A stretch of 64,000 nucleotides of DNA from an uncultured delta proteobacterium (GCA_963827685.1 CAWHBU010000002.1:96001-160000); one strand, 5' to 3'; shown: positions 1 to 64,000, counted from the first letter of the stretch. The notes: generated by a model not told the origin, from the letters alone. Numbers and translations: made by a program.

Positions 1-255
1 ACTTTCCATCTCACAGGATGTTCCATCAGGGAGATGGGTGACCATCAAATCAATTGTCTGAAGGACACACTTCGCGGAGAAGTGAGCATACCGAGAGATC
101 CACTGGGGTACAAACTCTGCACACTGGACTGGGACGCCAATGCGCTGCTTTCGATCGATCAAAAGGACTTTTCTTCCTCTTTGAGCGGCAGCCCGAGCAG
201 CACTCGAACCGGCAGGACCGGCTCCGATGATGACAATATCATAGGCTTCGGTCAT
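1..255 (-). CDS. Geranylgeranyl-reductase-family NAD(P)/FAD-dependent oxidoreductase, 5' part (runs off window)
   Basis: Not in ORF track. Manual translation from ATG at 255: MTEAYDIVIIGAGPAGSSAARAAAQRGRKVLLIDRKQRIGVPVQCAEFVP, with the Rossmann GAGPAG motif and the GGR-type PxxCAE motif. Overlaps the 3' end of the lipoate ligase gene. Confidence 0.85.
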   Translation of the reverse strand, partial: MTEAYDIVIIGAGPAGSSAARAAAQRGRKVLLIDRKQRIGVPVQCAEFVPQWISRYAHFSAKCVLQTIDLMVTHLPDGTSCEMES

Positions 256-1804
256 GAGAGTACTCAAGTGCCCTCTTAAGAAGAGGAAGATTGAGATGGG
301 TTTGATTCTCAAACCGCCCTTTAAGTGCCTCTCTTTCTTGTCCCAAATCGTAACAGGTACTTCTCTCTACGTTGACAAGGATTCCAGGCAGGCCAACCCT
401 TTCGAAGTCTGGCCGATGTTTCCCATAAAAAGGCTCACAGCACGAGCCGATAAATCCCCGGACACCCGAATGTTTTAGTTTGTAGAGGGTCGATTCAAGA
501 TCTTCATAGTTCTGGATGGTGACGGAATCCATCCCAAAGGATCTTGCCATCTGCGCCGCATCACCCACTGTGCATCGGCCACACTCTTCACAGCCGCTCT
601 GGTTCCGATAGAAGCATTCGAGCTCTTTTGCGCAATAGGGAAGGAGAAGGACTTCTGGCTTTCTCACCTCCTTAAACGGCTTCAAAATGGGGAAGAGGTG
701 GTGGGTCTCTTCTTCACTGAATCCCTCCGGGAGAAGGTCCATCTTTTGAAGAGCCTCCTCGACAGCCTGAATGACATGACCTTCTCTAACACCTGGAATT
801 TGAGGTTTTTTATCTGCGAAGAAAGACCCGATAATTTCCCTAATTTGAGAAGGGGAGGCTTTTGAATTTTTGAGGAGGCTTTCAAGGTCAAAAATCGCCC
901 TTTTGGGATAAGCAAAGAAATCACCAGTGATCAGAATTTGATTGATCACCTGGGTCTTACTATCCATGGCAATAGAGATTCGAATCAACCCACCCGGGGC
1001 CTTCACGATAGAGCCTAATGTTTTTCTCCTTGGCAAGGAATCCCTGATTTTGAAAATATAATCCGGTGAAGAGAAGTGAGATAGTTTCGTCATTAACAAA
1101 TTTTGTTCTTCGATTGTCAGTGGTTTATTTTCAAACCTTACCCCAAAAGTCTCCTCAAAACCCTTGGTCAAGGAAGCTTTGATTGTCTGAATCAATGGGG
1201 TTCGGCCCAATTCCCATTTTAAGCAGGTCACTCTTTCTTTGACGGATTCAATTTCTTTATCTTGGAGTTTTTCGGTGGGGATTCTGAGTGCCCTCAACAT
1301 CTCGTCAACATCGAAATCAACTAAAACAGTTCCTTGGAATAGGATTGCACCAGAAAGTTCTGTACCCCCCGTCCCTGAAATCTTACGACCCTGGATTTCT
1401 ATATCGTTTCTTGGCCGAAAATAAGCACGAATTCCAAGATGGCGTAGACCTTGCGACGCTGCTTTCCCCATCCTTCTATAAAGATCCTCAATTCTTTTGG
1501 GAATCCGAGGATCTTTTTTGGAGATATAGATCTCCCAGCCTAATTCTTTTCTTCCCCAATAGAGCGCGCCTCCACCAGTGAGTCTGCGGTTTATTTCGAT
1601 CCCCTGGGTCCGACAGTAGTCGAGCCTTACTTCCTCCTCTACAGATTGATGATGCCCGACCAGAACAGTTGGGTTTGAGAACTGAAGGAATCGGAGGGTA
1701 TGTGGAATTCTTTCCTCGGACTTTAGTCCAAGGAGGGCCTCATCAATCGCCATATTCTCAGCCGCCGAACGAGCGCCTGTGTCCAAGAGTCTCCAGGTTT
1801 CCAT
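239..1804 (-). CDS. Lipoate-protein ligase (LplA catalytic + C-terminal domain) fused to a Cys-rich DUF116-like domain
   Basis: NMAIDEALL, RRLTGGGA, NDI...GRKISG, KAPGGLIRI...ITGDFF; C-terminal LLLPYCAK-C-C-CxxC...GSCCEPF. Start moved to METWRLL (1804). Confidence 0.85.
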   Translation of the reverse strand: METWRLLDTGARSAAENMAIDEALLGLKSEERIPHTLRFLQFSNPTVLVGHHQSVEEEVRLDYCRTQGIEINRRLTGGGALYWGRKELGWEIYISKKDPRIPKRIEDLYRRMGKAASQGLRHLGIRAYFRPRNDIEIQGRKISGTGGTELSGAILFQGTVLVDFDVDEMLRALRIPTEKLQDKEIESVKERVTCLKWELGRTPLIQTIKASLTKGFEETFGVRFENKPLTIEEQNLLMTKLSHFSSPDYIFKIRDSLPRRKTLGSIVKAPGGLIRISIAMDSKTQVINQILITGDFFAYPKRAIFDLESLLKNSKASPSQIREIIGSFFADKKPQIPGVREGHVIQAVEEALQKMDLLPEGFSEEETHHLFPILKPFKEVRKPEVLLLPYCAKELECFYRNQSGCEECGRCTVGDAAQMARSFGMDSVTIQNYEDLESTLYKLKHSGVRGFIGSCCEPFYGKHRPDFERVGLPGILVNVERSTCYDLGQEREALKGRFENQTHLNLPLLKRALEYSHDRSL

Positions 1805-1948
1805 TCTGCTATTCTTATAACCAATTTCCCTTTGGCCTTCAATGATATAATATGGCTTTTTGATTCTTAAAATGCTAAATTTGAAACAATTCATTTGGAA
1901 TGGGTGTCTGTCTCTAAGTTTTGGGATACTCTGATAAGAGGAGGGGGC

Positions 1949-2413
1949 ATGAAGAAGAAAGACGATGCAAAATTCCTATCGGAAAAGGCGAAAGGTTATT
2001 TTAACCAGGGGTTTAACTGAGCAGAATCAATCTCCTTGAGTTTCAAGGATTATCTTGGGATTCAGGATTCCGTGATTCCCAAATTGGCAACCGGATTTGG
2101 TGGAGGGATTGGGCGAAAGGGGTCGCTCTGTGGAGCCTTCACTGGATCGATCATGGCCATTGGGATGAAGATGGGGAGAGTTGATCCTAAGGATCGGGAG
2201 GCGCTACAAAAAGTTTATGATAAGTGCCAAGGGTTCTGGATCCAATTTGAGAAGGAGTTTGGGAATGTAAATTGTTATTCTTTAATAGGTTATCACTTGG
2301 ATAATCCGGAGGAGAGTAAGCAATGGTTAGCCACGGGTGGCAGAGAAAAGTGCGCCGAAATCGTCGAAAAGACCGCCCGAATGCTCTGCGATTCTCTTGC
2401 CGACATTAAATGA
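1949..2413 (+). CDS. C-GCAxxG-C-C family protein, probable selenoprotein (UGA at codon 24)
   Basis: RBS GAGGAGGGG, ATG 1949, MKKKDDAKFLSEKAKGYFNQGFN-TGA(2018-2020)-AESISL continues in frame into the 2036..2413 ORF (GFGGGIG...CGAFTG...C...C). The TGA occupies the family's N-C-A-x-S cysteine. Confidence 0.85.
2029..2051 (+). promoter_or_regulatory. Candidate bacterial SECIS hairpin
   Basis: Stem TCCTTGA (2033-2039)/TCAAGGA (2043-2049) with apical loop GTT beginning 19 nt after the UGA. Confidence 0.65.
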
Positions 2414-2481
2414 AGCTATTGATTTTTTATAGAAATTAAGATAGGTTATTCCATCGTTTTTTAGGTATGAAGGGAATGAAA

Positions 2482-2510
2482 TTGCTCTGGATAGGGTGTA
2501 AAAATATAAG
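2482..2510 (+). promoter_or_regulatory. Putative sigma-70 promoter
   Basis: TTGCTC (2482-2487), 17 nt spacer, TATAAG (2505-2510). Confidence 0.45.
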
Positions 2511-2564
2511 AAGTGAATATTGTTTCGGACCTCTCCATTCATAATTTAATAAAATCGAATGGAC

Positions 2565-2596
2565 GAGAGGCCATGGGCAGTACTCATGGCCTTTTC
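2565..2596 (+). terminator. Intrinsic terminator-like hairpin upstream of trpS
   Basis: AGGCCATGGG-cagta-CTCATGGCCT followed by TTTC. Confidence 0.55.
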
Positions 2597-2674
2597 ATTG
2601 GTTAAAGGTTTGAGGTTATAGGTCGAAGGTATAAATATAGCGTGCCGGTAATAACCGGAAAGAAATGGTTTTTG

Positions 2675-2740
2675 ATTCGCCCCCCTGCTACCCTGCCTAC
2701 CTTCAGGCAGGCGCAGGCAGGCATTGAATGAGGGTGCTAC
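2675..2740. repeat. REP-like palindrome (ATTCGCCCCC-ATTGAATG-AGGGTGCTAC) interrupted by a nested CCTGCC/GGCAGG element at 2684-2721
   Basis: Removing 2684-2721 restores a sequence matching the copies at 31486-31512 and 48120-48145 (reverse). Confidence 0.75.
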
Positions 2741-2770
2741 AATGTTCAAAATATATGGAGGAGATATTTG

Positions 2771-3766
2771 ATGGATCGTATTTTCAGCGGGATTCAGCCC
2801 TCGGGTGAAATTCATATTGGGAATTATGTGGGTGCCATCCGTAATTGGGCTCAATTAGTCAATCGCTATGACTGTATCTATTGTGTCGTGGACTATCATG
2901 CCATCACGATCGAATACGAAGTGGCATTATTGCAGAACAGAATCTTGGAAACGGCGACCATCCTCGTTGCTTGCGGTTTAACCCCTGATCGATGCAAGCT
3001 TTTCGTCCAATCCCATGTGCCTGAACATACGGAACTGGCGTGGATCTTCAACTGCGTCATGCCTGTGGGTGAATTGGAAAGGATGACCCAATTTAAAGAA
3101 AAAGGAAGACAGCATCGGCACAATGTCAATGTGGGACTGCTGGACTATCCGGTGCTACAGGCTGCAGATATTCTTATCTATAAGGCTGGGTATGTGCCGG
3201 TTGGAGAGGATCAAGTACAGCACGTAGAATTTTCAAGAGAGATTGCCAGAAAGTTCAATGCCCGTTTCGGAGATACCTTCCCAGAACCGAAAGTTGTTCT
3301 TTCCGATGCCCCGCGAATTCTGGGAACGGATGGAGGTGCCAAAATGTCCAAATCGTTGAATAACTCTATCGGGCTCTTGGATCCTCCAGAAATGATCTGG
3401 GAAAAGTTAAGAACCGCTGCAACTTGTGAACATAGACAGCGCCGAAGCGATCCAGGGCATCCAGAGCACTGCAATATCTTTACCATGCACCAGGCTTTTT
3501 CAAAGCCAGATCAGATTGCCTTTGTCGATCATCATTGTCGGACAGCTGGGATCGGATGTATCGAGTGCAAAGAGATCCTTTTTAAGAATATGATAGAGGA
3601 GATCGGCCCGATCCAGAGCCGTGTCAAAGAAATCAATCAAAACCCTCAATATATGATTGATGTATTGAAGTCGGGCGCAGCCCGATGCAAGGCCATTGCT
3701 GAAGAGGTGATGGACGAAGTGAGAGAAAAAATTGGTGTCAAATCAGGGTGGATGAGTCGAAGATGA
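2771..3766 (+). CDS. trpS: Tryptophan--tRNA ligase
   Basis: SGIQPSG, HIGN, YPVLQAADIL, VPVGEDQ, KMSKS; RBS GGAGGAG. Confidence 0.97.
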   Translation: MDRIFSGIQPSGEIHIGNYVGAIRNWAQLVNRYDCIYCVVDYHAITIEYEVALLQNRILETATILVACGLTPDRCKLFVQSHVPEHTELAWIFNCVMPVGELERMTQFKEKGRQHRHNVNVGLLDYPVLQAADILIYKAGYVPVGEDQVQHVEFSREIARKFNARFGDTFPEPKVVLSDAPRILGTDGGAKMSKSLNNSIGLLDPPEMIWEKLRTAATCEHRQRRSDPGHPEHCNIFTMHQAFSKPDQIAFVDHHCRTAGIGCIECKEILFKNMIEEIGPIQSRVKEINQNPQYMIDVLKSGAARCKAIAEEVMDEVREKIGVKSGWMSRR

Positions 3767-3769
3767 AAG

Positions 3770-4987
3770 TCATTCTTTTGAATGAGGAAGCTTGACGGTA
3801 ATTTCTTTTTTCCCACCTTGCCGGATGATCGTAAAGGTGATGTCGTTTCCCCAGCCTTTTTCCGAAAGGGCATGGTGAATTTCTTTTACTTCCTTAATTT
3901 CTATTCCCTCCGCGGCAATCAACTGATCCCCAGGGAGAAGGCCAGCCTTTTCAGCCGGGCTTCTTGAAAGCACTCTTTCAATCCATAATCCTTTTTGATC
4001 TTCCTTATTTTGTTTTAGGATAACACCAATTCTTGGTTCCTTTTTCTCAGGAGGATTTGGCTTTGTGATCCAGAGGAAATCAGCCAAAGGTGAAGAAGTT
4101 CCGGTAAAAGTGAAATCTTTGTCCAATTCTTTTGTCCATGCCTTTAAAACGATCGTTTTAAAAGAAACGGGTATCCTGCGATAAAGACGGTTTGGTATCC
4201 CAAAATCGAAGACGACGTGCCCACTGCCGGCAAATACGAATACGGTCTTTCTTTCTGCCCGGGAAGATTTGAGAAATTCAGAAAGAGACTCTGCCATGCC
4301 TTCATCCCAGAGGCATTGAGCCTCATAAAAGTATTCAAAATCTTTTGCCGAGCCTTTCTCATGACCTTTGTAAATGGAGGCGATATAGGCGCGATGTTGT
4401 TGATTCGTTAAGTCCAGTTCCGGAAGCTTCTTTCTATCTTCTGGAGAGAGCTTCAAAATCCCATTCTCGGCCACCTCCTTCACCAAATCCCTTGAAACGT
4501 TAAGACCGAGAATCTTGAGGTGGCGGCTTCTTGCTTCGTCGAGAATACCCTGATAAAGCTCATAATCCATGCCCCAAGTGGTGTCCCATTGGACTTCTTT
4601 TAGAAATTCTTCTTCGGTCAGAAGTCCTTGGCTCCAACGATCCAATATGGGTTGTTGAGACTTCTCAAACATCTCCATGCCTATCACAACATCCTTCCCT
4701 TTCGTTACAAGATCTTGGATCATTCTCACTTGAATCTGATGATGTTCGATTTGGTCATGGGATTCCCCTGCAAAAATGACCCTTGCCGTATTGAGATCAT
4801 TTAAAAGCTGTGTGAAGTTGATGGGGTCTCCTTCAGGAAGTCTGAGAATCTCCTCCGTTCCAACTGGAGTTTTAGTCATGGATATTTTTGAGACCCAGGA
4901 AGGGAGAGGTGTCTTCCCTACGCAACCGGGAAAGAAAACCCCACAAACCAGAATGAGCAACATCGGTAAGAAGTGCATTTTCATCAA
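3770..4987 (-). CDS. ChaN-family (heme/iron-regulated) lipoprotein with C-terminal PDZ domain
   Basis: Lipobox-like FFPGC; GESHDQ...HHQIQ...GMEMF; AQCLWDEGMA; AGSGHV; PDZ SPAEKAGLLPGDQL. Confidence 0.85.
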   Translation of the reverse strand: MMKMHFLPMLLILVCGVFFPGCVGKTPLPSWVSKISMTKTPVGTEEILRLPEGDPINFTQLLNDLNTARVIFAGESHDQIEHHQIQVRMIQDLVTKGKDVVIGMEMFEKSQQPILDRWSQGLLTEEEFLKEVQWDTTWGMDYELYQGILDEARSRHLKILGLNVSRDLVKEVAENGILKLSPEDRKKLPELDLTNQQHRAYIASIYKGHEKGSAKDFEYFYEAQCLWDEGMAESLSEFLKSSRAERKTVFVFAGSGHVVFDFGIPNRLYRRIPVSFKTIVLKAWTKELDKDFTFTGTSSPLADFLWITKPNPPEKKEPRIGVILKQNKEDQKGLWIERVLSRSPAEKAGLLPGDQLIAAEGIEIKEVKEIHHALSEKGWGNDITFTIIRQGGKKEITVKLPHSKE

Positions 4988-5178
4988 ATGGAGTATACCA
5001 TTCCATTTTCAAGAATTGAATGGATTTATTTGCCTTCTTGTAGAGATCATAAGAAAATGTTAATATGTTAATTACTTAAGCTTAAAAGATAGCATAAGGA
5101 ATTCTTAATGTCGGATCTTGCCTATTACCCATAGGCAAGCCTGCCTACCACGAACCGGTTCAAGACACGGATTGAGAA

Positions 5179-6597
5179 ATGTTAGTAAGGGGATCTCAGA
5201 GAAAAATTCTATTTTATATTACCCTACTTCTCGTCTCCTTCTTCGTCTTTGGAAGTTTCATAAGAGGGGCTTATGCCATGACGACGGAAGAAGAGAAGAA
5301 ATTGGGGAAAAAGGTCCTCCTCGAAATTGAGAGAGAGGCCGATTTCGTGAAAGACCTAAATGTTCAGGCTTTTGTCGAAAGGGTAGGTTCTTCCTTAGTG
5401 GATCAGGTGGGTTCCACTCCTTTCGACTTCAAATTTTATGTGATCAATGAACTGGATCCAAATGCCTTTGCCGTTCCGGGCGGTTATATTTTCATTAACA
5501 CGGGGCTCATTACTTTGGCAGAGAACGAACAGGAGATCGCAGGAGTGCTCGCCCATGAAATCTCCCATGTCACGCAAAGGCATGTCGCCCAGATGATCGA
5601 GAAATCGAAAAGGCTTAGCATTGCGACCCTGGGCGCCATGCTCGCCGGGATGCTTGCGGGCAGAGGTGGGGCAGGCTCGGCAGCGGCTGTGGCGATGGCG
5701 CAGGGCACAGCAGGGGCTCTTACATTGAAATATTCCCGAGAAATCGAGCAGGATGCGGATCAACACGGCTTGAATTTATTGATCAAAGCGGGCTACGACC
5801 CCGATGGGATGATAAACTTTTTTAAGAGACTCCAGAAGGTAAGCTTGGCCATGGCACCGAAGGTCCCTGCTTACCTTCTCAACCATCCAGCCATTGAAAA
5901 CCGAATTTCTCTCTTGGAAAACATTCTCCAGATGGGACCAAAGCCTACAGGGCCTTTCAAAACCTTTGAGAATTTCAACAAGATTCGTACAATGGCCTTT
6001 GTAGAGGAGAGAGAACCTCAGGGAGCCATCACCTATTTTCAGTCTCTGGTCGATGCCGATCCTAATCAATGGGAGGGATACTATGGCTTAGGCCTTGCCT
6101 ATCGGAAGATGGGGAGATTCGATAAGTCGATGGAAGTCCTCCAACAGGCCCACTCCTTGGCCCCTAAGGATCTTGACATTTCCAGAGAACTTGGCATAGT
6201 CTATTTTCTTTCGGGGAGGGTGGATCAGGCCATTGAGAACCTCGAGACCTTACGGTCCACTCCTGGAGAAGGTCAAAACAATGATCTAATGACTCTTTAT
6301 TATCTCGGGAGGGGATATCAGGAAAAAGGAGACTTTGCGAAAGCTCTCCCACTCCTTCTGAAGGTTCAAAAGGAGAAGCCTGAATTCACTGATATCTACC
6401 TCCACCTCGGATCTGTTTACGGAAGAACAGGGCAGAAGGGACTTTCCCACTTCTGCTTTGGGAAATATTTCAAGTTAAGGCGGGAGAGAAACAATGCCCT
6501 CCTTCATTTCAGAACAGCCATTGACTTGTTGGAGAGAGGAAGTCCGGAAAGGGAAGAAGCCCAAAGGGAGATCAAGGAACTCACGTCACCCCCATAG
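5179..6597 (+). CDS. M48-family zinc metalloprotease with TPR repeats (BepA/YfgC-like)
   Basis: Signal peptide; NAFAVPGG, AGVLAHEISH (HExxH), YSREIEQDAD, NHP; C-terminal TPR repeats. Confidence 0.9.
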   Translation: MLVRGSQRKILFYITLLLVSFFVFGSFIRGAYAMTTEEEKKLGKKVLLEIEREADFVKDLNVQAFVERVGSSLVDQVGSTPFDFKFYVINELDPNAFAVPGGYIFINTGLITLAENEQEIAGVLAHEISHVTQRHVAQMIEKSKRLSIATLGAMLAGMLAGRGGAGSAAAVAMAQGTAGALTLKYSREIEQDADQHGLNLLIKAGYDPDGMINFFKRLQKVSLAMAPKVPAYLLNHPAIENRISLLENILQMGPKPTGPFKTFENFNKIRTMAFVEEREPQGAITYFQSLVDADPNQWEGYYGLGLAYRKMGRFDKSMEVLQQAHSLAPKDLDISRELGIVYFLSGRVDQAIENLETLRSTPGEGQNNDLMTLYYLGRGYQEKGDFAKALPLLLKVQKEKPEFTDIYLHLGSVYGRTGQKGLSHFCFGKYFKLRRERNNALLHFRTAIDLLERGSPEREEAQREIKELTSPP

Positions 6598-6690
6598 TGG
6601 AATTTTAAGACACGGACAAAAACAATTTTTTTAAGAGGCGAGAGAAATAACAGAGATCAAAGGCGATCATCGGGTAAAGAGAGAGGTAAG

Positions 6691-7209
6691 ATGAAGCCGG
6701 TCGAGTTTTTTTGCAAGGAAATTTTAGAGATGGGGGTGGATGGAGCAAAGGTGATTGATCCTCGTTCTGTCGTCACTGCCGAATGGGTCAGGATGAAGTG
6801 TCAATATGGATGTCCTGGATTTGGGACGAGCCTTTGTTGCCCTCCGCACACCCCACCTCCGGACATCACACGGAAGGTGATCGATTCTTATCAAAAGGCT
6901 ATTTTGCTGCATCGCAGATTACTGAAAGGAGATAAGTCGAAGCCTTTTATCGAGACCATTGTGAATGTCGAAGTTAAGATTTTTCTTGATGGCTACTACA
7001 AAGCTTGGAGCATGGGTTCGGGTCCTTGCCGTCTTTGTAAAGAGTGCGACCTGACCACTTCTTGTAAACATGGTTTTGAAGCAAGACCTTCGATGGAAGC
7101 CTGTGGCATTGATGTCTTCAAGACCGCCAGGGACAACGGATTTCCCATTGAAGTGGTAAAGACTCATGAAGAAGAAAGAAATATCTTTGGATTGATCTTA
7201 GTGGAGTGA
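6691..7209 (+). CDS. DUF2284 family Cys-rich metal-binding protein
   Basis: VRMKCQYGC...CCPPH, GPCRLCKEC...C...ARPSMEACGIDV. Confidence 0.85.
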   Translation: MKPVEFFCKEILEMGVDGAKVIDPRSVVTAEWVRMKCQYGCPGFGTSLCCPPHTPPPDITRKVIDSYQKAILLHRRLLKGDKSKPFIETIVNVEVKIFLDGYYKAWSMGSGPCRLCKECDLTTSCKHGFEARPSMEACGIDVFKTARDNGFPIEVVKTHEEERNIFGLILVE

Positions 7210-7285
7210 TCGCGCTGTTCCCCGCGATAAAATTGGATGAATGGTCCAGGGCCTTGCGGATGAGGTCCTTGGGAGAGAGGATCGG

Positions 7286-9980
7286 ATGAACGGAGAGACG
7301 AAAAAATCAAAAGAAGAAATGATGAAGCTCAATCAAGAGCTTTCGATCCTCAATGCGATCAGTCAGACCGTCAATCAATCCATCGATCTGGATGAAATCC
7401 TGAACAAGAGTGTGGATAAGATGATGGAGATGATTGATGTTCGCCAGGCCAGCATCTATCTCTTAGATGAAAAGAAAGACGAATTGGTGTTTGTCGTCCA
7501 TCGTGGGGTTTCCAAAAAGTGTTTGGAATTTATGAAACACAGAAAGTTAGGGGCTGGGATAACAGGAAAGGTTGCCCTTTCCGGTGAGCCGATGTTCGTT
7601 GAGGACTACCCCAACCATCCAGAAGCCGCTCCCATAGCCATTGAAGAAGGATTGAAATCCATGGCCGTCGTTCCTCTGAAATCGAGAGGCAAGATCTACG
7701 GGACCTTAAACATCGCCGTAAGAGAAGTTTCGAAAATCACCCCATTTGAAAGGAATCTCTTCAACTCGATCGGGCAGATCATCAGCGGGGCTTTAGAGAG
7801 AACTTTTCTCTATACGGAGAACGTCAAACGTCTGGAAGAACTGAAGACGCTCTATTCGATCAGCCAGGAGATTGCCTCGAAACTTGAATTGAAAGTGATC
7901 CTTCAGAAGATTATGGAGAGCGCTATCGAGACTCTTGGGTGCGGGTTCGGGGAGCATTGCCCTCTGGGACAATCAGAGACAAAGATATTCCATTGTCATT
8001 GTCCATGGATTGCCCGAGTCATTAATCGGAATGGAAGTTTCTCCACCCGGAGGCGGTGTGATAGGGGAAGTGATTGCCAAGAAGTCTCCCATCCTCTATA
8101 AGGATTATGAGCACCATCCTAACCGATTGAAGGAATTGGATTCCTATCATATTCAAGAAGTTTTAGGGGTACCTTTGATCGTCAGGGAGATGATTATTGG
8201 GACGATGGCGATAGGGTCTACTGATCTTGAATTCCATTTTCGACAAAAAGAGATTGATCTTCTTTACAACTTTGCCCACCAGGCGGCCATTGCTATTGGA
8301 AATGCCAAACTCTACGAGGATTCTTTGGCAAAGATCAGACAATTGACTACCCTCTACGAGATTGGGAAGACCCTCTCCTCTACCCTGGATCTTGATGATT
8401 TGTTCAAAAAGGCGTTGGAACTTTTGAAAGAACGTCTCGGCTATGCAGGCTATGGAATTCTTCTCTTGGATAGAGAAAGGGACGAACTCTATATCAAGCA
8501 AGTCGCCGGCGAGAATTTAGGGGAGGTTAAGAAATCAAGATTTAGAGTCGGGATCGATGGGATTGTGGGGTGGGTGGCCAAAACCGGCGAGCTCGTTTAT
8601 GTCCCGGATGTTTCGAAGGATTCCCGATATATTCCTATGGGACCTTGCACAAAATCGGAGGCAGCCTTTCCTCTCAAGGTGAGGAATCAATTATTCGGAG
8701 TTTTAGACATTGAGAGCGATGAAGTCAATGGGTTCGATGAAGAGGATTTGAAGACTCTCTCTTCTTTTGCGAGCCAGATGAGCATTTCCATTGAGAACGC
8801 TCAGCTCTTCTCCGATCTGAAACGGACGCTTCAAGAATTGAAGCACGCACAAGACCAGATCATCCAGGTTGAGAAATTGAGGGCCATGGGGGAAATGGCC
8901 AGCGGAGTGGCTCACGATTTCAATAACGTCTTGGCTGTTGTCCTGGGAAACATTCAGCTCCTCCTCCATCAATTGGATCACCTCAGTCCTGAAGAAATTC
9001 GTGAAGGCTTGAAGGTCATTGAGCGTTCCTCGAAGGATGGAGCGGAAACGATTCGCCGGATACAGGAATTTACGGGTGTGAGAAGAGATAGGGAGTTCAT
9101 CACCCTTTCTCTCAACGAGATCATTGCGGAAGTGGTCAACATCACTCAACCCCGTTGGAGGGATCAGACACAGAAGAAAGGGATACAGATCGAATTGGCG
9201 ACCCAACTGGGAGATATCCCCTTGGTCATGGGAAATCCTTCTGAGTTGAGGGAGGTGCTGACCAATATTATTTTTAATGCGGTGGACGCGATGCCCAGAG
9301 GAGGCGAACTGACCCTCACTACGCAACCACAAGCAGAGGATTGGGTGGAAGTGAGGATTGCTGATACAGGGATCGGAATGACCGATGAGGTGAAAAAAAG
9401 GGTTTTTGACCCATTTTTCACCTCAAAGGGGGTGACGAATTCTGGATTAGGAATGAGCGTTTCCTATGGGATTATTAAACGCCATGGGGGAGAAATCCTG
9501 ATCGAAAGTGAACCAGGAAAGGGGACAACCTTTGTCATTCATCTCCCCACGGGATATGAGGAAGAGCAAGTCGTTGTGAAAGAGGTCACCCCCGTCAAGG
9601 AGTCACGGCAAGCACGAATCTTAGTGATCGACGACGAGGACTCTGTTCGAGACATTCTTTCCAGGATTCTGAAGACCAAAGGTCATCAGGTGGTGGTTGC
9701 CTCCAACGGCGAAGAAGGAATTGAACGATTCAGGTCTGAGCTGTTCGATCTGGTTTTCACGGACCTGGGAATGCCGAGACTATCGGGATGGGAAGTGGGA
9801 AAGACGATCAAAGGGATCAATCCGAAAGTCCCCATTGCCATGATCACCGGATGGGGAGTGGAATTGGATAGGGAAAAGCTGAGTGAAAGCGGGATTGATC
9901 TCGTCGTCTCCAAACCTTTCAACTTTGATCAAGTGATCCGTTTGGTCTCTGAAGCCATGGAGTTGAAGGAAAGGATCTGA
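7286..9980 (+). CDS. Multi-GAF hybrid sensor histidine kinase (GAF x3, HisKA, HATPase, REC); one frameshift near 7931
   Basis: ORFs 7241..8101 and 7935..9980 join by removing one base (GAG ACT CTT to GAG CTC TTG). VAHDFNN, DTGIGM, FDPFFTSK, GLGMS and a C-terminal receiver (LVIDDE...TDLGMP). Confidence 0.85.
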
Positions 9981-10029
9981 TGGCCCAATAAGGTTCTTCT
10001 GGCTTTCGTGTGAGTGGCATCCCCCCTTG

Positions 10030-10078
10030 TAACCCCCCTTCATCCCCCCTTAAGTTAAGGGGGGATGAAGGGGGGTTA
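10030..10078. repeat. Perfect 24-bp inverted repeat (C6/G6-rich palindrome) between convergent genes
   Basis: TAACCCCCCTTCATCCCCCCTTAA-G-TTAAGGGGGGATGAAGGGGGGTTA. Confidence 0.9.
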
Positions 10079-10100
10079 AGGGAGGGAACCCTTTGTATCG

Positions 10101-11192
10101 TCAATCTCCAAAACAGGTTCCTAAAGAACGTGCAGCCCTTATCATTGGATGATTTGACGGGACTAATTTGGGTCCTTTGGATACCTCGTTCAAGGAAACC
10201 GTAACAAAAGAATTTCCTTTCACTCCCACCATCGCGCCAAAGTCCTTATCTTCTATCATATCCACTGCCCGGGCACCCAATCCGGTCGCTAATATCCTGT
10301 CAAACGAAGTAGGGGGGCCGCCTCTTAAAAGGTGTCCCATCACGACTGTACGGGTTTCAACACCTGTGGTCTTTTCTATCTGCTTCCCGAGCACAAAACC
10401 AATGCCTCCCAGGCGAATGGGATCTGGACTCTCTTTCACGATCCTTTGTATGACGATATCGCCCCCTTTGGGTTTCGCCCCTTCAGCGATCACCACAATG
10501 CTGAACCTTTTCCCCTTACGATTTCTTTCTTTTACTTTTTCAGCAATCGCTTGGATGTCGTAGGGAATTTCAGGAATGAGAAGAATATCTCCTCCTCCAG
10601 CCACTCCAGAATAGAGAGCAATCCATCCCGCCTTATGTCCCATGACCTCTACAATCATCATTCGATGAAGGGATTCGGCGGTGGTGTGGATTCTGTCAAT
10701 TCCTTCGGTAGCAATGGATACGGCAGAGTTAAAACCAAAAGTGATATCCGTTCCTCTTAAGTCATTATCGATTGTTTTCGGCAATCCCACAACAGGGATC
10801 CCGTCTTTAAAAAATTGATAAGCAATCCCAAGTGTTCCATCCCCCCCGATGCATACCAGACAACTTAGACCAAGATTGTTTATATTTTGAATGGCCACCT
10901 TTGACATATCTCGGAATTCTAATCTATTCCCTTTCTTGACAGCATAGTGATAAGGATTCGCAGTTTTCGAGGTTCCCAAAATGGTACCGCCCAAAGTCAG
11001 TATTCCCGAAACATCATGATCGTCAAGGATCCTCCATCGTTTATTTACGAGCCCGTGATAGCCATCTTCTATACCGATCACTTCCATGTTTTTTTCATGA
11101 ATGGCCTTCTTCGCCACAGCTCTGATTACAGCGTTGATACCCGGACAATCCCCTCCGCCCGTAAGAATCGCAATTCTCTTTTTCTTTCTCAT
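10101..11192 (-). CDS. pfkA: 6-phosphofructokinase
   Basis: TGGGDCPGINA, GGTILGT, GGDGT, PKTIDND, EVMG, GHLLRGG. Confidence 0.93.
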   Translation of the reverse strand: MRKKKRIAILTGGGDCPGINAVIRAVAKKAIHEKNMEVIGIEDGYHGLVNKRWRILDDHDVSGILTLGGTILGTSKTANPYHYAVKKGNRLEFRDMSKVAIQNINNLGLSCLVCIGGDGTLGIAYQFFKDGIPVVGLPKTIDNDLRGTDITFGFNSAVSIATEGIDRIHTTAESLHRMMIVEVMGHKAGWIALYSGVAGGGDILLIPEIPYDIQAIAEKVKERNRKGKRFSIVVIAEGAKPKGGDIVIQRIVKESPDPIRLGGIGFVLGKQIEKTTGVETRTVVMGHLLRGGPPTSFDRILATGLGARAVDMIEDKDFGAMVGVKGNSFVTVSLNEVSKGPKLVPSNHPMIRAARSLGTCFGD

Positions 11193-11211
11193 GTCCCCCT
11201 TGCCTTTAGGA

Positions 11212-13488
11212 TCATCCGTTTGATTTTCTTACAAATCGATAGGTCATTCCCGCCGAAATCAGCAAAGGAACCACACCCAATAAAATGAAGACGGCATCAG
11301 CCGGCAAGCGCATCCACTCGATCAGGGTTGTGATCCGATCATTTAAAAACTCAGGGCTTCTTGCATGCCAGTATCCGTTCTTTAAGACATCAAAGAACTG
11401 GAGCACTCCCCCGGGAAAAAGATTTAAAACGACCATCCCTGCCAGGCCAATATTCAATCCCCAGAAGGAGACCCGGATATATTTCTCCACATGTCTCCAT
11501 TCTTCATCGGTCAATACCTGCCGGAAAGCAAAAACCATGAATGCAATGGCGAACATTCCGAACACGCCCATCATCGCAGCATGGCCGTGATTGGGGGTGA
11601 GGAGGGTGCCGACTTCGAAATAGCTGACAATGGGCAGGTTAATGAGAAACCCAAATATTCCCGCACCAACAAAATTCCAGAATCCGACAGACATCATAAA
11701 GTAAAATGTCCATTTGTGTGGAATCGAGATTTCTTTGCCACAGATGTCGCATTTTCCCTTGGACAACTTAATAAAGTCCCAGGCATCCAGCGTGAGCAAG
11801 GTCAGCGGTACAACCTCCATAGCGGAAAACGTCGCGGCAAGAGCCATTGTAATATTTGATTGTCCTGTCCAATACCAGTGATGCGCCGTGCCGATGATGC
11901 CGCCCCCGAGGAAAAGAATCGCATCTAAGTAAATGACCCGGGTTGCCGTTTGTCGGGATACCATCCCCAGCTTGTAGAAGAGGACAGCCACCATCGTGGT
12001 GACAAAGAGTTCAAAGAAGCCTTCCACCCACAGATGGATAATCCAAAAACGCCAGTTGTCCACCACGGTGTAGTGAGTGGTGCTGGTGAAGAACATGGCG
12101 GGTAGATAAAACAGAGGAATTGCAAGAGCCGCCAACAGGAAGAGGGTGGAAATCTCACGTTCTTCCGGTTTTTTTCTTACAGGACTGCTCGCTCTGAATA
12201 TCAAGATGAGCCAAACGATCAGGCCGATCGCCAACAAAATTTGCCAGGCGCGACCCAGGTCAAGATATTCCCAACCCTGATGTCCGAACCAGAACCATAG
12301 TTTCCCGAGGAGCTGATAGACGCCAAACATCTCACCCAGCAGGCTGCCCAAGACAACGATGACCAGTGCCACAAAGAGAAAGTTGATCCATTTTGCCTGG
12401 CCTTTTGGTTCTCTGCCTCCCAATGAGGTGGCGAGAAACAACCCTCCTGCGATATAGCCGGTGGCTATCCAAAAGATGGCCAACTGTAAATGCCAGGTAC
12501 GAAAGACATTGCCCGGAAAGAATGAAGACAGATCAATGCCATAGAAACTTCCTGGATCGGCGCGGTAGTGAGCCGTTGCGCCTCCGACGAGGACCTGGGC
12601 TAAAAATAGCAAGACGACGACGGCGAAATACTTTATCGTTGCTTTCTGGCTTTCGGCGGCCTCCCCAGGGATCATTTGAGGATGGATATGTTCGCCCCCA
12701 CCTCTCCAGCCAAGAAAATTGAATCTGCCGAAGGAGAAGAGAACAATGGCTGTTCCGGCAAGGAGGGTAATAAGGCTCAGGGCGCTCCAGAGGACTACGT
12801 CACTGGTGGGTATATTTCCGACCGTGGGATCGTAAGGAAAATTATTTGTATAAGAAAATATCTTACCAGGACGATTTGATGCAGAGGCCCAGGCGGTCCA
12901 GGCAAAGAAAGCGGTCAGTTGCTGGAGCTCTTTTGGATCCTTGATATGGTTGATCAACAAGCCTCGATTTAATCGCGGTTGGGCAAAATATTCCGTCCAC
13001 TTTCTTATTTGGTTTCCGTAAGACATTACTTCAGGAAGGGTGAAGGTCAATGTTTTGGTCTGCAGGTTATAGCGATTCTGTTTCAGCAACTGCTGGACTT
13101 CTGCGCTGACGGCAGCTCGTTCAGCCGATGTGAGGTCCAGCCACTCGCGATGGTAATTCTGTTTTGAAAGGTGGACACTCGTATCCATGGCAAGCGTGTG
13201 CAGATACTCTGCAGAGAAATCAGGCCCGAGATAGGCTCCATGCCCCCAGATTGTTCCATTCTCCATCAGTCCGTATTTCAAGAAGACTTCTTGGCCAGTG
13301 ACGATATCTTTGCGGGTAAAGATCGTTTCTCCGGATGGACCCACAACATTTTCTGGGATGGGAGGGGCATCCTCATAGACCCTAACGGACATCCATATCA
13401 AAACGGCAAACCCTATCACCAAGACAAGGATGACAGAGTTTCTCCACCAAGGAGAGAGTTTTTCGGAAGGGATATTTTTATCTACCAT
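11212..13488 (-). CDS. norZ: Quinol-dependent nitric oxide reductase (qNOR, long-chain NorB/NorZ)
   Basis: IWGHGAYLGPDF, YTNNFPYD, HLWVEGFFE, GTAHHWY, HGHAAMMGVFG; many TM helices; start 13488 after AAGGAG. Confidence 0.93.
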   Translation of the reverse strand: MVDKNIPSEKLSPWWRNSVILVLVIGFAVLIWMSVRVYEDAPPIPENVVGPSGETIFTRKDIVTGQEVFLKYGLMENGTIWGHGAYLGPDFSAEYLHTLAMDTSVHLSKQNYHREWLDLTSAERAAVSAEVQQLLKQNRYNLQTKTLTFTLPEVMSYGNQIRKWTEYFAQPRLNRGLLINHIKDPKELQQLTAFFAWTAWASASNRPGKIFSYTNNFPYDPTVGNIPTSDVVLWSALSLITLLAGTAIVLFSFGRFNFLGWRGGGEHIHPQMIPGEAAESQKATIKYFAVVVLLFLAQVLVGGATAHYRADPGSFYGIDLSSFFPGNVFRTWHLQLAIFWIATGYIAGGLFLATSLGGREPKGQAKWINFLFVALVIVVLGSLLGEMFGVYQLLGKLWFWFGHQGWEYLDLGRAWQILLAIGLIVWLILIFRASSPVRKKPEEREISTLFLLAALAIPLFYLPAMFFTSTTHYTVVDNWRFWIIHLWVEGFFELFVTTMVAVLFYKLGMVSRQTATRVIYLDAILFLGGGIIGTAHHWYWTGQSNITMALAATFSAMEVVPLTLLTLDAWDFIKLSKGKCDICGKEISIPHKWTFYFMMSVGFWNFVGAGIFGFLINLPIVSYFEVGTLLTPNHGHAAMMGVFGMFAIAFMVFAFRQVLTDEEWRHVEKYIRVSFWGLNIGLAGMVVLNLFPGGVLQFFDVLKNGYWHARSPEFLNDRITTLIEWMRLPADAVFILLGVVPLLISAGMTYRFVRKSNG

Positions 13489-13509
13489 TGTGTTCTCCTT
13501 CGTCCGCAT

Positions 13510-14631
13510 CTATTTCTCCAGTTGTCGAGGATATTCGGTAAGGATAATCGGTCCTTTCGGACCCACCACCACGGTATCTTCTACCCGAAGGCCCCATGGA
13601 CCCGTGTACAATCCACAATTACCTATTGCGATGACCACATTCGCCTCCAGAGGAGGTGGTTCTTTCTCTCCATGGAAGAAGGCATGGCCTGGAGGCAGCG
13701 GTGATTCTTCGAAGTCGATGCCCACACCGTGGATGAGCGGTCCAAAGATATGGTCGTCATGTCCTCCTCCTTTAATCACCTCATGGAGTGTCTGTTCCAA
13801 CTCAACCATTCCAACTCCTGTCTTAATCTTGGCGATTGTGGTTTGTTGAGCTTTTAGATACAGGTCATAAGCCGCTTGCTGTTCAGCCGTCGGTTTGCCT
13901 ACGCATACAGTCCGGCATATATCTGCACTATAACCGTTGACAATAGGATGGATGTCAATTATCACCAAATCACCAGCCTGCAATTTACGAAGTGTTGGCA
14001 GGCCATGGGCAATATTCGTACGTGGACCAGAGGAGACATAAGTGCGCCAGAACTCCTCGGCACCGGCTCGTCGCATGGCATACTCCGCTTTGGCCGCCAC
14101 CTGACTCTCCGTCATACCTGATTTCAAAGCCCCCACGGCTGCTTTCATTCCCTTTACAGCCACTTTTGCCGCGGCTTTGATGCGCCTGATCTCCTCCTTA
14201 TCCTTGACGATACGAAGCTCAGATAGGAGATGGGTACAGTCTTTGACGGTAATACCAGTCGGTTTTGCATGGGGATGGGTAAGCATGCCCATCATGGACT
14301 GTGTTAGGTGAGTGTACTCCAGACCTACTGCCCCTTCTTTGACTCCAAAGTGTTCAAAGTTGTGGGCAATGGAGTGGATCATGCCTACTTCGTCGTCGAA
14401 GCCAACGATGTGATCAAAGTGTGCGAGTTGTTTTACATCCACTACATCAGTCTGTGGGACGCCCAAGGCCACCTTCCCATCCTGAGCAATCATGGCATAG
14501 GCGCATAACCGCCCATCTCCTGTAAGATAGAACATATTGGAAGGCTTGGTGAGCAAGAGGACGTTGAGTCCGGCCTCTTTCATCAATTGGCTACATCGTT
14601 TTAGACGCTCCGGGTATTGTTGACCAGACAT
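13510..14631 (-). CDS. Xaa-Pro peptidase family (M24) metallopeptidase
   Basis: Creatinase-like N-domain (NMFYLTG), LRIVKDKEEI, GYSADICRT, HGVG, GLRVEDTV. Confidence 0.88.
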   Translation of the reverse strand: MSGQQYPERLKRCSQLMKEAGLNVLLLTKPSNMFYLTGDGRLCAYAMIAQDGKVALGVPQTDVVDVKQLAHFDHIVGFDDEVGMIHSIAHNFEHFGVKEGAVGLEYTHLTQSMMGMLTHPHAKPTGITVKDCTHLLSELRIVKDKEEIRRIKAAAKVAVKGMKAAVGALKSGMTESQVAAKAEYAMRRAGAEEFWRTYVSSGPRTNIAHGLPTLRKLQAGDLVIIDIHPIVNGYSADICRTVCVGKPTAEQQAAYDLYLKAQQTTIAKIKTGVGMVELEQTLHEVIKGGGHDDHIFGPLIHGVGIDFEESPLPPGHAFFHGEKEPPPLEANVVIAIGNCGLYTGPWGLRVEDTVVVGPKGPIILTEYPRQLEK

Positions 14632-14646
14632 TTCTGAGCCTCCTTT

Positions 14647-14693
14647 TAATCCCCCCCCAACCCCCCTTTTATAAAGGAGGGTTGGGGGGATTA
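14647..14693. repeat. C/G-tract palindrome, same family as 10030-10078
   Basis: TAATCCCCCCCCAACCCCCCTTTT-ATAAAGGAGGGTTGGGGGGATTA. Confidence 0.75.
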
Positions 14694-15944
14694 TTACTTC
14701 TTTTTTGCCTTTTCACGCATTTCTGCTGCCATTTCCTTGATCTCTGTCAAATCCCTCTGCATCTCACTCCAGCCATACCAGAGCGAATAATCCGGGTTGG
14801 CGTGGAATGTCCCTTGGAATGCCCTCATCCGATGCTCGAGAAACATAACAAAGAGTTTCTGCTCAATCACTGTTGGGGCGTCATGGAAAGTAAGTAGATC
14901 CGGAAATGGATAAGCATAGTTTTTAGGCTTGGGAAGGACTCCATCTTTATACAAAGCGGCCACTGTTAGGATGGCCTCAGCCATTAGACGATCAGCGTCT
15001 TTGATCATCATGTCGCCTTTTGCCAGCTCTCCTTTGGCAAAATTGACAGAATGGCAACGATTGCAGGTCTTAATCATCTTCTCCCGTTCCTTCTGCCAAT
15101 CTTCTTGGGTGAGCCGTGCCACATTCGCCGCCTTCACGACATCTAAGCGCGCTGTAGGTTTCCCCTCGGGGTCAAGGACTCCAAGGGCTTGGAGGATGGT
15201 AACACGATCGGCCGCCCACTGTTTGTCTTCTGGTAATGGCAGTCTTACCGCAAGAAATCCCCAGGCTGTCAGGACACCATGATTTCCCCCTTGCATATGG
15301 CAGGTCTGGCAGGTTGGGGCGGAAACGGTGGAGGGAAGTATCTTGATTTGCTTAAGCAGGTATCGAACACCATGTTTTGAACCAGAATACATCTCCCATT
15401 GAGGATGGTCGAAACCCATATGACAGGTCTGGCAGGCCTGTGGTTGCTTGGCTTCTTGAACCGAGAAGGTATGCCGGGTATGGCAGGCATCACACGAGGC
15501 GATACCAAATCCCGCTCCGCTCTTTCTCAGTTCTCTTATCTCTCCCTCTGATTTCAGTCCAATCTTGTGGCATCCTCCACAGCCTTTCATTCCTTCGATC
15601 AATTCCATGGGCTGCCAATGTATGGTAGGCATTGCTTTCATCGCTGCCCATGCTGCAGCATGCTTTCCGCTTTTGAATTGTTTTACCTGGGCTTCATGGC
15701 AGGCGGCACAGGTATCCGGCGTTGGAATCTTAACCTTCGCTACGTCTTGTGCAGATTTGTGTTGATCGCCATGGCATTCTGAACAGTCAATCTTATTTTG
15801 GCTGTGCTTGCTCAGTTGCCAGTCCGAGACAATATTCGGAGTAATCTTTTTATGGCATTCCACACATGGCTGGGCTGAAACAGCAGAAACGAAGACCAAA
15901 CTCAAAAAAATGATAAGCGTCGTTCGAAATGTTATTCGTCCCAT
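14694..15944 (-). CDS. Octaheme cytochrome c, hydroxylamine-oxidoreductase (HAO) family
   Basis: Signal peptide; eight CxxCH motifs (CVECH, CSECH, CAACH, CGGCH, CDACH, CQTCH, CQTCH, CNRCH); HTRHTFS...A..P..C..CHMG.DH..WEMY..SKHG; C-terminal HANPDY. Confidence 0.9.
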   Translation of the reverse strand: MGRITFRTTLIIFLSLVFVSAVSAQPCVECHKKITPNIVSDWQLSKHSQNKIDCSECHGDQHKSAQDVAKVKIPTPDTCAACHEAQVKQFKSGKHAAAWAAMKAMPTIHWQPMELIEGMKGCGGCHKIGLKSEGEIRELRKSGAGFGIASCDACHTRHTFSVQEAKQPQACQTCHMGFDHPQWEMYSGSKHGVRYLLKQIKILPSTVSAPTCQTCHMQGGNHGVLTAWGFLAVRLPLPEDKQWAADRVTILQALGVLDPEGKPTARLDVVKAANVARLTQEDWQKEREKMIKTCNRCHSVNFAKGELAKGDMMIKDADRLMAEAILTVAALYKDGVLPKPKNYAYPFPDLLTFHDAPTVIEQKLFVMFLEHRMRAFQGTFHANPDYSLWYGWSEMQRDLTEIKEMAAEMREKAKKK

Positions 15945-16012
15945 ATTTCCCTCCTTGTGAAAGTAAATTCCAATTAGATCAATAAGGTTTATAAGAACTC
16001 TTTACATTGGAC

Positions 16013-16993
16013 TTAAAATAAGCTGAATTTAAAATATTTCTTTGGGTGCTCTTTAATATCTTTCGCCAAGCCCTCCAATTCGGAGCTCAATTTCCTAAGT
16101 TCCAGGAGGAGATCTCGTAGCTCCTTTGCAAGTTCTTCATCGCTGACTAAGGCTCCTGCCATCCCTTTGCCTTTTTCTACTCCTTCCAAGATAGAGGAGA
16201 GCCGCGAAGACGCCTTATTGAGGTTCTCGTACAATTCAGGATCTTCAATCAGCTTTTTCAATGTCCCGGACCCCTGGTTCAGTTTTCTGCTAAATTCTTC
16301 GATCGATGAAATCGTTGTTAAGGCTTTGTTGTAGAGAGATGGGTTTTCGATGACCATCTTCAGGGTGCCCTCTGAATTTTTTATGTCTTCTAATAGCAGA
16401 GAGAGGGTCTGAGTGGACTTCTTTAGATTATTATAGATAGTGGGGTCGGTGAAAAATTTAGCAATGGTCCCTTCCCCCTTTTCCATTTTCGTCACAAAGA
16501 TATCGAGTTTGTTTATGAAGTCGCCCATTTTTCCGATGGCTACGGAAGTGGTCTCCATGATTTGGGAGAACTGAATTGGCTCTGTTCCCTTGATCATCTC
16601 GCCGGGTTGGAGTGGCTCTGCTTGGGGGGAGCCAGCGCTCAGTTCAATGTATTTGTCGCCAAGAAGTCCCATGGTCAGAATACTCGCTTGAGAGTCTTTT
16701 TTAAGAAATGTCAAAGCACTCTTATTAATAGAAATAGTCACGATGGCTCCATAAACTGGATCCAAATGGATGTTTCTTACTGAACCTACCTCTGTGCCGA
16801 ATATCCAGACAGGGGCACCTCTTCTTAACCCTATCACATCACGAAACCCTGCTTTCAACTCCGTCTTTGGTGAAAATATTTTCTCGATGTTGCCTGCAAA
16901 AAATACGGCCACCAATAGTGCTAAAAAGGCAATGGTGATTACCAAACCAGCTTTTAGTTTTGACCATCTCATCTGCTTTTTAATATCAAACAT
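16013..16993 (-). CDS. mlaD: MlaD/MCE-family substrate-binding protein
   Basis: N-terminal TM; GLRRGAPV...GTEVGSV; TMGLLGDKYIEL; helical C-terminus. Confidence 0.88.
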   Translation of the reverse strand: MFDIKKQMRWSKLKAGLVITIAFLALLVAVFFAGNIEKIFSPKTELKAGFRDVIGLRRGAPVWIFGTEVGSVRNIHLDPVYGAIVTISINKSALTFLKKDSQASILTMGLLGDKYIELSAGSPQAEPLQPGEMIKGTEPIQFSQIMETTSVAIGKMGDFINKLDIFVTKMEKGEGTIAKFFTDPTIYNNLKKSTQTLSLLLEDIKNSEGTLKMVIENPSLYNKALTTISSIEEFSRKLNQGSGTLKKLIEDPELYENLNKASSRLSSILEGVEKGKGMAGALVSDEELAKELRDLLLELRKLSSELEGLAKDIKEHPKKYFKFSLF

Positions 16994-17021
16994 TTTAGTC
17001 TCCTCAATTGGTGCCCCCCTC

Positions 17022-17768
17022 TTAGGAGGATGCCGGCAAGGGGGGACTTAACTCCGTCAGAAATACATGAATCTCCGGCATGGATGACTGCATCAACTGG
17101 TCTTTGTTGCCGTCAAACATGATCGAGCCATTTTTTAGAAACATGAATCTCTCCGCCAGTCTGAGAGCATCGAAAACCTTATGGGTAACGATAATAAAGC
17201 CTTTTCCGTCTTTGGCTAAGTCGAGAATTAACTTGCATATATTATCCGCATTCACAGGGTCGAGCCCGGTGGTCGCTTCATCGTACAGAAACATCTTGGG
17301 ATCAAAAGCTGCCAAGGACCTTATAATGGCAACCCTTCTGTGCATGCCACCGCTCAGTTCTTCAGGCATCAATTCCATTGCGTGCTGCACGCCAACCTTC
17401 CCGAGTAGTTCTCTCACCTTCTGATCGATCTCCTCTTCGGTCATTTTCGTCCATTCCCTCAAACCAAAGGCTACATTTTCCTTTACATTGAGCGAGTCAA
17501 AAAGGGCCCCTTCCTGGAAAACAATGCTGAATTTCGTCCTGACTTCCCTGAGTTCGTCTTCTTTTTTATCAGTGATATCTTCCCCATCAATAATAATTCT
17601 TCCGGAATCGGGTCTCAAAAGTCCCAATATGAGTTTGAGCAGTGTTGTCTTCCCGTCCCCACTTCCTCCAAGAATGGCTACCCTTTCATTGAAAGGGATG
17701 GAAAAACTGACATCTTTCAAGACTTGCTGTATCCCGTAGGAAAATGAGACTCGGTCGAATACAATCAT
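17022..17768 (-). CDS. mlaF: MlaF-like ABC ATP-binding protein
   Basis: GGSGDGKT, FQEGALFDSL, LSGGM, LYDEATTGLDP; start 17768 overlaps the mlaE stop (ATGA). Confidence 0.88.
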   Translation of the reverse strand: MIVFDRVSFSYGIQQVLKDVSFSIPFNERVAILGGSGDGKTTLLKLILGLLRPDSGRIIIDGEDITDKKEDELREVRTKFSIVFQEGALFDSLNVKENVAFGLREWTKMTEEEIDQKVRELLGKVGVQHAMELMPEELSGGMHRRVAIIRSLAAFDPKMFLYDEATTGLDPVNADNICKLILDLAKDGKGFIIVTHKVFDALRLAERFMFLKNGSIMFDGNKDQLMQSSMPEIHVFLTELSPPLPASS

Positions 17769-18544
17769 AATGAGAAACCCAAAATATAAAATAATGCCCG
17801 TGTGAGCATAAAGTCGGCAACAATGATCATGATAAACGATGCGACTACGGCCCTCGTCGTTGCCCGTCTGAGGCCTATAGCTCCACCTTTTGTGGAAAGT
17901 CCCATATAACAGCTGATGCATGCGATCAGGTATCCAAAGATGAAGGGTTTGACAAAACCTGACAGAACATTCTCAAAGTTAAGCACGCCTCGAATCGAAC
18001 TCCAGTAGACCGAAGCACTTTGATGGCTTACAAACACCGCTATGTAATAGCCTCCTAAGATTGAGACAGTATCCCCTATAATGGTCAGGGCTGGGAGCAT
18101 GATGAGCGAGCCCAGTATCCTTGGGGTGACCAACTTTCTTACCGGGTCCACTCCGAAAACTCTGAGCGTATCCACCTGATGCCCGAGAATCATGGAACCC
18201 AGTTCTGATGCCATGCCAGAACCCACTCGACCGGCAAATACCAATGCGGCCATCACAGGTCCGATCTCCCTGACAATTGAAACACCTACGATCTTTCCAA
18301 TGTACATTTTGAATCCCAGGCCTGAAAGTTCAGCAGAAAGTTGGAGTGAGAGGGCCATCCCGATGAAAAGGGAGATAAGGAGAATGATGAAGAACGAACC
18401 TGCTCCCGAGTAGTCCATCTGCTCAATGATATCCTTCGAGTAAAAGGGCCTTCTCACCAAACCCAAAAGGCCCTGAAAGGAGAGGAGGTAGAAATCCTGA
18501 AGGTCGCTGATCAACTCTTTTATTCGTATATTTTCCCTTTTCAT
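17765..18544 (-). CDS. mlaE: MlaE-family ABC permease
   Basis: REIGPV...AGRVGSGMASELGSM...QVDTL...GVDP..KLVTPR. Confidence 0.9.
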   Translation of the reverse strand: MKRENIRIKELISDLQDFYLLSFQGLLGLVRRPFYSKDIIEQMDYSGAGSFFIILLISLFIGMALSLQLSAELSGLGFKMYIGKIVGVSIVREIGPVMAALVFAGRVGSGMASELGSMILGHQVDTLRVFGVDPVRKLVTPRILGSLIMLPALTIIGDTVSILGGYYIAVFVSHQSASVYWSSIRGVLNFENVLSGFVKPFIFGYLIACISCYMGLSTKGGAIGLRRATTRAVVASFIMIIVADFMLTRALFYILGFSL

Positions 18545-18980
18545 CAGGTTACCATCAAACCGTTAATGTTCTTCCATTTGGTCCATCGAACCTCGGATCA
18601 ACCCTTTTTGGGGTCTTATTGTGGCCCCCTCACCATCTTCTGGGTAGTTCATATCGAAAAATATGGCTGGAAAATAGTGTATCAGATTTCCTATGAATTT
18701 ATGGGAAAAAGGTGAATAAGTCAATAAGGTAATATGACCTATTTTAAGATGAAAAAACCTGTATTTTTTTCCGAAATTCCTAAATTTTCGGTGGGTGTCC
18801 GAACCGTCTTCAAAGTAATTCGTTGGGAAAGAACATCCCCAGGAGGTGTTTTAGCGAAGAAGATAAGTCATCTCGCTGAAACGGCCAAGGCATTTGAGAA
18901 GGCGATTGAATAGATAAGATCTGGATGATCAAGGAAATACTTTATTTTTTAGCTTAAAATACGGGATTTGCCCTATTTAT

Positions 18981-19533
18981 TAAAATCGCATCTGAAAACC
19001 CCTTCCTGTGGACGGGGATGAAAGATGCGTCTGCTGAAGGCAGAAAAATGTGGTATATGAAAGTGCATGACTATCCGAAGAGCTGCTCACGCTGTCTATG
19101 ACACAAAATATCACTTGGTATGGGCGCCGAAGTATCGGAAATGGATTAAGAGACAAGATATCAGGGATAAGGCGCAGGAGATATTTGGAGAAGTTGCAGA
19201 AAATTATGGTTTTGACATTCAGGAGATGAGAGTGGCACCGGATCATGTTCATATATTCTTGAGTTTTCCGCCGAGATATTCGATTGCACGGGTAGTAGGG
19301 ATGCTGAAGAGTATTTCTGCGAGTCAGATATTTGAGGAATTTCCGGAAGTGAAGAAAGAGCTTTGGGGAGGGGAATTTTGGGAGGATGGGTATTTTGCGA
19401 GGACCGTGGGGGATAAAATCACGGCGGATTTGATCAAGCGCTACATCAAATATCATCGAGACGAGGTTCATGGTAAGCAACTAAAATTGTTTTAAGGGTT
19501 TTAAAGCCCCGCCTTGTAGGCGGGGTTCTTTAC
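18981..19533 (+). mobile_element. IS200-type element (IS200/IS605 family, tnpA only)
   Basis: Left hairpin CGCATCT...CCCC/GGGG...AGATGCG (18987-19029) preceded by TTTAT; right hairpin GCCCCGCCT-TGT-AGGCGGGGT ending TTAC; no tnpB. Exact ends are inferred. Confidence 0.8.
19067..19495 (+). CDS. tnpA: IS200/IS605 family Y1 HUH transposase
   Basis: HAVYDTKYHLVWAPKYR, DHVH (HUH), LWGGEFWEDGYFARTVG, RYIKY. Confidence 0.95.
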   Translation: MTIRRAAHAVYDTKYHLVWAPKYRKWIKRQDIRDKAQEIFGEVAENYGFDIQEMRVAPDHVHIFLSFPPRYSIARVVGMLKSISASQIFEEFPEVKKELWGGEFWEDGYFARTVGDKITADLIKRYIKYHRDEVHGKQLKLF

Positions 19534-19589
19534 TTCTGAGTCCGTCATCATTATTATCTTTTATTAGCAATACGGAGATTTAGATATTA

Positions 19590-20694
19590 TTGAGTTTCGC
19601 ATAAATAATGGAACGCTACTCTCTAGTCCATGGGAGATCAGAAGCATAGATGCATGACCGGAGGAGTTTCTGTGATTGCCTGAGTCTTCGTCTCGAGTTT
19701 CGAAGCATTTTCTTAAGATCATTTAGACTTTCCGGTACACTGTTGGACAAGGCACGGTCAGTCTGGTTCCAAACATACTCAGCCGGATTAAGCTCGGGAG
19801 CATAGGCCGGAAAGTATTCCATATGAATTCTAGGGTGCCGAAGAAGAAACTGTTTAACTTCCTTTCGCCGATGGATGGTGGCTCGATCCCACAACAGGAA
19901 CATGGGTCCCCTGATATGTTGGAGCAGTTCTTTAAGAAAAGACCGAACATCCAGACCGGTGAGGTTCCATGCCCGAAATCGGAGATAAAGGGCCAACCGC
20001 TTTCGTTTCGGGGAGACCGACAAAGCACTGATAGAGGAAATCCTATCCTGTTTGTACAGGTGGTAGAAGACAGGGGTTTTCCCTTTTGGAGCCCAGGTGC
20101 GGCGAATGTTTGGAATGAGTAAGAAGCCAGACTCATCAAGAAAGACCAGCTGGGCCCCAAGTCTTTTGGCGTTTTTTTATATGCGGCCACCGGTGAACCT
20201 TCCAATGTACGATCTCTTTGTCGTCCCTTTGTAACGCCCGACGCTCTGGTTTCTGACAACTCCATCCCATGCCCTGAAGCAACCGCCACACATGATTGGG
20301 GTGATACCGGATACGAAAGTGTTTCAGAATGGTTTGAGCGATCCGCTTCAATGTCCACAGATCGGTCCGATATCCTGCGGCCAGAGGACCCGCCAAAAGC
20401 AGTTCCGCTAACTTCTCTTTCTCGATTCGAGACAGCTTCGGAGGACGTCCTGGAATGGCCTTCGAGCGAAGGGCCTCCGATCCGCCTTCTTGGTACTGTT
20501 GAAACCATCGGAAGACTGAGCTTTTTGATGCCCCCACCGAACGCGCTATGGCCGAAAGACTGGCCTTGCCTTCTTTCAACAACGAAATGGCGCCTCGACG
20601 GCGCTTCTCCAGTTCCTCTTGGGATCCATGGGGTCTCATGCCCCATATTATAGCAGAAAAAGTTAAAACGTTCCATTATTTATGCGAAAGTCAA
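19590..20694 (-). mobile_element. IS630-family insertion sequence, copy 1 (1105 bp)
   Basis: Terminal inverted repeats TTGAGTTTCGCATAAATAATGGAACG / CGTTCCATTATTTATGCGAAAGTCAA, flanked by TA on both sides; second copy at 34733-35837. Confidence 0.95.
19616..20639 (-). CDS. IS630 transposase split into two ORFs (HTH ORF 20136-20639; DDE ORF entered at the A7 tract 20172-20178)
   Basis: HTH/winged-helix GRPPKLS...WTL...GWSCQKPERRA; the downstream frame gives VFLDESGF...WAPKG...LWDRATIH...PAYAPELNPAEYVW. Confidence 0.9.
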
Positions 20695-20784
20695 TAGCAA
20701 AGGAGGTGATGAGTGAAAAGGAGATCAGCACCTATGCTAAAATATGCGAGCTGAGATCAATAAGAAAGAAAGGAGGAGAATACA

Positions 20785-21147
20785 ATGCGAAAAATAATGA
20801 TTCTTGGTGTGTTGGTTAGCTTCTTAATGGTCATGAACGTGGTCCTTCCAGTCTATGCAGCTGAGACGGTGACAGTCAAAGGAGAGGTCATTGACACTTA
20901 CTGCTATGCCTTAATGGGAGCCAAAGGCGAGAGCCATCGACAGTGCGCCATCGACTGCGTTAAAGCTGGTATTCCAGCAGGGCTCCTTGAGGACAAAACC
21001 GGGAAGGTCTATGTTTTATTGCCCAGTAAAGACAAAACCGGTTTACCTAAAGGAGTGATCGACAAGATGGGGCGTATGGCTTCCATCACCGGCAAGGTTT
21101 ATACGAGTGGCGGAAGCAGCTTTTTGACTGTTGAATCCATCAAGTGA
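20785..21147 (+). CDS. Small exported protein with conserved Cys/His motif (DxxCY...HxxCAxxCxxxGxP)
   Basis: RBS AGGAGGAG, signal peptide ending VYA-A. Confidence 0.75.
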   Translation: MRKIMILGVLVSFLMVMNVVLPVYAAETVTVKGEVIDTYCYALMGAKGESHRQCAIDCVKAGIPAGLLEDKTGKVYVLLPSKDKTGLPKGVIDKMGRMASITGKVYTSGGSSFLTVESIK

Positions 21148-21683
21148 AGCCTATGTTAGAAAACCTTCTCCCAGGAGTGCAGCACCTTCAAAACATCCAC
21201 CCATTGGTGGTTCATTTCCCCATCGCATTTTTAGCAGGGGCTGCATTCTTTTACTTTCTGTCTTGGGTTTTCCGAAACGAAACTTTCGCAACGGCAGCAT
21301 TTCTATTGCTCATCCTCGGTACCCTTGCCGCAGGGGCCGCAGTGGGAACGGGCCTTTACGGGGAGGAAGGAGTGATGGTTTCATTCTCAGTCAGACACCA
21401 TCTCTTGGAACCCCATGAAAAATTAATGCTTGCAACACTCGGAGTGAGTATAGGTTTGACCATCTGGGCGGTGGTTACAAAACGTTTTCCAAAGAAAAAG
21501 AGATTGCTCTTTCTCTTCTTACTCTTAGTATTGCTGGGAATCATGACTGGGGGAGCTGATTACGGTGCCCGAATGGTTTACGATTACAACGCAGGCGGGG
21601 ATGCTTGCTCCCAGCCTATCGACTTTACCAGGTGGAAGTTTCTAAATCTTTTCAAAGAGGGATTTGAAAAAGTTATCTGGTAG
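21144..21683 (+). CDS. DUF2231-family membrane protein
   Basis: NIHPLVVHFPIA, four TM helices, GADYGARMVY; start overlaps the previous stop. Confidence 0.8.
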   Translation: MKPMLENLLPGVQHLQNIHPLVVHFPIAFLAGAAFFYFLSWVFRNETFATAAFLLLILGTLAAGAAVGTGLYGEEGVMVSFSVRHHLLEPHEKLMLATLGVSIGLTIWAVVTKRFPKKKRLLFLFLLLVLLGIMTGGADYGARMVYDYNAGGDACSQPIDFTRWKFLNLFKEGFEKVIW

Positions 21684-22287
21684 TAAAAAACCCTTTAAGG
21701 TTTTGGTATTTCTTTTCTCCGATACCTCTTACATTTTTTAAATCCTCAACAGATCGAAAACCTCTCCTTCTTTCCCGATAGGCTATCATCTCCTGGGCCA
21801 AGGTTTCACCGATCCCGGAAATCAAACAAAGGTCCTCTATAGACACTTGATTGAGGTCGAGAGGAATGGAAAAGACGAGCAGTTTATTGGCGGCCATCCT
21901 GCTGATTCTTATCTTTATCTCTTCTTGCTTAATCTCCCTGTGTGCCCCCTGAGGTGGAGGAGGGGAAGGGGGGATTTGAGAAGATTCTTTCCCAACGATG
22001 AGGAGAGTTCCTGTTTCTAAAATTTCTGATGATGAGGTTGTATCGAATTGGGCAGCTTCTTTCAAACCTCCTGCCCTTTCAATTGCCTCTCTTAAAGTGG
22101 GTGGATTTTGAAAAAGATAGACTCCAGGATTCCGAACCTCTCCTGAGACTTCAACGACGATCTCTTCGGCGAACTCTTCTGAAGGACGGGAGGGAGGTTG
22201 ATAAGAAAATCTATAGTAGAAACTACCGAGGAGGAGAAGGGCGATAACAAAAAGAACCCATTGCTGGTGGAGGGAAAAGTATTTCAT
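21673..22287 (-). CDS. comEA: ComEA-family DNA-binding protein (SLBB + helix-hairpin-helix)
   Basis: TM anchor, VEVSGEVRNPGVY, LDLN...LISGIGETLA...FRSVEDLKNVRGIGEKK; start moved to MKYFSL. Confidence 0.85.
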   Translation of the reverse strand: MKYFSLHQQWVLFVIALLLLGSFYYRFSYQPPSRPSEEFAEEIVVEVSGEVRNPGVYLFQNPPTLREAIERAGGLKEAAQFDTTSSSEILETGTLLIVGKESSQIPPSPPPPQGAHREIKQEEIKIRISRMAANKLLVFSIPLDLNQVSIEDLCLISGIGETLAQEMIAYRERRRGFRSVEDLKNVRGIGEKKYQNLKGFFTTR

Positions 22288-22320
22288 ATATTCCCCCGAT
22301 GGAAGAGGGGCTTGGGACAA

Positions 22321-22455
22321 GCACCAAATACCAAGCACCAAATAACAAACAATTTCCAATATTCAAAATTCAAAACCTCAAACAAAACCTTTTTGGTCAT
22401 TGGAAATTGGTGCTTGAAATTTGTTTGGGATTTGGAATTTGTAATTTGGTGCTTA
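22321..22455. repeat. Heptamer-periodic inverted repeat (CCAAAT-type / ATTTGG-type arms)
   Basis: GCACCAA ATACCAA GCACCAA ATAACAA ... TTGGGAT TTGGAAT TTGTAAT TTGGTGC between cimA and comEA. Confidence 0.8.
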
Positions 22456-24033
22456 CTCTTTTTCTTCTTTTAAGAGCTTGTAGTCAATCGAGTCTACCAG
22501 CGCTTGCCAGCTTGCTTGAATGATGTTTTCAGAAACTCCAACCGTTCCCCACTTCGATTGTCCATCCCACGATTCGATCAGAACCCTCGTTTGGGCTCCG
22601 GTTCCATCCTTGGTGGAGAGGATCCTGACCTTGTAGTCGAGCAGTTTGACTTCTTTCAATTCAGGATAGAATTTTTCCAGTGCCTTTCGTATGGCATTAT
22701 CCAAAGCATTGACCGGGCCATTTCCAACGGCTGCGGTATGCTCTACTTGATCCCCTACACGAACCATAATGGTTGCTTCTGAAAGAGGGATTTCTTCCTC
22801 CGTCTTCTTCTCCACAATCACACGAAATCCCATCAGTTCAAAAAACCTTTTATGTTGCCCGAGAGCCTTTTTGATAAGAATCTCGAAAGAGCCTTCTGCT
22901 CCTTCAAATTGAAAACCTTCATTTTCCAGGTGTTTCAAGTCATCGAGGATCTTTCTCACTTTTGGATCTTTGCTCTCCAAATCAATTTTATACTCAGCGG
23001 CTTTGTAAAGGACATTCGATTCGCCTGAGAGGTCAGAGATGAGAACCCTTTGACGATTTCCAACCCGTTCCGGGGGAACATGCTCGTAGGCGGCACCACT
23101 TTTTCGGATGGCGCTCACATGCAGGCCACCCTTGTGGGCAAAAGCGCTATCCCCCACATAAGGGAGGTATTTATGATGGGGGAGGTTGGCCAACTCTGAG
23201 ACGAAACGGGAGACCTCCGTGATCTTTTTCAATTGGTCATCAGTAATGCAGTCGATTCCCATCTTCAACTTGAGATTTGGGATGACGGAACAGAGATTGG
23301 CATTCCCGCATCGTTCCCCATACCCGTTAATCGTGCCATGGACCATCCTGACACCTTCCTTGACCGCCAGGATGGTATTCGCTACTGCCATCTCGGTATC
23401 GTTATGGACATGAATGCCCAGAGAGACGGTGATTTTCTTTTTTACCTCTTTGACGATGGATCGGATTTCATCGGGGAATGTCCCACCATTGGTATCGCAT
23501 AAGACAATCCAATCAGCCTTGGCTTCCTGAGCTGCCTTCAGTGTTGAGAATGCGTACTGGGGATTGTTTTTAAATCCGTCGAAGAAATGTTCCGCATCAA
23601 AAATGACTTCCTCGATCCGATCCTTAAGGAACCGAATCGAGCTATGGATGATCTCGAGATTTTGATCAAGCGTAATATTTAACGCCTCAAGGGAATGAAT
23701 ATCCCAGGACTTTCCGACGACGGTAACCACCTTCGTGCCAGCCTCGATCAAAGCCTGGATGTTTTTGTCATTTTTGGGCAACGTTCCTGCCCGGCAGGTG
23801 CTTCCGAAAGCAGCAATCTTCGCCTGAGAAAGGGAAACCGATTTGATCTCTCGAAAAAACTGGAGGTCCTTTGGATTGGAACCGGGCCATCCCCCTTCGA
23901 TATAGTGAATCCCCAATTCATCCAGCTTTTGTGCAATCCGGACCTTGTCCTCGACAGAAAAAGAAATGTCTTCTGCTTGGGAACCGTCACGGAGCGTGGT
24001 ATCGTAAATTTTGACTGACCCTAATTGCTTCAA
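22453..24033 (-). CDS. cimA: Citramalate synthase
   Basis: [46 protein letters not shown]-terminal GNGPVNALD regulatory domain. Confidence 0.92.
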
Positions 24034-24074
24034 ATCCAGAACTCCTACATGACAAAATGGTCAATGATCATTGA

Positions 24075-25314
24075 TTATTTTTCTTCCATGACCGCCGGTT
24101 TATCCAGTTCAAAAGCATCGTGGAGGGCTCGGACTGCCAATTCTGTATATTTGGAATCAATGATACAGGAGATCTTGATCTCTGAAGTGGAAATCATGTG
24201 GATATTGATCCCTTCCTTTGCCAATGCAGAAAACATCTGGGTGGCGACACTCGAGTGGCTCCTCATCCCTACTCCCACAATGGATATTTTTGCAATATCT
24301 TCATTGAATTTGACTTCTTTTCCACCGAACTCCTTATTCGTTTCTTTGACGATCTGAAGGGTTTTCGCAAAATCGGATTTGGGAACGGTGAAAGCTACAT
24401 CAGCACAGCCTTTCTCAGTGCTGGAGGTCTGAATGATCATGTCCACAACGATATTCGCATCGGCAATGGGTTTAAATAATTTGGCGGCCACTCCTGGGAT
24501 GTCCGGAAGGCGCATGACCTCGATCTTCGCTTCATTTTTGTTGTAAGTCACGCCGGAAACCACAACTTTTTCCATCTCTTTATCCTCCTTGCAGACGATT
24601 GTCCCAGGATTGTCATTAAAGGATGATCTGACATGGATAGGGACATCATATTTTTTAGCAAACTCTACAGAACGGATCTGCAGCACCTTCGCCCCGAGGC
24701 TGGCCATCTCAAGCATCTCATCATAAGAGATTCTCGATAACTTTCTTGCCTTGGGGTAAACATTCGGATCCGTCGTGTAAACCCCATCGACATCGGTATA
24801 AATTTCACACACATCCGCTCCCAACGCTGCAGCGACGGCCACAGCAGATGTGTCAGATCCTCCCCGACCGAGGGTCGTGATATTGCCTGAATCATCCACC
24901 CCCTGAAAACCTGCCACGACAACCACTCGTCCATCTTTTAAATCTTGACGCATTTTCTCCGAATCGATGCTCGCGATGCGGGCTTTGCCAAAGACACTGT
25001 CTGTGGCAATCTTGATCTGAAAGCCTAAATAGGATTTCGAAATCGCAGTCCATGGCCTTGAGGGCCATGGCGAGGAGAGCAATGGAGACCTGTTCTCCGG
25101 TTGAAACGAGAACATCGAGTTCCCTCTCATCAGGAACCGGGGTGACCTGCTGGGCCAAGCGAATGAGTTTATCTGTTTCTCCCGCCATCGCAGAGACGAC
25201 AACCACCACCTCATGGCCTTGGTTCTTGGTGTTGAGGACCCTCTTGGCCACATTTCTGATCCGCTCAACATCCCCGACAGAGGTACCACCATATTTTTGA
25301 ACTACTAACGCCAT
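24075..25314 (-). CDS. lysC: Aspartate kinase; one frameshift near 25040
   Basis: [13 protein letters not shown]...VVSAM (ORF 24892-25314) joins KSYLGFQ...TTLGRGGSD...YTDVDGV plus ACT domains (ORF 24075-25292). Confidence 0.92.
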
Positions 25315-25331
25315 TCAAACACCCCCTCTTC

Positions 25332-25410
25332 AAATGCGGATTGCGGGTTGCAGATTGATTCCCCTCACCCTTCCCCTCTCCCCTAAGGGGAGAGGGCGGG
25401 GTGAGAGGGG
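25332..25410. repeat. Partial heptamer array (ATTGCGG-like) abutting a CCCTCACCC...GGGTGAGAGGG palindrome
   Basis: AAATGCGG ATTGCGG GTTGCAG ATTGATT, then CCCCTCACCCTTCCCCTCTCCCC-TAA-GGGGAGAGGGCGGGGTGAGAGGGG. Confidence 0.7.
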
Positions 25411-25412
25411 TC

Positions 25413-25871
25413 TCACTTAGAAAGTTCTTCTACCAGCTTATGGTAGCGATCTCCTTTCCCAAGGATTTCCAACGACCGTGTGCTCTTCCCTTTATAAACG
25501 ATATGGATGAAAAGCATCTCCTTGGGAAGGAGGGAGGGAATCTTATCTGCCCATTCGATGGCTGTAATCCCTCTGCCTTGGAAATAATCGTCCAAACCTA
25601 ATTCTTCAGCTTCCTTTTCCTCTTCCAGCCGAAAAAGATCAATATGGTAAAAGGCTATTTTCCCCGGGTATTCGTTAATCAATTTAAAAGAAGGACTTGA
25701 GATATAAGTCGGGTTCCTAACTCCCACTCCTGCAGCCAGTCCCTTGATGAATTGGGTTTTTCCCGCTCCCAATTCACCCACCAAGGCCACGACATCTCCG
25801 GGCAGAAGACGACTTCCGATCCTCCTTCCAATTCGAATCGTTTCGGATGTCCTATGGGTCTCGAAGACCAC
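25413..25871 (-). CDS. tsaE: tRNA t6A biosynthesis ATPase TsaE
   Basis: LVGELGAGKT, SSPSF, HIDLFRL, IEWADK. Confidence 0.93.
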   Translation of the reverse strand: MVFETHRTSETIRIGRRIGSRLLPGDVVALVGELGAGKTQFIKGLAAGVGVRNPTYISSPSFKLINEYPGKIAFYHIDLFRLEEEKEAEELGLDDYFQGRGITAIEWADKIPSLLPKEMLFIHIVYKGKSTRSLEILGKGDRYHKLVEELSK

Positions 25872-25883
25872 CTTTTTACCCGT

Positions 25884-26056
25884 TCAAATCCCAAATCACA
25901 AATTCCAAATCCCAAATAAATCTCAATTTCCAAATCCAAATGACCGAAACGATTTTGCTTGAGATTTGGAGTTTGGCCCATTGGAAATTATTTGTAATTT
26001 GGCCTGCCTGTGCGAAGCCGCTTCGGCGAAGGCAGGTGCTTGGGATTTAGTGCTTA
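25884..26056. repeat. Heptamer-periodic inverted repeat with a 34-bp CCTGCC...GGCAGG insert (26003-26036)
   Basis: CAAATCC CAAATCA CAAATTC CAAATCC ... TTTGTAA TTTGG[insert]TG CTTGGGA TTTAGTG. Confidence 0.8.
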
Positions 26057-26096
26057 TCCCTCCTTTATCGATTGGCTAAAATATTGCGTTAAGGGA

Positions 26097-26570
26097 TTAG
26101 GCTTTAAACTTAAAGTCATCGGGATTGAGACTTTCGAGCCATTCCTTTAACTGATCTCCTTCTTTCTCCATATCGATGGTTCGCGCCTTTTCGATGACTT
26201 GTTCAGATACGAAAATCGGGGCGTCTACAGCCAGAGCGATGGCCATGGCATCGCTAGGACGGGAGTCGATGATAATCTCTTCTCCTCCTCGGTTAAGGTA
26301 AATCAAGGCATAGTAAGTATTTTCTTTCAGATCATTGACCACAATTTTCACCACCTGAAATCGAAGGGTCTTTAAGATGTTATTGATCAAATCATGAGTC
26401 GATGGTCGATGGGAGCCCATCTTCTTCAGTTTCATCGCGATGGCATTCGCCTCGAAAGGGCCGATCCAAATGGGAAGTCCTGTTTTATTCGATAAATCCA
26501 TCAGGAGAACGACAAATCCATTTGAGGTAGAATCAAACGTCAAAAACTTTACTTTCATCTCGAAATACAT
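26097..26570 (-). CDS. Bifunctional nuclease family protein (DUF151)
   Basis: LPIWIGPFEANAIA, RPSTHDL, IDSRPSDAMAIAL; start MYFEMKV after GAGAGG. Confidence 0.9.
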   Translation of the reverse strand: MYFEMKVKFLTFDSTSNGFVVLLMDLSNKTGLPIWIGPFEANAIAMKLKKMGSHRPSTHDLINNILKTLRFQVVKIVVNDLKENTYYALIYLNRGGEEIIIDSRPSDAMAIALAVDAPIFVSEQVIEKARTIDMEKEGDQLKEWLESLNPDDFKFKA

Positions 26571-26608
26571 CCTGCCTCTCCTTTCGTTCCTTTGGCCTTT
26601 GACTGGCA

Positions 26609-26776
26609 AGTGCCCCGTCCCGCCAAAGCGGGATAGGCGGGGTCCCTGCCTACCGGCAGGCAGGAAGGGGCACAATTAAAAAGATATTTCATTTGCTCGC
26701 TTTCCGCTCGCCACTACGTGTCCGGGAAGCCCCGGCGTGCCTGTCCCGTCCTGACGGGATGGCCGGGGAGCTTCAT
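26609..26776. repeat. Cluster of nested palindromes including IS200/IS605-end-like hairpins
   Basis: GTGCCCCG[TCCCGCCAAAGCGGGA]TAGGCGGGGTC[CCTGCCTACCGGCAGGCAGG]AAGGGGCAC and GAAGCCCCGG...[TCCCGTCCTGACGGGA]...CCGGGGAGCTTCA. Confidence 0.65.
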
Positions 26777-27020
26777 AAAAACTTTCTCCCAATCCTCTCT
26801 AATCTTTGAATTGATCGAATTGATCCAGGACTCTCCTTAGTTGGTTCTTGATAATAGGACAAATATATTCCTGCTGTTGTTCGTCGTCCCATCCATCCCG
26901 CTGATCTCATCTGCCGCAGGCAGGTGCTACGGAAGAGGGATGGGGGAGGGGAAAGAACACCCGTTTGACGAAAAACGCTTATTTTAGTCTATCTTAAATG
27001 AAGAAGAAGTGAAAAATCAA

Positions 27021-27200
27021 CCCTTCGGCTTTCTCCGGCCGAAAGCCCTGGGTTTGCCCTTCGGCCTGAGACTTCGGCGAGTCGCTCGACCCGGAGGCTC
27101 TCGACGGGCTCAGTCGAGTCGCTCAGGTCGATGGCTCAGGGTTGATACTGAGCAGCACATTTGGCCCCCTTTAAGAGAGAGGGTCTGGCGCCGTCGCAGC
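27021..27200. repeat. Multiply nested GC-rich palindromic intergenic element
   Basis: TCGGCCTGAG (27061-70)/CTCAGGTCGA (27122-31) enclosing GACTTCGGCGAG/CTCAGTCGAGTC, which encloses a further hairpin. Confidence 0.6.
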
Positions 27201-27201
27201 A

Positions 27202-28756
27202 TCAAATGTTTCCCTTGAGAAGGGTGGGGATTTTTTCAATGATGTCCGTTGCGATTAAGGATTTCTCTCCCATCTCTCGGGCGCCCTCATCACCAGCCAT
27301 TCCGTGGAGATAGACAGCTATTTGGAGAGAAGAGAGAATGTCAAATCCTTGACAGACCAATCCACCGATCATTCCGGTGAGCACATCCCCTGTCCCTCCT
27401 GAAGCCATTCCCGGATTACCCGTTGGGTTGATAAAGAGTCTCTCCTTTGGGGGTGGAGATCAGGGTAGGATGCCCTTTGAGGACGAGATGAACGTGCTGG
27501 GACTGTGAGAAGTTTCTGCTGAGTCCAACCCGATCTTCCAGGACTTCTTTAATCTGAGATCGAATCAGTCTTGCCATCTCTCCTGGATGGGGGGTGAGAA
27601 TGAACGAGCGATTCTTAATAGGAAGGGTTTTAGGTTGTGTCGCCAAAGCGGTCAGTCCGTCGGCATCTAAGATGATCGGGAGATCCAGTGTCCTGATCAG
27701 TTTGAGGACGAGCGATTGGGTCTCTTTAAACGTTCCCAGGCCAGGACCGATGATCACCGCCTTTTTGTTTTCGCAAAGACGGACGATGGTACCGAAGGCC
27801 CGAAGGCTAAGAGTTTGTTTGGGTGTTTCTGGAAGAGGTTCGGTCATGACCTCTGTCAATTTCATCTCCAGGATAGCATTGAGGCTCTTCGGGATAGCCA
27901 GGGTGACCAGGCCTGCCCCCATTCTGAGAGCGGCTTGACAAGCCATGACTGCGGCTCCTGTCCTGCCAACCGATCCCGCAATCACCAACAGGTGTCCGTA
28001 GTCTCCTTTGTGGGTATCCGGATTCCTTGGAATGGACATCCATTTTTGAATTTCCTCTTTTTCTAAAAGATAGGTTGGGATCTTTTCCTCCTCCACCAAT
28101 CTCTTGGGGATACCGATATCGATGACTCTTACTTTCCCCACATAGTCGAGTCCTGGCGGAATGAGATGGCCTATTTTGGGCAAACCGAAAGTGATGGTGA
28201 GGGAGGCCCGGACCGCTGTGCCAAGAGGTTTGCCTGTATCGGCATCTAAGCCGGAGGGAATGTCAATGGCGACAATGGGCGGTTGAAGCGTATTCAGATG
28301 ATCGATGACTTCTCTGTAGTAACCTCTGACCTCCGCATCGAGTCCTGTACCAAAAATGCCGTCAACCAAGATGTCAAACTTTTCCAGGTCCCTTTTCACT
28401 TTGATGTAATCTTTAGAAGAGGGGACAGAAACGACTTCCCCTTTCATGCGGTGGAAGATGCCAAAATTAGTTTCCGCATCTCCTCGGAGACCCTTCGGGT
28501 CGGTGAGGAGATAGACCCTCACATAGATCCCTTGATTCAGAAGGTATCGAGCGATCACAAACCCATCTCCCCCATTGTTTCCTTTTCCAGCAATGATGGC
28601 TATCTTCTTCTTGTGAATTTCGGGGAAACAACTGGAGATCACTTCTGCCGCCCCCCTCCCTGCATTTTCCATGAGGACGATTCCGGGAATCCGATAGGTT
28701 TCAATCGCCTTTCGATCCAATTCTTGCATCTCTTCAGCGGTCGCTACTTTCATCAT
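27202..28756 (-). CDS. nnr: Bifunctional NAD(P)H-hydrate epimerase/dehydratase; one frameshift near 27439
   Basis: LMENAGRG, GKGNNGGDG, DIPSGL, HKGDYG, GPGLG, DADGL, LTPHPGEM; continues INPTGNPGMASGGTGDVLTG in the next frame. Confidence 0.92.
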
Positions 28757-29135
28757 TTCCTTCCTCTAATAGCACATGGGCCACGGCGTAGGGTCGGTCG
28801 TGGGAAAGGGTGAGAAGAGCCTTGTCAACTCGGAGGGTTTCATAAACCTCCTTTGCCTTTCGATGGAAGGAGAACATGGGTTTTCCCATGGGATCGTTCT
28901 CCACTTCGATATCCGTCCATTGGATGCCGTTTCGAAGCCCCCATCCAATGGCTTTGAGGAAAGCCTCTTTTGCCGCAAATCGGATGGCAAAACATTCAGG
29001 CGGCCGGGCCCGGTGTTGGCACCAGGCGATCTCTTTCTCTGTAAAGACCCGACCCAAAAAGAGATCGCCCCAGCGAGACATCAGATGCTCGATCCGATCA
29101 ATATTCACAATATCAATACCCGTTCCGATAATCAT
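28734..29135 (-). CDS. acpS: Holo-[acyl-carrier-protein] synthase
   Basis: GTGIDIV, RFAAKEAFLKAIG, LTLSHD. Confidence 0.94.
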   Translation of the reverse strand: MIIGTGIDIVNIDRIEHLMSRWGDLFLGRVFTEKEIAWCQHRARPPECFAIRFAAKEAFLKAIGWGLRNGIQWTDIEVENDPMGKPMFSFHRKAKEVYETLRVDKALLTLSHDRPYAVAHVLLEEGNDESSDR

Positions 29136-29141
29136 AACTGA

Positions 29142-29250
29142 AGTTCGGAGTAATCAGTTCGGAGTTCGGAGAACTAAGCGTATGAATTGTTATGAGTTTC
29201 AGAATCTTCTGGTTTTTGACTCCGAACTCTGAACTCCGAACTCAAAACTC
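29142..29250. repeat. Heptamer-periodic inverted repeat (AGTTCGG / CCGAACT arms)
   Basis: AGTTCGG AGTAATC AGTTCGG AGTTCGG ... CTCCGAA CTCTGAA CTCCGAA CTCAAAA between pdxJ and acpS; homologous to 38109-38220. Confidence 0.85.
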
Positions 29251-29964
29251 TTATTTAATGAGGGCAATCATCTCTCGGACGGCTCGATCCAGACCTACCA
29301 AAACCGCCCGGGCAATAATGCTGTGGCCAATATTGAGTTCTTCGATTTCCTTGATTTCTGCAATCCGTCGGACATTGACATAATTCAGACCGTGCCCTGC
29401 TGCAATCTGGAGATCACGGTGAGAAGCCTCGGCGATTGCATCGAGAATCTTTTTTAACTCTCCATCTTCCTGGGAAGGAGTCTCTGCATCGCAGTAGTGA
29501 CCGGTATGAATTTCGATAACGTCAGCGCCTACATCTTCTGATGCTTTGATTTGGTCCTTTTTGGGATCAACAAAGAGGCTGACTGGGATTCCTCCTTTGT
29601 GGAGTCGTTGAATCGCCTTTTTAAGAGAGGGAAAGGATTTGATGACATCGAGGCCACCTTCTGTCGTCAATTCCTCCCTTTTTTCGGGAACAAGGGTGAC
29701 GATGCTTGGTTTGGTAGCCAGGGCAATGCGGATCATCTCTTCGGTTGCGCCCATTTCAAGATTCAATCGAGTTTGGATGATCTCCCTGAGAATTCGGAGG
29801 TCTCGATCCTGAATGTGGCGTCGATCCTCCCTCAGATGGCAAACAATTCCATCCGCTCCAGCCAATTCGACAATTCCTGCTGCTGCGGCAGGATCTGGAT
29901 ACATGACTCCTCGGGCTTGTCTGATTGTGGCGACATGATCGATGTTGACACCCAATCTCGGCAT
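29251..29964 (-). CDS. pdxJ: Pyridoxine 5'-phosphate synthase
   Basis: [47 protein letters not shown]. Confidence 0.97.
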
Positions 29965-30034
29965 GATCCCCCCGGACTCGAATGTTGAAAGGGAAAAGTG
30001 GAAAGCGGTTTAACCACCTTCCACTCTCACCCTT

Positions 30035-31390
30035 CTACTTTCCAATGTATTTCTTTGCCAGTTTCACAAGGTCTTTGGCAAACCCATGGAGTTTTGTTTC
30101 GTCTTCTCCTTCGACCATGATCCGAAGGAGAGGTTCTGTCCCAGAGTAGCGAATCAAAATTCTTCCGGAATGGCCTAATGTCTTCTCAATCTCTCTGATC
30201 TTTCTTTCGATTTCCGGAAACCCAGAGAGGTTTTTCTTCTCTTTGACTTCTACGTTATAGAGAACCTGAGGAAGAGGTTCCATCACGTGGGTCAGTTCGT
30301 CTAAGGGACGTTCTTTCTGTTTCATGATGGCCAAAACTTGCAGGGCCGTCAGGACGCCATCGCAAGTCGTATTGTAATCCAAGAAGATGGTATGCCCTGA
30401 TTGTTCTCCTCCAAGGTTGAAACTTCCTCGGACCATCTCTTCGACCACATAACGATCTCCTACCTGAGTCCTGACGACTTTTCCCCCTGCGTTTTGCACC
30501 GTCCTGTCAAGCCCAATATTGCTCATGACGGTGGTGACCAATGTTCCCTTTTTCAACCTGTTTTCCGATAACATTTGAAGGGCACAGATTGCTAAAATAT
30601 AATCTCCATCTACCTGTCTTCCCTTTCGATCCACAAAAACGATCCGATCCGCATCCCCATCGAGAGCGATCCCGATATCTGCTTGCTTCTCCAGGACGAG
30701 ACGGCTGACGACTTCTGGATGAAGAGAACCACAGTTTTTATTAATATTTTCACCATCGGGTTCGGCCCCGATCGTGATCACCTCAGCCCCCAATTCCTCA
30801 AACACGGTGGGAGCGACTCGATAGGCGGCCCCGTTGGCACAATCTAAAGCAATTCGAAGCCCATCCAATGTTAAGTGGTTGGGAAACGTATTTTTGAGAA
30901 AGACCACATACCTCCCGATGGCGTCATCGATGCGATGAGCTTTTCCAACTGCACCCGCGGTGGGCCGAAGGGAGTGGAGATGATTCGAAAGGATGAGTTC
31001 TTCGATCCGGTGTTCGATCTCGTCTGGAAGCTTAAAACCGTCCTGAGAAAAAATTTTTATTCCATTATCGTAGTAAGGGTTGTGAGAAGCTGAGATCACC
31101 ACACCCGCGTTGGCCCTCATACTGGTGGTGATGAAAGCGATCCCAGGTGTGGGTAAAGGGCCCACCAACATTACATCAGCTCCCATGGAACAGATGCCAG
31201 AGGCCAACGCCGTTTCCAACATATATCCTGAGACCCGGGTATCCTTTCCTACCACGATCCGATGCCTTCCCTTTACCTCTTTAAAGATGTGGGCAATGGC
31301 CCTGCCCAACTGCATGGCGGTTTCCCCGGTCATAGGGTCTACATTGGCAACTCCTCGGATCCCATCCGTTCCAAATAGTTTACGTTTCAT
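30035..31390 (-). CDS. glmM: Phosphoglucosamine mutase
   Basis: [34 protein letters not shown]. Confidence 0.96.
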
Positions 31391-31485
31391 CCTTATTCAT
31401 CCATTCCTAACCGCTGAGGGGGCATTTTGTATTTGGCTTATCATAATTCCCAAATAAAGGTCAAGATTTAATGCTAACGCATTTT

Positions 31486-31512
31486 ATTCGCCCCCATAAA
31501 TGAGGGCGCTAC
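31486..31512. repeat. REP-like palindrome ATTCGCCCCCATAAATGAGGGCGCTAC (uninterrupted copy)
   Basis: Matches 48120-48145 (reverse) and the reconstructed 2675-2740. Confidence 0.75.
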
Positions 31513-31514
31513 GC

Positions 31515-32714
31515 TTATCCTGCCAAACGAATGGCGTCGGCCACAACAATGGCCCTTTTTGCCTGGAGTACATCGTGACTACGAATGATATGGGCCCCGT
31601 TGAGAACACCGATAGCCATACTTGAAAGCGTCCCTTCCAGTCGATCTTCGACTTCGGCATTCAGAATTTTCCCGATGAAGCTTTTCCGTGATGTCCCCAA
31701 TAGGATAGGCTTCCCAAGTATACGGAATTCATGTAGATTTTTTATAATAAGAAGATTATCTTCAACAGTTTTTCCAAAGCCAATTCCAGGGTCAATGATA
31801 ATCTGCCGAGGGTCCAATCCGGCAGATTCTGCTCTCTGAATGGAATCCTTTAAGTACTGGAGTATTTCAGAAAAAAGGGAATCGTAGTGGACATTTTTCT
31901 GCATTGTTTCAGGGGTTCCTCGGATATGCATCAGGATAAGGGGAATATTCCCCTTTGCAGCCACCTTCGCAAGGCCTAGGTCAAAATGTAATCCACTGAT
32001 ATCATTTATTATCTCAGCCCCTGCTTCAATCGCTCTTTGTGCCACCGTCGATTTATAGGTATCTATCGAGATGGGTACATCTGTTTCCTTGACAATAGAT
32101 TCGATGACAGGAATGACCCGGCGAAGTTCCTCTTCTAATTCAATAGGTTTTGAACCTGGCCTGGTTGACTCCCCTCCAATATCTATGATATCTGCCCCCT
32201 CCTCAACCATCCTCAATCCATGAGAAATAGCCTTGTCCTTATCATAAAAGAGGCCGCCGTCAGAAAAAGAATCTGGGGTGACATTGAGAATTCCCATCAG
32301 AAGAGTTCTTTTTCCCAGTGTCAATGTCCGCTTTCGGCAGTGTATGGAGTATTGGGTTTTAGAAACGTTCTTAAGCGTTTCTTTTATGGACTGACCAAGG
32401 AAGTCGAGGTCCGGATATTGTTCCAATTTGGGAATCAGTTTTTCGAAATGTTTTTGGGTCCCCATGAGGAGGGCATCCGTCTGTCTGGTACTACAATCGA
32501 GCCCCCTTCCATCCACAGCAACATCCCCGCCCAGGGAGAGCATTTCTTGTTTGAGGAGATTAGCCGTTCGAGGTTCGATTCCTTCTACCTTGAGATTGAA
32601 ATGGAGAGTTTTCGCTTCCATCAACTTGACGCCGGTGGGGTCCACTCCCATCTTCTTCATTTGATGGATGGCTTCGTTCGCACTTGTAATGTGAAGGCAT
32701 CGAATCAGATTCAT
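31515..32714 (-). CDS. folP: Dihydropteroate synthase with N-terminal extension
   Basis: MGILNVTPDSFSDGG, DIGGESTRPG, DPGIGFGK, GTSRKSFIG, RSHDV. Confidence 0.95.
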   Translation of the reverse strand: MNLIRCLHITSANEAIHQMKKMGVDPTGVKLMEAKTLHFNLKVEGIEPRTANLLKQEMLSLGGDVAVDGRGLDCSTRQTDALLMGTQKHFEKLIPKLEQYPDLDFLGQSIKETLKNVSKTQYSIHCRKRTLTLGKRTLLMGILNVTPDSFSDGGLFYDKDKAISHGLRMVEEGADIIDIGGESTRPGSKPIELEEELRRVIPVIESIVKETDVPISIDTYKSTVAQRAIEAGAEIINDISGLHFDLGLAKVAAKGNIPLILMHIRGTPETMQKNVHYDSLFSEILQYLKDSIQRAESAGLDPRQIIIDPGIGFGKTVEDNLLIIKNLHEFRILGKPILLGTSRKSFIGKILNAEVEDRLEGTLSSMAIGVLNGAHIIRSHDVLQAKRAIVVADAIRLAG

Positions 32715-32719
32715 CTCGC

Positions 32720-34510
32720 CTAAACATTCTCACCCTTTACAATGGCTTCGATCTGGTTTCCATCGAGGACCTCTTTTTCAAGAAGAGTATTTGCCAATTT
32801 ATGAAGTATGGCCATATTCGTCTGGATAATCTCTCTGGCTCTTTCATGACCCTGGGTCACAATGTCCCTGATTTCATTATCGATCAACCGAGCCGTGTCT
32901 TCACTATAATCTCGGTGCTTAGCAAACTCTCTTCCCAAGAAGATCTGTTCTTCTTTTTTACCGTAGGCCAAGGGCCCAAGATTATCGCTCATTCCCCATT
33001 CACAAACCATTTTTCTGGCAATCTCTGTAGAACGTTCGATGTCATTCCCTGCACCAGTGGTTTGACTGTTCAACACCAATTCTTCTGCTACCCTTCCTCC
33101 CATCATGACGGCAATATTGTTCAGCAAGTAGTCTTTTGGATAGGTATGCTTTTCATCTATCGGGAGCTGTTGAGTGATTCCAAGGGCGCGTCCTCTTGGG
33201 ATAATCGTTACTTTATGAATAGGGTCTGTTCCAGGAATCATTTTAGCCACCAAGGTATGGCCTGCCTCGTGAAAAGCGGTAATTCTTCGCTCTTCCAGAG
33301 GTATGATCATAGATTTTCGTTCCACACCCATGAGGACTTTATCTTTGGCCTGGTCCAAGTCAGCCATCTCGACCCGTTCTTTTCCCAATCGAGCGGCCAG
33401 CAAAGCGGCTTCGTTCACAAGGTTCTCCAGATCCGCTCCAGTAAATCCAGGAGTTCCTCTGGCCAGGAGTGCAAGATTGACGTCCTCCGCTAACGGTGTC
33501 TTGTTGGAGTGGACCTTCAGAATCTCCTCTCTTCCCTTTACATCGGGGACAGGCACAACCACTTGACGGTCAAAACGACCTGGCCTGAGAAGGGCTGGGT
33601 CTAAAACATCCGGGCGGTTGGTGGCCGCAATCAAGATGACCCCTTCGTTCGATTCAAAACCATCCATTTCAACAAGCAATTGATTTAGAGTCTGCTCTCG
33701 CTCATCATGTCCCCCACCCAAGCCTGCTCCTCGGTGTCTTCCAACGGCATCGATTTCGTCGATGAAGATGATACAAGGAGCATTGCGTTTTCCTTGAAGG
33801 AAGAGATCACGTACTCGGGAAGCCCCAACTCCCACAAACATCTCAACGAAGTCAGAACCACTGATGCTGAAGAAGGGAACGTCCGCTTCACCTGCAATCG
33901 CCCGAGCCAGAAGTGTTTTACCCGTTCCAGGGGCACCGATGAGAAGAACTCCTTTGGGGATCCTTCCCCCAAGCTTTGTAAATCTTTTGGGGTCCCTGAG
34001 AAAATCAATGATTTCCTCCAGTTCATTTTTTGCTTCTTCAATTCCTGCGACGCTCTCGAAGGTGATCTGATGGAGTTCCTTAGTCAGAATCTTGGCTTTG
34101 CTCTTTCCGAACGAGAGAGCCTTTCCACCACCGACCTGCATTTGCCTCATGAAAAAAAGCCAAACACCAATCAGGAGGAGAATTGGAGCCAAAGTGATGA
34201 TGATTTGCAGAAGCGAAGTGTCGCTTTCTTTCTTTGCATTGATGATCACTCCCTTTTCCCTGAGAATTTTAATCATTTCAGGGTCTTCAGGGGCGTAGGT
34301 CTTAAAACGTTTGCCATCTTTATCTTTCCAGACCAAGTTTCTGCCCAGGGCCTCTACCTCCTGAACCCGGTTGTTCTCCACAGCAGAGATGAATTCTGAA
34401 TAATTTTTTTCTGAGGCTGTTTGCCGGGGTTTACTGAAAAGGTTGAAAAGGAGGACCATTACAATGATAATAATTGTCCAGAAAAGAAGATTTTTATAAA
34501 GAGAACTCAA
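32720..34510 (-). CDS. ftsH: ATP-dependent zinc metalloprotease FtsH
   Basis: Two TM helices, [31 protein letters not shown]; probable TTG start at 34510 after GGAGG. Confidence 0.97.
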
Positions 34511-34732
34511 AAATTTTCCTCCGACACTGCTAAATTTCAAATCAGATTAACATAATGTTTCTTTTATTTCAATATCATGCATTTATGTGGCAGATAGTGA
34601 GGCAGAATAGATAGGCCATTCTATAATATTCTAACCTATTGAAATAATTTAAGAAATATTTTATGGAAAGAGGGAATCCCTTTTTTCTTGGAAAAAAGGT
34701 AGAAAGACTGCAGGGTTATGAGTAACTAGCTA

Positions 34733-35837
34733 TTGAGTTTCGCATAAATAATGGAACGCTACTCTCTAGTCCATGGGAGATCAGAAGCATAGATGCATGA
34801 CCGGAGGAGTTTCTGTGATTGCCTGAGTCTTCGTCTCGAGTTTCGAAGCATTTTCTTAAGATCATTTAGACTTTCCGGTACACTGTTGGACAAGGCACGG
34901 TCAGTCTGGTTCCAAACATACTCAGCCGGATTAAGCTCGGGAGCATAGGCCGGAAAGTATTCCATATGAATTCTAGGGTGCCGAAGAAGAAACTGTTTAA
35001 CTTCCTTTCGCCGGTGGATGGTGGCTCGATCCCACAACAGGAACATGGGTCCCCTGATATGTTGGAGCAGTTCTTTAAGAAAAGACCGAACATCCAGACC
35101 GGTGAGGTTCCATGCCCGAAATCGGAGATAAAGGGCCAACCGCTTTCGTTTCGGGGAGACCGACAAAGCACTGATAGAGGAAATCCTATCCTGTTTGTAC
35201 AGGTGGTAGAAGACAGGGGTTTTCCCTTTTGGAGCCCAGGTGCGGCGAATGTTTGGAATGAGTAAGAAGCCAGACTCATCAAGAAAGACCAGCTGGGCCC
35301 CAAGTCTTTTGGCGTTTTTTTATATGCGGCCACCGGTGAACCTTCCAATGTACGATCTCTTTGTCGTCCCTTTGTAACGCCCGACGCTCTGGTTTCTGAC
35401 AACTCCATCCCATGCCCTGAAGCAACCGCCACACATGATTGGGGTGATACCGGATACGAAAGTGTTTCAGAATGGTTTGAGCGATCCGCTTCAATGTCCA
35501 CAGATCGGTCCGATATCCTGCGGCCAGAGGACCCGCCAAAAGCAGTTCCGCTAACTTCTCTTTCTCGATTCGAGACAGCTTCGGAGGACGTCCTGGAATG
35601 GCCTTCGAGCGAAGGGCCTCCGATCCGCCTTCTTGGTACTGTTGAAACCATCGGAAGACTGAGCTTTTTGATGCCCCCACCGAACGCGCTATGGCCGAAA
35701 GACTGGCCTTGCCTTCTTTCAACAACGAAATGGCGCCTCGACGGCGCTTCTCCAGTTCCTCTTGGGATCCATGGGGTCTCATGCCCCATATTATAGCAGA
35801 AAAAGTTAAAACGTTCCATTATTTATGCGAAATTCAA
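34733..35837 (-). mobile_element. IS630-family insertion sequence, copy 2 (1105 bp)
   Basis: Same TIRs and TA flanks as 19590-20694; same translated HTH and DDE ORFs. Confidence 0.95.
34759..35782 (-). CDS. IS630 transposase split into two ORFs (copy 2)
   Basis: ORFs 35279-35782 and 34759-35166 translate identically to copy 1. Confidence 0.9.
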
Positions 35838-35843
35838 TAATAT

Positions 35844-36008
35844 TAAATGCCAAAGCTCAGATTTTGAAACAAAAGCTGAGGCTGACGTTAGAGTTAATAA
35901 GATTAAATTCCAAACTCTAGCCTGAGTCTTGGCATTCATTTGACATTTGCCTGGCTGCCCTGCCTACCGCAGGACAGGCGCAGGCAGGAATTTTGGCATT
36001 TGAAATTT
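35844..36008. repeat. Heptamer-periodic inverted repeat carrying a self-nested CCTGCC...GGCAGG insert (35950-35988)
   Basis: Left AAATGCC AAAGCTC AGATTTT; the right arm minus the insert reads TTTGACA TTTGAAT TTTGGCA TTTGAAA. Confidence 0.7.
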
Positions 36009-36020
36009 AAGGAATAGATT

Positions 36021-36245
36021 ATGTCGACTGAACTATTAAAGCAATGTCCTCTTTTTGCTGGGTTGAAAGAAGAAGACCTGAAAGAGATTAGGGGCATTGC
36101 TTTACTCAAGCAGGTTGGGAAAAAGAAAGTTCTCTTTTCCGATGTGGAAGAGGCAAAGGGATTCTATGTCATCCTTTCGGATAAGGTAAAGCTCTATAAG
36201 ATTTCACCGGAGGGCAAGGAACAGATTCTTCCTGTGGTCTCGCCA
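36021..36245 (+). pseudogene. Truncated Crp/Fnr-family regulator (partial cNMP-binding domain, no HTH)
   Basis: LLKQCPLFAGL...GFYVILSDKVKLYKISPEGKEQIL; similarity ends after ~75 aa and the ORF runs into the convergent nadE. Confidence 0.7.
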
Positions 36246-36350
36246 CCGGCTGCCTTGGTGTCAGCGATGTCAGGCATCGGTAATAAGGTACCAACACAAA
36301 AGGATTTCTGTAAAAACCAAACCCTCTCGACCTTTTGTTACTGCAGGGAT

Positions 36351-38087
36351 TCAGAAGTTCCGATATTTGTTGGTGACCGGCAGTCTCCGATCTTTACCTA
36401 AGGCGCGGTGGGTGATTTTAACACCTGGTGGGCTTTGTCTTCGTTTATATTCGTTCCGGTCAACCATATTTATCACGTCTCTAATCAAACTCTCTTTAAA
36501 TCCCATCTTTGCAATATCTTCAAGCCCCTTGTCCTCCTCGACATAGGCTTGGAGAATTGGATCAAGGACAGGGTAGGGGGGAAGGGAGTCTTCATCTCTT
36601 TGATTCGGCCTCAATTCCGCTGAGGGGGGTTTCACGAAAACATTTTTGGGGATAATCGCCTTTTCTTCCTTTCTATTTCTGAACTTTGTTAATTCGTAAA
36701 CCAAAGTCTTGGGGACATCTTTCAGGACGGCATATCCTCCTGCCATGTCTCCGTAAAGTGTACAATATCCCACGCTCATCTCACTCTTGTTTCCAGTGGT
36801 CAGAACGAGCCACCCAAATTTATTGGAGAGGGCCATGAGGATGTTACCTCGAATGCGGGCTTGAATATTTTCTTCTGTCACATCAGGCTTCAAACCTTTA
36901 AAAGACGGGGAGAGGGTCTTTAAATAGGCCTGAAATATCTCCGTGATCGGAATCTTGATGAGACGGATGCCAAGGTTTTTTGCCAGAAGTTCGGAGTCCT
37001 CTATGGATCCTCTGGAAGAATACCGAGAGGGCATGGTTACCCCAACCACTCCTTTCTTCCCCAACGCATCCACAGCGATGGCTGCGGTCAAAGCCGAATC
37101 AATCCCTCCGCTCAGACCGATTAGAACCCTTTGGAATCCATTTTTCCGAATATAGTCTCCTGTTCCAAGAACCAAAGCAGTATAGATCTCAGCGAGACGA
37201 TCTAATGGTTTCGAATCCCTTTTGGGAATAGCAGGTCTTTTCCTATTTGAACGAATTTGATTTGGAAGCTCAATCTTCCTCAAACCTTTCTCCTCTTCCG
37301 ACAATCTCTCTCTCCGGATTCGGGGATCGTGAAGCCGCATTCGAAAAACCGCTTCCATATCGAGGTCTGCCAGAACCAAGTCCTCCTCAAATTGTTTCCC
37401 TCGAATGATCACCTCCCCTCTTTGATCGATGATCAGACTTCCGCCGTCGAAAACCAATTCGTCCTGGCCGCCTACCAGGTTGCAATACGCGACGGTTGCT
37501 AAATTGTCGGAGGCCCTGGTCGAGATCATCTTCTCTCGGAATACGGATTTTCCTGCATGGTAGGGTGAGGAAGAGATGTTGATGATCAGTTCCGCTCCTC
37601 CATATAAGGTTTGAGTACGGATGGGATCTCCAGGATACCAGAGGTCTTCACAGATACTCAGACCAATGGGAGTAGATTTGAGGGTAAAAATAAAATTTTC
37701 CTTTCCTGTTTGAAAATATCGGTCCTCGTCGAAGACCCCGTAATTCGGGAGATAGACTTTAGAGTAGACATCGATCAACTTCCCATCGTGAAGGAGAGCT
37801 GCAGAATTGAAGATATCCCCATCCCGATTCACAAAACCGACAACGGCGGTAATGGATGAGGCAGCTTTGGCGATTCTTTTAACAGCTTTCAAATTGGCAT
37901 CAATGAACTTCGGCATGAGCAAAAGGTCTTCGGGGGGATAGCCGGTGATCGCCATCTCAGGGAAAACCAGAAGATCTGCATCCATCTTCTTCCCTTTTGC
38001 TATGTAATCAAGGATCTTCTTTGCATTTCCTTCGATGTCACCTACCATCGTGTTGATCTGGCAGAGCCCAATTCTGAGTGTCCGCAT
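36351..38087 (-). CDS. nadE: Glutamine-dependent NAD+ synthetase
   Basis: Nitrilase domain (FPEMAITGYPPEDL, LPNYGVFDE, ICEDLW) plus synthetase domain (GLSGGIDS, ENIQARIRG, TTGNKSE, PSAEL). Confidence 0.96.
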   Translation of the reverse strand: MRTLRIGLCQINTMVGDIEGNAKKILDYIAKGKKMDADLLVFPEMAITGYPPEDLLLMPKFIDANLKAVKRIAKAASSITAVVGFVNRDGDIFNSAALLHDGKLIDVYSKVYLPNYGVFDEDRYFQTGKENFIFTLKSTPIGLSICEDLWYPGDPIRTQTLYGGAELIINISSSPYHAGKSVFREKMISTRASDNLATVAYCNLVGGQDELVFDGGSLIIDQRGEVIIRGKQFEEDLVLADLDMEAVFRMRLHDPRIRRERLSEEEKGLRKIELPNQIRSNRKRPAIPKRDSKPLDRLAEIYTALVLGTGDYIRKNGFQRVLIGLSGGIDSALTAAIAVDALGKKGVVGVTMPSRYSSRGSIEDSELLAKNLGIRLIKIPITEIFQAYLKTLSPSFKGLKPDVTEENIQARIRGNILMALSNKFGWLVLTTGNKSEMSVGYCTLYGDMAGGYAVLKDVPKTLVYELTKFRNRKEEKAIIPKNVFVKPPSAELRPNQRDEDSLPPYPVLDPILQAYVEEDKGLEDIAKMGFKESLIRDVINMVDRNEYKRRQSPPGVKITHRALGKDRRLPVTNKYRNF

Positions 38088-38108
38088 CGTTCACCCCCCA
38101 ACTGAATA

Positions 38109-38220
38109 AGTTCGGCGTGTTTAGTTCGGAGTTCGGAGTCAAAAAGGAAGACGCCACCCAAGAATTAGAAGTCATGATTTTATGTGTTTGCTCCGAACCC
38201 TGAACTCCGAACTCATAACT
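38109..38220. repeat. Heptamer-periodic inverted repeat (AGTTCGG / CCGAACT arms)
   Basis: AGTTCGG CGTGTTT AGTTCGG AGTTCGG ... CTCCGAA CCCTGAA CTCCGAA CTCATAA; same arms as 29142-29250 with a different spacer. Confidence 0.85.
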
Positions 38221-38221
38221 T

Positions 38222-39661
38222 TTAACTCTCTTCTTCCGAGATCAGCACATCTTTTTTGATGTGATACCTCTCCATCTTGCTGCGCAGCGTACTCCGGTTG
38301 ATTCCAAGAAGCAGGGCGGCCTGGACCTGATTCCCCTTGGTTCTTTGAAGGGCGCGGAGGATCAAACCTCTTTCCAAGCTGGAAATCATGTCCATATCCT
38401 GTGAGGTCGTCGGGGCATTTGAGAACTCTTCGAAGAGGGCGTCGAGGAGATCCTCAACATTTTTTTTCTTCAATTCCTCCTCAGCTTCTCGCTTCTCCAA
38501 GCCTTTTTCAAAAAGGAGTTGGTCTTCAAGAATCCATTCTCCTTGGCAGAGCACCATCGCCCTTTTCAGGACATTCTCCAATTGTCGAACGTTCCCAGGC
38601 CATCCATAGGAAGTAATTTTTTCCATGGCCGAAGGAGTTATTCCAACAATCCCCCTCTTCAATTCCGTGTTAAACTTTTTTAGGAAGTAGGAAACCAGTT
38701 CAGGGATATCCTCTTTCCTCTCCCTGAGGGGTGGAATTGTAATAGAGACCACATTGAGTCGGTAATAGAGGTCTTCCCTAAACTTTCCATTTGAAATGGC
38801 TTCCTCTAATTCTTTATTCGTTGCGACGATGAGCCGGATGTCCACCTTGATCGTCTCCATTCCACCCAGCCTTTCAAAGCTTTTCTCTTGGAGGACTCTC
38901 AATAATTTGGCTTGAGTGGAGAGGGACATATCACCGATCTCATCCAGAAAGATCGTCCCACCTTGACACTGTTCCAGTTTTCCAATGCGGCGAGAAGCAG
39001 CTCCGGTAAAAGATCCTTTCTCATGACCGAAGAGTTCGCTCTCAAGAAGGGTATCGGGAATGGCCGCACAATTGACCGGAAGAAAAGGTTGACTCGAACG
39101 GAGGCTATGATGATAGATCGCCCGGGCAACCAGTTCTTTGCCTGTCCCACTTTCACCTCTGAGGAGCACCGTAATATCGCTCGGGGCGACCTGGCCAATC
39201 ATTTTATAGATCTCCTGCATCTTGAGAGAAGATCCGACGATCCGTTCCTCCTCTCCCTCTGTATCAGCCAGAGGAGCATAGACGACTTCCTCTTTCATCA
39301 GTTTTCGCAATGTGAGGGCCTTTTCAACCAGCGCTTTCATCTGCGGAATAGGAAAAGGTTTTAGGATATAGTCGAAAGCCCCGTACTTCATGGCTTCGAT
39401 AGCGGTCTCGGTGGTCCCATAGGCCGTCATGATGATGACCAGAGATTTAGGATCGATCGATTTAATCTCCTTCAGTACATCAATTCCGTTTCGACCCGGC
39501 ATCTTAATATCCATGATGATGAGGTCAGGAGAGCTTTCTTTCACCCGATCCAATGCTTCTTCCCCATTCTGGGCGGTGAGGATGGAATATTTTCCCTCCA
39601 TCATCCGTTTCAGAGAGTATCGGATCGATTTGTCATCATCGACGATCAGGATGGTTTGCAT
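38222..39661 (-). CDS. Sigma-54-dependent response regulator (NtrC family)
   Basis: REC (LIVDDD...MDIKMP), GESGTGKE, ESELFGHEKGSFTGA, FLDEIGD, WPGNVRQL, Fis-type HTH; start MQTILIV. Confidence 0.93.
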   Translation of the reverse strand: MQTILIVDDDKSIRYSLKRMMEGKYSILTAQNGEEALDRVKESSPDLIIMDIKMPGRNGIDVLKEIKSIDPKSLVIIMTAYGTTETAIEAMKYGAFDYILKPFPIPQMKALVEKALTLRKLMKEEVVYAPLADTEGEEERIVGSSLKMQEIYKMIGQVAPSDITVLLRGESGTGKELVARAIYHHSLRSSQPFLPVNCAAIPDTLLESELFGHEKGSFTGAASRRIGKLEQCQGGTIFLDEIGDMSLSTQAKLLRVLQEKSFERLGGMETIKVDIRLIVATNKELEEAISNGKFREDLYYRLNVVSITIPPLRERKEDIPELVSYFLKKFNTELKRGIVGITPSAMEKITSYGWPGNVRQLENVLKRAMVLCQGEWILEDQLLFEKGLEKREAEEELKKKNVEDLLDALFEEFSNAPTTSQDMDMISSLERGLILRALQRTKGNQVQAALLLGINRSTLRSKMERYHIKKDVLISEEES

Positions 39662-39671
39662 CTTCTTCCTC

Positions 39672-41390
39672 TCATGAAATAGGGAGCCAAACCGTAAAGA
39701 GAGTTCCCTTCCCTGAGGCGCTTTCCACCTCAATTTTTCCATGGTGTTGATCAATGATTCGATGGGCGATGGAGAGGCCGAGGCCAATCCCGCCTTCCTT
39801 TGTAGAGAAGAAGGGGTCGAAGAGTTTATTCATATCTTCACTGGGAATACCGATTCCAGAGTCCTGAATGGAAAGTATTATCCAACGACTATTCTCTGAA
39901 ACCTGTCCCCTCAATGTCAAGTTGCCACCCTTTGGCATCGCTTGAACAGCATTTAATAAGAGGTTGAGAATGACCTGTTTCATCTGTTCACGGTCCACCA
40001 GAATAGGGGGCAAGATTTGGAATTCTTTTCGAACGTTGATTTGATGTTTCTCCATTTGAGGTCGAAGCAATTGAAGGGTCTCTTCAAAAAAGGAGAGGAC
40101 ATCCGCTTTTTCTAAAAGGGGAGGTGCCGGTTTGGCGAATCGAAGGAATTGGTCCACGATCTCATTGATCCGACGGATTTCCTCCTCGATGACTTTGAGA
40201 TCCTCACGATGGGCGCTTTCCGAAGGAAAATTCTCTGTCAAGGAATGAATGAGGATATTGATACTGGTGAGGGGATTTCGAATTTCATGAGCGATGCCTG
40301 CGGCCAATTGCCCTAAGGCAGCTAATTTCTCAGACCGAATCAATTGAGCCTCCGTCTTTCTGAGATCGGCGGTGGTCTTTTGAATCTTTTCTTCCATCTG
40401 CTGGCTGAAGGTCTTAAGTTCCTGATACATGAAGGCGTTGTAGATGGCCAAACCTGCTTGCTGCGCAAAAGCCATCACCGATTCGAGAGTCTCTTTGGTA
40501 ATGCTTTTATTGGGCTCGAGAAAGTCTGCGGCAATGGCTCCCAAAGCCTTTTCCTTCGCCAACAGGGGGACCACTAACAGAGAGTGAAGATTAAATTTTT
40601 CTCTTAAGAAGGGGTTGATCCTTGGATCTTGTCTTGCATCTGGGATGATGAAAGGTTTTCGCTCAAAAACCGATCTGGCCACAACACTGTCCTCTGGGTC
40701 TAAACGCAGCGCAATCCCTTTAATCTTGTCCTCGTCAATCCCTACAGCCATTTTGCATTCAAGAAAATTCCTCTTTTCGTTAATCAGATAGAGACGGGCG
40801 CGGTCAAACCCAATATTTTTTGTCACTCCTCCTAAAACCAGTCTGAGAATCTCTTCAACATCGAGGGTCCCCATCAAACCAGAATTATCAATACAGATAG
40901 CCGCCTGATTGGCAACCGTCGTGAGAATTTCCTCTTCGCTCTTCGAGAAGGAGTGGGGATAGGAGGTATAGCAATTGATCACGCCAATCACTCTGTCCTT
41001 AATGCACATGGGGACACTGAGCATGGAGACCAAGCCCTCCTTCTTGGCCAACTCTTTTTCTTTATAAAGAGGTTCTTTCAGAACATGAAGAATGGCCATG
41101 GGTTGATTTCGAAGGGCTACTTGGCCGACCACTCCTTCTCCTATAGCGAGACTTCGCTCCTTCAAATATTCTTCGCTGATGCTCTGGGTGGCCTTCAGCT
41201 TCAGCTTTTGATCTCTGTCATCGAAAATCCAAAGGGAACAGATCTTCGAGGCCATCAAATTGGCAGTGACCGTGACGATCAGTCGCAGGACATCTTCAAG
41301 GTAGAGACCGGAGGCAATGGCTTTGCTGATCTCCAGCAGGGCATTGATTTCTTTGGCATCGAGATTTCTTTTTCCTTTGGATAACTCCAT
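39672..41390 (-). CDS. GAF-GAF sensor histidine kinase (NtrB-like core)
   Basis: Two GAF regions, AHEIRNPL, NAVQA, DSGIGI, FDPFFSTK, GLGL; start after GGAGAGG. Confidence 0.92.
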   Translation of the reverse strand: MELSKGKRNLDAKEINALLEISKAIASGLYLEDVLRLIVTVTANLMASKICSLWIFDDRDQKLKLKATQSISEEYLKERSLAIGEGVVGQVALRNQPMAILHVLKEPLYKEKELAKKEGLVSMLSVPMCIKDRVIGVINCYTSYPHSFSKSEEEILTTVANQAAICIDNSGLMGTLDVEEILRLVLGGVTKNIGFDRARLYLINEKRNFLECKMAVGIDEDKIKGIALRLDPEDSVVARSVFERKPFIIPDARQDPRINPFLREKFNLHSLLVVPLLAKEKALGAIAADFLEPNKSITKETLESVMAFAQQAGLAIYNAFMYQELKTFSQQMEEKIQKTTADLRKTEAQLIRSEKLAALGQLAAGIAHEIRNPLTSINILIHSLTENFPSESAHREDLKVIEEEIRRINEIVDQFLRFAKPAPPLLEKADVLSFFEETLQLLRPQMEKHQINVRKEFQILPPILVDREQMKQVILNLLLNAVQAMPKGGNLTLRGQVSENSRWIILSIQDSGIGIPSEDMNKLFDPFFSTKEGGIGLGLSIAHRIIDQHHGKIEVESASGKGTLFTVWLPIS

Positions 41391-41498
41391 CTTCCTCTCC
41401 ATCATCCGCTCCCTTGAGGAACAGATAGGTGTGGGAATTTTATCTATCATAAACGAAAACCTATCTTTTGGAAAGTAAATTACCAAATCTTGGGGAAT

Positions 41499-41536
41499 AA
41501 AAAAGGGGATACCGGGTATCCCCGATATCCCCTTTT
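41499..41536 (-). terminator. Intrinsic terminator after the glutamate-synthase-family gene
   Basis: Minus strand GGGGATATCGGG-gata-CCCGGTATCCCC-TTTTTT. Confidence 0.8.
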
Positions 41537-41551
41537 GATCAACCATTCTGC

Positions 41552-43118
41552 TTAGCCAAGGATCTTATCCACTTCCTCTTGATCAGAATCCATCACATAG
41601 GGGATCCCGGAGATCTCAGCGGCCTTCCGGGTCAAGGCGCAGATGTCATTCCTCGAAATATATTTCAAGGCAAATTTTCTGGCTCCGGCCATCATCTGTT
41701 GAAGTCCTGCATTCAGACGATCAAAATAGGTGACCATTCCAATCGTCCCTGCAGGGATGCGTTCAAAGTCCTTCCCATATTTATCCTTCAGTTTAGCGGC
41801 CAAAATGAAGATGTGTTCCACATCGGTCCCAAATTTGGCTACATCCGCAGGGACTTTGCCTTTTTTGACCATCTCACCGATCGTATTTCCCACCATGGCA
41901 GCGGTCATCGAAGCTCGACCCAGGCAGATGGCTTTAATATAAGGAGCAGCCAGGGCGATGGCTTTGAAGATATGATCCTCTAGAGAACCCCCCTGCCATG
42001 GCACAAGCGGGGATGAACGCACCTTTTTGATCTAAGCGTTTCAGATATTGGTAGAGGAGACTTTCAAGGTACACCGTGGGGACTCCCCATTCGTTCATCA
42101 TCCGCCAGGGGCTCATCCCTGTTCCTCCTCCAGCACCATCCACAGTGAGAAGGTCGATCTTGGCATCCGAGGCATATTTGACGGCTCGGGCCAGATCCGC
42201 AGGCCGATAAGCTCCGGTTTTGAGTGAGACATATTTGGCTCCGATCTTTTTCAGACGCTCCACTTCCTTACGGAATCCCTCCTCATCCACCATACCCAGC
42301 CTGGAATGGCGTTCGAATTCTTTAAAATCTCCCTGTTTGAAAGCTTCCTGGATCACATGATCTTCAGGATCGGGGAGGACGATATAGCCCCGGCTCTTTA
42401 ATTGCAGCGCCCTCTCCAAGGTCGGGAGCTTGACTTCACCACCGATGTCTTTGGCCCCTTGTCCCCATTTCGGTTCGATAATCTGGACGCCCAACTTCTC
42501 TACGACATATTCCGGAACGCCGAGGCGTCCGTCTTCCACATTATATTGAACGACGATTCCCCCATACCCGTCATACCATTGCTGGAATGTCTTGACACGG
42601 CGTTCCATCTCTGGAGATCTGACCACGTGGCTATTCTTAAATTCAGACTTGGGATCCATACCACAGACATTTTCCCCTACGACAACCAGGGTTCCGGAGA
42701 TGGCTGCTGCAATCGCCATCGCTTCCCAATGAATCCGCGCGATATCGGTTGAACCTAAAGCGCCTGTAAAGTATGGGACCTTCAATTTAATCTTTTCTCT
42801 CGACCCAACTTCTGTTGACACGTCTACAGCCGGAAAGGTCGCACGGTCTGAATCGGCCGAGATACCGACCGCGCCCACACAAGTCCCCTGAATATTAAAA
42901 TGGGAATAATCGATGGGATAATCTTTCTCAGATCCTGCGGTCACCTTGGAAAACGGCTGGGGGTAGAGAATTTCCCTTCCTCTTAAGGCGGAACGACCCA
43001 CTTCACAAGGGCCTGGACACCCGTCCAGACAGGTCACACAAATCCCTGATATGGGAGCGGGTTCTACCCGATTTCGAGTAAAGGTCGCCGGACTACGATT
43101 TGGTTTGGTGAATGTCAT
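41552..43118 (-). CDS. FMN-binding glutamate synthase family protein (stand-alone, archaeal-type); one frameshift near 41981
   Basis: N-terminal CxxCxxxCxxxC, KWGQGAKDIGGE, LKTGAY, TVDGAGGGTGMSP; MAGGFS joins LEDHIFKAIAL...CLGRA in the next frame; RBS AGGAGGGGG. Confidence 0.9.
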
Positions 43119-43146
43119 ACTCCCCCTCCTTCTTAAGATGATTAAC

Positions 43147-43246
43147 AAAAAAAAGACGTCAAATCTCTTTGACGCCTTTGTCGTGTGAGATAAAATGGGC
43201 ACCGAACTTCTTCGACGCCCTTGTCTTCAATACATCTTCGTATTGA
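43147..43246 (-). promoter_or_regulatory. ANTAR-target RNA leader: three hexaloop hairpins and two tandem intrinsic terminators
   Basis: Minus strand: CAATAC-GAAGAT-GTATTG; GAC-AAGGGC-GTC overlapping terminator GGGCGTCGAA-gaag-TTCGGTGCCC-ATTTT; GAC-AAAGGC-GTC overlapping terminator GGCGTCAAA-gaga-TTTGACGTC-T8. An ANTAR gene lies immediately upstream. Confidence 0.85.
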
Positions 43247-43254
43247 TCGTTAAC

Positions 43255-43283
43255 TATTTAATATAATAAAATATTTTTGTCAA
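43255..43283 (-). promoter_or_regulatory. Putative sigma-70 promoter for the ANTAR leader
   Basis: TTGACA (43283-43278) followed at 16-17 nt by AT-rich TTAAAT/TAAATA, just 5' of the first hairpin. Confidence 0.55.
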
Positions 43284-43300
43284 GAATATTCTGAAATTGG

Positions 43301-44005
43301 TCATCCCCCCATTTTTTCTGTGAGGAGGATAGCTTCAGCGATCTCTCGCATGGTCTTTCGACTGTCCATGCTCGCCTTTCGAATCCTTTTAAAGGCCTCT
43401 TCTTCGCTCAAGTCATGGTGTTTCATCAAGGCTCCCTTGGCCCTTTCCACCAATTTTCGGGTCTCCAATTCCTCCTGGATCACCTTAGTCTTTACCATTA
43501 ATTCGGTATTCTCAATGCAGATGGCCGCCTGGTTGGCCACGGCTGTGAGGACAACTCTTTCTGTCTCATTAAATTCGTGGGGATAAGAGGTATAGCAATT
43601 GATCACCCCGATGACCTTATCTTTCAACGTCAAGGGGACACTGAGCATGGAGACCAAGCCCTCTTTTCTTGCCAATTCTTTCTCTTTGTAACGGGGTTCC
43701 TTCAAGACATTGAGGATGGCCAATGGTTTGTTTTCCTGTGCCACATAACCCACGACGCCCTCTCCTAATTTTAAAGTCCGTTCCTTGAGGTATTCCTCAC
43801 TCATGGTTTGAGTCGCCCTGATTCTGAGAACTTTCTCTTTTTCATCCAGTATCCAGAGAGAACAGATCGTTGAATCCATTACATTGGCTGTTACGGTTAC
43901 AATCAGCTTTAAGATGTCATCCAAATACCGGTCCGAAGAGATGGCTTGGCTGATTTCTGAAAGGGCTTGAATCTGTTTCTTGTAGGATGTCTTTCTATAG
44001 AGCAA
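43301..44005 (-). CDS. GAF and ANTAR domain-containing RNA-binding antiterminator
   Basis: GAF domain, then ELETRKLVERAKGALM...LSEEEAFKRIRKASMDSRKTMREIAEAIL (canonical ANTAR). Confidence 0.94.
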   Translation of the reverse strand: MLYRKTSYKKQIQALSEISQAISSDRYLDDILKLIVTVTANVMDSTICSLWILDEKEKVLRIRATQTMSEEYLKERTLKLGEGVVGYVAQENKPLAILNVLKEPRYKEKELARKEGLVSMLSVPLTLKDKVIGVINCYTSYPHEFNETERVVLTAVANQAAICIENTELMVKTKVIQEELETRKLVERAKGALMKHHDLSEEEAFKRIRKASMDSRKTMREIAEAILLTEKMGG

Positions 44006-44047
44006 TTAAGTACCTCCTTTCCTTACAATCCATTCAGCTACGCGGTA

Positions 44048-44076
44048 AATTTACACAAAAGATCGAAAGTTGTCAA
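44048..44076 (-). promoter_or_regulatory. Putative sigma-70 promoter for the GAF-ANTAR gene
   Basis: Minus strand TTGACA, 17 nt spacer, TAAATT. Confidence 0.55.
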
Positions 44077-44090
44077 CAAAGGTGGTTCCT

Positions 44091-44360
44091 TTTCCCGCCC
44101 CAGTTTTTGTGGTTCGCCAAGGGGACTAAAGGCATCCACCCAAGCCAGCGGATTCGAGATGAAGAAAAACTGGGGGTGGAGGACGGACGGTTTACTAAGA
44201 ACCTTCGGTAGTGTTGACCCGGGTAGGAGATTATGCTAAATCTGAACAGACAAACCGACACCGGGAGACCATGTGTGATACCCATCCGTCGAGAACAGGA
44301 AGACTGATTGAGAGAGTAACCCGGCAAGTGTGACCGTTAACGCGTTGGATCAGCATTTTT
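44091..44360 (+). ncRNA. Candidate structured non-coding RNA/leader of unknown class
   Basis: Helices: CCCCAGTTTTT(44098-108)/AAAAACTGGGG(44165-75), GACGGA/TCCGTC, CCGGGT/ACCCGG, GTGTTGAC/GTTAACGC; no long ORF. Confidence 0.3.
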
Positions 44361-44388
44361 CAATCTCGTGAAGAAGGAAGGAGACAAA

Positions 44389-45030
44389 ATGGATCCGGTA
44401 AAACAGTGGTGGGTTGAAGAGAAGGCAAGGAAGGCCGTTGAAAAACTGGTGGCTCATGATTTTAAGGCGATTTATGTTGGGACGAAAGAAGAGGCGGCTC
44501 AGGAAGTTTTGAAACACATCACTCCGAAGCAGAGAATAGGGATAGGTGGCTCCATGACTATAAGAGAGTCAGGGATTTTGGAAAAATTGGAAGCACAGAA
44601 TTATACTATTTATAACCATTGGAAGCCAGGGCTTTCAAGAGAAAGCATGCTCGAGATCAGGAAGTCGCAAATGACTTCCGATCTCTTTCTGAGCAGCGCC
44701 AACGCTGTCACTCTGAACGGAGAGCTGGTTAGTATTGACGGGATCGGGAACCGTGTCAATTCAACCACTTTTGGTCCCGGAAAGGTAATCCTCGTCGCCG
44801 GTTATAATAAGATTGTTGAAGATGTTCAAGAAGGGATCAAGAGGATAAAGAATGTGGCTGCCCCCCTTAACGCAAGGCGACTCAATATTGATGTTCCCTG
44901 TGCCAAGGTGGGAAAGTGTGTCGATTGTAATTCTCCCAACCGGATCTGCAGGGTGCTTGTTATCCTCGAACGAAAACCATCCTTGACAGATATCTTCGTC
45001 ATTCTGGTCGGAGAAGAACTGGGATTCTGA
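44389..45030 (+). CDS. LUD-domain (lactate utilization protein C-like) protein
   Basis: GIGGSMT, SSANAVTLNGELVSIDGIGNRV, VAAPLNARRL, C...CxxCxSPxRIC. Confidence 0.88.
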   Translation: MDPVKQWWVEEKARKAVEKLVAHDFKAIYVGTKEEAAQEVLKHITPKQRIGIGGSMTIRESGILEKLEAQNYTIYNHWKPGLSRESMLEIRKSQMTSDLFLSSANAVTLNGELVSIDGIGNRVNSTTFGPGKVILVAGYNKIVEDVQEGIKRIKNVAAPLNARRLNIDVPCAKVGKCVDCNSPNRICRVLVILERKPSLTDIFVILVGEELGF

Positions 45031-45032
45031 TA

Positions 45033-45130
45033 CATTGCGGATTTCGCCTGCCTTCGCCGAAGCGGCTTCGCGCAGGCAGGGAATTCGGATTTCGGATTCT
45101 ATTCCGCAATCTGCATTCCGCATTCTAAAA
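45033..45130. repeat. Heptamer-periodic inverted repeat with a 34-bp CCTGCC...GGCAGG insert (45047-45080)
   Basis: ATTGCGG ATTTCG[insert]G AATTCGG ATTTCGG ... TCCGCAA TCTGCAT TCCGCAT; the insert is the reverse complement of 26003-26036 with one mismatch. Confidence 0.85.
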
Positions 45131-45151
45131 TCTTAGTAAGGGGGAGGAGCT

Positions 45152-46714
45152 ATGGGTAAGATCAGGAGGGCAATTGTCAGTGTTTCGGACAAGACTGGGG
45201 TGGTTCCATTTGCCAAGGGTTTAGCACAGATGGGTGTTGAGATCCTTTCAACCGGAGGGACGGCAAAAACATTGAGGGAGCAGGGCGTCTCTGTCACGGA
45301 TATCTCTGATTATACGGGATTCCCCGAGATGCTGGATGGGAGGGTAAAGACCCTCCACCCAAAAGTCCATGGAGGGCTTTTAGGACAGCGATCTAAAAAG
45401 GAGCATGTGAAGAAGATGGAGGAGCACGGGATTCTTCCTATCGATCTCGTAGCGGTCAACCTCTATCCTTTTGAGGCAACTGTGGCAAAGAAGGATTGCG
45501 TCCTGGAAGAGGCGATTGAGAATATCGATATCGGCGGTCCGACGATGCTCCGCTCATCAGCGAAAAATTACCCCGATGTGACCGTGGTGGTGGATCCCAG
45601 CGATTACGAACCGGTCCTCTCCGAATTGAAGGAGAAAGGGGAAATCTCTTTAGAGACCAATTTTCGCTTAGCCAAGAAGGTCTTCCAACACACGGCACGG
45701 TATGATGGGGCCATCTCAAATTATTTGGGCCAGATCGAGAAGGGCAAGAAAGTCCACGAATTTCCGGAGACCTTCACGTTCCAGGTAAAGAAAGCTCAGG
45801 AGTTGCGTTATGGAGAGAACCCCCACCAAAAGGCAGCCTTTTATCGTGAGTATTTGTTAAGCGAGCCTTCGGTTTCGAATGCGGTTCAACTCCAGGGCAA
45901 AGAATTGTCATACAATAATATACTCGATATTGACTCCGCCTATGAGACGGTTAAGGATTTTGAAGAAACGGCGACGGTCATCATTAAACATAACAATCCG
46001 TGCGGTGTGGCGGTTTCTTCTAAGAGTTTAGCGGACGCCTACAAGAAAGCGAGGGACTGTGATCCGGTCTCGGCATTCGGGGGCGTGGTGGGTTTCAATC
46101 GGGTAGTGGATAAAGAGACGGCAAAGGAGATGGCTGAAATCTTTCTCGAAGCCATCATTGCTCCAGGTATTGATCCAGATGCATTGGAGATTCTTAAGAA
46201 GAAGAAGGATCTCCGAATCCTCAAAACGCCACCTCTCACAGGCTCCCCCCTGCAAGGAGGATTTGATCTCAGAAAAGTGGTGGGCGGGCTCTTGGTCCAG
46301 GATCGAGACCTCGGCAAAGTGCCCATGGCTCAATGGAAAGTGGTGACCAAAAGGAAACCGACCGAGGAAGAGAAAAGGGCGATGGCTTTTGGTTGGAAAG
46401 TTGCCAAGCACGTGAAATCGAATGCCATCGTCCTCGTCAGGGAAGATCGGACCATTGGAATTGGCGCTGGCCAGATGAGCCGTGTTGATTCCACCCGCTT
46501 GGCGGTGATGAAGGCCCAATCATCAACCAAAGGAACGGTCTTGGCCTCGGATGCGATGTTTCCGTTCAGAGATGGTGTGGATACAGGCGCTGAAGCAGGT
46601 GCTTCAGCCATCATCCAACCCGGAGGTTCGATTCGAGACGATGAGGTGATCGCTGCCGCGGACGAATATAACATCGCCATGGTCTTTACAGGAATGAGGC
46701 ACTTCAGACATTAA
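45152..46714 (+). CDS. purH: Bifunctional AICAR transformylase/IMP cyclohydrolase
   Basis: [55 protein letters not shown]. Confidence 0.98.
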
Positions 46715-46799
46715 TTCGTGAATCGTGAATGGTGACTCGTGAACCGTAAATTAGACTATACGGCTCACGGATCACGAACCACGAATCACGAGTCACGAG
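46714..46799. repeat. Heptamer-periodic inverted repeat (TCGTGAA / TCACGAA arms)
   Basis: TCGTGAA TCGTGAA TGGTGAC TCGTGAA CCGTAAA ... TCACGGA TCACGAA CCACGAA TCACGAG TCACGAG between purH and purD. Confidence 0.85.
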
Positions 46800-46805
46800 G
46801 TATAT

Positions 46806-48080
46806 ATGAAGGTTCTGGTGGTGGGCAGTGGGGGCAGGGAGCACGCCTTAGTTTGGAAGATTACACAAAGTCCAAGAGTATCGAAGGTCTATTGTGCCCC
46901 AGGGAATGCAGGGATCTCCGAACAGGCAACGATTGTCCCGATCAAGGCCAATGACTTAAATGGTTTACTTGAGTTCGCCCTAAAAGAGAAGATGGATTTG
47001 ACTGTGGTTGGACCTGAGGATCCTTTGACCCGGGGCATTGTCGATCTTTTCGAATCAAAGGGCCTTTTCATTTTTGGAGCAAACAGGAAAGCGGCAGAGA
47101 TTGAAGGGAGTAAAGCCTTTGCCAAAGAGATGATGAAGAAGTATTACATTCCGACAGCTTTTTATGAGATCTTCGATAACCGGAATGACGCAGTGAAATA
47201 TATTCGCAAACAGGGGGCTCCCATCGTGGTCAAGGCAGATGGTTTGGCAGCGGGCAAGGGAGTGATCGTTTGCAATACCATAGAGGAGGCCACCCAGTCT
47301 GTGGATAAGATCATGGTGGAGAAGATATTCGGAGAGGCGGGAAATCGAGTGGTGATCGAAGAATACCTTGTAGGAGAAGAAGCGTCTTACATTGCTTTTA
47401 CGGATGGAAAGACCATCCTTCCTATGGCGTCTTCCCAAGATCATAAGTCTATCTTTGATGGAGACCAGGGTCCCAACACAGGCGGGATGGGAGCTTATTC
47501 ACCCGCACCTGTAGTGACGGATGAGGTCCATGAGAGGATTATCGAGAAGATTTTGAGGCCGATCATCTATGGCATGGGAGAGGAGGGCAGACCCTACAAA
47601 GGGGTTCTCTATGCGGGTCTGATGATTCATGATGGTCATCCTAAGGTATTGGAGTTTAACGCTCGATTCGGAGACCCAGAAACCCAGCCTGTTTTGATGC
47701 GGATGAAGGAAGATATCGTTCCCATTCTGGAGGCTTGCATGAAAGGGAATTTGTCCCAACACCACATCGAATGGGACAACCGTGCCTCTACGTGTGTGGT
47801 GATGGCTTCAAAGGGATATCCTGGAGATTACGAGAAGGGCAAAGTCATCGAGGGGCTAAAAGACGTTTCTCGAATGGAAGGAGTTTTTGTCTTTCATGCG
47901 GGGACAGCTCTCAAAGACGGGCAGGTCATCAGCAATGGCGGGAGAGTTTTAGGAGTGACAGGACTGGGAGAAGACATTCCGAGGGCGATCGAGAGAACTT
48001 ATCAGGCTGTTAAGAAGATCTCCTGGGATGGAGTTCAGTATCGAACCGACATCGGTCAAAAAGCGCTGTGCTGGCTATAG
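46806..48080 (+). CDS. purD: Phosphoribosylamine--glycine ligase
   Basis: GSGGREHAL, KADGLAAGKGV, GPNTGGMGAY, EFNARFGDPE, YRTDIG. Confidence 0.98.
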   Translation: MKVLVVGSGGREHALVWKITQSPRVSKVYCAPGNAGISEQATIVPIKANDLNGLLEFALKEKMDLTVVGPEDPLTRGIVDLFESKGLFIFGANRKAAEIEGSKAFAKEMMKKYYIPTAFYEIFDNRNDAVKYIRKQGAPIVVKADGLAAGKGVIVCNTIEEATQSVDKIMVEKIFGEAGNRVVIEEYLVGEEASYIAFTDGKTILPMASSQDHKSIFDGDQGPNTGGMGAYSPAPVVTDEVHERIIEKILRPIIYGMGEEGRPYKGVLYAGLMIHDGHPKVLEFNARFGDPETQPVLMRMKEDIVPILEACMKGNLSQHHIEWDNRASTCVVMASKGYPGDYEKGKVIEGLKDVSRMEGVFVFHAGTALKDGQVISNGGRVLGVTGLGEDIPRAIERTYQAVKKISWDGVQYRTDIGQKALCWL

Positions 48081-48084
48081 GAAA

Positions 48085-48145
48085 AACGCATAGGGCATAG
48101 CGCATAGGACATAGCCTTTGTGGCGCCCTCATTTACTGGGGGCGA
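48085..48145. repeat. Half heptamer array (GCATAGG) followed by a REP-like palindrome copy
   Basis: GCATAGG GCATAGC GCATAGG ACATAGC, then GTGGCGCCCTCATTTACTGGGGGCGA (reverse copy of 31486-31512). Confidence 0.7.
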
Positions 48146-48224
48146 GGAAGATCATCGTCGGCAATCAATGCCGACGCTACAACTACTGGATGAGAGAAAA
48201 AGACGAAGCGGAGGATGATAGGGC

Positions 48225-49280
48225 ATGTATAAAATCGCCGTGATTCCTGGAGATGGGACCGGACCTGAAGTCGTGGCTGAGGGAGTGAAGGTTCTGAAAG
48301 CCGTCTCCGAAAAATTCAAGTTTAAATATCAGCTGGAGCATTACGACCTGGGTGGCGAACGTTATCTGAAAACCAAAGAGACATTGCCGGATTCTGTTCT
48401 CAATGAGTTGAAAGAGATGGATGCTATTTATCTGGGTGCGATCGGCCATCCGGACGTAAAGCCTGGGATTCTGGAACAGGGGATTTTACTAAAGATTCGA
48501 TTTCAACTGGACCAATATATCAATCTGAGACCTGTCAAACTTTATGTCGGTGTGGAAACCCCTTTGAAAGATAAGGGGCCTAAGGATATTGACTTCATTG
48601 TAGTCAGGGAGAATACAGAAGGTGCCTATACGGGTGTGGGTGGATTTGTCAGAAAAGGAACTCCGGACGAAGTTGCGATCCAGGAGGCGATCCATACTCG
48701 GAAAGGCGTAGAGCGTTGCATCCGTTTCGCCTTTGAATATTGTCGTAAAAGGAAGCAGAAAAATAAGGTGACTCTTTGCGGGAAGACAAATGTTCTCACC
48801 TATGCCTTCGACCTGTGGGAGAGGGCCTTTCGTGAAGTGGCTAAGGAATATAAAGGCATCGAGGCGGACTACGCCCATGTAGATGCGGTCTGCATGTGGA
48901 TGGTCAAGAATCCAGAGTGGTTCGATGTGATCGTCACCGACAATATGTTCGGAGATATCATCACCGACCTGGGTGCAATGATTCAGGGAGGATTAGGGAT
49001 CGCGGCTGGAGGAAATATCAATCCAAAAGGAGTTTCAATGTTTGAGCCTATTGGTGGCTCTGCTCCTAAATATACAGGAAAGGGAGTCGTGAGCCCCCTG
49101 GCAGCGATTTCTGCGTGTCAGATGATGCTTGAACATCTCGGCGAAGAAAAGGCCGGTCGAGGAATTGAAGAGGCCATCATGAAGGTAGTGAAGCAGGATG
49201 TGAAGAGCCTGAATGCTGGCAAGATGGGATATAGCACTTCTCAGGTCGGCGATCTGGTAGTGAAGTATATCAATAAATGA
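48225..49280 (+). CDS. leuB: 3-isopropylmalate dehydrogenase
   Basis: [42 protein letters not shown]. Confidence 0.88.
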
Positions 49281-49371
49281 ATTTCGGATTGCGGATTGCA
49301 GATTGCGGAATTAAAGTTTAGGAGATTTTTTGTTTAAGATTCCGAAATCCGAATTCCGAAATCCGCATTTG
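49281..49371. repeat. Heptamer-periodic inverted repeat (ATTGCGG / CCGAAAT arms)
   Basis: ATTTCGG ATTGCGG ATTGCAG ATTGCGG ... TCCGAAA TCCGAAT TCCGAAA TCCGCAT between leuB and lsrF. Confidence 0.85.
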
Positions 49372-49386
49372 AGAATGGAGGTTATC

Positions 49387-50187
49387 ATGGAATGGGGAAT
49401 GAAAAATCGTCTGGCGCAGGTGATCAGGTCGGATGGGCATTGCCTTTTTTTGCCCATTGATCATGGTTATTTTCAGGGGCCGACCCGAAAATTAGAAAAA
49501 CCCGGGGAAACAATTCGGCCGCTGCTTCGCTATTGCGATGCTCTCTTTGTAACGAGAGGCGTGTTGCGGGCGTCTATCGATCCTGAAAATACCAAGCCCA
49601 TCATTCTTCGTGTTTCAGGTGGCACGAGCATGGTTGGGAAGGATCTCTCGAACGAAGGGATCACCACATCGATGGAGGAGGCGATTCGTCTCAATGCCGC
49701 AGCCGTGGGTATTTCAATCTTTGTCGGGAGTGAATATGAGAGGGAATCATTGTTGAACCTCTCCAAGCTGGTGGATGAAGGGGAAAAATATGGCATCCCA
49801 GTCATGGCTGTCACAGCCGTCGGAAAGGAGTTGGAGAAAAGAGATGCTCGCTACCTTGCTTTAAGTTCACGGATTGCGGCTGAACTGGGAGCGCGAATTG
49901 TAAAAACCTACTGGTGTGAGAATTTTGATAAGGTGGTCGATGGCTGTCCTGTGCCTGTGGTAATGGCTGGAGGCCCGAAGGTCGATACAGAGTTACAAGT
50001 ATTCGAGTTTGTCCATGATGGAATGGAAAAAGGCGCCATTGGGGTGAACCTCGGGCGAAACATCTGGCAGAATGACTATCCTGTACCCATGATTAAAGCC
50101 TTGCGTGCGATCATCCACGAAAAAGCAGCAGTGAAGGAAGCGAATGATATATTTGAACAGGAGAAAACAAGAAAGACTAAAGGTTAA
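49387..50187 (+). CDS. lsrF: LsrF-like class I aldolase/thiolase (DhnA family)
   Basis: MEWGMKNRL, DHGYFQGP, RIAAELGARIVKTY, CPVPVVMAGG, GRNIWQ. Confidence 0.85.
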   Translation: MEWGMKNRLAQVIRSDGHCLFLPIDHGYFQGPTRKLEKPGETIRPLLRYCDALFVTRGVLRASIDPENTKPIILRVSGGTSMVGKDLSNEGITTSMEEAIRLNAAAVGISIFVGSEYERESLLNLSKLVDEGEKYGIPVMAVTAVGKELEKRDARYLALSSRIAAELGARIVKTYWCENFDKVVDGCPVPVVMAGGPKVDTELQVFEFVHDGMEKGAIGVNLGRNIWQNDYPVPMIKALRAIIHEKAAVKEANDIFEQEKTRKTKG

Positions 50188-50358
50188 TTCTGAGTGATGC
50201 GTTCGGAAAAAAATCCCGTCTCCTCTGGCGGAGAGGGCCAGGGTGAGGAGGCATCAGACGACATCCCCGTCAAGATAAATTATTTAATGTCGCTAACGGG
50301 CAGACCAGCGGCGACTTTTGGTTGGCCGATAGTGGGTTGTTATCTGAATCATTTCCTA

Positions 50359-50715
50359 TCAATAATTTATGCCAATCTTCTTAGTAAACTTGTCCAGGGT
50401 TTTATCGAAGGTCCAAAGGGGAACATCCGTTAGTGCAGCCGATGCAATCAGATGGACGTCTATATAGCCCAACCCCTTTCCCATAAGCTGGTTGTTCTCA
50501 ATGAATTCTAAGACTTCTTCATCTTCGGCTAAGATGGTCATAGGAAGGGATTGAAGATGTGTAAGGATTTCACGCCTATTTTTGAGATTCCCACAGGCAA
50601 GCTCACCAATAATGAATGGATGACATACGACTTCCCCATCATTTAATAATTTCTCAAGGCCCACATTCCCGGCACGTAGGTGAGACACCCATACGGAAGT
50701 ATCGACAAGAACCAT
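50359..50715 (-). CDS. vapC: VapC PIN-domain toxin
   Basis: LVDTSVW, HPFIIGELACG, GLGYIDVHL, LWTFDK. Confidence 0.92.
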   Translation of the reverse strand: MVLVDTSVWVSHLRAGNVGLEKLLNDGEVVCHPFIIGELACGNLKNRREILTHLQSLPMTILAEDEEVLEFIENNQLMGKGLGYIDVHLIASAALTDVPLWTFDKTLDKFTKKIGINY

Positions 50716-50716
50716 T

Positions 50717-50914
50717 TTATTTCTCTGCTATCCTCCGGCGAGGTATCCTTTCCAGTTTCTTTTCGGTTCCGCCCAGTTTCGCAAGCCTCTTACTGCTTTC
50801 CATTGCAATGAGTGCCTCCAACCCCAGCTTGACCATGGTTGTTTTCTCTTTAATGCCTGTCAGCTTTGAAACCTTTTTAATTAGATTGTCTTCGATGTTT
50901 AAGGTCGTTCTCAT
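50717..50914 (-). CDS. vapB: VapB antitoxin (RHH-type)
   Basis: MRTTLNIED...LTGIKEKT...GLEALI...LAKLGG; directly upstream of vapC; RBS AGGAGG. Confidence 0.9.
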   Translation of the reverse strand: MRTTLNIEDNLIKKVSKLTGIKEKTTMVKLGLEALIAMESSKRLAKLGGTEKKLERIPRRRIAEK

Positions 50915-50941
50915 ATAACCCTCCTGTCCGTATATGTATCA

Positions 50942-50970
50942 ATATGCATGATTAGTGCATATGTTGTCAA
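50942..50970 (-). promoter_or_regulatory. vapBC promoter with palindromic operator
   Basis: TTGACA (50970-50965) and inverted repeat ATATGCA-N7-TGCATAT (50942-50962) overlapping the spacer/-10. Confidence 0.65.
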
Positions 50971-51152
50971 GAAGGCTTTGGATAATCTTATTCGATAAAT
51001 TTTGCCACATTATAGCTAATGGAGATGGTTTGTCAACGGATAGTTCTCGAGGGAGGTTCTGAAGGTAAATTTCCTGTTGTCATATCAATTCAGGTAATGT
51101 ATAGTCTAAGTCATTTAATGCTTGGAGAAGAACCCCATTGGGAAAAACAGAA

Positions 51153-52178
51153 ATGCATGTGGCCATGTATTATAACAACAGGGATGTACGGCTGGAAGAA
51201 ATTCCAACTCCGAAGGTCGGATCGGGTGAGTTATTAGTCAAGGTGCTGGCAAGTGGCATCTGCGGCAGCGATGTCATGGAATGGTATCGGATTAAGAAAG
51301 CTCCCCGGGTTCTCGGTCACGAAATCGCGGGAGAGATTTTTGAGATCGGTAAAGAGATAAAAAATTATAAAGTCGGTGATCGGGTCTTCGTCTCCCACCA
51401 TGTTCCCTGTAATACCTGCCAATACTGCCTGAACGGTTTTCATACCCTTTGCGACACATTGCGAACCACCAATTTCGACCCAGGAGGTTTTGCCGAATAT
51501 CTCCGTGTTCCCAGGATCAATGTAGATCGTGGAGTATTCGTATTGCCCGATGAAATCTCCCTTGAAGACGGCGTTTTTATTGAGCCATTAGCCTGCGTCC
51601 TGCGGGGGCAGAGATTGGCAAGACTTAAACCTGGGCAGAGTGTTTTTGTCATCGGAAGTGGAATTTCCGGAGTTCTTCATATTGCACTGGCTCGTGCGTC
51701 AGGGGCAGGCTGGATCATGGCATCGGATATCAGTGAATATCGTCTCAAGGCAGCAAAGCAATTTGGGGCGGATGAAACGATCCTTGCAAAAGAAGTTAAT
51801 CCCGCGAAGATTCGAGAAATCAATCAGGGACGGCTTGCTGATCTGGTGATCGTCTGTGCAGGGACAATTTCTGCCTACATTCAGGCTTTGCAATCCGTCG
51901 AACGAGGAGGAACGGTCTTATGCTTTGCTCCTTTAGAGCCGGGTCTCAATTTTGTTTTTCCCTTTTTTGATTTTTGGAATGACGGCATCACCCTCTTGCC
52001 CACCTATGGGGGAAGTCCTTTTGACATTACAGCCGCCATTGAATTGATAAGGGCTCAACGCCTTCCCCTTCGGGAAATGATCACCCATCGGCTTCCTCTT
52101 AAGGAGACAGGTCTCGGATTTCAATTGGTGGCCGAGGCAAAAGATTCCATAAAAGTAATCATCGAACCCCACCGATAA
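51153..52178 (+). CDS. Zinc-dependent alcohol/polyol dehydrogenase (MDR family)
   Basis: GICGSD, GHE, CxxCxxC...C, EPLAC, GSGISG. Confidence 0.9.
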   Translation: MHVAMYYNNRDVRLEEIPTPKVGSGELLVKVLASGICGSDVMEWYRIKKAPRVLGHEIAGEIFEIGKEIKNYKVGDRVFVSHHVPCNTCQYCLNGFHTLCDTLRTTNFDPGGFAEYLRVPRINVDRGVFVLPDEISLEDGVFIEPLACVLRGQRLARLKPGQSVFVIGSGISGVLHIALARASGAGWIMASDISEYRLKAAKQFGADETILAKEVNPAKIREINQGRLADLVIVCAGTISAYIQALQSVERGGTVLCFAPLEPGLNFVFPFFDFWNDGITLLPTYGGSPFDITAAIELIRAQRLPLREMITHRLPLKETGLGFQLVAEAKDSIKVIIEPHR

Positions 52179-52295
52179 TCTATCAAAGCAGGTACTCTCC
52201 AATTGTCAGAAGCGTAGAACTCAATAATTTCTCTTGAAATAATAGAAGAATGTTATATTAAGTTTAAGGCCTCGGGCAAAAGGAGTTCGTTAAAA

Positions 52296-52967
52296 GTGGA
52301 GGAAGAAAAAAGCATAGTGAAAAAGGTTTTGAATGGCCAGCGTCAGCACTGGGAGAATATGTTTTCGAATAAGCCCGAAATGCTTGGCACGGAGCCCAGT
52401 GATCCCGCTCAGAAAGCTGCGGACCTTTTCAAAAAGGAAGGGAGAACCAAGATTCTTGAACTCGGAGGAGGGCAGGGGAGAGATAGTATCTTTTTCGCCC
52501 GGAATGGATTTCAAGTTCATGTGTTAGACTATTGTGAGAGCGGGGTTGAAACAATCGCTCTAAAAGCAAAGGAATTAGGCGTGTCGCAATCTGTCACCGC
52601 TATATGCCACGATATCAGAAAACCTCTGCCTTTTGACGATGAATCTTTCGATGCATGCTATTCCCATATGGTCTATTGCATGGCGCTCACAAGGGCCGAG
52701 CTCGAATTTCTTTCCGACGAAATCAGGCGAGTTCTGAAAGCGAAGGGGCTTAATATTTACACGGTTCGAAACACAAAGGATCCCCATTATGGGACAGGCA
52801 TCCACCACGGTGAGCAGATATACGAAGTCGGGGGTTTCGTGATACACTTTTTCAATAAGGAGATGGTGGAAGACCTGACAAAAGGATTTGAGATCGTGAG
52901 TGTCGATGAATTTGAAGAAAGCCGACTTCCGAGAAGACTTTTCCGAGTGACCCTGAGAAAGAAATGA
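52296..52967 (+). CDS. Class I SAM-dependent methyltransferase
   Basis: ILELGGGQGRD, DIRKPLPFDDESFDACY, RVLKAKG. Confidence 0.88.
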   Translation: MEEEKSIVKKVLNGQRQHWENMFSNKPEMLGTEPSDPAQKAADLFKKEGRTKILELGGGQGRDSIFFARNGFQVHVLDYCESGVETIALKAKELGVSQSVTAICHDIRKPLPFDDESFDACYSHMVYCMALTRAELEFLSDEIRRVLKAKGLNIYTVRNTKDPHYGTGIHHGEQIYEVGGFVIHFFNKEMVEDLTKGFEIVSVDEFEESRLPRRLFRVTLRKK

Positions 52968-52980
52968 AACACGAGAGACT

Positions 52981-53727
52981 ATGATGAAAAAGGTGAATAC
53001 ACGACCTGCTCTGCACACGGAAGTCATTGGATATAAACACGGCGACGCAGTGCTGGAAGGTCATCTGGCCTATAATGATGCTGTCAAGGGAAAACGCCCT
53101 GGCGTTATCGTTGTCCATGCGTGGACGGGGCTCGATGCTTACACCAAGAGGCGAACGGAGCAATTAGCGGAGCTTGGCTATATTGCCATTGCCATCGACA
53201 TGTATGGCAAAGGAGTCAAGGCTAAGGATGCTGAGGAGGCAGCCAGACTGGCTGGTATCTACAGGGCAGACCGAAGCCTCATGCGTAGCCGCGCGAATGC
53301 GGGATTGGAGGTTCTCAGGAAGCACGCCCTTACCGACGCTAAACGAATTGCTGCCATAGGCTACTGCTTTGGCGGCGGAGTGGCGCTGGAATTAGCCAGA
53401 AGCGGGGCCGATATAGCAGGGGTGGTGAGCTTTCACGGCAATCTCGATACCCCCAACCCTGAAGATGCCAAAAATATCAGAGGTAAGGTGTTGATTCTTC
53501 ACGGTGCTGCCGATCCGATAGTGCCAACTGACCAGGTAATTGCTTTTCAGGATGAGATGCGAAAGGCAAATGTTGACTGGCAGATGGCGATTTATGGGGG
53601 TGCGGTTCATGCCTTCACCAACCCTGAATCTGGTCATGATCCTTCCAGGGGTGCAGCTTATAATGAAAAGGCGGACCGACGTTCCTGGGAAGCAATGAAA
53701 ATGTTTTTCGCCGAGATATTTAAATAA
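52981..53727 (+). CDS. Dienelactone hydrolase family protein
   Basis: GYCFGG nucleophile motif, HGAADP, YGGAVHAFT. Confidence 0.92.
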   Translation: MMKKVNTRPALHTEVIGYKHGDAVLEGHLAYNDAVKGKRPGVIVVHAWTGLDAYTKRRTEQLAELGYIAIAIDMYGKGVKAKDAEEAARLAGIYRADRSLMRSRANAGLEVLRKHALTDAKRIAAIGYCFGGGVALELARSGADIAGVVSFHGNLDTPNPEDAKNIRGKVLILHGAADPIVPTDQVIAFQDEMRKANVDWQMAIYGGAVHAFTNPESGHDPSRGAAYNEKADRRSWEAMKMFFAEIFK

Positions 53728-54210
53728 AAAGAAGAACGGACTGGATTTGCCCGAGAAGAGGTCCGGAAAAAAATCACGGCTTATTGAGCCATGGGTCGCA
53801 GATTTAATCAATGGTCCGCATACCATAACAACATCAAAGACTTGTATGATTTTTTTGACTCTTAATTTTCATCGTAATAGTTATTTCCCAGCAGTATTCC
53901 CAACATAAGGCATAATTTTTCCAAGATCAACCGAATAAACCCGAGTCTTCTAAATAGATGGAATACCGCTCGCATTGAGACTGGTTTTTCCTTTCAAAAA
54001 TGGAATGAGGAAAACGACAGCCTCAACTGCTTCTCCTTCCCACTCCTCCCAGCCCTCCCACCAAAACTCATAGCATGAACGCCTCCTAACAACGCCGGTG
54101 GCTGGTGCCGAACATCAGTAAATGTCCTCAGGATGTTTTTCATTGAGTGAAGTGGGTGGGATCTCTAGGTGGGGACGCATTCCTCCACATAATTTGTATT
54201 TGAAAAGCGC

Positions 54211-54474
54211 ATGCTCAACCACGCAGTTCCAAACTACAAAAACTCCCATCCATTGGTAATTACCCTCCGACTATCCCTTTACCCTGACCGAATATTGGGA
54301 GAACAAATCAAGAAATGGCGATTGGAGCAAAGACTATTTCAAAGAGAACTGGCTAAAAAGATTGGGGTGGATGAGATGACGATAGTTAATTGGGAGAAGG
54401 GGAGGACGAAACCGACGAAGAAGAATTTAGAGAGAATAAAGGCAATTCTGGGATTTGAACCGCCAACCTGTTGA
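54211..54474 (+). CDS. XRE-family helix-turn-helix protein (start uncertain)
   Basis: IKKWRLEQRLFQRELAKKIGVDEMTIVNWEKGRTKP. Confidence 0.75.
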   Translation: MLNHAVPNYKNSHPLVITLRLSLYPDRILGEQIKKWRLEQRLFQRELAKKIGVDEMTIVNWEKGRTKPTKKNLERIKAILGFEPPTC

Positions 54475-54568
54475 TATATTTGGGAAAATTAAATGATTAA
54501 AAATTTTCTTGACAAAGGACTAACATTCATATATATAAACGATATTCCTAATCAAGGTGAGATCAATA

Positions 54569-55285
54569 ATGTTTAGATCTGTACAAACTGACCGAATTTC
54601 AAAAATGATTTCGGATCAGATTAAGGAAGCAATCTTCCAAAAAAAAGTTGGAATAGGCGATAAGCTACCTCCGGAACGTCAATTGATGGAACAATTTGAA
54701 GCGAGCCGGGTATCCGTCCGTGAGGCTCTAAGAACCTTAGAGTACTCCGGTATTGTTGAAATCAAGAGGGGGGCTGAAGGAGGGGCTTTCATTAGAGATC
54801 CAAATACCAAGTTTATTAACAACTTCCTACAAGATATCTTTAGCATGGGTAAAGTTAAAGTTTCTGACTTAACTGAAGCCCGTTTAGCAGTGGAACCATT
54901 TTTAGCGAAAATGACAGCAGAACGCATTAATGAAAGTTCCCTTGAACAGCTCAAAGTGAATGTACAAGAGACGAAAGAGTGTTTGAATAAGGGTAACGAG
55001 AGTGATGCCAGGCTACTTAATCTTGAATTTCACCGAATAATTGCGCAGGCGTCTGAAAATCCGGTGATGTTCTTTATGATCGATTCCATCACGGATATTA
55101 TGGAGCGTAACATTTCTTCTATCCCGCTTTCAGTTGAATCCTTGAAACAAATACTTAAGGATCATGAGAAGATTTATTCTGCAACTAAAAACCGAAACCC
55201 TGGAAAAGCGCAGAGTGTAATGCTCAAGCATATCTTGGATATCCAAAGAGCTTTAGAGACATGTAGGAAAGAAACTCCTATTTGA
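54569..55285 (+). CDS. GntR/FadR-family transcriptional regulator
   Basis: GDKLPPERQL...SRVSVREALR...GAEGGAF; FCD domain FHRIIAQASEN; TTGACA promoter at 54509. Confidence 0.92.
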   Translation: MFRSVQTDRISKMISDQIKEAIFQKKVGIGDKLPPERQLMEQFEASRVSVREALRTLEYSGIVEIKRGAEGGAFIRDPNTKFINNFLQDIFSMGKVKVSDLTEARLAVEPFLAKMTAERINESSLEQLKVNVQETKECLNKGNESDARLLNLEFHRIIAQASENPVMFFMIDSITDIMERNISSIPLSVESLKQILKDHEKIYSATKNRNPGKAQSVMLKHILDIQRALETCRKETPI

Positions 55286-55386
55286 GGAAAGAAATGGATC
55301 ACTTATAACATTTATATTTGTTGCCCTTTGGCTGATTCAAACAATAACTCTTGATTTCACAATCTCCATGAAACAAGGATATAACT

Positions 55387-56931
55387 GTGATAATTAAAAT
55401 TCAAGTTCGAAAAAATAATTATTATGATTCAATGATTCTTTTAAGAATCAATACGGAAATTGCAAAGATGCCAGGTGTGCTTAAAGCAGGAATCATGATG
55501 GGAACTGATAGAAACAAAATTATTCTCCGAGATTATGGCTTCTGGAATCGAGCAATGAATGAATCTTGTGCTAGTGATTTGATCATTTGTTTGATGACAG
55601 AAAAGAGAAGAATGCTGGAAATGGCACTTGGAAAAATTGAGACAATGATTCATGAAAGGGTTATTTCACGTAAGAGCAGTTTTCGTTTCTCAAGTTTTGA
55701 TGCTGCTTTTAATGCATTACCAAGTGCCAATTTTTCAATTATATCTATCCCAGGAGATTTTGCAGCCAATGAAGTTCGTAAATCTTTGCGTAAAGGGATT
55801 AATGTCTTTCTCTTTAGCGACAATGTTTCAATTGAAGAAGAAATTGAAGTCAAAAATTTAGCCGTTCAGAAAGGGTTATTGGTGATGGGACCAGATTGTG
55901 GGACGGCCATTATTAATGGGATTAGGTTCGGATTTGCCAATGTAACTCAAAAAGGGCCAGTTGGCATTATAGGTGCTTCCGGGACAGGTATACAAGAGGT
56001 ATGTTGTCTGCTTGAGCAGTTTGGAAATGTGGGGATTTCGCATGCTCTGGGTATAGGGGGGAGGGACTTATCAGATCGAGTAGGAGGACTAATGTGTTTG
56101 ACAGCTATTGATCTGCTGGAAAATGATCGGGATACGCAGATTATTATTATTATTTCCAAACCCCCCGGTGAAAAAACAGGATACAAAATACTTGAAAGGG
56201 TATCAAAATGTAAAAAGCCAGTTATATTAAATTATATTGCTTCCTCTATTGAGAACTCTCTTGACAATAATACAATTTTTGCTTCCACATTCGAGGAGAG
56301 CGCTCAAAAAGCAATAGATAAATTGGGAGGAGCTATAAAAAGGAGGGACGGTTCAGCAAATTCTGATGTATTGAAAGATTGGATTAATGATCAAAGAACG
56401 AGTTTGAGTAAAGGGCAAAAGTATCTTAGGGGAATTTTTTCAGGGGGCTCATTATGTTTAGAAGCATTGGGATTGTTACGGAAGTCTTTGAAAGGAATTT
56501 ATTCAAATGTCCCTTTAGAGGAGAAATACAAACTGAAAGATGCAAAAGTTTCTTTTAAACATTCAATAGTTGATTTGGGGGATGATGAATTTACCTATGG
56601 AAGAGTTCACCCAATGATCGATCCTACCTTAGTTGCAGAAAGGATTCTCCAAGAAGGCAGAGATCCTGAGGTAGCAGTCATAATATTCGATGTAATCTTA
56701 GGTTCCGGGGCGCACCCTAACCCTGCAGCCATATTAGCCGAGGCGGTAAAAGCATTGAGGATGGAGAATGAGAAGAATAAAAGAAATATCATTATGGTTT
56801 CACATGTTTGTGGAACAGTTGGTGATCCGCAAAGGATTTCAATTCAAGAAAAAATGTTAAGAGATGCGAGGGTTTGTCTAGCGACCAGTAATCAGGAAGC
56901 AGTAGAAGCTGTTAAAAGAATTTTTTGTTGA
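55387..56931 (+). CDS. fdrA: FdrA family protein (acyl-CoA synthetase-like; AllF-like)
   Basis: YYDSMIL, FLFSDNV, VMGPDCGT, GASGTGIQEV, GIGGRDLS, SKPP, DLGDDEFT.GR.HPMIDP. Confidence 0.92.
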   Translation: MIIKIQVRKNNYYDSMILLRINTEIAKMPGVLKAGIMMGTDRNKIILRDYGFWNRAMNESCASDLIICLMTEKRRMLEMALGKIETMIHERVISRKSSFRFSSFDAAFNALPSANFSIISIPGDFAANEVRKSLRKGINVFLFSDNVSIEEEIEVKNLAVQKGLLVMGPDCGTAIINGIRFGFANVTQKGPVGIIGASGTGIQEVCCLLEQFGNVGISHALGIGGRDLSDRVGGLMCLTAIDLLENDRDTQIIIIISKPPGEKTGYKILERVSKCKKPVILNYIASSIENSLDNNTIFASTFEESAQKAIDKLGGAIKRRDGSANSDVLKDWINDQRTSLSKGQKYLRGIFSGGSLCLEALGLLRKSLKGIYSNVPLEEKYKLKDAKVSFKHSIVDLGDDEFTYGRVHPMIDPTLVAERILQEGRDPEVAVIIFDVILGSGAHPNPAAILAEAVKALRMENEKNKRNIIMVSHVCGTVGDPQRISIQEKMLRDARVCLATSNQEAVEAVKRIFC

Positions 56932-57023
56932 TCCTCGTTACGGATATTATGGAGCCAAAATCAGGATAGTAAGATAGTTTATTATTTTTCATTAAAATAC
57001 TTAATATTTGGTAGAGAATCACC

Positions 57024-57911
57024 ATGTTATTACAATTAATAATTAATGGCTTTTTAATTGGATGTGTATACGCATTGGCAGCCGTAGGACTCACCATCGT
57101 ATTTGGGGTTATGAAAATCATCAATTTTGCACATGGTTCTCTACTGATGATAGGCTTATATTTGAGCTATTGGGCGTGGAAGCTACTTGGTATTAATACT
57201 TATTTAACTGCCCTTCTTGTGATTCCAGTTAGTTTTGCTATTGGGTATTACCTGCAAAAATTTGTGATGGAGCCGCTTTTCTCACGTGAGCGTGCGGAAG
57301 TGGTTGAGCCTATTAGTCTTATATTGCTCACTATCGGCCTCTGGATCATGGCAGACAATTTGGCCTTGCTTTTCTTCCGCGCTGATGTACGGAATGTTAG
57401 CACTAGTTTTTCATATTCGTCGTTTATGATCGGAGATTTAATCATCAGCACACCAAAACTTATCGCTTGTTTAACTTCTCTTGTTTCGATAGGAGCATTG
57501 GATCTATTTTTCAAGAAGACCTACATGGGGAGGGCAATTTTAGCAATTTCTCAGGATCGGGAGGCAGCGATCTTACAGGGCATTAACTCATATTATGTTT
57601 TTCGCATTTCTTTCGGAATCGCTACCGCGGTAACCAGTCTATGCGCTGTCCTCATCATCCCATTTTATTATCTGTATCCCACTGTTGGCCTATTTTTTGG
57701 TATCAGAGCATTTGTGATAGTTGTATTGGGAGGAATGGGGAGCTTCACCGGGGCTTTACTTGGGGGAATTATGATAGGACTTATTGAAGGGATAGGCTGC
57801 AATTTTAGTACTTCAAGCGCAGTTGAAGGTTACGTCTTTTTGGGTTTCATTATGATGTTGCTATTCAGACCCTCTGGATTTTTTGGTAAAAAGTGGAGAG
57901 TCGGAGATTAG
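57024..57911 (+). CDS. livH: Branched-chain amino acid-type ABC permease (LivH-like)
   Basis: GLTIVFGVMKIINFAHG, AISQDREAA, VVLGGMGS. Confidence 0.88.
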   Translation: MLLQLIINGFLIGCVYALAAVGLTIVFGVMKIINFAHGSLLMIGLYLSYWAWKLLGINTYLTALLVIPVSFAIGYYLQKFVMEPLFSRERAEVVEPISLILLTIGLWIMADNLALLFFRADVRNVSTSFSYSSFMIGDLIISTPKLIACLTSLVSIGALDLFFKKTYMGRAILAISQDREAAILQGINSYYVFRISFGIATAVTSLCAVLIIPFYYLYPTVGLFFGIRAFVIVVLGGMGSFTGALLGGIMIGLIEGIGCNFSTSSAVEGYVFLGFIMMLLFRPSGFFGKKWRVGD

Positions 57912-58069
57912 GTTTTTGCATTAAAATTGTTTTTCCTTTCCGAAATTAAAGATTTACAGTGAAGTTTGAACCACTTGTAAAGAAGCTATAGATCCTTCGT
58001 GTAGAATTTTGAAAAATTTTCAACAATGCGAATTTCGTGATGGTGCAAGTGAATTAGGGAGGTGTATCA

Positions 58070-59347
58070 ATGGAGAACATTAAACAAAAGATTAAGGAGG
58101 CAAATGAGAGAGCGATCCGGAAAGTATTAGAAGCAGACCCTTACCTCGTCGATACCAAACCAGCCTCCGAAGTCATCCCAGGAATTAAGGACTATTTGCT
58201 TCTTCACGCAGCTCCTAATATCGAATGGGACCGTATGTGTAATCCTCAAAAGGGGGCAGCCATAGGTGCATGTCTTTTTGAAGGATGGGCCAAAACCCCT
58301 GAAGAGGCTATGAAACTCTGCGAGGATGGAAAGGTTACGTTTGATTCAGCCCACAATCACCAGTCTTTGTGTGCTGCGGGTCATATGCTTTCTCCCTCCC
58401 AGATGGTTTTTGTTATTGAAAATCGTAAACACGGGAATAAAGTTTATATTCATATTCAAGAATCCAGATACGTGGCGCTTCGTTACGGTGTATATACACA
58501 AGAGGTTATAGATAACCTCAAGAGAGCGCGTGACATTCTAATGCCAGCATTTGGAGTCGCTTTGAGAAAGGCCGATGGTATAGATCTAATAAAATTTATT
58601 GCCGAATCTCTTCATATGGGGGATGAGGGACACAATAGAAATGTAGCCTCGACTGGTTTGCTTCAGAGACAGTTGATGCCACATATGTTTAAGGGGCGTC
58701 TTGACTATAAATTAATTGAACTTATGGCAAATTTTTTTGAGCAAGAGGCTCAGTTTACAGTTACCATAAAAATGGCAGCGATGAAATGTCGAGTTGATGT
58801 CGCTCATAACATTAAATATAGCACGCTTGTCACAACAATGGGAAGAAATGGCACAACTTTTGGTATTCGAGTGAGCGGACTAGGAGACGAGTGGTTTGTT
58901 TCTCCGGCTCCTGAAGTTAAGGGTTTTTTCTTTCCGGGGTATACAAGAGAAGATGCTGCCTTAGATATGGGTGACAGTGTCGCAACTGAGGTTGGAGGGA
59001 TCGGCGCTTTTTCTTTGGCTGCCGCACCAGCATTGGCGAAGTATGGAGCTACGGTGGGCCTCGGCGGAACATTTGAAGACGCGATGAATACAACACTTAG
59101 GGCCTATGAAATAACTATGGCAGAAGATCCTCGTTTACAAATTCCAACACTAAATTTTCGGGGAGTTCCTGTGGGGATTGATGTGCTGAAGGTTTTAGAA
59201 AAAGGATTCTGTCCTGAAATAACCACGAGTATCGCTCACAATAAGATGAACGGTGCTGGGAAAATTGGTGCTGGGATTGCTATAGCTCCTATGGAATGCT
59301 TCAAGAAAGCGTTCTTGCGGATGGTTGAAAAGTGGGGACTTAAGTGA
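58070..59347 (+). CDS. DUF1116 family protein (YlbE/YahG; AllG-like)
   Basis: LLHAAP, LHMGDEGHNRN, MGRNGTTFGIRVSG, DMGDS..TE..GIG, FRGVPVGID. Confidence 0.9.
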   Translation: MENIKQKIKEANERAIRKVLEADPYLVDTKPASEVIPGIKDYLLLHAAPNIEWDRMCNPQKGAAIGACLFEGWAKTPEEAMKLCEDGKVTFDSAHNHQSLCAAGHMLSPSQMVFVIENRKHGNKVYIHIQESRYVALRYGVYTQEVIDNLKRARDILMPAFGVALRKADGIDLIKFIAESLHMGDEGHNRNVASTGLLQRQLMPHMFKGRLDYKLIELMANFFEQEAQFTVTIKMAAMKCRVDVAHNIKYSTLVTTMGRNGTTFGIRVSGLGDEWFVSPAPEVKGFFFPGYTREDAALDMGDSVATEVGGIGAFSLAAAPALAKYGATVGLGGTFEDAMNTTLRAYEITMAEDPRLQIPTLNFRGVPVGIDVLKVLEKGFCPEITTSIAHNKMNGAGKIGAGIAIAPMECFKKAFLRMVEKWGLK

Positions 59348-59413
59348 GAGGCTGTTCTTATGCTTTCTTAAGATTCTATCGGGCAATTACAGGCTCCTAA
59401 ACTTCGTTGGGAA

Positions 59414-60499
59414 TTGTGGAAAATGAGTTGTAACAATAAGCGAGGTTTAAAAATTCTTGCTAACGTCAAAATCGAGAAAGTTTTGAGAGGAAAGATAGCT
59501 AAGAAGCACTTTCTATCAGTTTTTTGGGCTCTCGTATTTATTTTGTTTTTCATATTCGTTATTCCGGTGATCGTAGCCGACAAGTATTACCGGCATATGA
59601 TAATAACAATGTTATTTTTCGGCTATATGGCTATGGCCTATAATATTATAAGTGGCTACGGTGGACAATTATCTCTCGGGCATTCGGTTTATGTCGGTAT
59701 AGGTGCTTACACCGCAGCGATTATGTATACTCAATTCGGTATAACCCCTTGGATTGGGATTCTCGCTGGTGGGATAACAGCTGTCCTTAGTAGCTTCGTA
59801 ATAGGCTATCCTTGTTTCCGCTTAGGTGTTCGCGGACCGTATTTTGCTCTTGCAACGCTTGGCTTTTCAGAATTAGTGAGAATTGTTTTCTCAAATACCC
59901 ATAGTTTACTAGGTCTCAAAATTCAAGGAAGTATGGGTATACTGATCCAATCAAAGGGTCAATCGATATTAAGCTTTCAATTTATGAATAAGCTTTATTA
60001 CTATTATATAATACTTGGCCTACTATTAATTGTGATATATGTCACATACGCGCTTGATAAATCGAAGCTGGGCTATTACCTTAAGGCAATTAAAGGTAGC
60101 CAAAGCGCAGCGGAATCATTAGGGGTTCCTCTTACTAAAGTAAAGATGGTGACTAATTGTATTAGCGCATTTTTTACTGGGGTGGGAGGTGTATTCTATG
60201 TCCAATGGATTTTATTTATCAATCCTGAAAGGGTAATGGGTCTTGAATTCAATATCGATTTTTTGGTTTTTTGCTTAGTTGGGGGATTTAGTACATTTTT
60301 AGGGCCTGTCTTAGGAGCTTTTTTATTAGTACCAATTGCAGAAATCACAAGAATCTATTTTGGAACCACTTATTTGGGAAGTCATTTGATAATTTATGGA
60401 GCTGTATTGATATTTAGTGTCTATTTTTTACCTAACGGTATTATAAAACCACTTAGCGATGGATATGATTGGATTTTGGCCAAAGTGCAAAAATGGTAA
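59414..60499 (+). CDS. livM: Branched-chain amino acid-type ABC permease (LivM-like); start uncertain
   Basis: GYGGQLSLGH, GPYFALATL, AAESLGV, VGGFSTFLGP. Confidence 0.88.
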   Translation: MWKMSCNNKRGLKILANVKIEKVLRGKIAKKHFLSVFWALVFILFFIFVIPVIVADKYYRHMIITMLFFGYMAMAYNIISGYGGQLSLGHSVYVGIGAYTAAIMYTQFGITPWIGILAGGITAVLSSFVIGYPCFRLGVRGPYFALATLGFSELVRIVFSNTHSLLGLKIQGSMGILIQSKGQSILSFQFMNKLYYYYIILGLLLIVIYVTYALDKSKLGYYLKAIKGSQSAAESLGVPLTKVKMVTNCISAFFTGVGGVFYVQWILFINPERVMGLEFNIDFLVFCLVGGFSTFLGPVLGAFLLVPIAEITRIYFGTTYLGSHLIIYGAVLIFSVYFLPNGIIKPLSDGYDWILAKVQKW

Positions 60500-60518
60500 A
60501 AATTCCTGGAAACGAACC

Positions 60519-61247
60519 ATGAATACAGTTATTGAACTTTGTGATGTAACAAAGAAATTTGGCGGATTGATAGCTCTCAATAAAATAAACATTTTACTGG
60601 AAAAGGGCGAAATATTGGGACTGATTGGCCCAAATGGTGCGGGTAAGTCAACTATATTCAACATGATTTGCAATGTTTATAAGCCTGATGAAGGAAAAAT
60701 TATGATTAGTGGGAAAAATTATCAAAATTATACTCCCGATAGGATCTGTCGCCTAGGTATCGGTAGAACGTTTCAAATAGTTAAACCTTTTGGTAACCTT
60801 ACCGTTCTAAAAAATGTTATGGTGGGAGGATTCTGTAACCTCAGTTCTGAAACAGAAGCAAAGGAACATGCCCTTGAGATACTAGAATTTGTTGGACTTT
60901 ATACAAAAAAAGACAATTTGGCTTATGAGTTACCTGTGGCTAGTCTTAAGAGATTAGAATTGGCGCGAACGCTCGCGACGAATCCTAACATCATCTTACT
61001 TGATGAAGTGATGGCAGGTTTAAATCCCGCGGAGATTGAGCAAATAATTATGCTGATTAAGAAGATGAACGATTCCGGTTGTACACTCTTGGTTATTGAA
61101 CACGTAATGAAGGCCATCATGTCGATATCAGACCGCATAATAGCTCTAAATTTTGGCACAAAAATATTCGAGGGTACCCCAAGGGAGGCTGCTTCGGACG
61201 AAAATGTTGTTAGAGCCTATTTGGGTGGGGAATATGCAATTAATTGA
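60519..61247 (+). CDS. livG: ABC ATP-binding protein (LivG-like)
   Basis: FGGLIAL, GPNGAGKST, GIGRTFQ, LLDEVMAGLN, AYLG. Confidence 0.9.
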   Translation: MNTVIELCDVTKKFGGLIALNKINILLEKGEILGLIGPNGAGKSTIFNMICNVYKPDEGKIMISGKNYQNYTPDRICRLGIGRTFQIVKPFGNLTVLKNVMVGGFCNLSSETEAKEHALEILEFVGLYTKKDNLAYELPVASLKRLELARTLATNPNIILLDEVMAGLNPAEIEQIIMLIKKMNDSGCTLLVIEHVMKAIMSISDRIIALNFGTKIFEGTPREAASDENVVRAYLGGEYAIN

Positions 61248-61947
61248 AATTGTAGAGATCAATGTTTTTTATGGCGATGTTCAAGTGATTTGGGACCTCT
61301 CCATGGCTATTTCTAAAGGCGAAATTATAAGTATCGTTGGCTCAAATGGTGCTGGGAAAACCACTATATTAAAAACCATATCGGGTCTGTTGCGTCCAAG
61401 ATCTGGTGAGATCAAATATAAAGGGCAAAACGTATTAAGCATTTTGCCCTCTGATCTAGTTGCGATAGGAGTTGCGCATATTCCGGAGAGACGGAGGCTT
61501 TTTCCAGACCTTACAACCCTTGACAATCTGGAACTCGGAGCTTACACGAGAAAGGCAAGAGTGAAGAAAAATAAAAATTTGGGAAAAGTACTCGATCTCT
61601 TTCCTATCTTAGAAAAGAGGAAAAAACAAGATGCTGGAACCTTGAGTGGCGGTGAACAACAAATGTTGGCTATCGCTCGAGGATTGATGGCCGAACCAGA
61701 GGTTCTCATGTTAGATGAACCTTCACTTGGACTGGCACCCTTGATTACAAAGGAAATTTTCGGAATCATTGAGCAGATAAACAAGAACGAGGGCGTGACA
61801 ATCATGGTAGTTGATCAGAATGTCACAAATGCTCTCCGTATTGCAGACCGAGGATATATCCTGGAGAACGGAAGAATTGCTAATGAGGGAGAATGTTCAG
61901 TTCTTTTGAAAAACGAACAGTTGAAAAAGGCTTATCTTGGCACTTGA
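61234..61947 (+). CDS. livF: ABC ATP-binding protein (LivF-like)
   Basis: GSNGAGKTT, LSGGEQQMLA, LDEPSLGLAP, KAYLG. Confidence 0.9.
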   Translation: MQLIEIVEINVFYGDVQVIWDLSMAISKGEIISIVGSNGAGKTTILKTISGLLRPRSGEIKYKGQNVLSILPSDLVAIGVAHIPERRRLFPDLTTLDNLELGAYTRKARVKKNKNLGKVLDLFPILEKRKKQDAGTLSGGEQQMLAIARGLMAEPEVLMLDEPSLGLAPLITKEIFGIIEQINKNEGVTIMVVDQNVTNALRIADRGYILENGRIANEGECSVLLKNEQLKKAYLGT

Positions 61948-62117
61948 TAGCTTTTCCTGTAAATGGTTCGATTATGGTTATCGGTAGATTGGGTTAATGG
62001 TGGAATTAAAGGTTTATGAGAAAATATTTTATAGAATGGGGGAGGAGGTGAGAAATAGGTGCAGTAGTAGGTGTACAAAGAAAAAGAGGATTTAAATTAT
62101 ACGTGGAGGCAAAACAT

Positions 62118-63371
62118 ATGAAAACAAGGCGATACACAAAACAGATTCGTTATGGCATTGCGTTCTTTGCACTCACATTTTTCCTGACTATGGGTATTCG
62201 TACAACGCCACCGAGTATTTGTGCCGAAGAAAAAGTCGTAAAAATTGGTGTCTTACTTCCTATGAGCGGGTTTCTTGCCACCACTGGGGAATGGACCCAT
62301 AATGGAATTAGTTTGGCAGTGGACGACATAAATGATGCGGGCGGTATCAAGTCAATGGGTGGGGCGAGGATAAAGATTATCGTCACAGATAGTAAAGGGA
62401 ATCCCGATGTTGCCATGGCTGAAGCAGAAAGGCTGATTTTGAGAGAAAAAGTTTGTACCATTATAGGAGCTTACCAGAGTTCAACTACTTTTACCTCCTC
62501 TAACATTTCAGAAAAGTACAAGGTACCTTATATGGTGGCCACTGCTGTGAAGAACGAGATCACCGGAAGGGAGGGATTTAAGTACGTTTTTCGTCACACT
62601 GGTAATATTACCTTTAATGCGGCGACTATGGCGAAGTCGTTTTATGAAGTTGCCACAGAGATAGGGTATAAGCTTCAGACTGCTGCAGTCATAGGAGAAA
62701 ACACTGACTTCGGGCAAGGGGCGGAACAAGTTCTGAAGAGGGTATTACCGGAGCTAGGTATAAGAATTGTAATGGTAGAAAGCTACCCATTGACTATCTC
62801 GGATGTTTCCCCAATCATAACTAAGCTGAAGAATGCAAACCCTGATGTTGTTTTCATAACTGGGTATGTGGCCGATACAATTCTTATAGTGAAAACAGCG
62901 GCTGCCTTGAAATTTAAGGTTCCATTTGTTTCATCAGGAGGTGAGAACAACCCAACTTTTCTCAAATCAGTTGGGAACTCAGCTGACTACAATTTTGTGC
63001 GAGGGACTTTTAATAGGGAATTGGCAAGAACAAGGCCTGAACTGAGGGCCATTGTGGATCGATATGAAAAAAAGTTTGGGCTGAAATTGACCACGGAAAC
63101 TGCAGACAACTATGTAACCACCTGGATATTGAAGGATGCTTTAGAAAGAGCCAAGAGCACTGATCCAGAAAAGTTGCGGGAGGCTTTAGCGAAAACAGAT
63201 ATTCCAGCTGGCCAACCGTGGATGATTCAGATGAACGATCGTATTACATTTGATGCTAATGGCCAAAATCCAAGGCCCCCATATATTTTAGTGCAATATC
63301 GAAATGCTGGAGAAAGTGTGGTTTGGCCAAAAAAATATAGACAACTTAAGCCTGTGTTGCCAAAACCGTAA
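62118..63371 (+). CDS. ABC substrate-binding protein (LivK/PBP1 family)
   Basis: Signal peptide, VKIGVLLPMSG, INDAGGIKSMGGA, IGAYQS, DFG. Confidence 0.88.
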   Translation: MKTRRYTKQIRYGIAFFALTFFLTMGIRTTPPSICAEEKVVKIGVLLPMSGFLATTGEWTHNGISLAVDDINDAGGIKSMGGARIKIIVTDSKGNPDVAMAEAERLILREKVCTIIGAYQSSTTFTSSNISEKYKVPYMVATAVKNEITGREGFKYVFRHTGNITFNAATMAKSFYEVATEIGYKLQTAAVIGENTDFGQGAEQVLKRVLPELGIRIVMVESYPLTISDVSPIITKLKNANPDVVFITGYVADTILIVKTAAALKFKVPFVSSGGENNPTFLKSVGNSADYNFVRGTFNRELARTRPELRAIVDRYEKKFGLKLTTETADNYVTTWILKDALERAKSTDPEKLREALAKTDIPAGQPWMIQMNDRITFDANGQNPRPPYILVQYRNAGESVVWPKKYRQLKPVLPKP

Positions 63372-63579
63372 CATTCTCAAAGTGAAAGGTACTTTCTTAT
63401 GAAGGTTAATCTTCTGCAGTATCGCTTAAGGAGAGCGAAGATCAGCGATATGTTATGTCGGACTTAAGGTTTACCAATTGTATAATTTCCGGCGAAGTCG
63501 GAATCTGCAGAAATAGGCAAGAGTGAGCTTAGGGATGACCGATTTCCCCCTTGCATAGAGAAGCACATAGGAGGAAAAG

Positions 63580-64000
63580 ATGAAGCTAGATTGCATAATA
63601 AAGAATGGGAATTTGGTCATTCCTAAGCAAGGAATTATGGAGGGATCGATAGGAATTAAAGACGAAAAAATTACAACGATAGCAACAAGCCTGGATTTCG
63701 CAGCTGCAAAGGAGGTGATTGATGCTAAGGGAAACTATGTGTTGCCCGGGCTCATTGAGCCTCATGCTCACTTTGGGATTGGGTCACAGCTGGACGAAGA
63801 TTTTTTAACAGAAACAAGGTCGGCTGCCACTGGTGGTATAACCACGATTCTTACCTACTATCGACAAAAAGAACCTTATGAAGATGTTTTTTATAAAATT
63901 ATAACTCTCGGAGAGGAAAGATCATATATCGATTTCTCAATACACCTAGGCGTTTCATCGGAGGAACATATAAAAAGTATACCAAAATATATAAATGACT
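63580..64000 (+). CDS. Cyclic amidohydrolase (allantoinase/dihydropyrimidinase/dihydroorotase family), 5' part
   Basis: Not in ORF track. RBS AGGAGG; MKLDCIIKNG...IDAKGNYVLPGLIEPHAH...TETRSAATGGITTI; runs off the window. Confidence 0.88.
   Translation, partial: MKLDCIIKNGNLVIPKQGIMEGSIGIKDEKITTIATSLDFAAAKEVIDAKGNYVLPGLIEPHAHFGIGSQLDEDFLTETRSAATGGITTILTYYRQKEPYEDVFYKIITLGEERSYIDFSIHLGVSSEEHIKSIPKYIND

Follow-up and report, generated by a model that had tools for sequence, protein, structure and literature searches.

The window, by which we mean the whole 64,000-nt stretch of DNA analysed here, holds five short CCTGCC...GGCAGG hairpins, at 2684-2721, 26003-26036, 26645-26664, 35950-35988 and 45047-45080, the same five that the initial annotation had listed. 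Searching the window for CCTGCC-N(4-30)-GGCAGG gave five matches, compared with a mean of 0.07 in 100 shuffles, none of which (0/100) reached five. The copies at 26003-26036 and 45047-45080 had been described as a 34-bp reverse-complementary pair, and they indeed differ by one mismatch (T/C, position 9). The window copies belong to F20 and F34, which exceed all other 14-mer-based repeats of the 5.2-Mb genome (G000) in abundance. F20 is the 20-nt sequence CCTGCCTGCCGGTAGGCAGG, with about 102 loci, and F34 is a 34-nt form combining F20's ends with a 20-nt interior, with about 64 loci, giving 166 loci in total; these counts are approximate because G000, with a contamination of 8%, and most of its relatives are metagenome-assembled genomes.

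The F34 copy at 26003..26036 (plus strand) is one change away from the consensus (C9T), folds into a hairpin of -10.6 kcal/mol (z -3.3) and lies in one arm of an inverted heptamer-array pair, at ...ATTTGG|TGCTTGG..., while the F34 copy at 45047..45080 carries the exact consensus on the minus strand and interrupts a heptamer array of GGATTTC/GGAATTC units, at ...GATTTCG|GAATTCGG.... An F20 copy occupies 26645..26664, its canonical strand being the minus strand, between GGCGGGGTC and AAGGGGCAC of a repeat of ~130-175 nt. This host repeat (26598..26775, no strand assigned) is a PATE/MITE-like element with about 40 copies; it is absent from the orthologous place in G003 and L055, and its hairpin CCCCGCCTTGTAGGCGGGG is also the right-end hairpin of the IS200/IS605-type element of the window. 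The gene of that type at 19067..19495 (plus strand), annotated as an HUH TnpA, encodes a true Y1 transposase (Pfam Y1_Tnp, E 2.9e-40) and is present in three identical copies.

The two other elements, for which no strand was assigned, are composites in which, as had been proposed, one copy sits inside another. At 2684..2721 an 18-nt outer shell, CCTGCTAC...CGCAGGCAGG, which is a degenerate version of the 19-nt form CCTGCCTACCGCAGGCAGG, encloses an inner 20-nt F20-like copy (2692-2711, CCTGCCTACCTTCAGGCAGG) between TAC and CGC, and the whole has a nested hairpin fold of -10.3 kcal/mol (z -2.4). At 35950..35988, within a TTTGNNN heptamer array, the shell CCTGGCTGC...CGCAGGCAGG surrounds an inner 20-nt copy at 35959-35978 (CCTGCCTACCGCAGGACAGG; hairpin of -14.6 kcal/mol, z -3.4), and a third case with the same architecture lies at G000:C1:16278. 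The composite at 2684 interrupts a repeat at 2676..2740 (plus strand) of the TTCGCCCCC...G(A/G)GGG(C/T)GCTAC type. What had been called a REP-like palindrome is here a genuine REP, TTCGCCCCC...GGGGGCGCTAC, the same repeat that flanks the RAYT gene at G000:C6:428147-428668. Cutting out 2684-2721 yields TTCGCCCCCATTGAATGAGGGTGCTAC, and the uninterrupted REP occurs about 24 times in the genome (48 both-strand matches); one such copy, with no insert, lies in the window at 31486..31512 (plus strand).

Both families end in a common 7-bp inverted repeat, CCTGCCT...AGGCAGG, around a short, slightly asymmetric interior. Of F34, 55 copies are exactly 34 nt long and 32 of these are identical. The two strands fold unequally (-7.0 vs -6.1 kcal/mol, G.T wobble vs A.C mismatch), an asymmetry that may be compared, by analogy, with that of hairpins with strand-specific reading. 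Between the same ends, longer forms enclose interiors that vary from 15 to about 66 nt and are themselves other small hairpins, and small hairpins of different types nest within each other in every combination. The distribution is that of an extragenic repeat with tens to hundreds of copies: ORFs of at least 120 aa hold 33 of the 166 copies although they make up 83% of the genome, and the other 133 lie outside. That F20 consists of two 10-nt inverted halves, and that longer forms share its ends, would fit an origin from a larger transposon with terminal inverted repeats starting with CCTGCCTGCC, of which the 20-mer would be a footprint or a remnant without cargo. We regard this as highly improbable, since a rough search of G000 for split half-sites 75-4000 nt apart gave nine candidate pairs and no transposase-carrying unit, the copies are without flanking target duplication, and the interiors of the longer forms are hairpins of other kinds.

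Excision of the insert had been suggested to restore the host sequence, and this holds throughout the genome. Requiring the joined flanks (16+16 nt) to have an ungapped match elsewhere in the genome that spans the junction, we found restoration for 127 of 166 copies (F20 70/102, F34 57/64), against 17 of 300 random fake excisions and 28 of 166 excisions shifted by 7 nt. In the window, the sites at 26003, 26645 and 45047 are restored, with 21, 35 and 31 empty paralogs, respectively. In 20 aligned members of the ~130-175-nt repeat, F20 is found at one exact point in five, and the other 15 are empty and otherwise unchanged; three of the five inserts run one way, one runs in the opposite direction and one is symmetric. 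A repeat family of ~190 nt presents three states at the site GGGCTG|GGG, namely empty (2), F20 (2) and another composite hairpin (2), with flanks otherwise alike. Regular-expression counts of empty versus filled sites were about 29 vs 6 for REP-A, about 34 vs 14 for the CCCTCTCC hairpin and 29 vs 10 for the PATE-like family. Target duplications, looked for at the filled/empty pairs of the genome, were present at none of them. Because the intergenic DNA of species-level relatives is unalignable with G000 and public contigs break at the elements, all of this filled/empty evidence is paralogous. The proposed 20-40-nt non-autonomous hairpin is thus borne out in its behaviour, with precise, duplication-free insertion into palindromes, heptamer arrays and its own copies, and F20 and F34 are very probably inserted modules.

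Part of the copy number is hitch-hiking with host repeats. The 166 copies fall into 66 distinct flank contexts, the 13 largest flank clusters contain 113 of them, and in one aligned repeat family F34 is found in all six members (6/6). Pushed to its limit, hitch-hiking becomes the explanation that the hairpins are not mobile themselves, a few ancient insertions having been amplified by host MITE, PATE or REP elements while gene conversion made the filled and empty forms. However, 53 of the flank contexts are unique, and therefore hitch-hiking alone cannot explain the copies. Both orientations at one site, self-nested copies and the same 20-mer in unrelated host repeats, unrelated phyla, a tRNA and protein-coding genes also speak against amplification by the host, which we consider distinctly improbable.

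Investigating the target sites in canonical orientation, we observed G at -1 in 34 of 50 F20 flanks and in 36 of 48 F34 flanks, and G at +1 in 45 of 50 and 31 of 48, respectively. A purine is preferred at +2; otherwise the preference is limited to the G|G of positions -1 and +1, where self-nested copies are also found. The initial annotation had proposed a preference for structured or single-stranded DNA. Minimum free energy folding of the excised sites placed the junction in a hairpin loop in 56 of 166 cases vs 191 of 996 shifted and 42 of 166 random sites, and since the controls reach 19-25%, the preference for structure is modest, whereas the strong signals are the insertion into other repeats and the G|G junction.

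Taken as a whole, we lean towards reading F20 and F34 as tiny non-autonomous mobile modules of the small dispersed repeat (SDR) kind that are placed by a trans-acting strand-transferase. A copy would insert as one precise unit, neither duplicating nor removing bases of the site, usually at NG|GR in repetitive DNA such as REP loops, other small hairpins, heptamer arrays or the loop of another copy, and its number would rise further as host repeats multiply carrying their passengers. The hairpin, folded in single-stranded DNA, would be recognised and cleaved at the base of its stem, and the candidate strand-transferase would join it into exposed single-stranded DNA. This mechanistic part is more tentative, and HUH-type chemistry is the most plausible for the strand transfer. 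Mobile DNA is normally thought to require at least two protein-binding ends, and in its behaviour F20 ranks with the smallest known mobile DNA elements.

The elements had been put forward as an undescribed system. Their sequences were indeed not found in the literature searched; their behaviour, however, matches the small dispersed repeats of Nostocaceae, and we read the cyanobacterial SDR4-6 as the closest known elements and F20/F34 as a variant of that kind, by likeness of description. SDR4-6 were reportedly found in Nostoc punctiforme and relatives (by Elhai et al. 2008, Genome Res 18:1484) and are said to be associated with heptamer repeats and to occur in nested copies, so that the self-nesting and heptamer-array contexts of F20/F34 would be further likenesses. 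According to published accounts, SDRs are dispersed, mostly intergenic, hairpin-forming sequences of about 20-27 nt (PMC4390886, PMC5861425, PMC3116915), are defined as repeats of about 20-30 nt with precise, duplication-free insertion into other short repeats (PMC4390886) and are reported only in Nostocaceae (PMC5861425). F20/F34 share the size of ~20-30 nt, the dispersed hairpins and the precise, duplication-free entry into short repeats. In contrast to the SDRs of Nostocaceae, they have a non-photosynthetic anaerobe as host, F20 occurs in many phyla and phages, and two size classes share a single pair of termini.

Other short mobile repeats are less similar. REPs and REPINs are characterised as short imperfect extragenic palindromes with tens to hundreds of copies that are presumably single-stranded hairpin substrates (PMC3116915; 10.1101/279083), features which F20/F34 have in palindrome type, location and copy number. 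Unlike REPs, they begin directly with the stem CCTGCC and have no 5' GTAG head, GTAG occurring only in the loop region of F20, whereas the true REPs of the genome, GTAGCGTCGGCA... and GTAGCGCCCCC..., carry it. No cognate RAYT is bracketed by F20/F34, and the REPs of the genome serve as F20 hosts: REPs are what F20 and F34 insert into, not what they are. IS200/IS605 elements possess two different subterminal hairpins (left and right), a left-hand target of 4-5 defined nt and a lagging-strand bias. The lack of target duplication, the hairpin dependence and the single-stranded targets would be common to them, to PATE and to F20/F34, but here one hairpin of 20 or 34 nt makes up the entire element, no strand bias is seen, and the target bases preferred are G|G (-1/+1) and a purine at +2, with no duplication. 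From classical MITEs, derived from DDE transposons, F20/F34 differ in having inverted termini without a target-site duplication.

Turning to candidate enzymes, the initial annotation had pointed to a possible HUH link through TnpA or RAYT, for which we found no support. The TnpA at 19067-19495 showed no link to the hairpins, and its three-copy IS has its own end hairpins, unrelated to CCTGCC; an IS200-like element with 18 copies also has ends of its own, and the local RAYT (G000:C6:428147-428668) is flanked by GTAG-type REPs and not by F20/F34. Among 46 Y1/RAYT genes from about 18-20 genomes (G000, 12 relatives and 7 genomes of other phyla), none had CCTGCC elements on both sides and two had one copy within 500 bp, while many had their own hairpins nearby, several of them on both sides. 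The genus has 14 other genomes, all of which carry the elements although just 4 have a close RAYT orthologue, and two genomes, G005 and G011, have elements and no RAYT-like match.

The hairpins could nevertheless be REP-like substrates of some HUH Y1 enzyme of the genome (IS200/IS605 TnpA or RAYT), excised and re-inserted as single strands. Insertion into loops without target duplication and the imperfect, strand-asymmetric hairpins are all in keeping with HUH chemistry, 25 Y1_Tnp matches occur in the genome, Y1_Tnp is found in 38 of 50 F20-holding genomes of other phyla vs 6 of 14 control genomes, which are unmatched, and in a Chitinophagaceae genome (L330) an F20 copy lies 23 nt past the stop codon of a Y1 gene. 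Besides the unbracketed Y1 genes and the genomes lacking a RAYT-like match, this explanation has against it that a GTAG head and, apparently, a defined 4-5-nt target are lacking, that a lone 20-nt hairpin cannot provide the separate left and right ends of IS200/IS605, and that Y1_Tnp is missing from 12 of those 50 genomes with F20, among them a 2.3-Mb chromosome and three isolates. Moreover, the orientation showed no bias relative to the sign of the GC skew in 100-kb windows, a proxy for the replication strand in a draft genome (Fisher p 0.77 for F20 and 0.55 for F34), nor relative to gene strand. We therefore judge it unlikely.

Ssn-type genes, a GIY-YIG class whose co-occurrence with the hairpins had been raised, do not co-occur with them. 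In Chenal et al. 2025 (PMC11893778), the NTS/SRM repeats of Ssn (GIY-YIG, cd10448) are described as orientation-specific hairpins of 20-50 nt, rarely intragenic and in hundreds of copies, and Ssn as a nuclease, which is not known to join DNA. F20/F34 resemble these repeats in those respects, but do not match the SRM core ATTCCCGC...GCGGGAAT given in PMC11893778. At E 1e-6, no Ssn-like homologue was found in G019, G020, G008 and G005, all with many element copies, whereas Ssn-like genes are present in the element-free G016 and G038. None of the four small GIY-YIG genes of the genome has F20/F34 on both sides, and its Ssn-type unit (G000:C5:121198-121488) is flanked by GTCATTCCCGCAGAAGCGGGAATCCAG. 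The mobiliser is thus not the nearby TnpA, not RAYT and not the Ssn nuclease, and these negatives narrow the search for it. This genome is suited to such an enzyme hunt, since it has ~166 copies, in two size classes that share a pair of ends, and several clearly delimited hot sites; no enzyme is known for the SDRs.

F34 is nearly confined to the bacterial family of the host, where the same consensus is found in 20 of 24 genomes; amid unalignable intergenic DNA, a consensus so conserved (also 32/55 identical within G000) would argue, at the level of sequence, for ongoing activity or strong constraint. F20, in contrast, is found without a single change in stretches of DNA from many phyla (at least 122) and from viruses (55), covering Bacteroidota, the candidate phyla radiation (CPR), Planctomycetota, Nitrospirota, Proteobacteria and phages. 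Unrelated genomes hold several copies of it (50, 28, 16 and 12), and, outside the host family, it lies again in heptamer arrays and hairpin loops and is self-nested (loci L166, L171, L204, L210 and L256). Five viral records with multiple copies have genes for neither Y1 nor GIY-YIG proteins. A dedicated, co-evolving enzyme is difficult to square with 20-mers that are identical in different phyla.

These observations bear on a site-driven capture that needs no dedicated transposase, in which G runs near hairpins and heptamer arrays break or stall in replication and general replication or repair enzymes copy or ligate stable hairpin fragments, so that any abundant stable hairpin could spread and the same 20-mer would work in any phylum. 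The identity of F20 across phyla and in phages is in its favour, as are the site that takes unrelated hairpin modules in three states, the mutual nesting of different hairpins and the failure to find a dedicated enzyme among the Y1, RAYT and Ssn-type genes examined. Template switching on 1-2 nt of homology would, however, hardly produce exact blocks of 20 and 34 nt whose ends are invariant in 66 contexts. The asymmetric variant is conserved, and inserts keep a fixed orientation relative to several host repeats; we know of no pathway established in bacteria by which general replication and repair capture hairpins, and we hold this explanation to be rather improbable. Only slightly less doubtful is the related idea that the F20 hairpin spreads within and between phyla and phages through a universal replication or repair activity joining it at G|G, with no element-specific enzyme, and that F34 and the cargo-bearing forms are lineage-specific descendants keeping only the 7-bp ends. 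If so, F20 would be the smallest and most host-independent mobile DNA known and a general source of intergenic hairpin growth, in-frame protein insertions and extra tRNA arms.

Under our preferred reading of F20 and F34 as modules placed in trans, the clean insertion and self-nesting of a 20-nt unit whose letters stay the same across phyla and phages suggest that the mobilising activity either is very widespread or has gone unrecognised. Elements of this kind reshape intergenic hairpins, such as terminators and REPs, and seed layered repeats. Their reach extends into genes: in other genomes, F20 is found in protein-coding genes, where it adds seven residues, and in a tRNA, where it forms an extra arm.

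All five hairpin copies marked in the initial annotation are present in the window, at 2684, 26003, 26645, 35950 and 45047, and the pattern CCTGCC-N(4-30)-GGCAGG matches five times there, compared with 0.07 expected from 100 shuffles. The window corresponds to C2:96001-160000 of the source genome G000. In G000, a 5.23-Mb draft in 14 contigs (approximately 47% G+C, 94.5% complete, 8% contaminated), the genome-wide copies fall into two main families with the common ends CCTGCCT...AGGCAGG. These are F20, a 20-nt element with the sequence CCTGCCTGCCGGTAGGCAGG, which is also present in a fully symmetric form (CCTGCCTGCCGGCAGGCAGG) and in short forms of 15-19 nt, and F34, a 34-nt element with the sequence CCTGCCTGCGCGAAGCCGCTTCGGCGAAGGCAGG. 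Among the 14-mer-based repeats of G000 the two families rank as the top two by abundance; our copy census by blastn-short gave 102 loci for F20 and 64 for F34 at ≥85% identity, and among the 55 F34 copies whose length is exactly 34 nt, 32 are identical to each other. Both elements are predicted to fold into hairpins, with the two strands of F20 being unlike, as one would contain a G.T wobble and the other an A.C mismatch (-7.0 vs -6.1 kcal/mol). The interior of F34 was ruled out as a separate element, with 35 out of 38 core occurrences lying within a CCTGCC...GGCAGG context and two of the remaining three being degenerate F34 copies. Larger elements with the same ends were not found in G000 under a crude half-site definition, and no Rfam family matched within the window.

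Comparisons among paralogous copies strongly argue that F20 and F34 are inserted modules. When the element was removed exactly at each of 166 loci and the 16 nt of flank on either side were joined and sought elsewhere in G000, matches running ungapped across the junction were obtained for 127 loci (70 out of 102 for F20, 57 out of 64 for F34), while the controls yielded 17 out of 300 random fake excisions and 28 out of 166 excisions shifted by 7 nt, thus confirming genome-wide the initial observation that excision restores the host sequence. In a host repeat family of ~130 nt, F20 lies between GGCGGGGT(C/T) and AAGGGGCAC in five of 20 aligned copies (three of them oriented alike, one inverted and one as the symmetric form) and is absent from the other 15, which show no further difference. 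In a family of ~190 nt, three states were seen at GGGCTG|GGG, with no insert in two copies, F20 in two and a different composite hairpin of ~100 nt in another two. Regular-expression searches of G000 counted ~29 empty and six filled copies of the REP-A host family (GTAGCGTCGGCA...), ~34 empty and 14 filled copies of the CCCTCTCC...GGAGAGGG hairpin family, and 29 empty and 10 filled copies of the PATE-like family. None of the filled and empty pairs compared showed a duplicated or lost base, in agreement with the proposed insertion without target duplication. The 166 copies occupy 66 distinct flank contexts, 53 of which are unique, therefore pointing to many independent events, and hitch-hiking adds to the copy number, with F34 present in six out of six aligned members of the ~190-nt repeat family.

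The host of the 2684 copy had been described as REP-like; this palindrome (2676-2740) and the empty copy of it (31486-31512) proved to be true REPs. A RAYT-like gene of 174 aa at G000:C6:428147-428668 has this REP in its flanks, together with a second one (GTAGCGTCGGCATT..AATGCCGACG). This locus represents a classical REPtron with two GTAG-headed REP types, GTAGCGTCGGCATT..AATGCCGACG and GTAGCGCCCCCAT..GGGGGCGAA, and the orthologues of its RAYT gene in four other genomes (G004, G008, G009 and G012; 75-88% identity) have the same flanks as in G000. The host of the 26645 copy (26598-26775) is a PATE/MITE-like repeat of 130-175 nt with approximately 40 copies, the hairpin of which (CCCCGCCTTGTAGGCGGGG plus TTCTTTACT) is the right-end hairpin of the IS200/IS605-type element in the window. 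Within this repeat family the right-end-like hairpin is found on the opposite side from a left-end-like hairpin. Furthermore, arrays of 7-nt units (heptamers) fill intergenic regions as inverted pairs with the potential to form long hairpins (25900-26060 and 45080-45130), and the heptamer sequence at orthologous positions is wholly different between species of the genus.

The evidence from filled and empty sites is paralogous because the intergenic DNA of relatives could not be aligned and the contigs of near-identical populations break at repeats. Over a 20-kb stretch compared with 14 congeneric species, the genes show 75-95% identity, and intergenic alignments revealed unrelated repeat content. 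Around the nuclease-domain gene at 26100-26570, 80 metagenome loci were examined; for the gene neighbouring the elements, a protein-atlas look-up confirmed a BFN domain. At the nearest locus (L047, 96% in the nuclease-domain gene) F20 is missing along with ~320 nt, a second locus (L048) carries F20 at the site orthologous to 26645, and a third (L049) carries a 39-nt form exactly at the F20 position, with another small hairpin (CCCCGCCCTCGGTCGGGACCGGGG) standing in for most of the F20 interior. F34 is absent from all three, and their heptamer arrays differ throughout. Together, these states are suggestive and do not represent a clean empty allele. Cargo-bearing forms akin to the one in L049 are located at G000:C2:459580 and G000:C7:28916. 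Public sequencing runs show that populations at more than 98% ANI to G000 occur in sediment, peat and wetland samples. Four such runs (X1-X4) aligned to 20 kb gave short contigs ending at 45047/45080 and at other repeats, and two of them (X3 and X4) contained a joint with 31 other letters in place of 25969-26034 (25 letters on the shorter side), the source of which may be a paralog or a related population.

Investigating the insertion sites of exact copies in canonical orientation, we observed that the preceding base is G in 34 out of 50 F20 and 36 out of 48 F34 copies, and that the following base is G in 45 out of 50 and 31 out of 48, respectively, followed by a purine. Self-nesting sites read CCG|GTAGG or TAC|CGC, which corresponds to G|G on one strand. 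The orientation of the element is fixed relative to several asymmetric host repeats; no bias was seen with replication strand, as judged by GC skew (p 0.77 and 0.55), or with gene strand. Insertions are intergenic: ORFs of at least 120 aa make up 83% of G000, yet they contain only 33 out of 166 copies, most of which are situated at an ORF end. The suggested preference for structured DNA was only weakly borne out, in that 56 out of 166 junctions left by excision are placed in the loop of a predicted hairpin vs 191 out of 996 shifted and 42 out of 166 random genome positions.

F34 was detected (≤3 mismatches) in 20 out of 24 genomes of the family, 14 out of 14 of the genus and none of 16 outside the family. 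Allowing two mismatches at most, it was found in four of 301 evenly sampled genomes of the phylum, one of the four lies outside the family and has just one copy; one viral contig also carries F34. Among relatives, the range of F20 is nearly identical, with 21 out of 24 within the family and none of 16 outside. An exact search using one genome per species retrieved F20 from at least 122 stretches, for which arithmetic gives a chance expectation of approximately two in 596 billion bases. The hosts among the matches listed include Nitrospirota, Chloroflexota, many CPR/Patescibacteria, Omnitrophota, Planctomycetota, Bacteroidota (including cultured isolates), Gammaproteobacteria, Bdellovibrionota and Ignavibacteria, and F20 is additionally present in 55 viral-contig stretches. 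Culturable strains among the F20 hosts include Winogradskyella echinorum, Olivibacter oleidegradans and Flagellimonas yonaguniensis. Symmetric and asymmetric forms number 79 and 45 in genomes, among the matches listed, and 42 and 14 in viruses. Elsewhere, F20 has the same surroundings as in G000, comprising heptamer arrays, hairpin loops (one terminator-like) and self-nesting, and five unrelated genomes hold 50, 28, 16, 12 and two copies. A tRNA-Met gene of one viral contig (L305, 256-347) has F20 within the variable loop; its length according to ARAGORN is 92 nt with and 72 nt without the element. In a Chitinophagaceae stretch (L355, G055:C145), F20 lies in frame within an ORF on the minus strand (110-631), adding approximately seven residues (..LPAGRQG..) to what looks like a putative lumazine-synthase-like protein.

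The exact blocks, the lack of duplication, the common stem, the strand asymmetry and the G|G junction point to a mechanism in which the folded hairpin would be recognised in single-stranded DNA, with strand transfer taking place at the foot of the stem. The best fit is HUH-type chemistry, yet none of the specific candidates passed its test. The TnpA encoded at 19067-19495, initially put forward as a possible mover, belongs to an element with its own end hairpins and is not flanked by CCTGCC elements. This element accounts for three of the 25 Y1_Tnp matches in G000 (the further two at G000:C2:1198244 and G000:C4:880192); 18 belong to a 545-bp IS200-like element, likewise with its own end hairpins, four are divergent RAYT-like genes, and none of the 25 is flanked by CCTGCC elements. 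The very compact 545-bp element occupies 18 places (e.g., C4:636157 and C1:267672). Every copy comprises a frame for a 163-aa Y1 transposase plus a CCCCGCAGCTCTGCTGCGGGG hairpin of its own, and 16 copies are identical over ~545 bp, suggesting recent activity. Co-occurrence with RAYT did not hold either: among the 14 further genomes from the genus, only four have close orthologues of the REP-flanked gene, whereas F20 and F34 are present in 14 out of 14, and two genomes with the elements (G005 and G011) gave no RAYT-like match. Flanking on both sides by CCTGCC elements was seen for none of the 26 RAYT-like genes (G000 and 12 relatives) and 20 Y1 genes (seven F20-holding genomes from other phyla) inspected; one of these genes lies close to a 19-nt form (L129), and another has F20 23 nt beyond its stop codon (L330). 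Y1_Tnp was found in 38 out of 50 F20-holding genomes of other phyla vs six out of 14 unmatched control genomes, and the 12 without it include a 2.3-Mb chromosome and three isolates. The genes enclosed by closely spaced copies are of the ordinary housekeeping type.

A link to GIY-YIG genes had also been considered. Ssn proteins are GIY-YIG single-strand nucleases associated with NTS hairpin repeats, according to PMC11893778. G000 holds one textbook Ssn unit, a single-domain GIY-YIG gene at C5:121198-121488 flanked by a hairpin that nearly matches the NTS consensus of Neisseria (GTCATTCCCGCAGAAGCGGGAATCCAG). On its opposite side, a CCTGC variant of the NTS-like hairpin was observed. The F20 and F34 sequences differ in showing no match to the Ssn NTS motif given in PMC11893778, and F20 or F34 do not bracket any of the four small GIY-YIG genes in G000. 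Moreover, Ssn-like genes and the elements did not co-occur: G019, G020, G008 and G005 are rich in the elements but have no Ssn-like genes, and G016 and G038 have such genes but no elements. Five viral records with multiple copies encode neither Y1 nor GIY-YIG proteins. Alternatively, general enzymes of replication or repair may move the elements; in favour of this are the acceptance of unrelated hairpins at one site (GGGCTG|GGG) and the fact that the same 20 letters work across many phyla and phages.

The closest described phenomenon, likened here by description, are the small dispersed repeats (SDR) of Nostocaceae (Elhai et al. 2008), and no SDR-like repeat outside Nostocaceae is reported among HIP1-rich cyanobacteria in PMC5861425. 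F20 strings and the translated peptide words were not found in the main literature texts searched.

At G000:C3:1158370-1158750, at least five tandem units of 66 nt (AAGGCTTCGGTTGGCAAGCCATCCTATTTAGCCGACGAAGCTTTGATAAAAGCGCAGTTGGCCGCC) are located immediately upstream of an 80-aa GIY-YIG ORF. In addition, the window contains two copies (19588-20696 and 34728-35842) of a 1.1-kb insertion sequence, of which G000 carries six or more identical copies. It encodes two ORFs with HTH and DDE-like motifs and presumably resembles an IS630-type transposase split by a frameshift.
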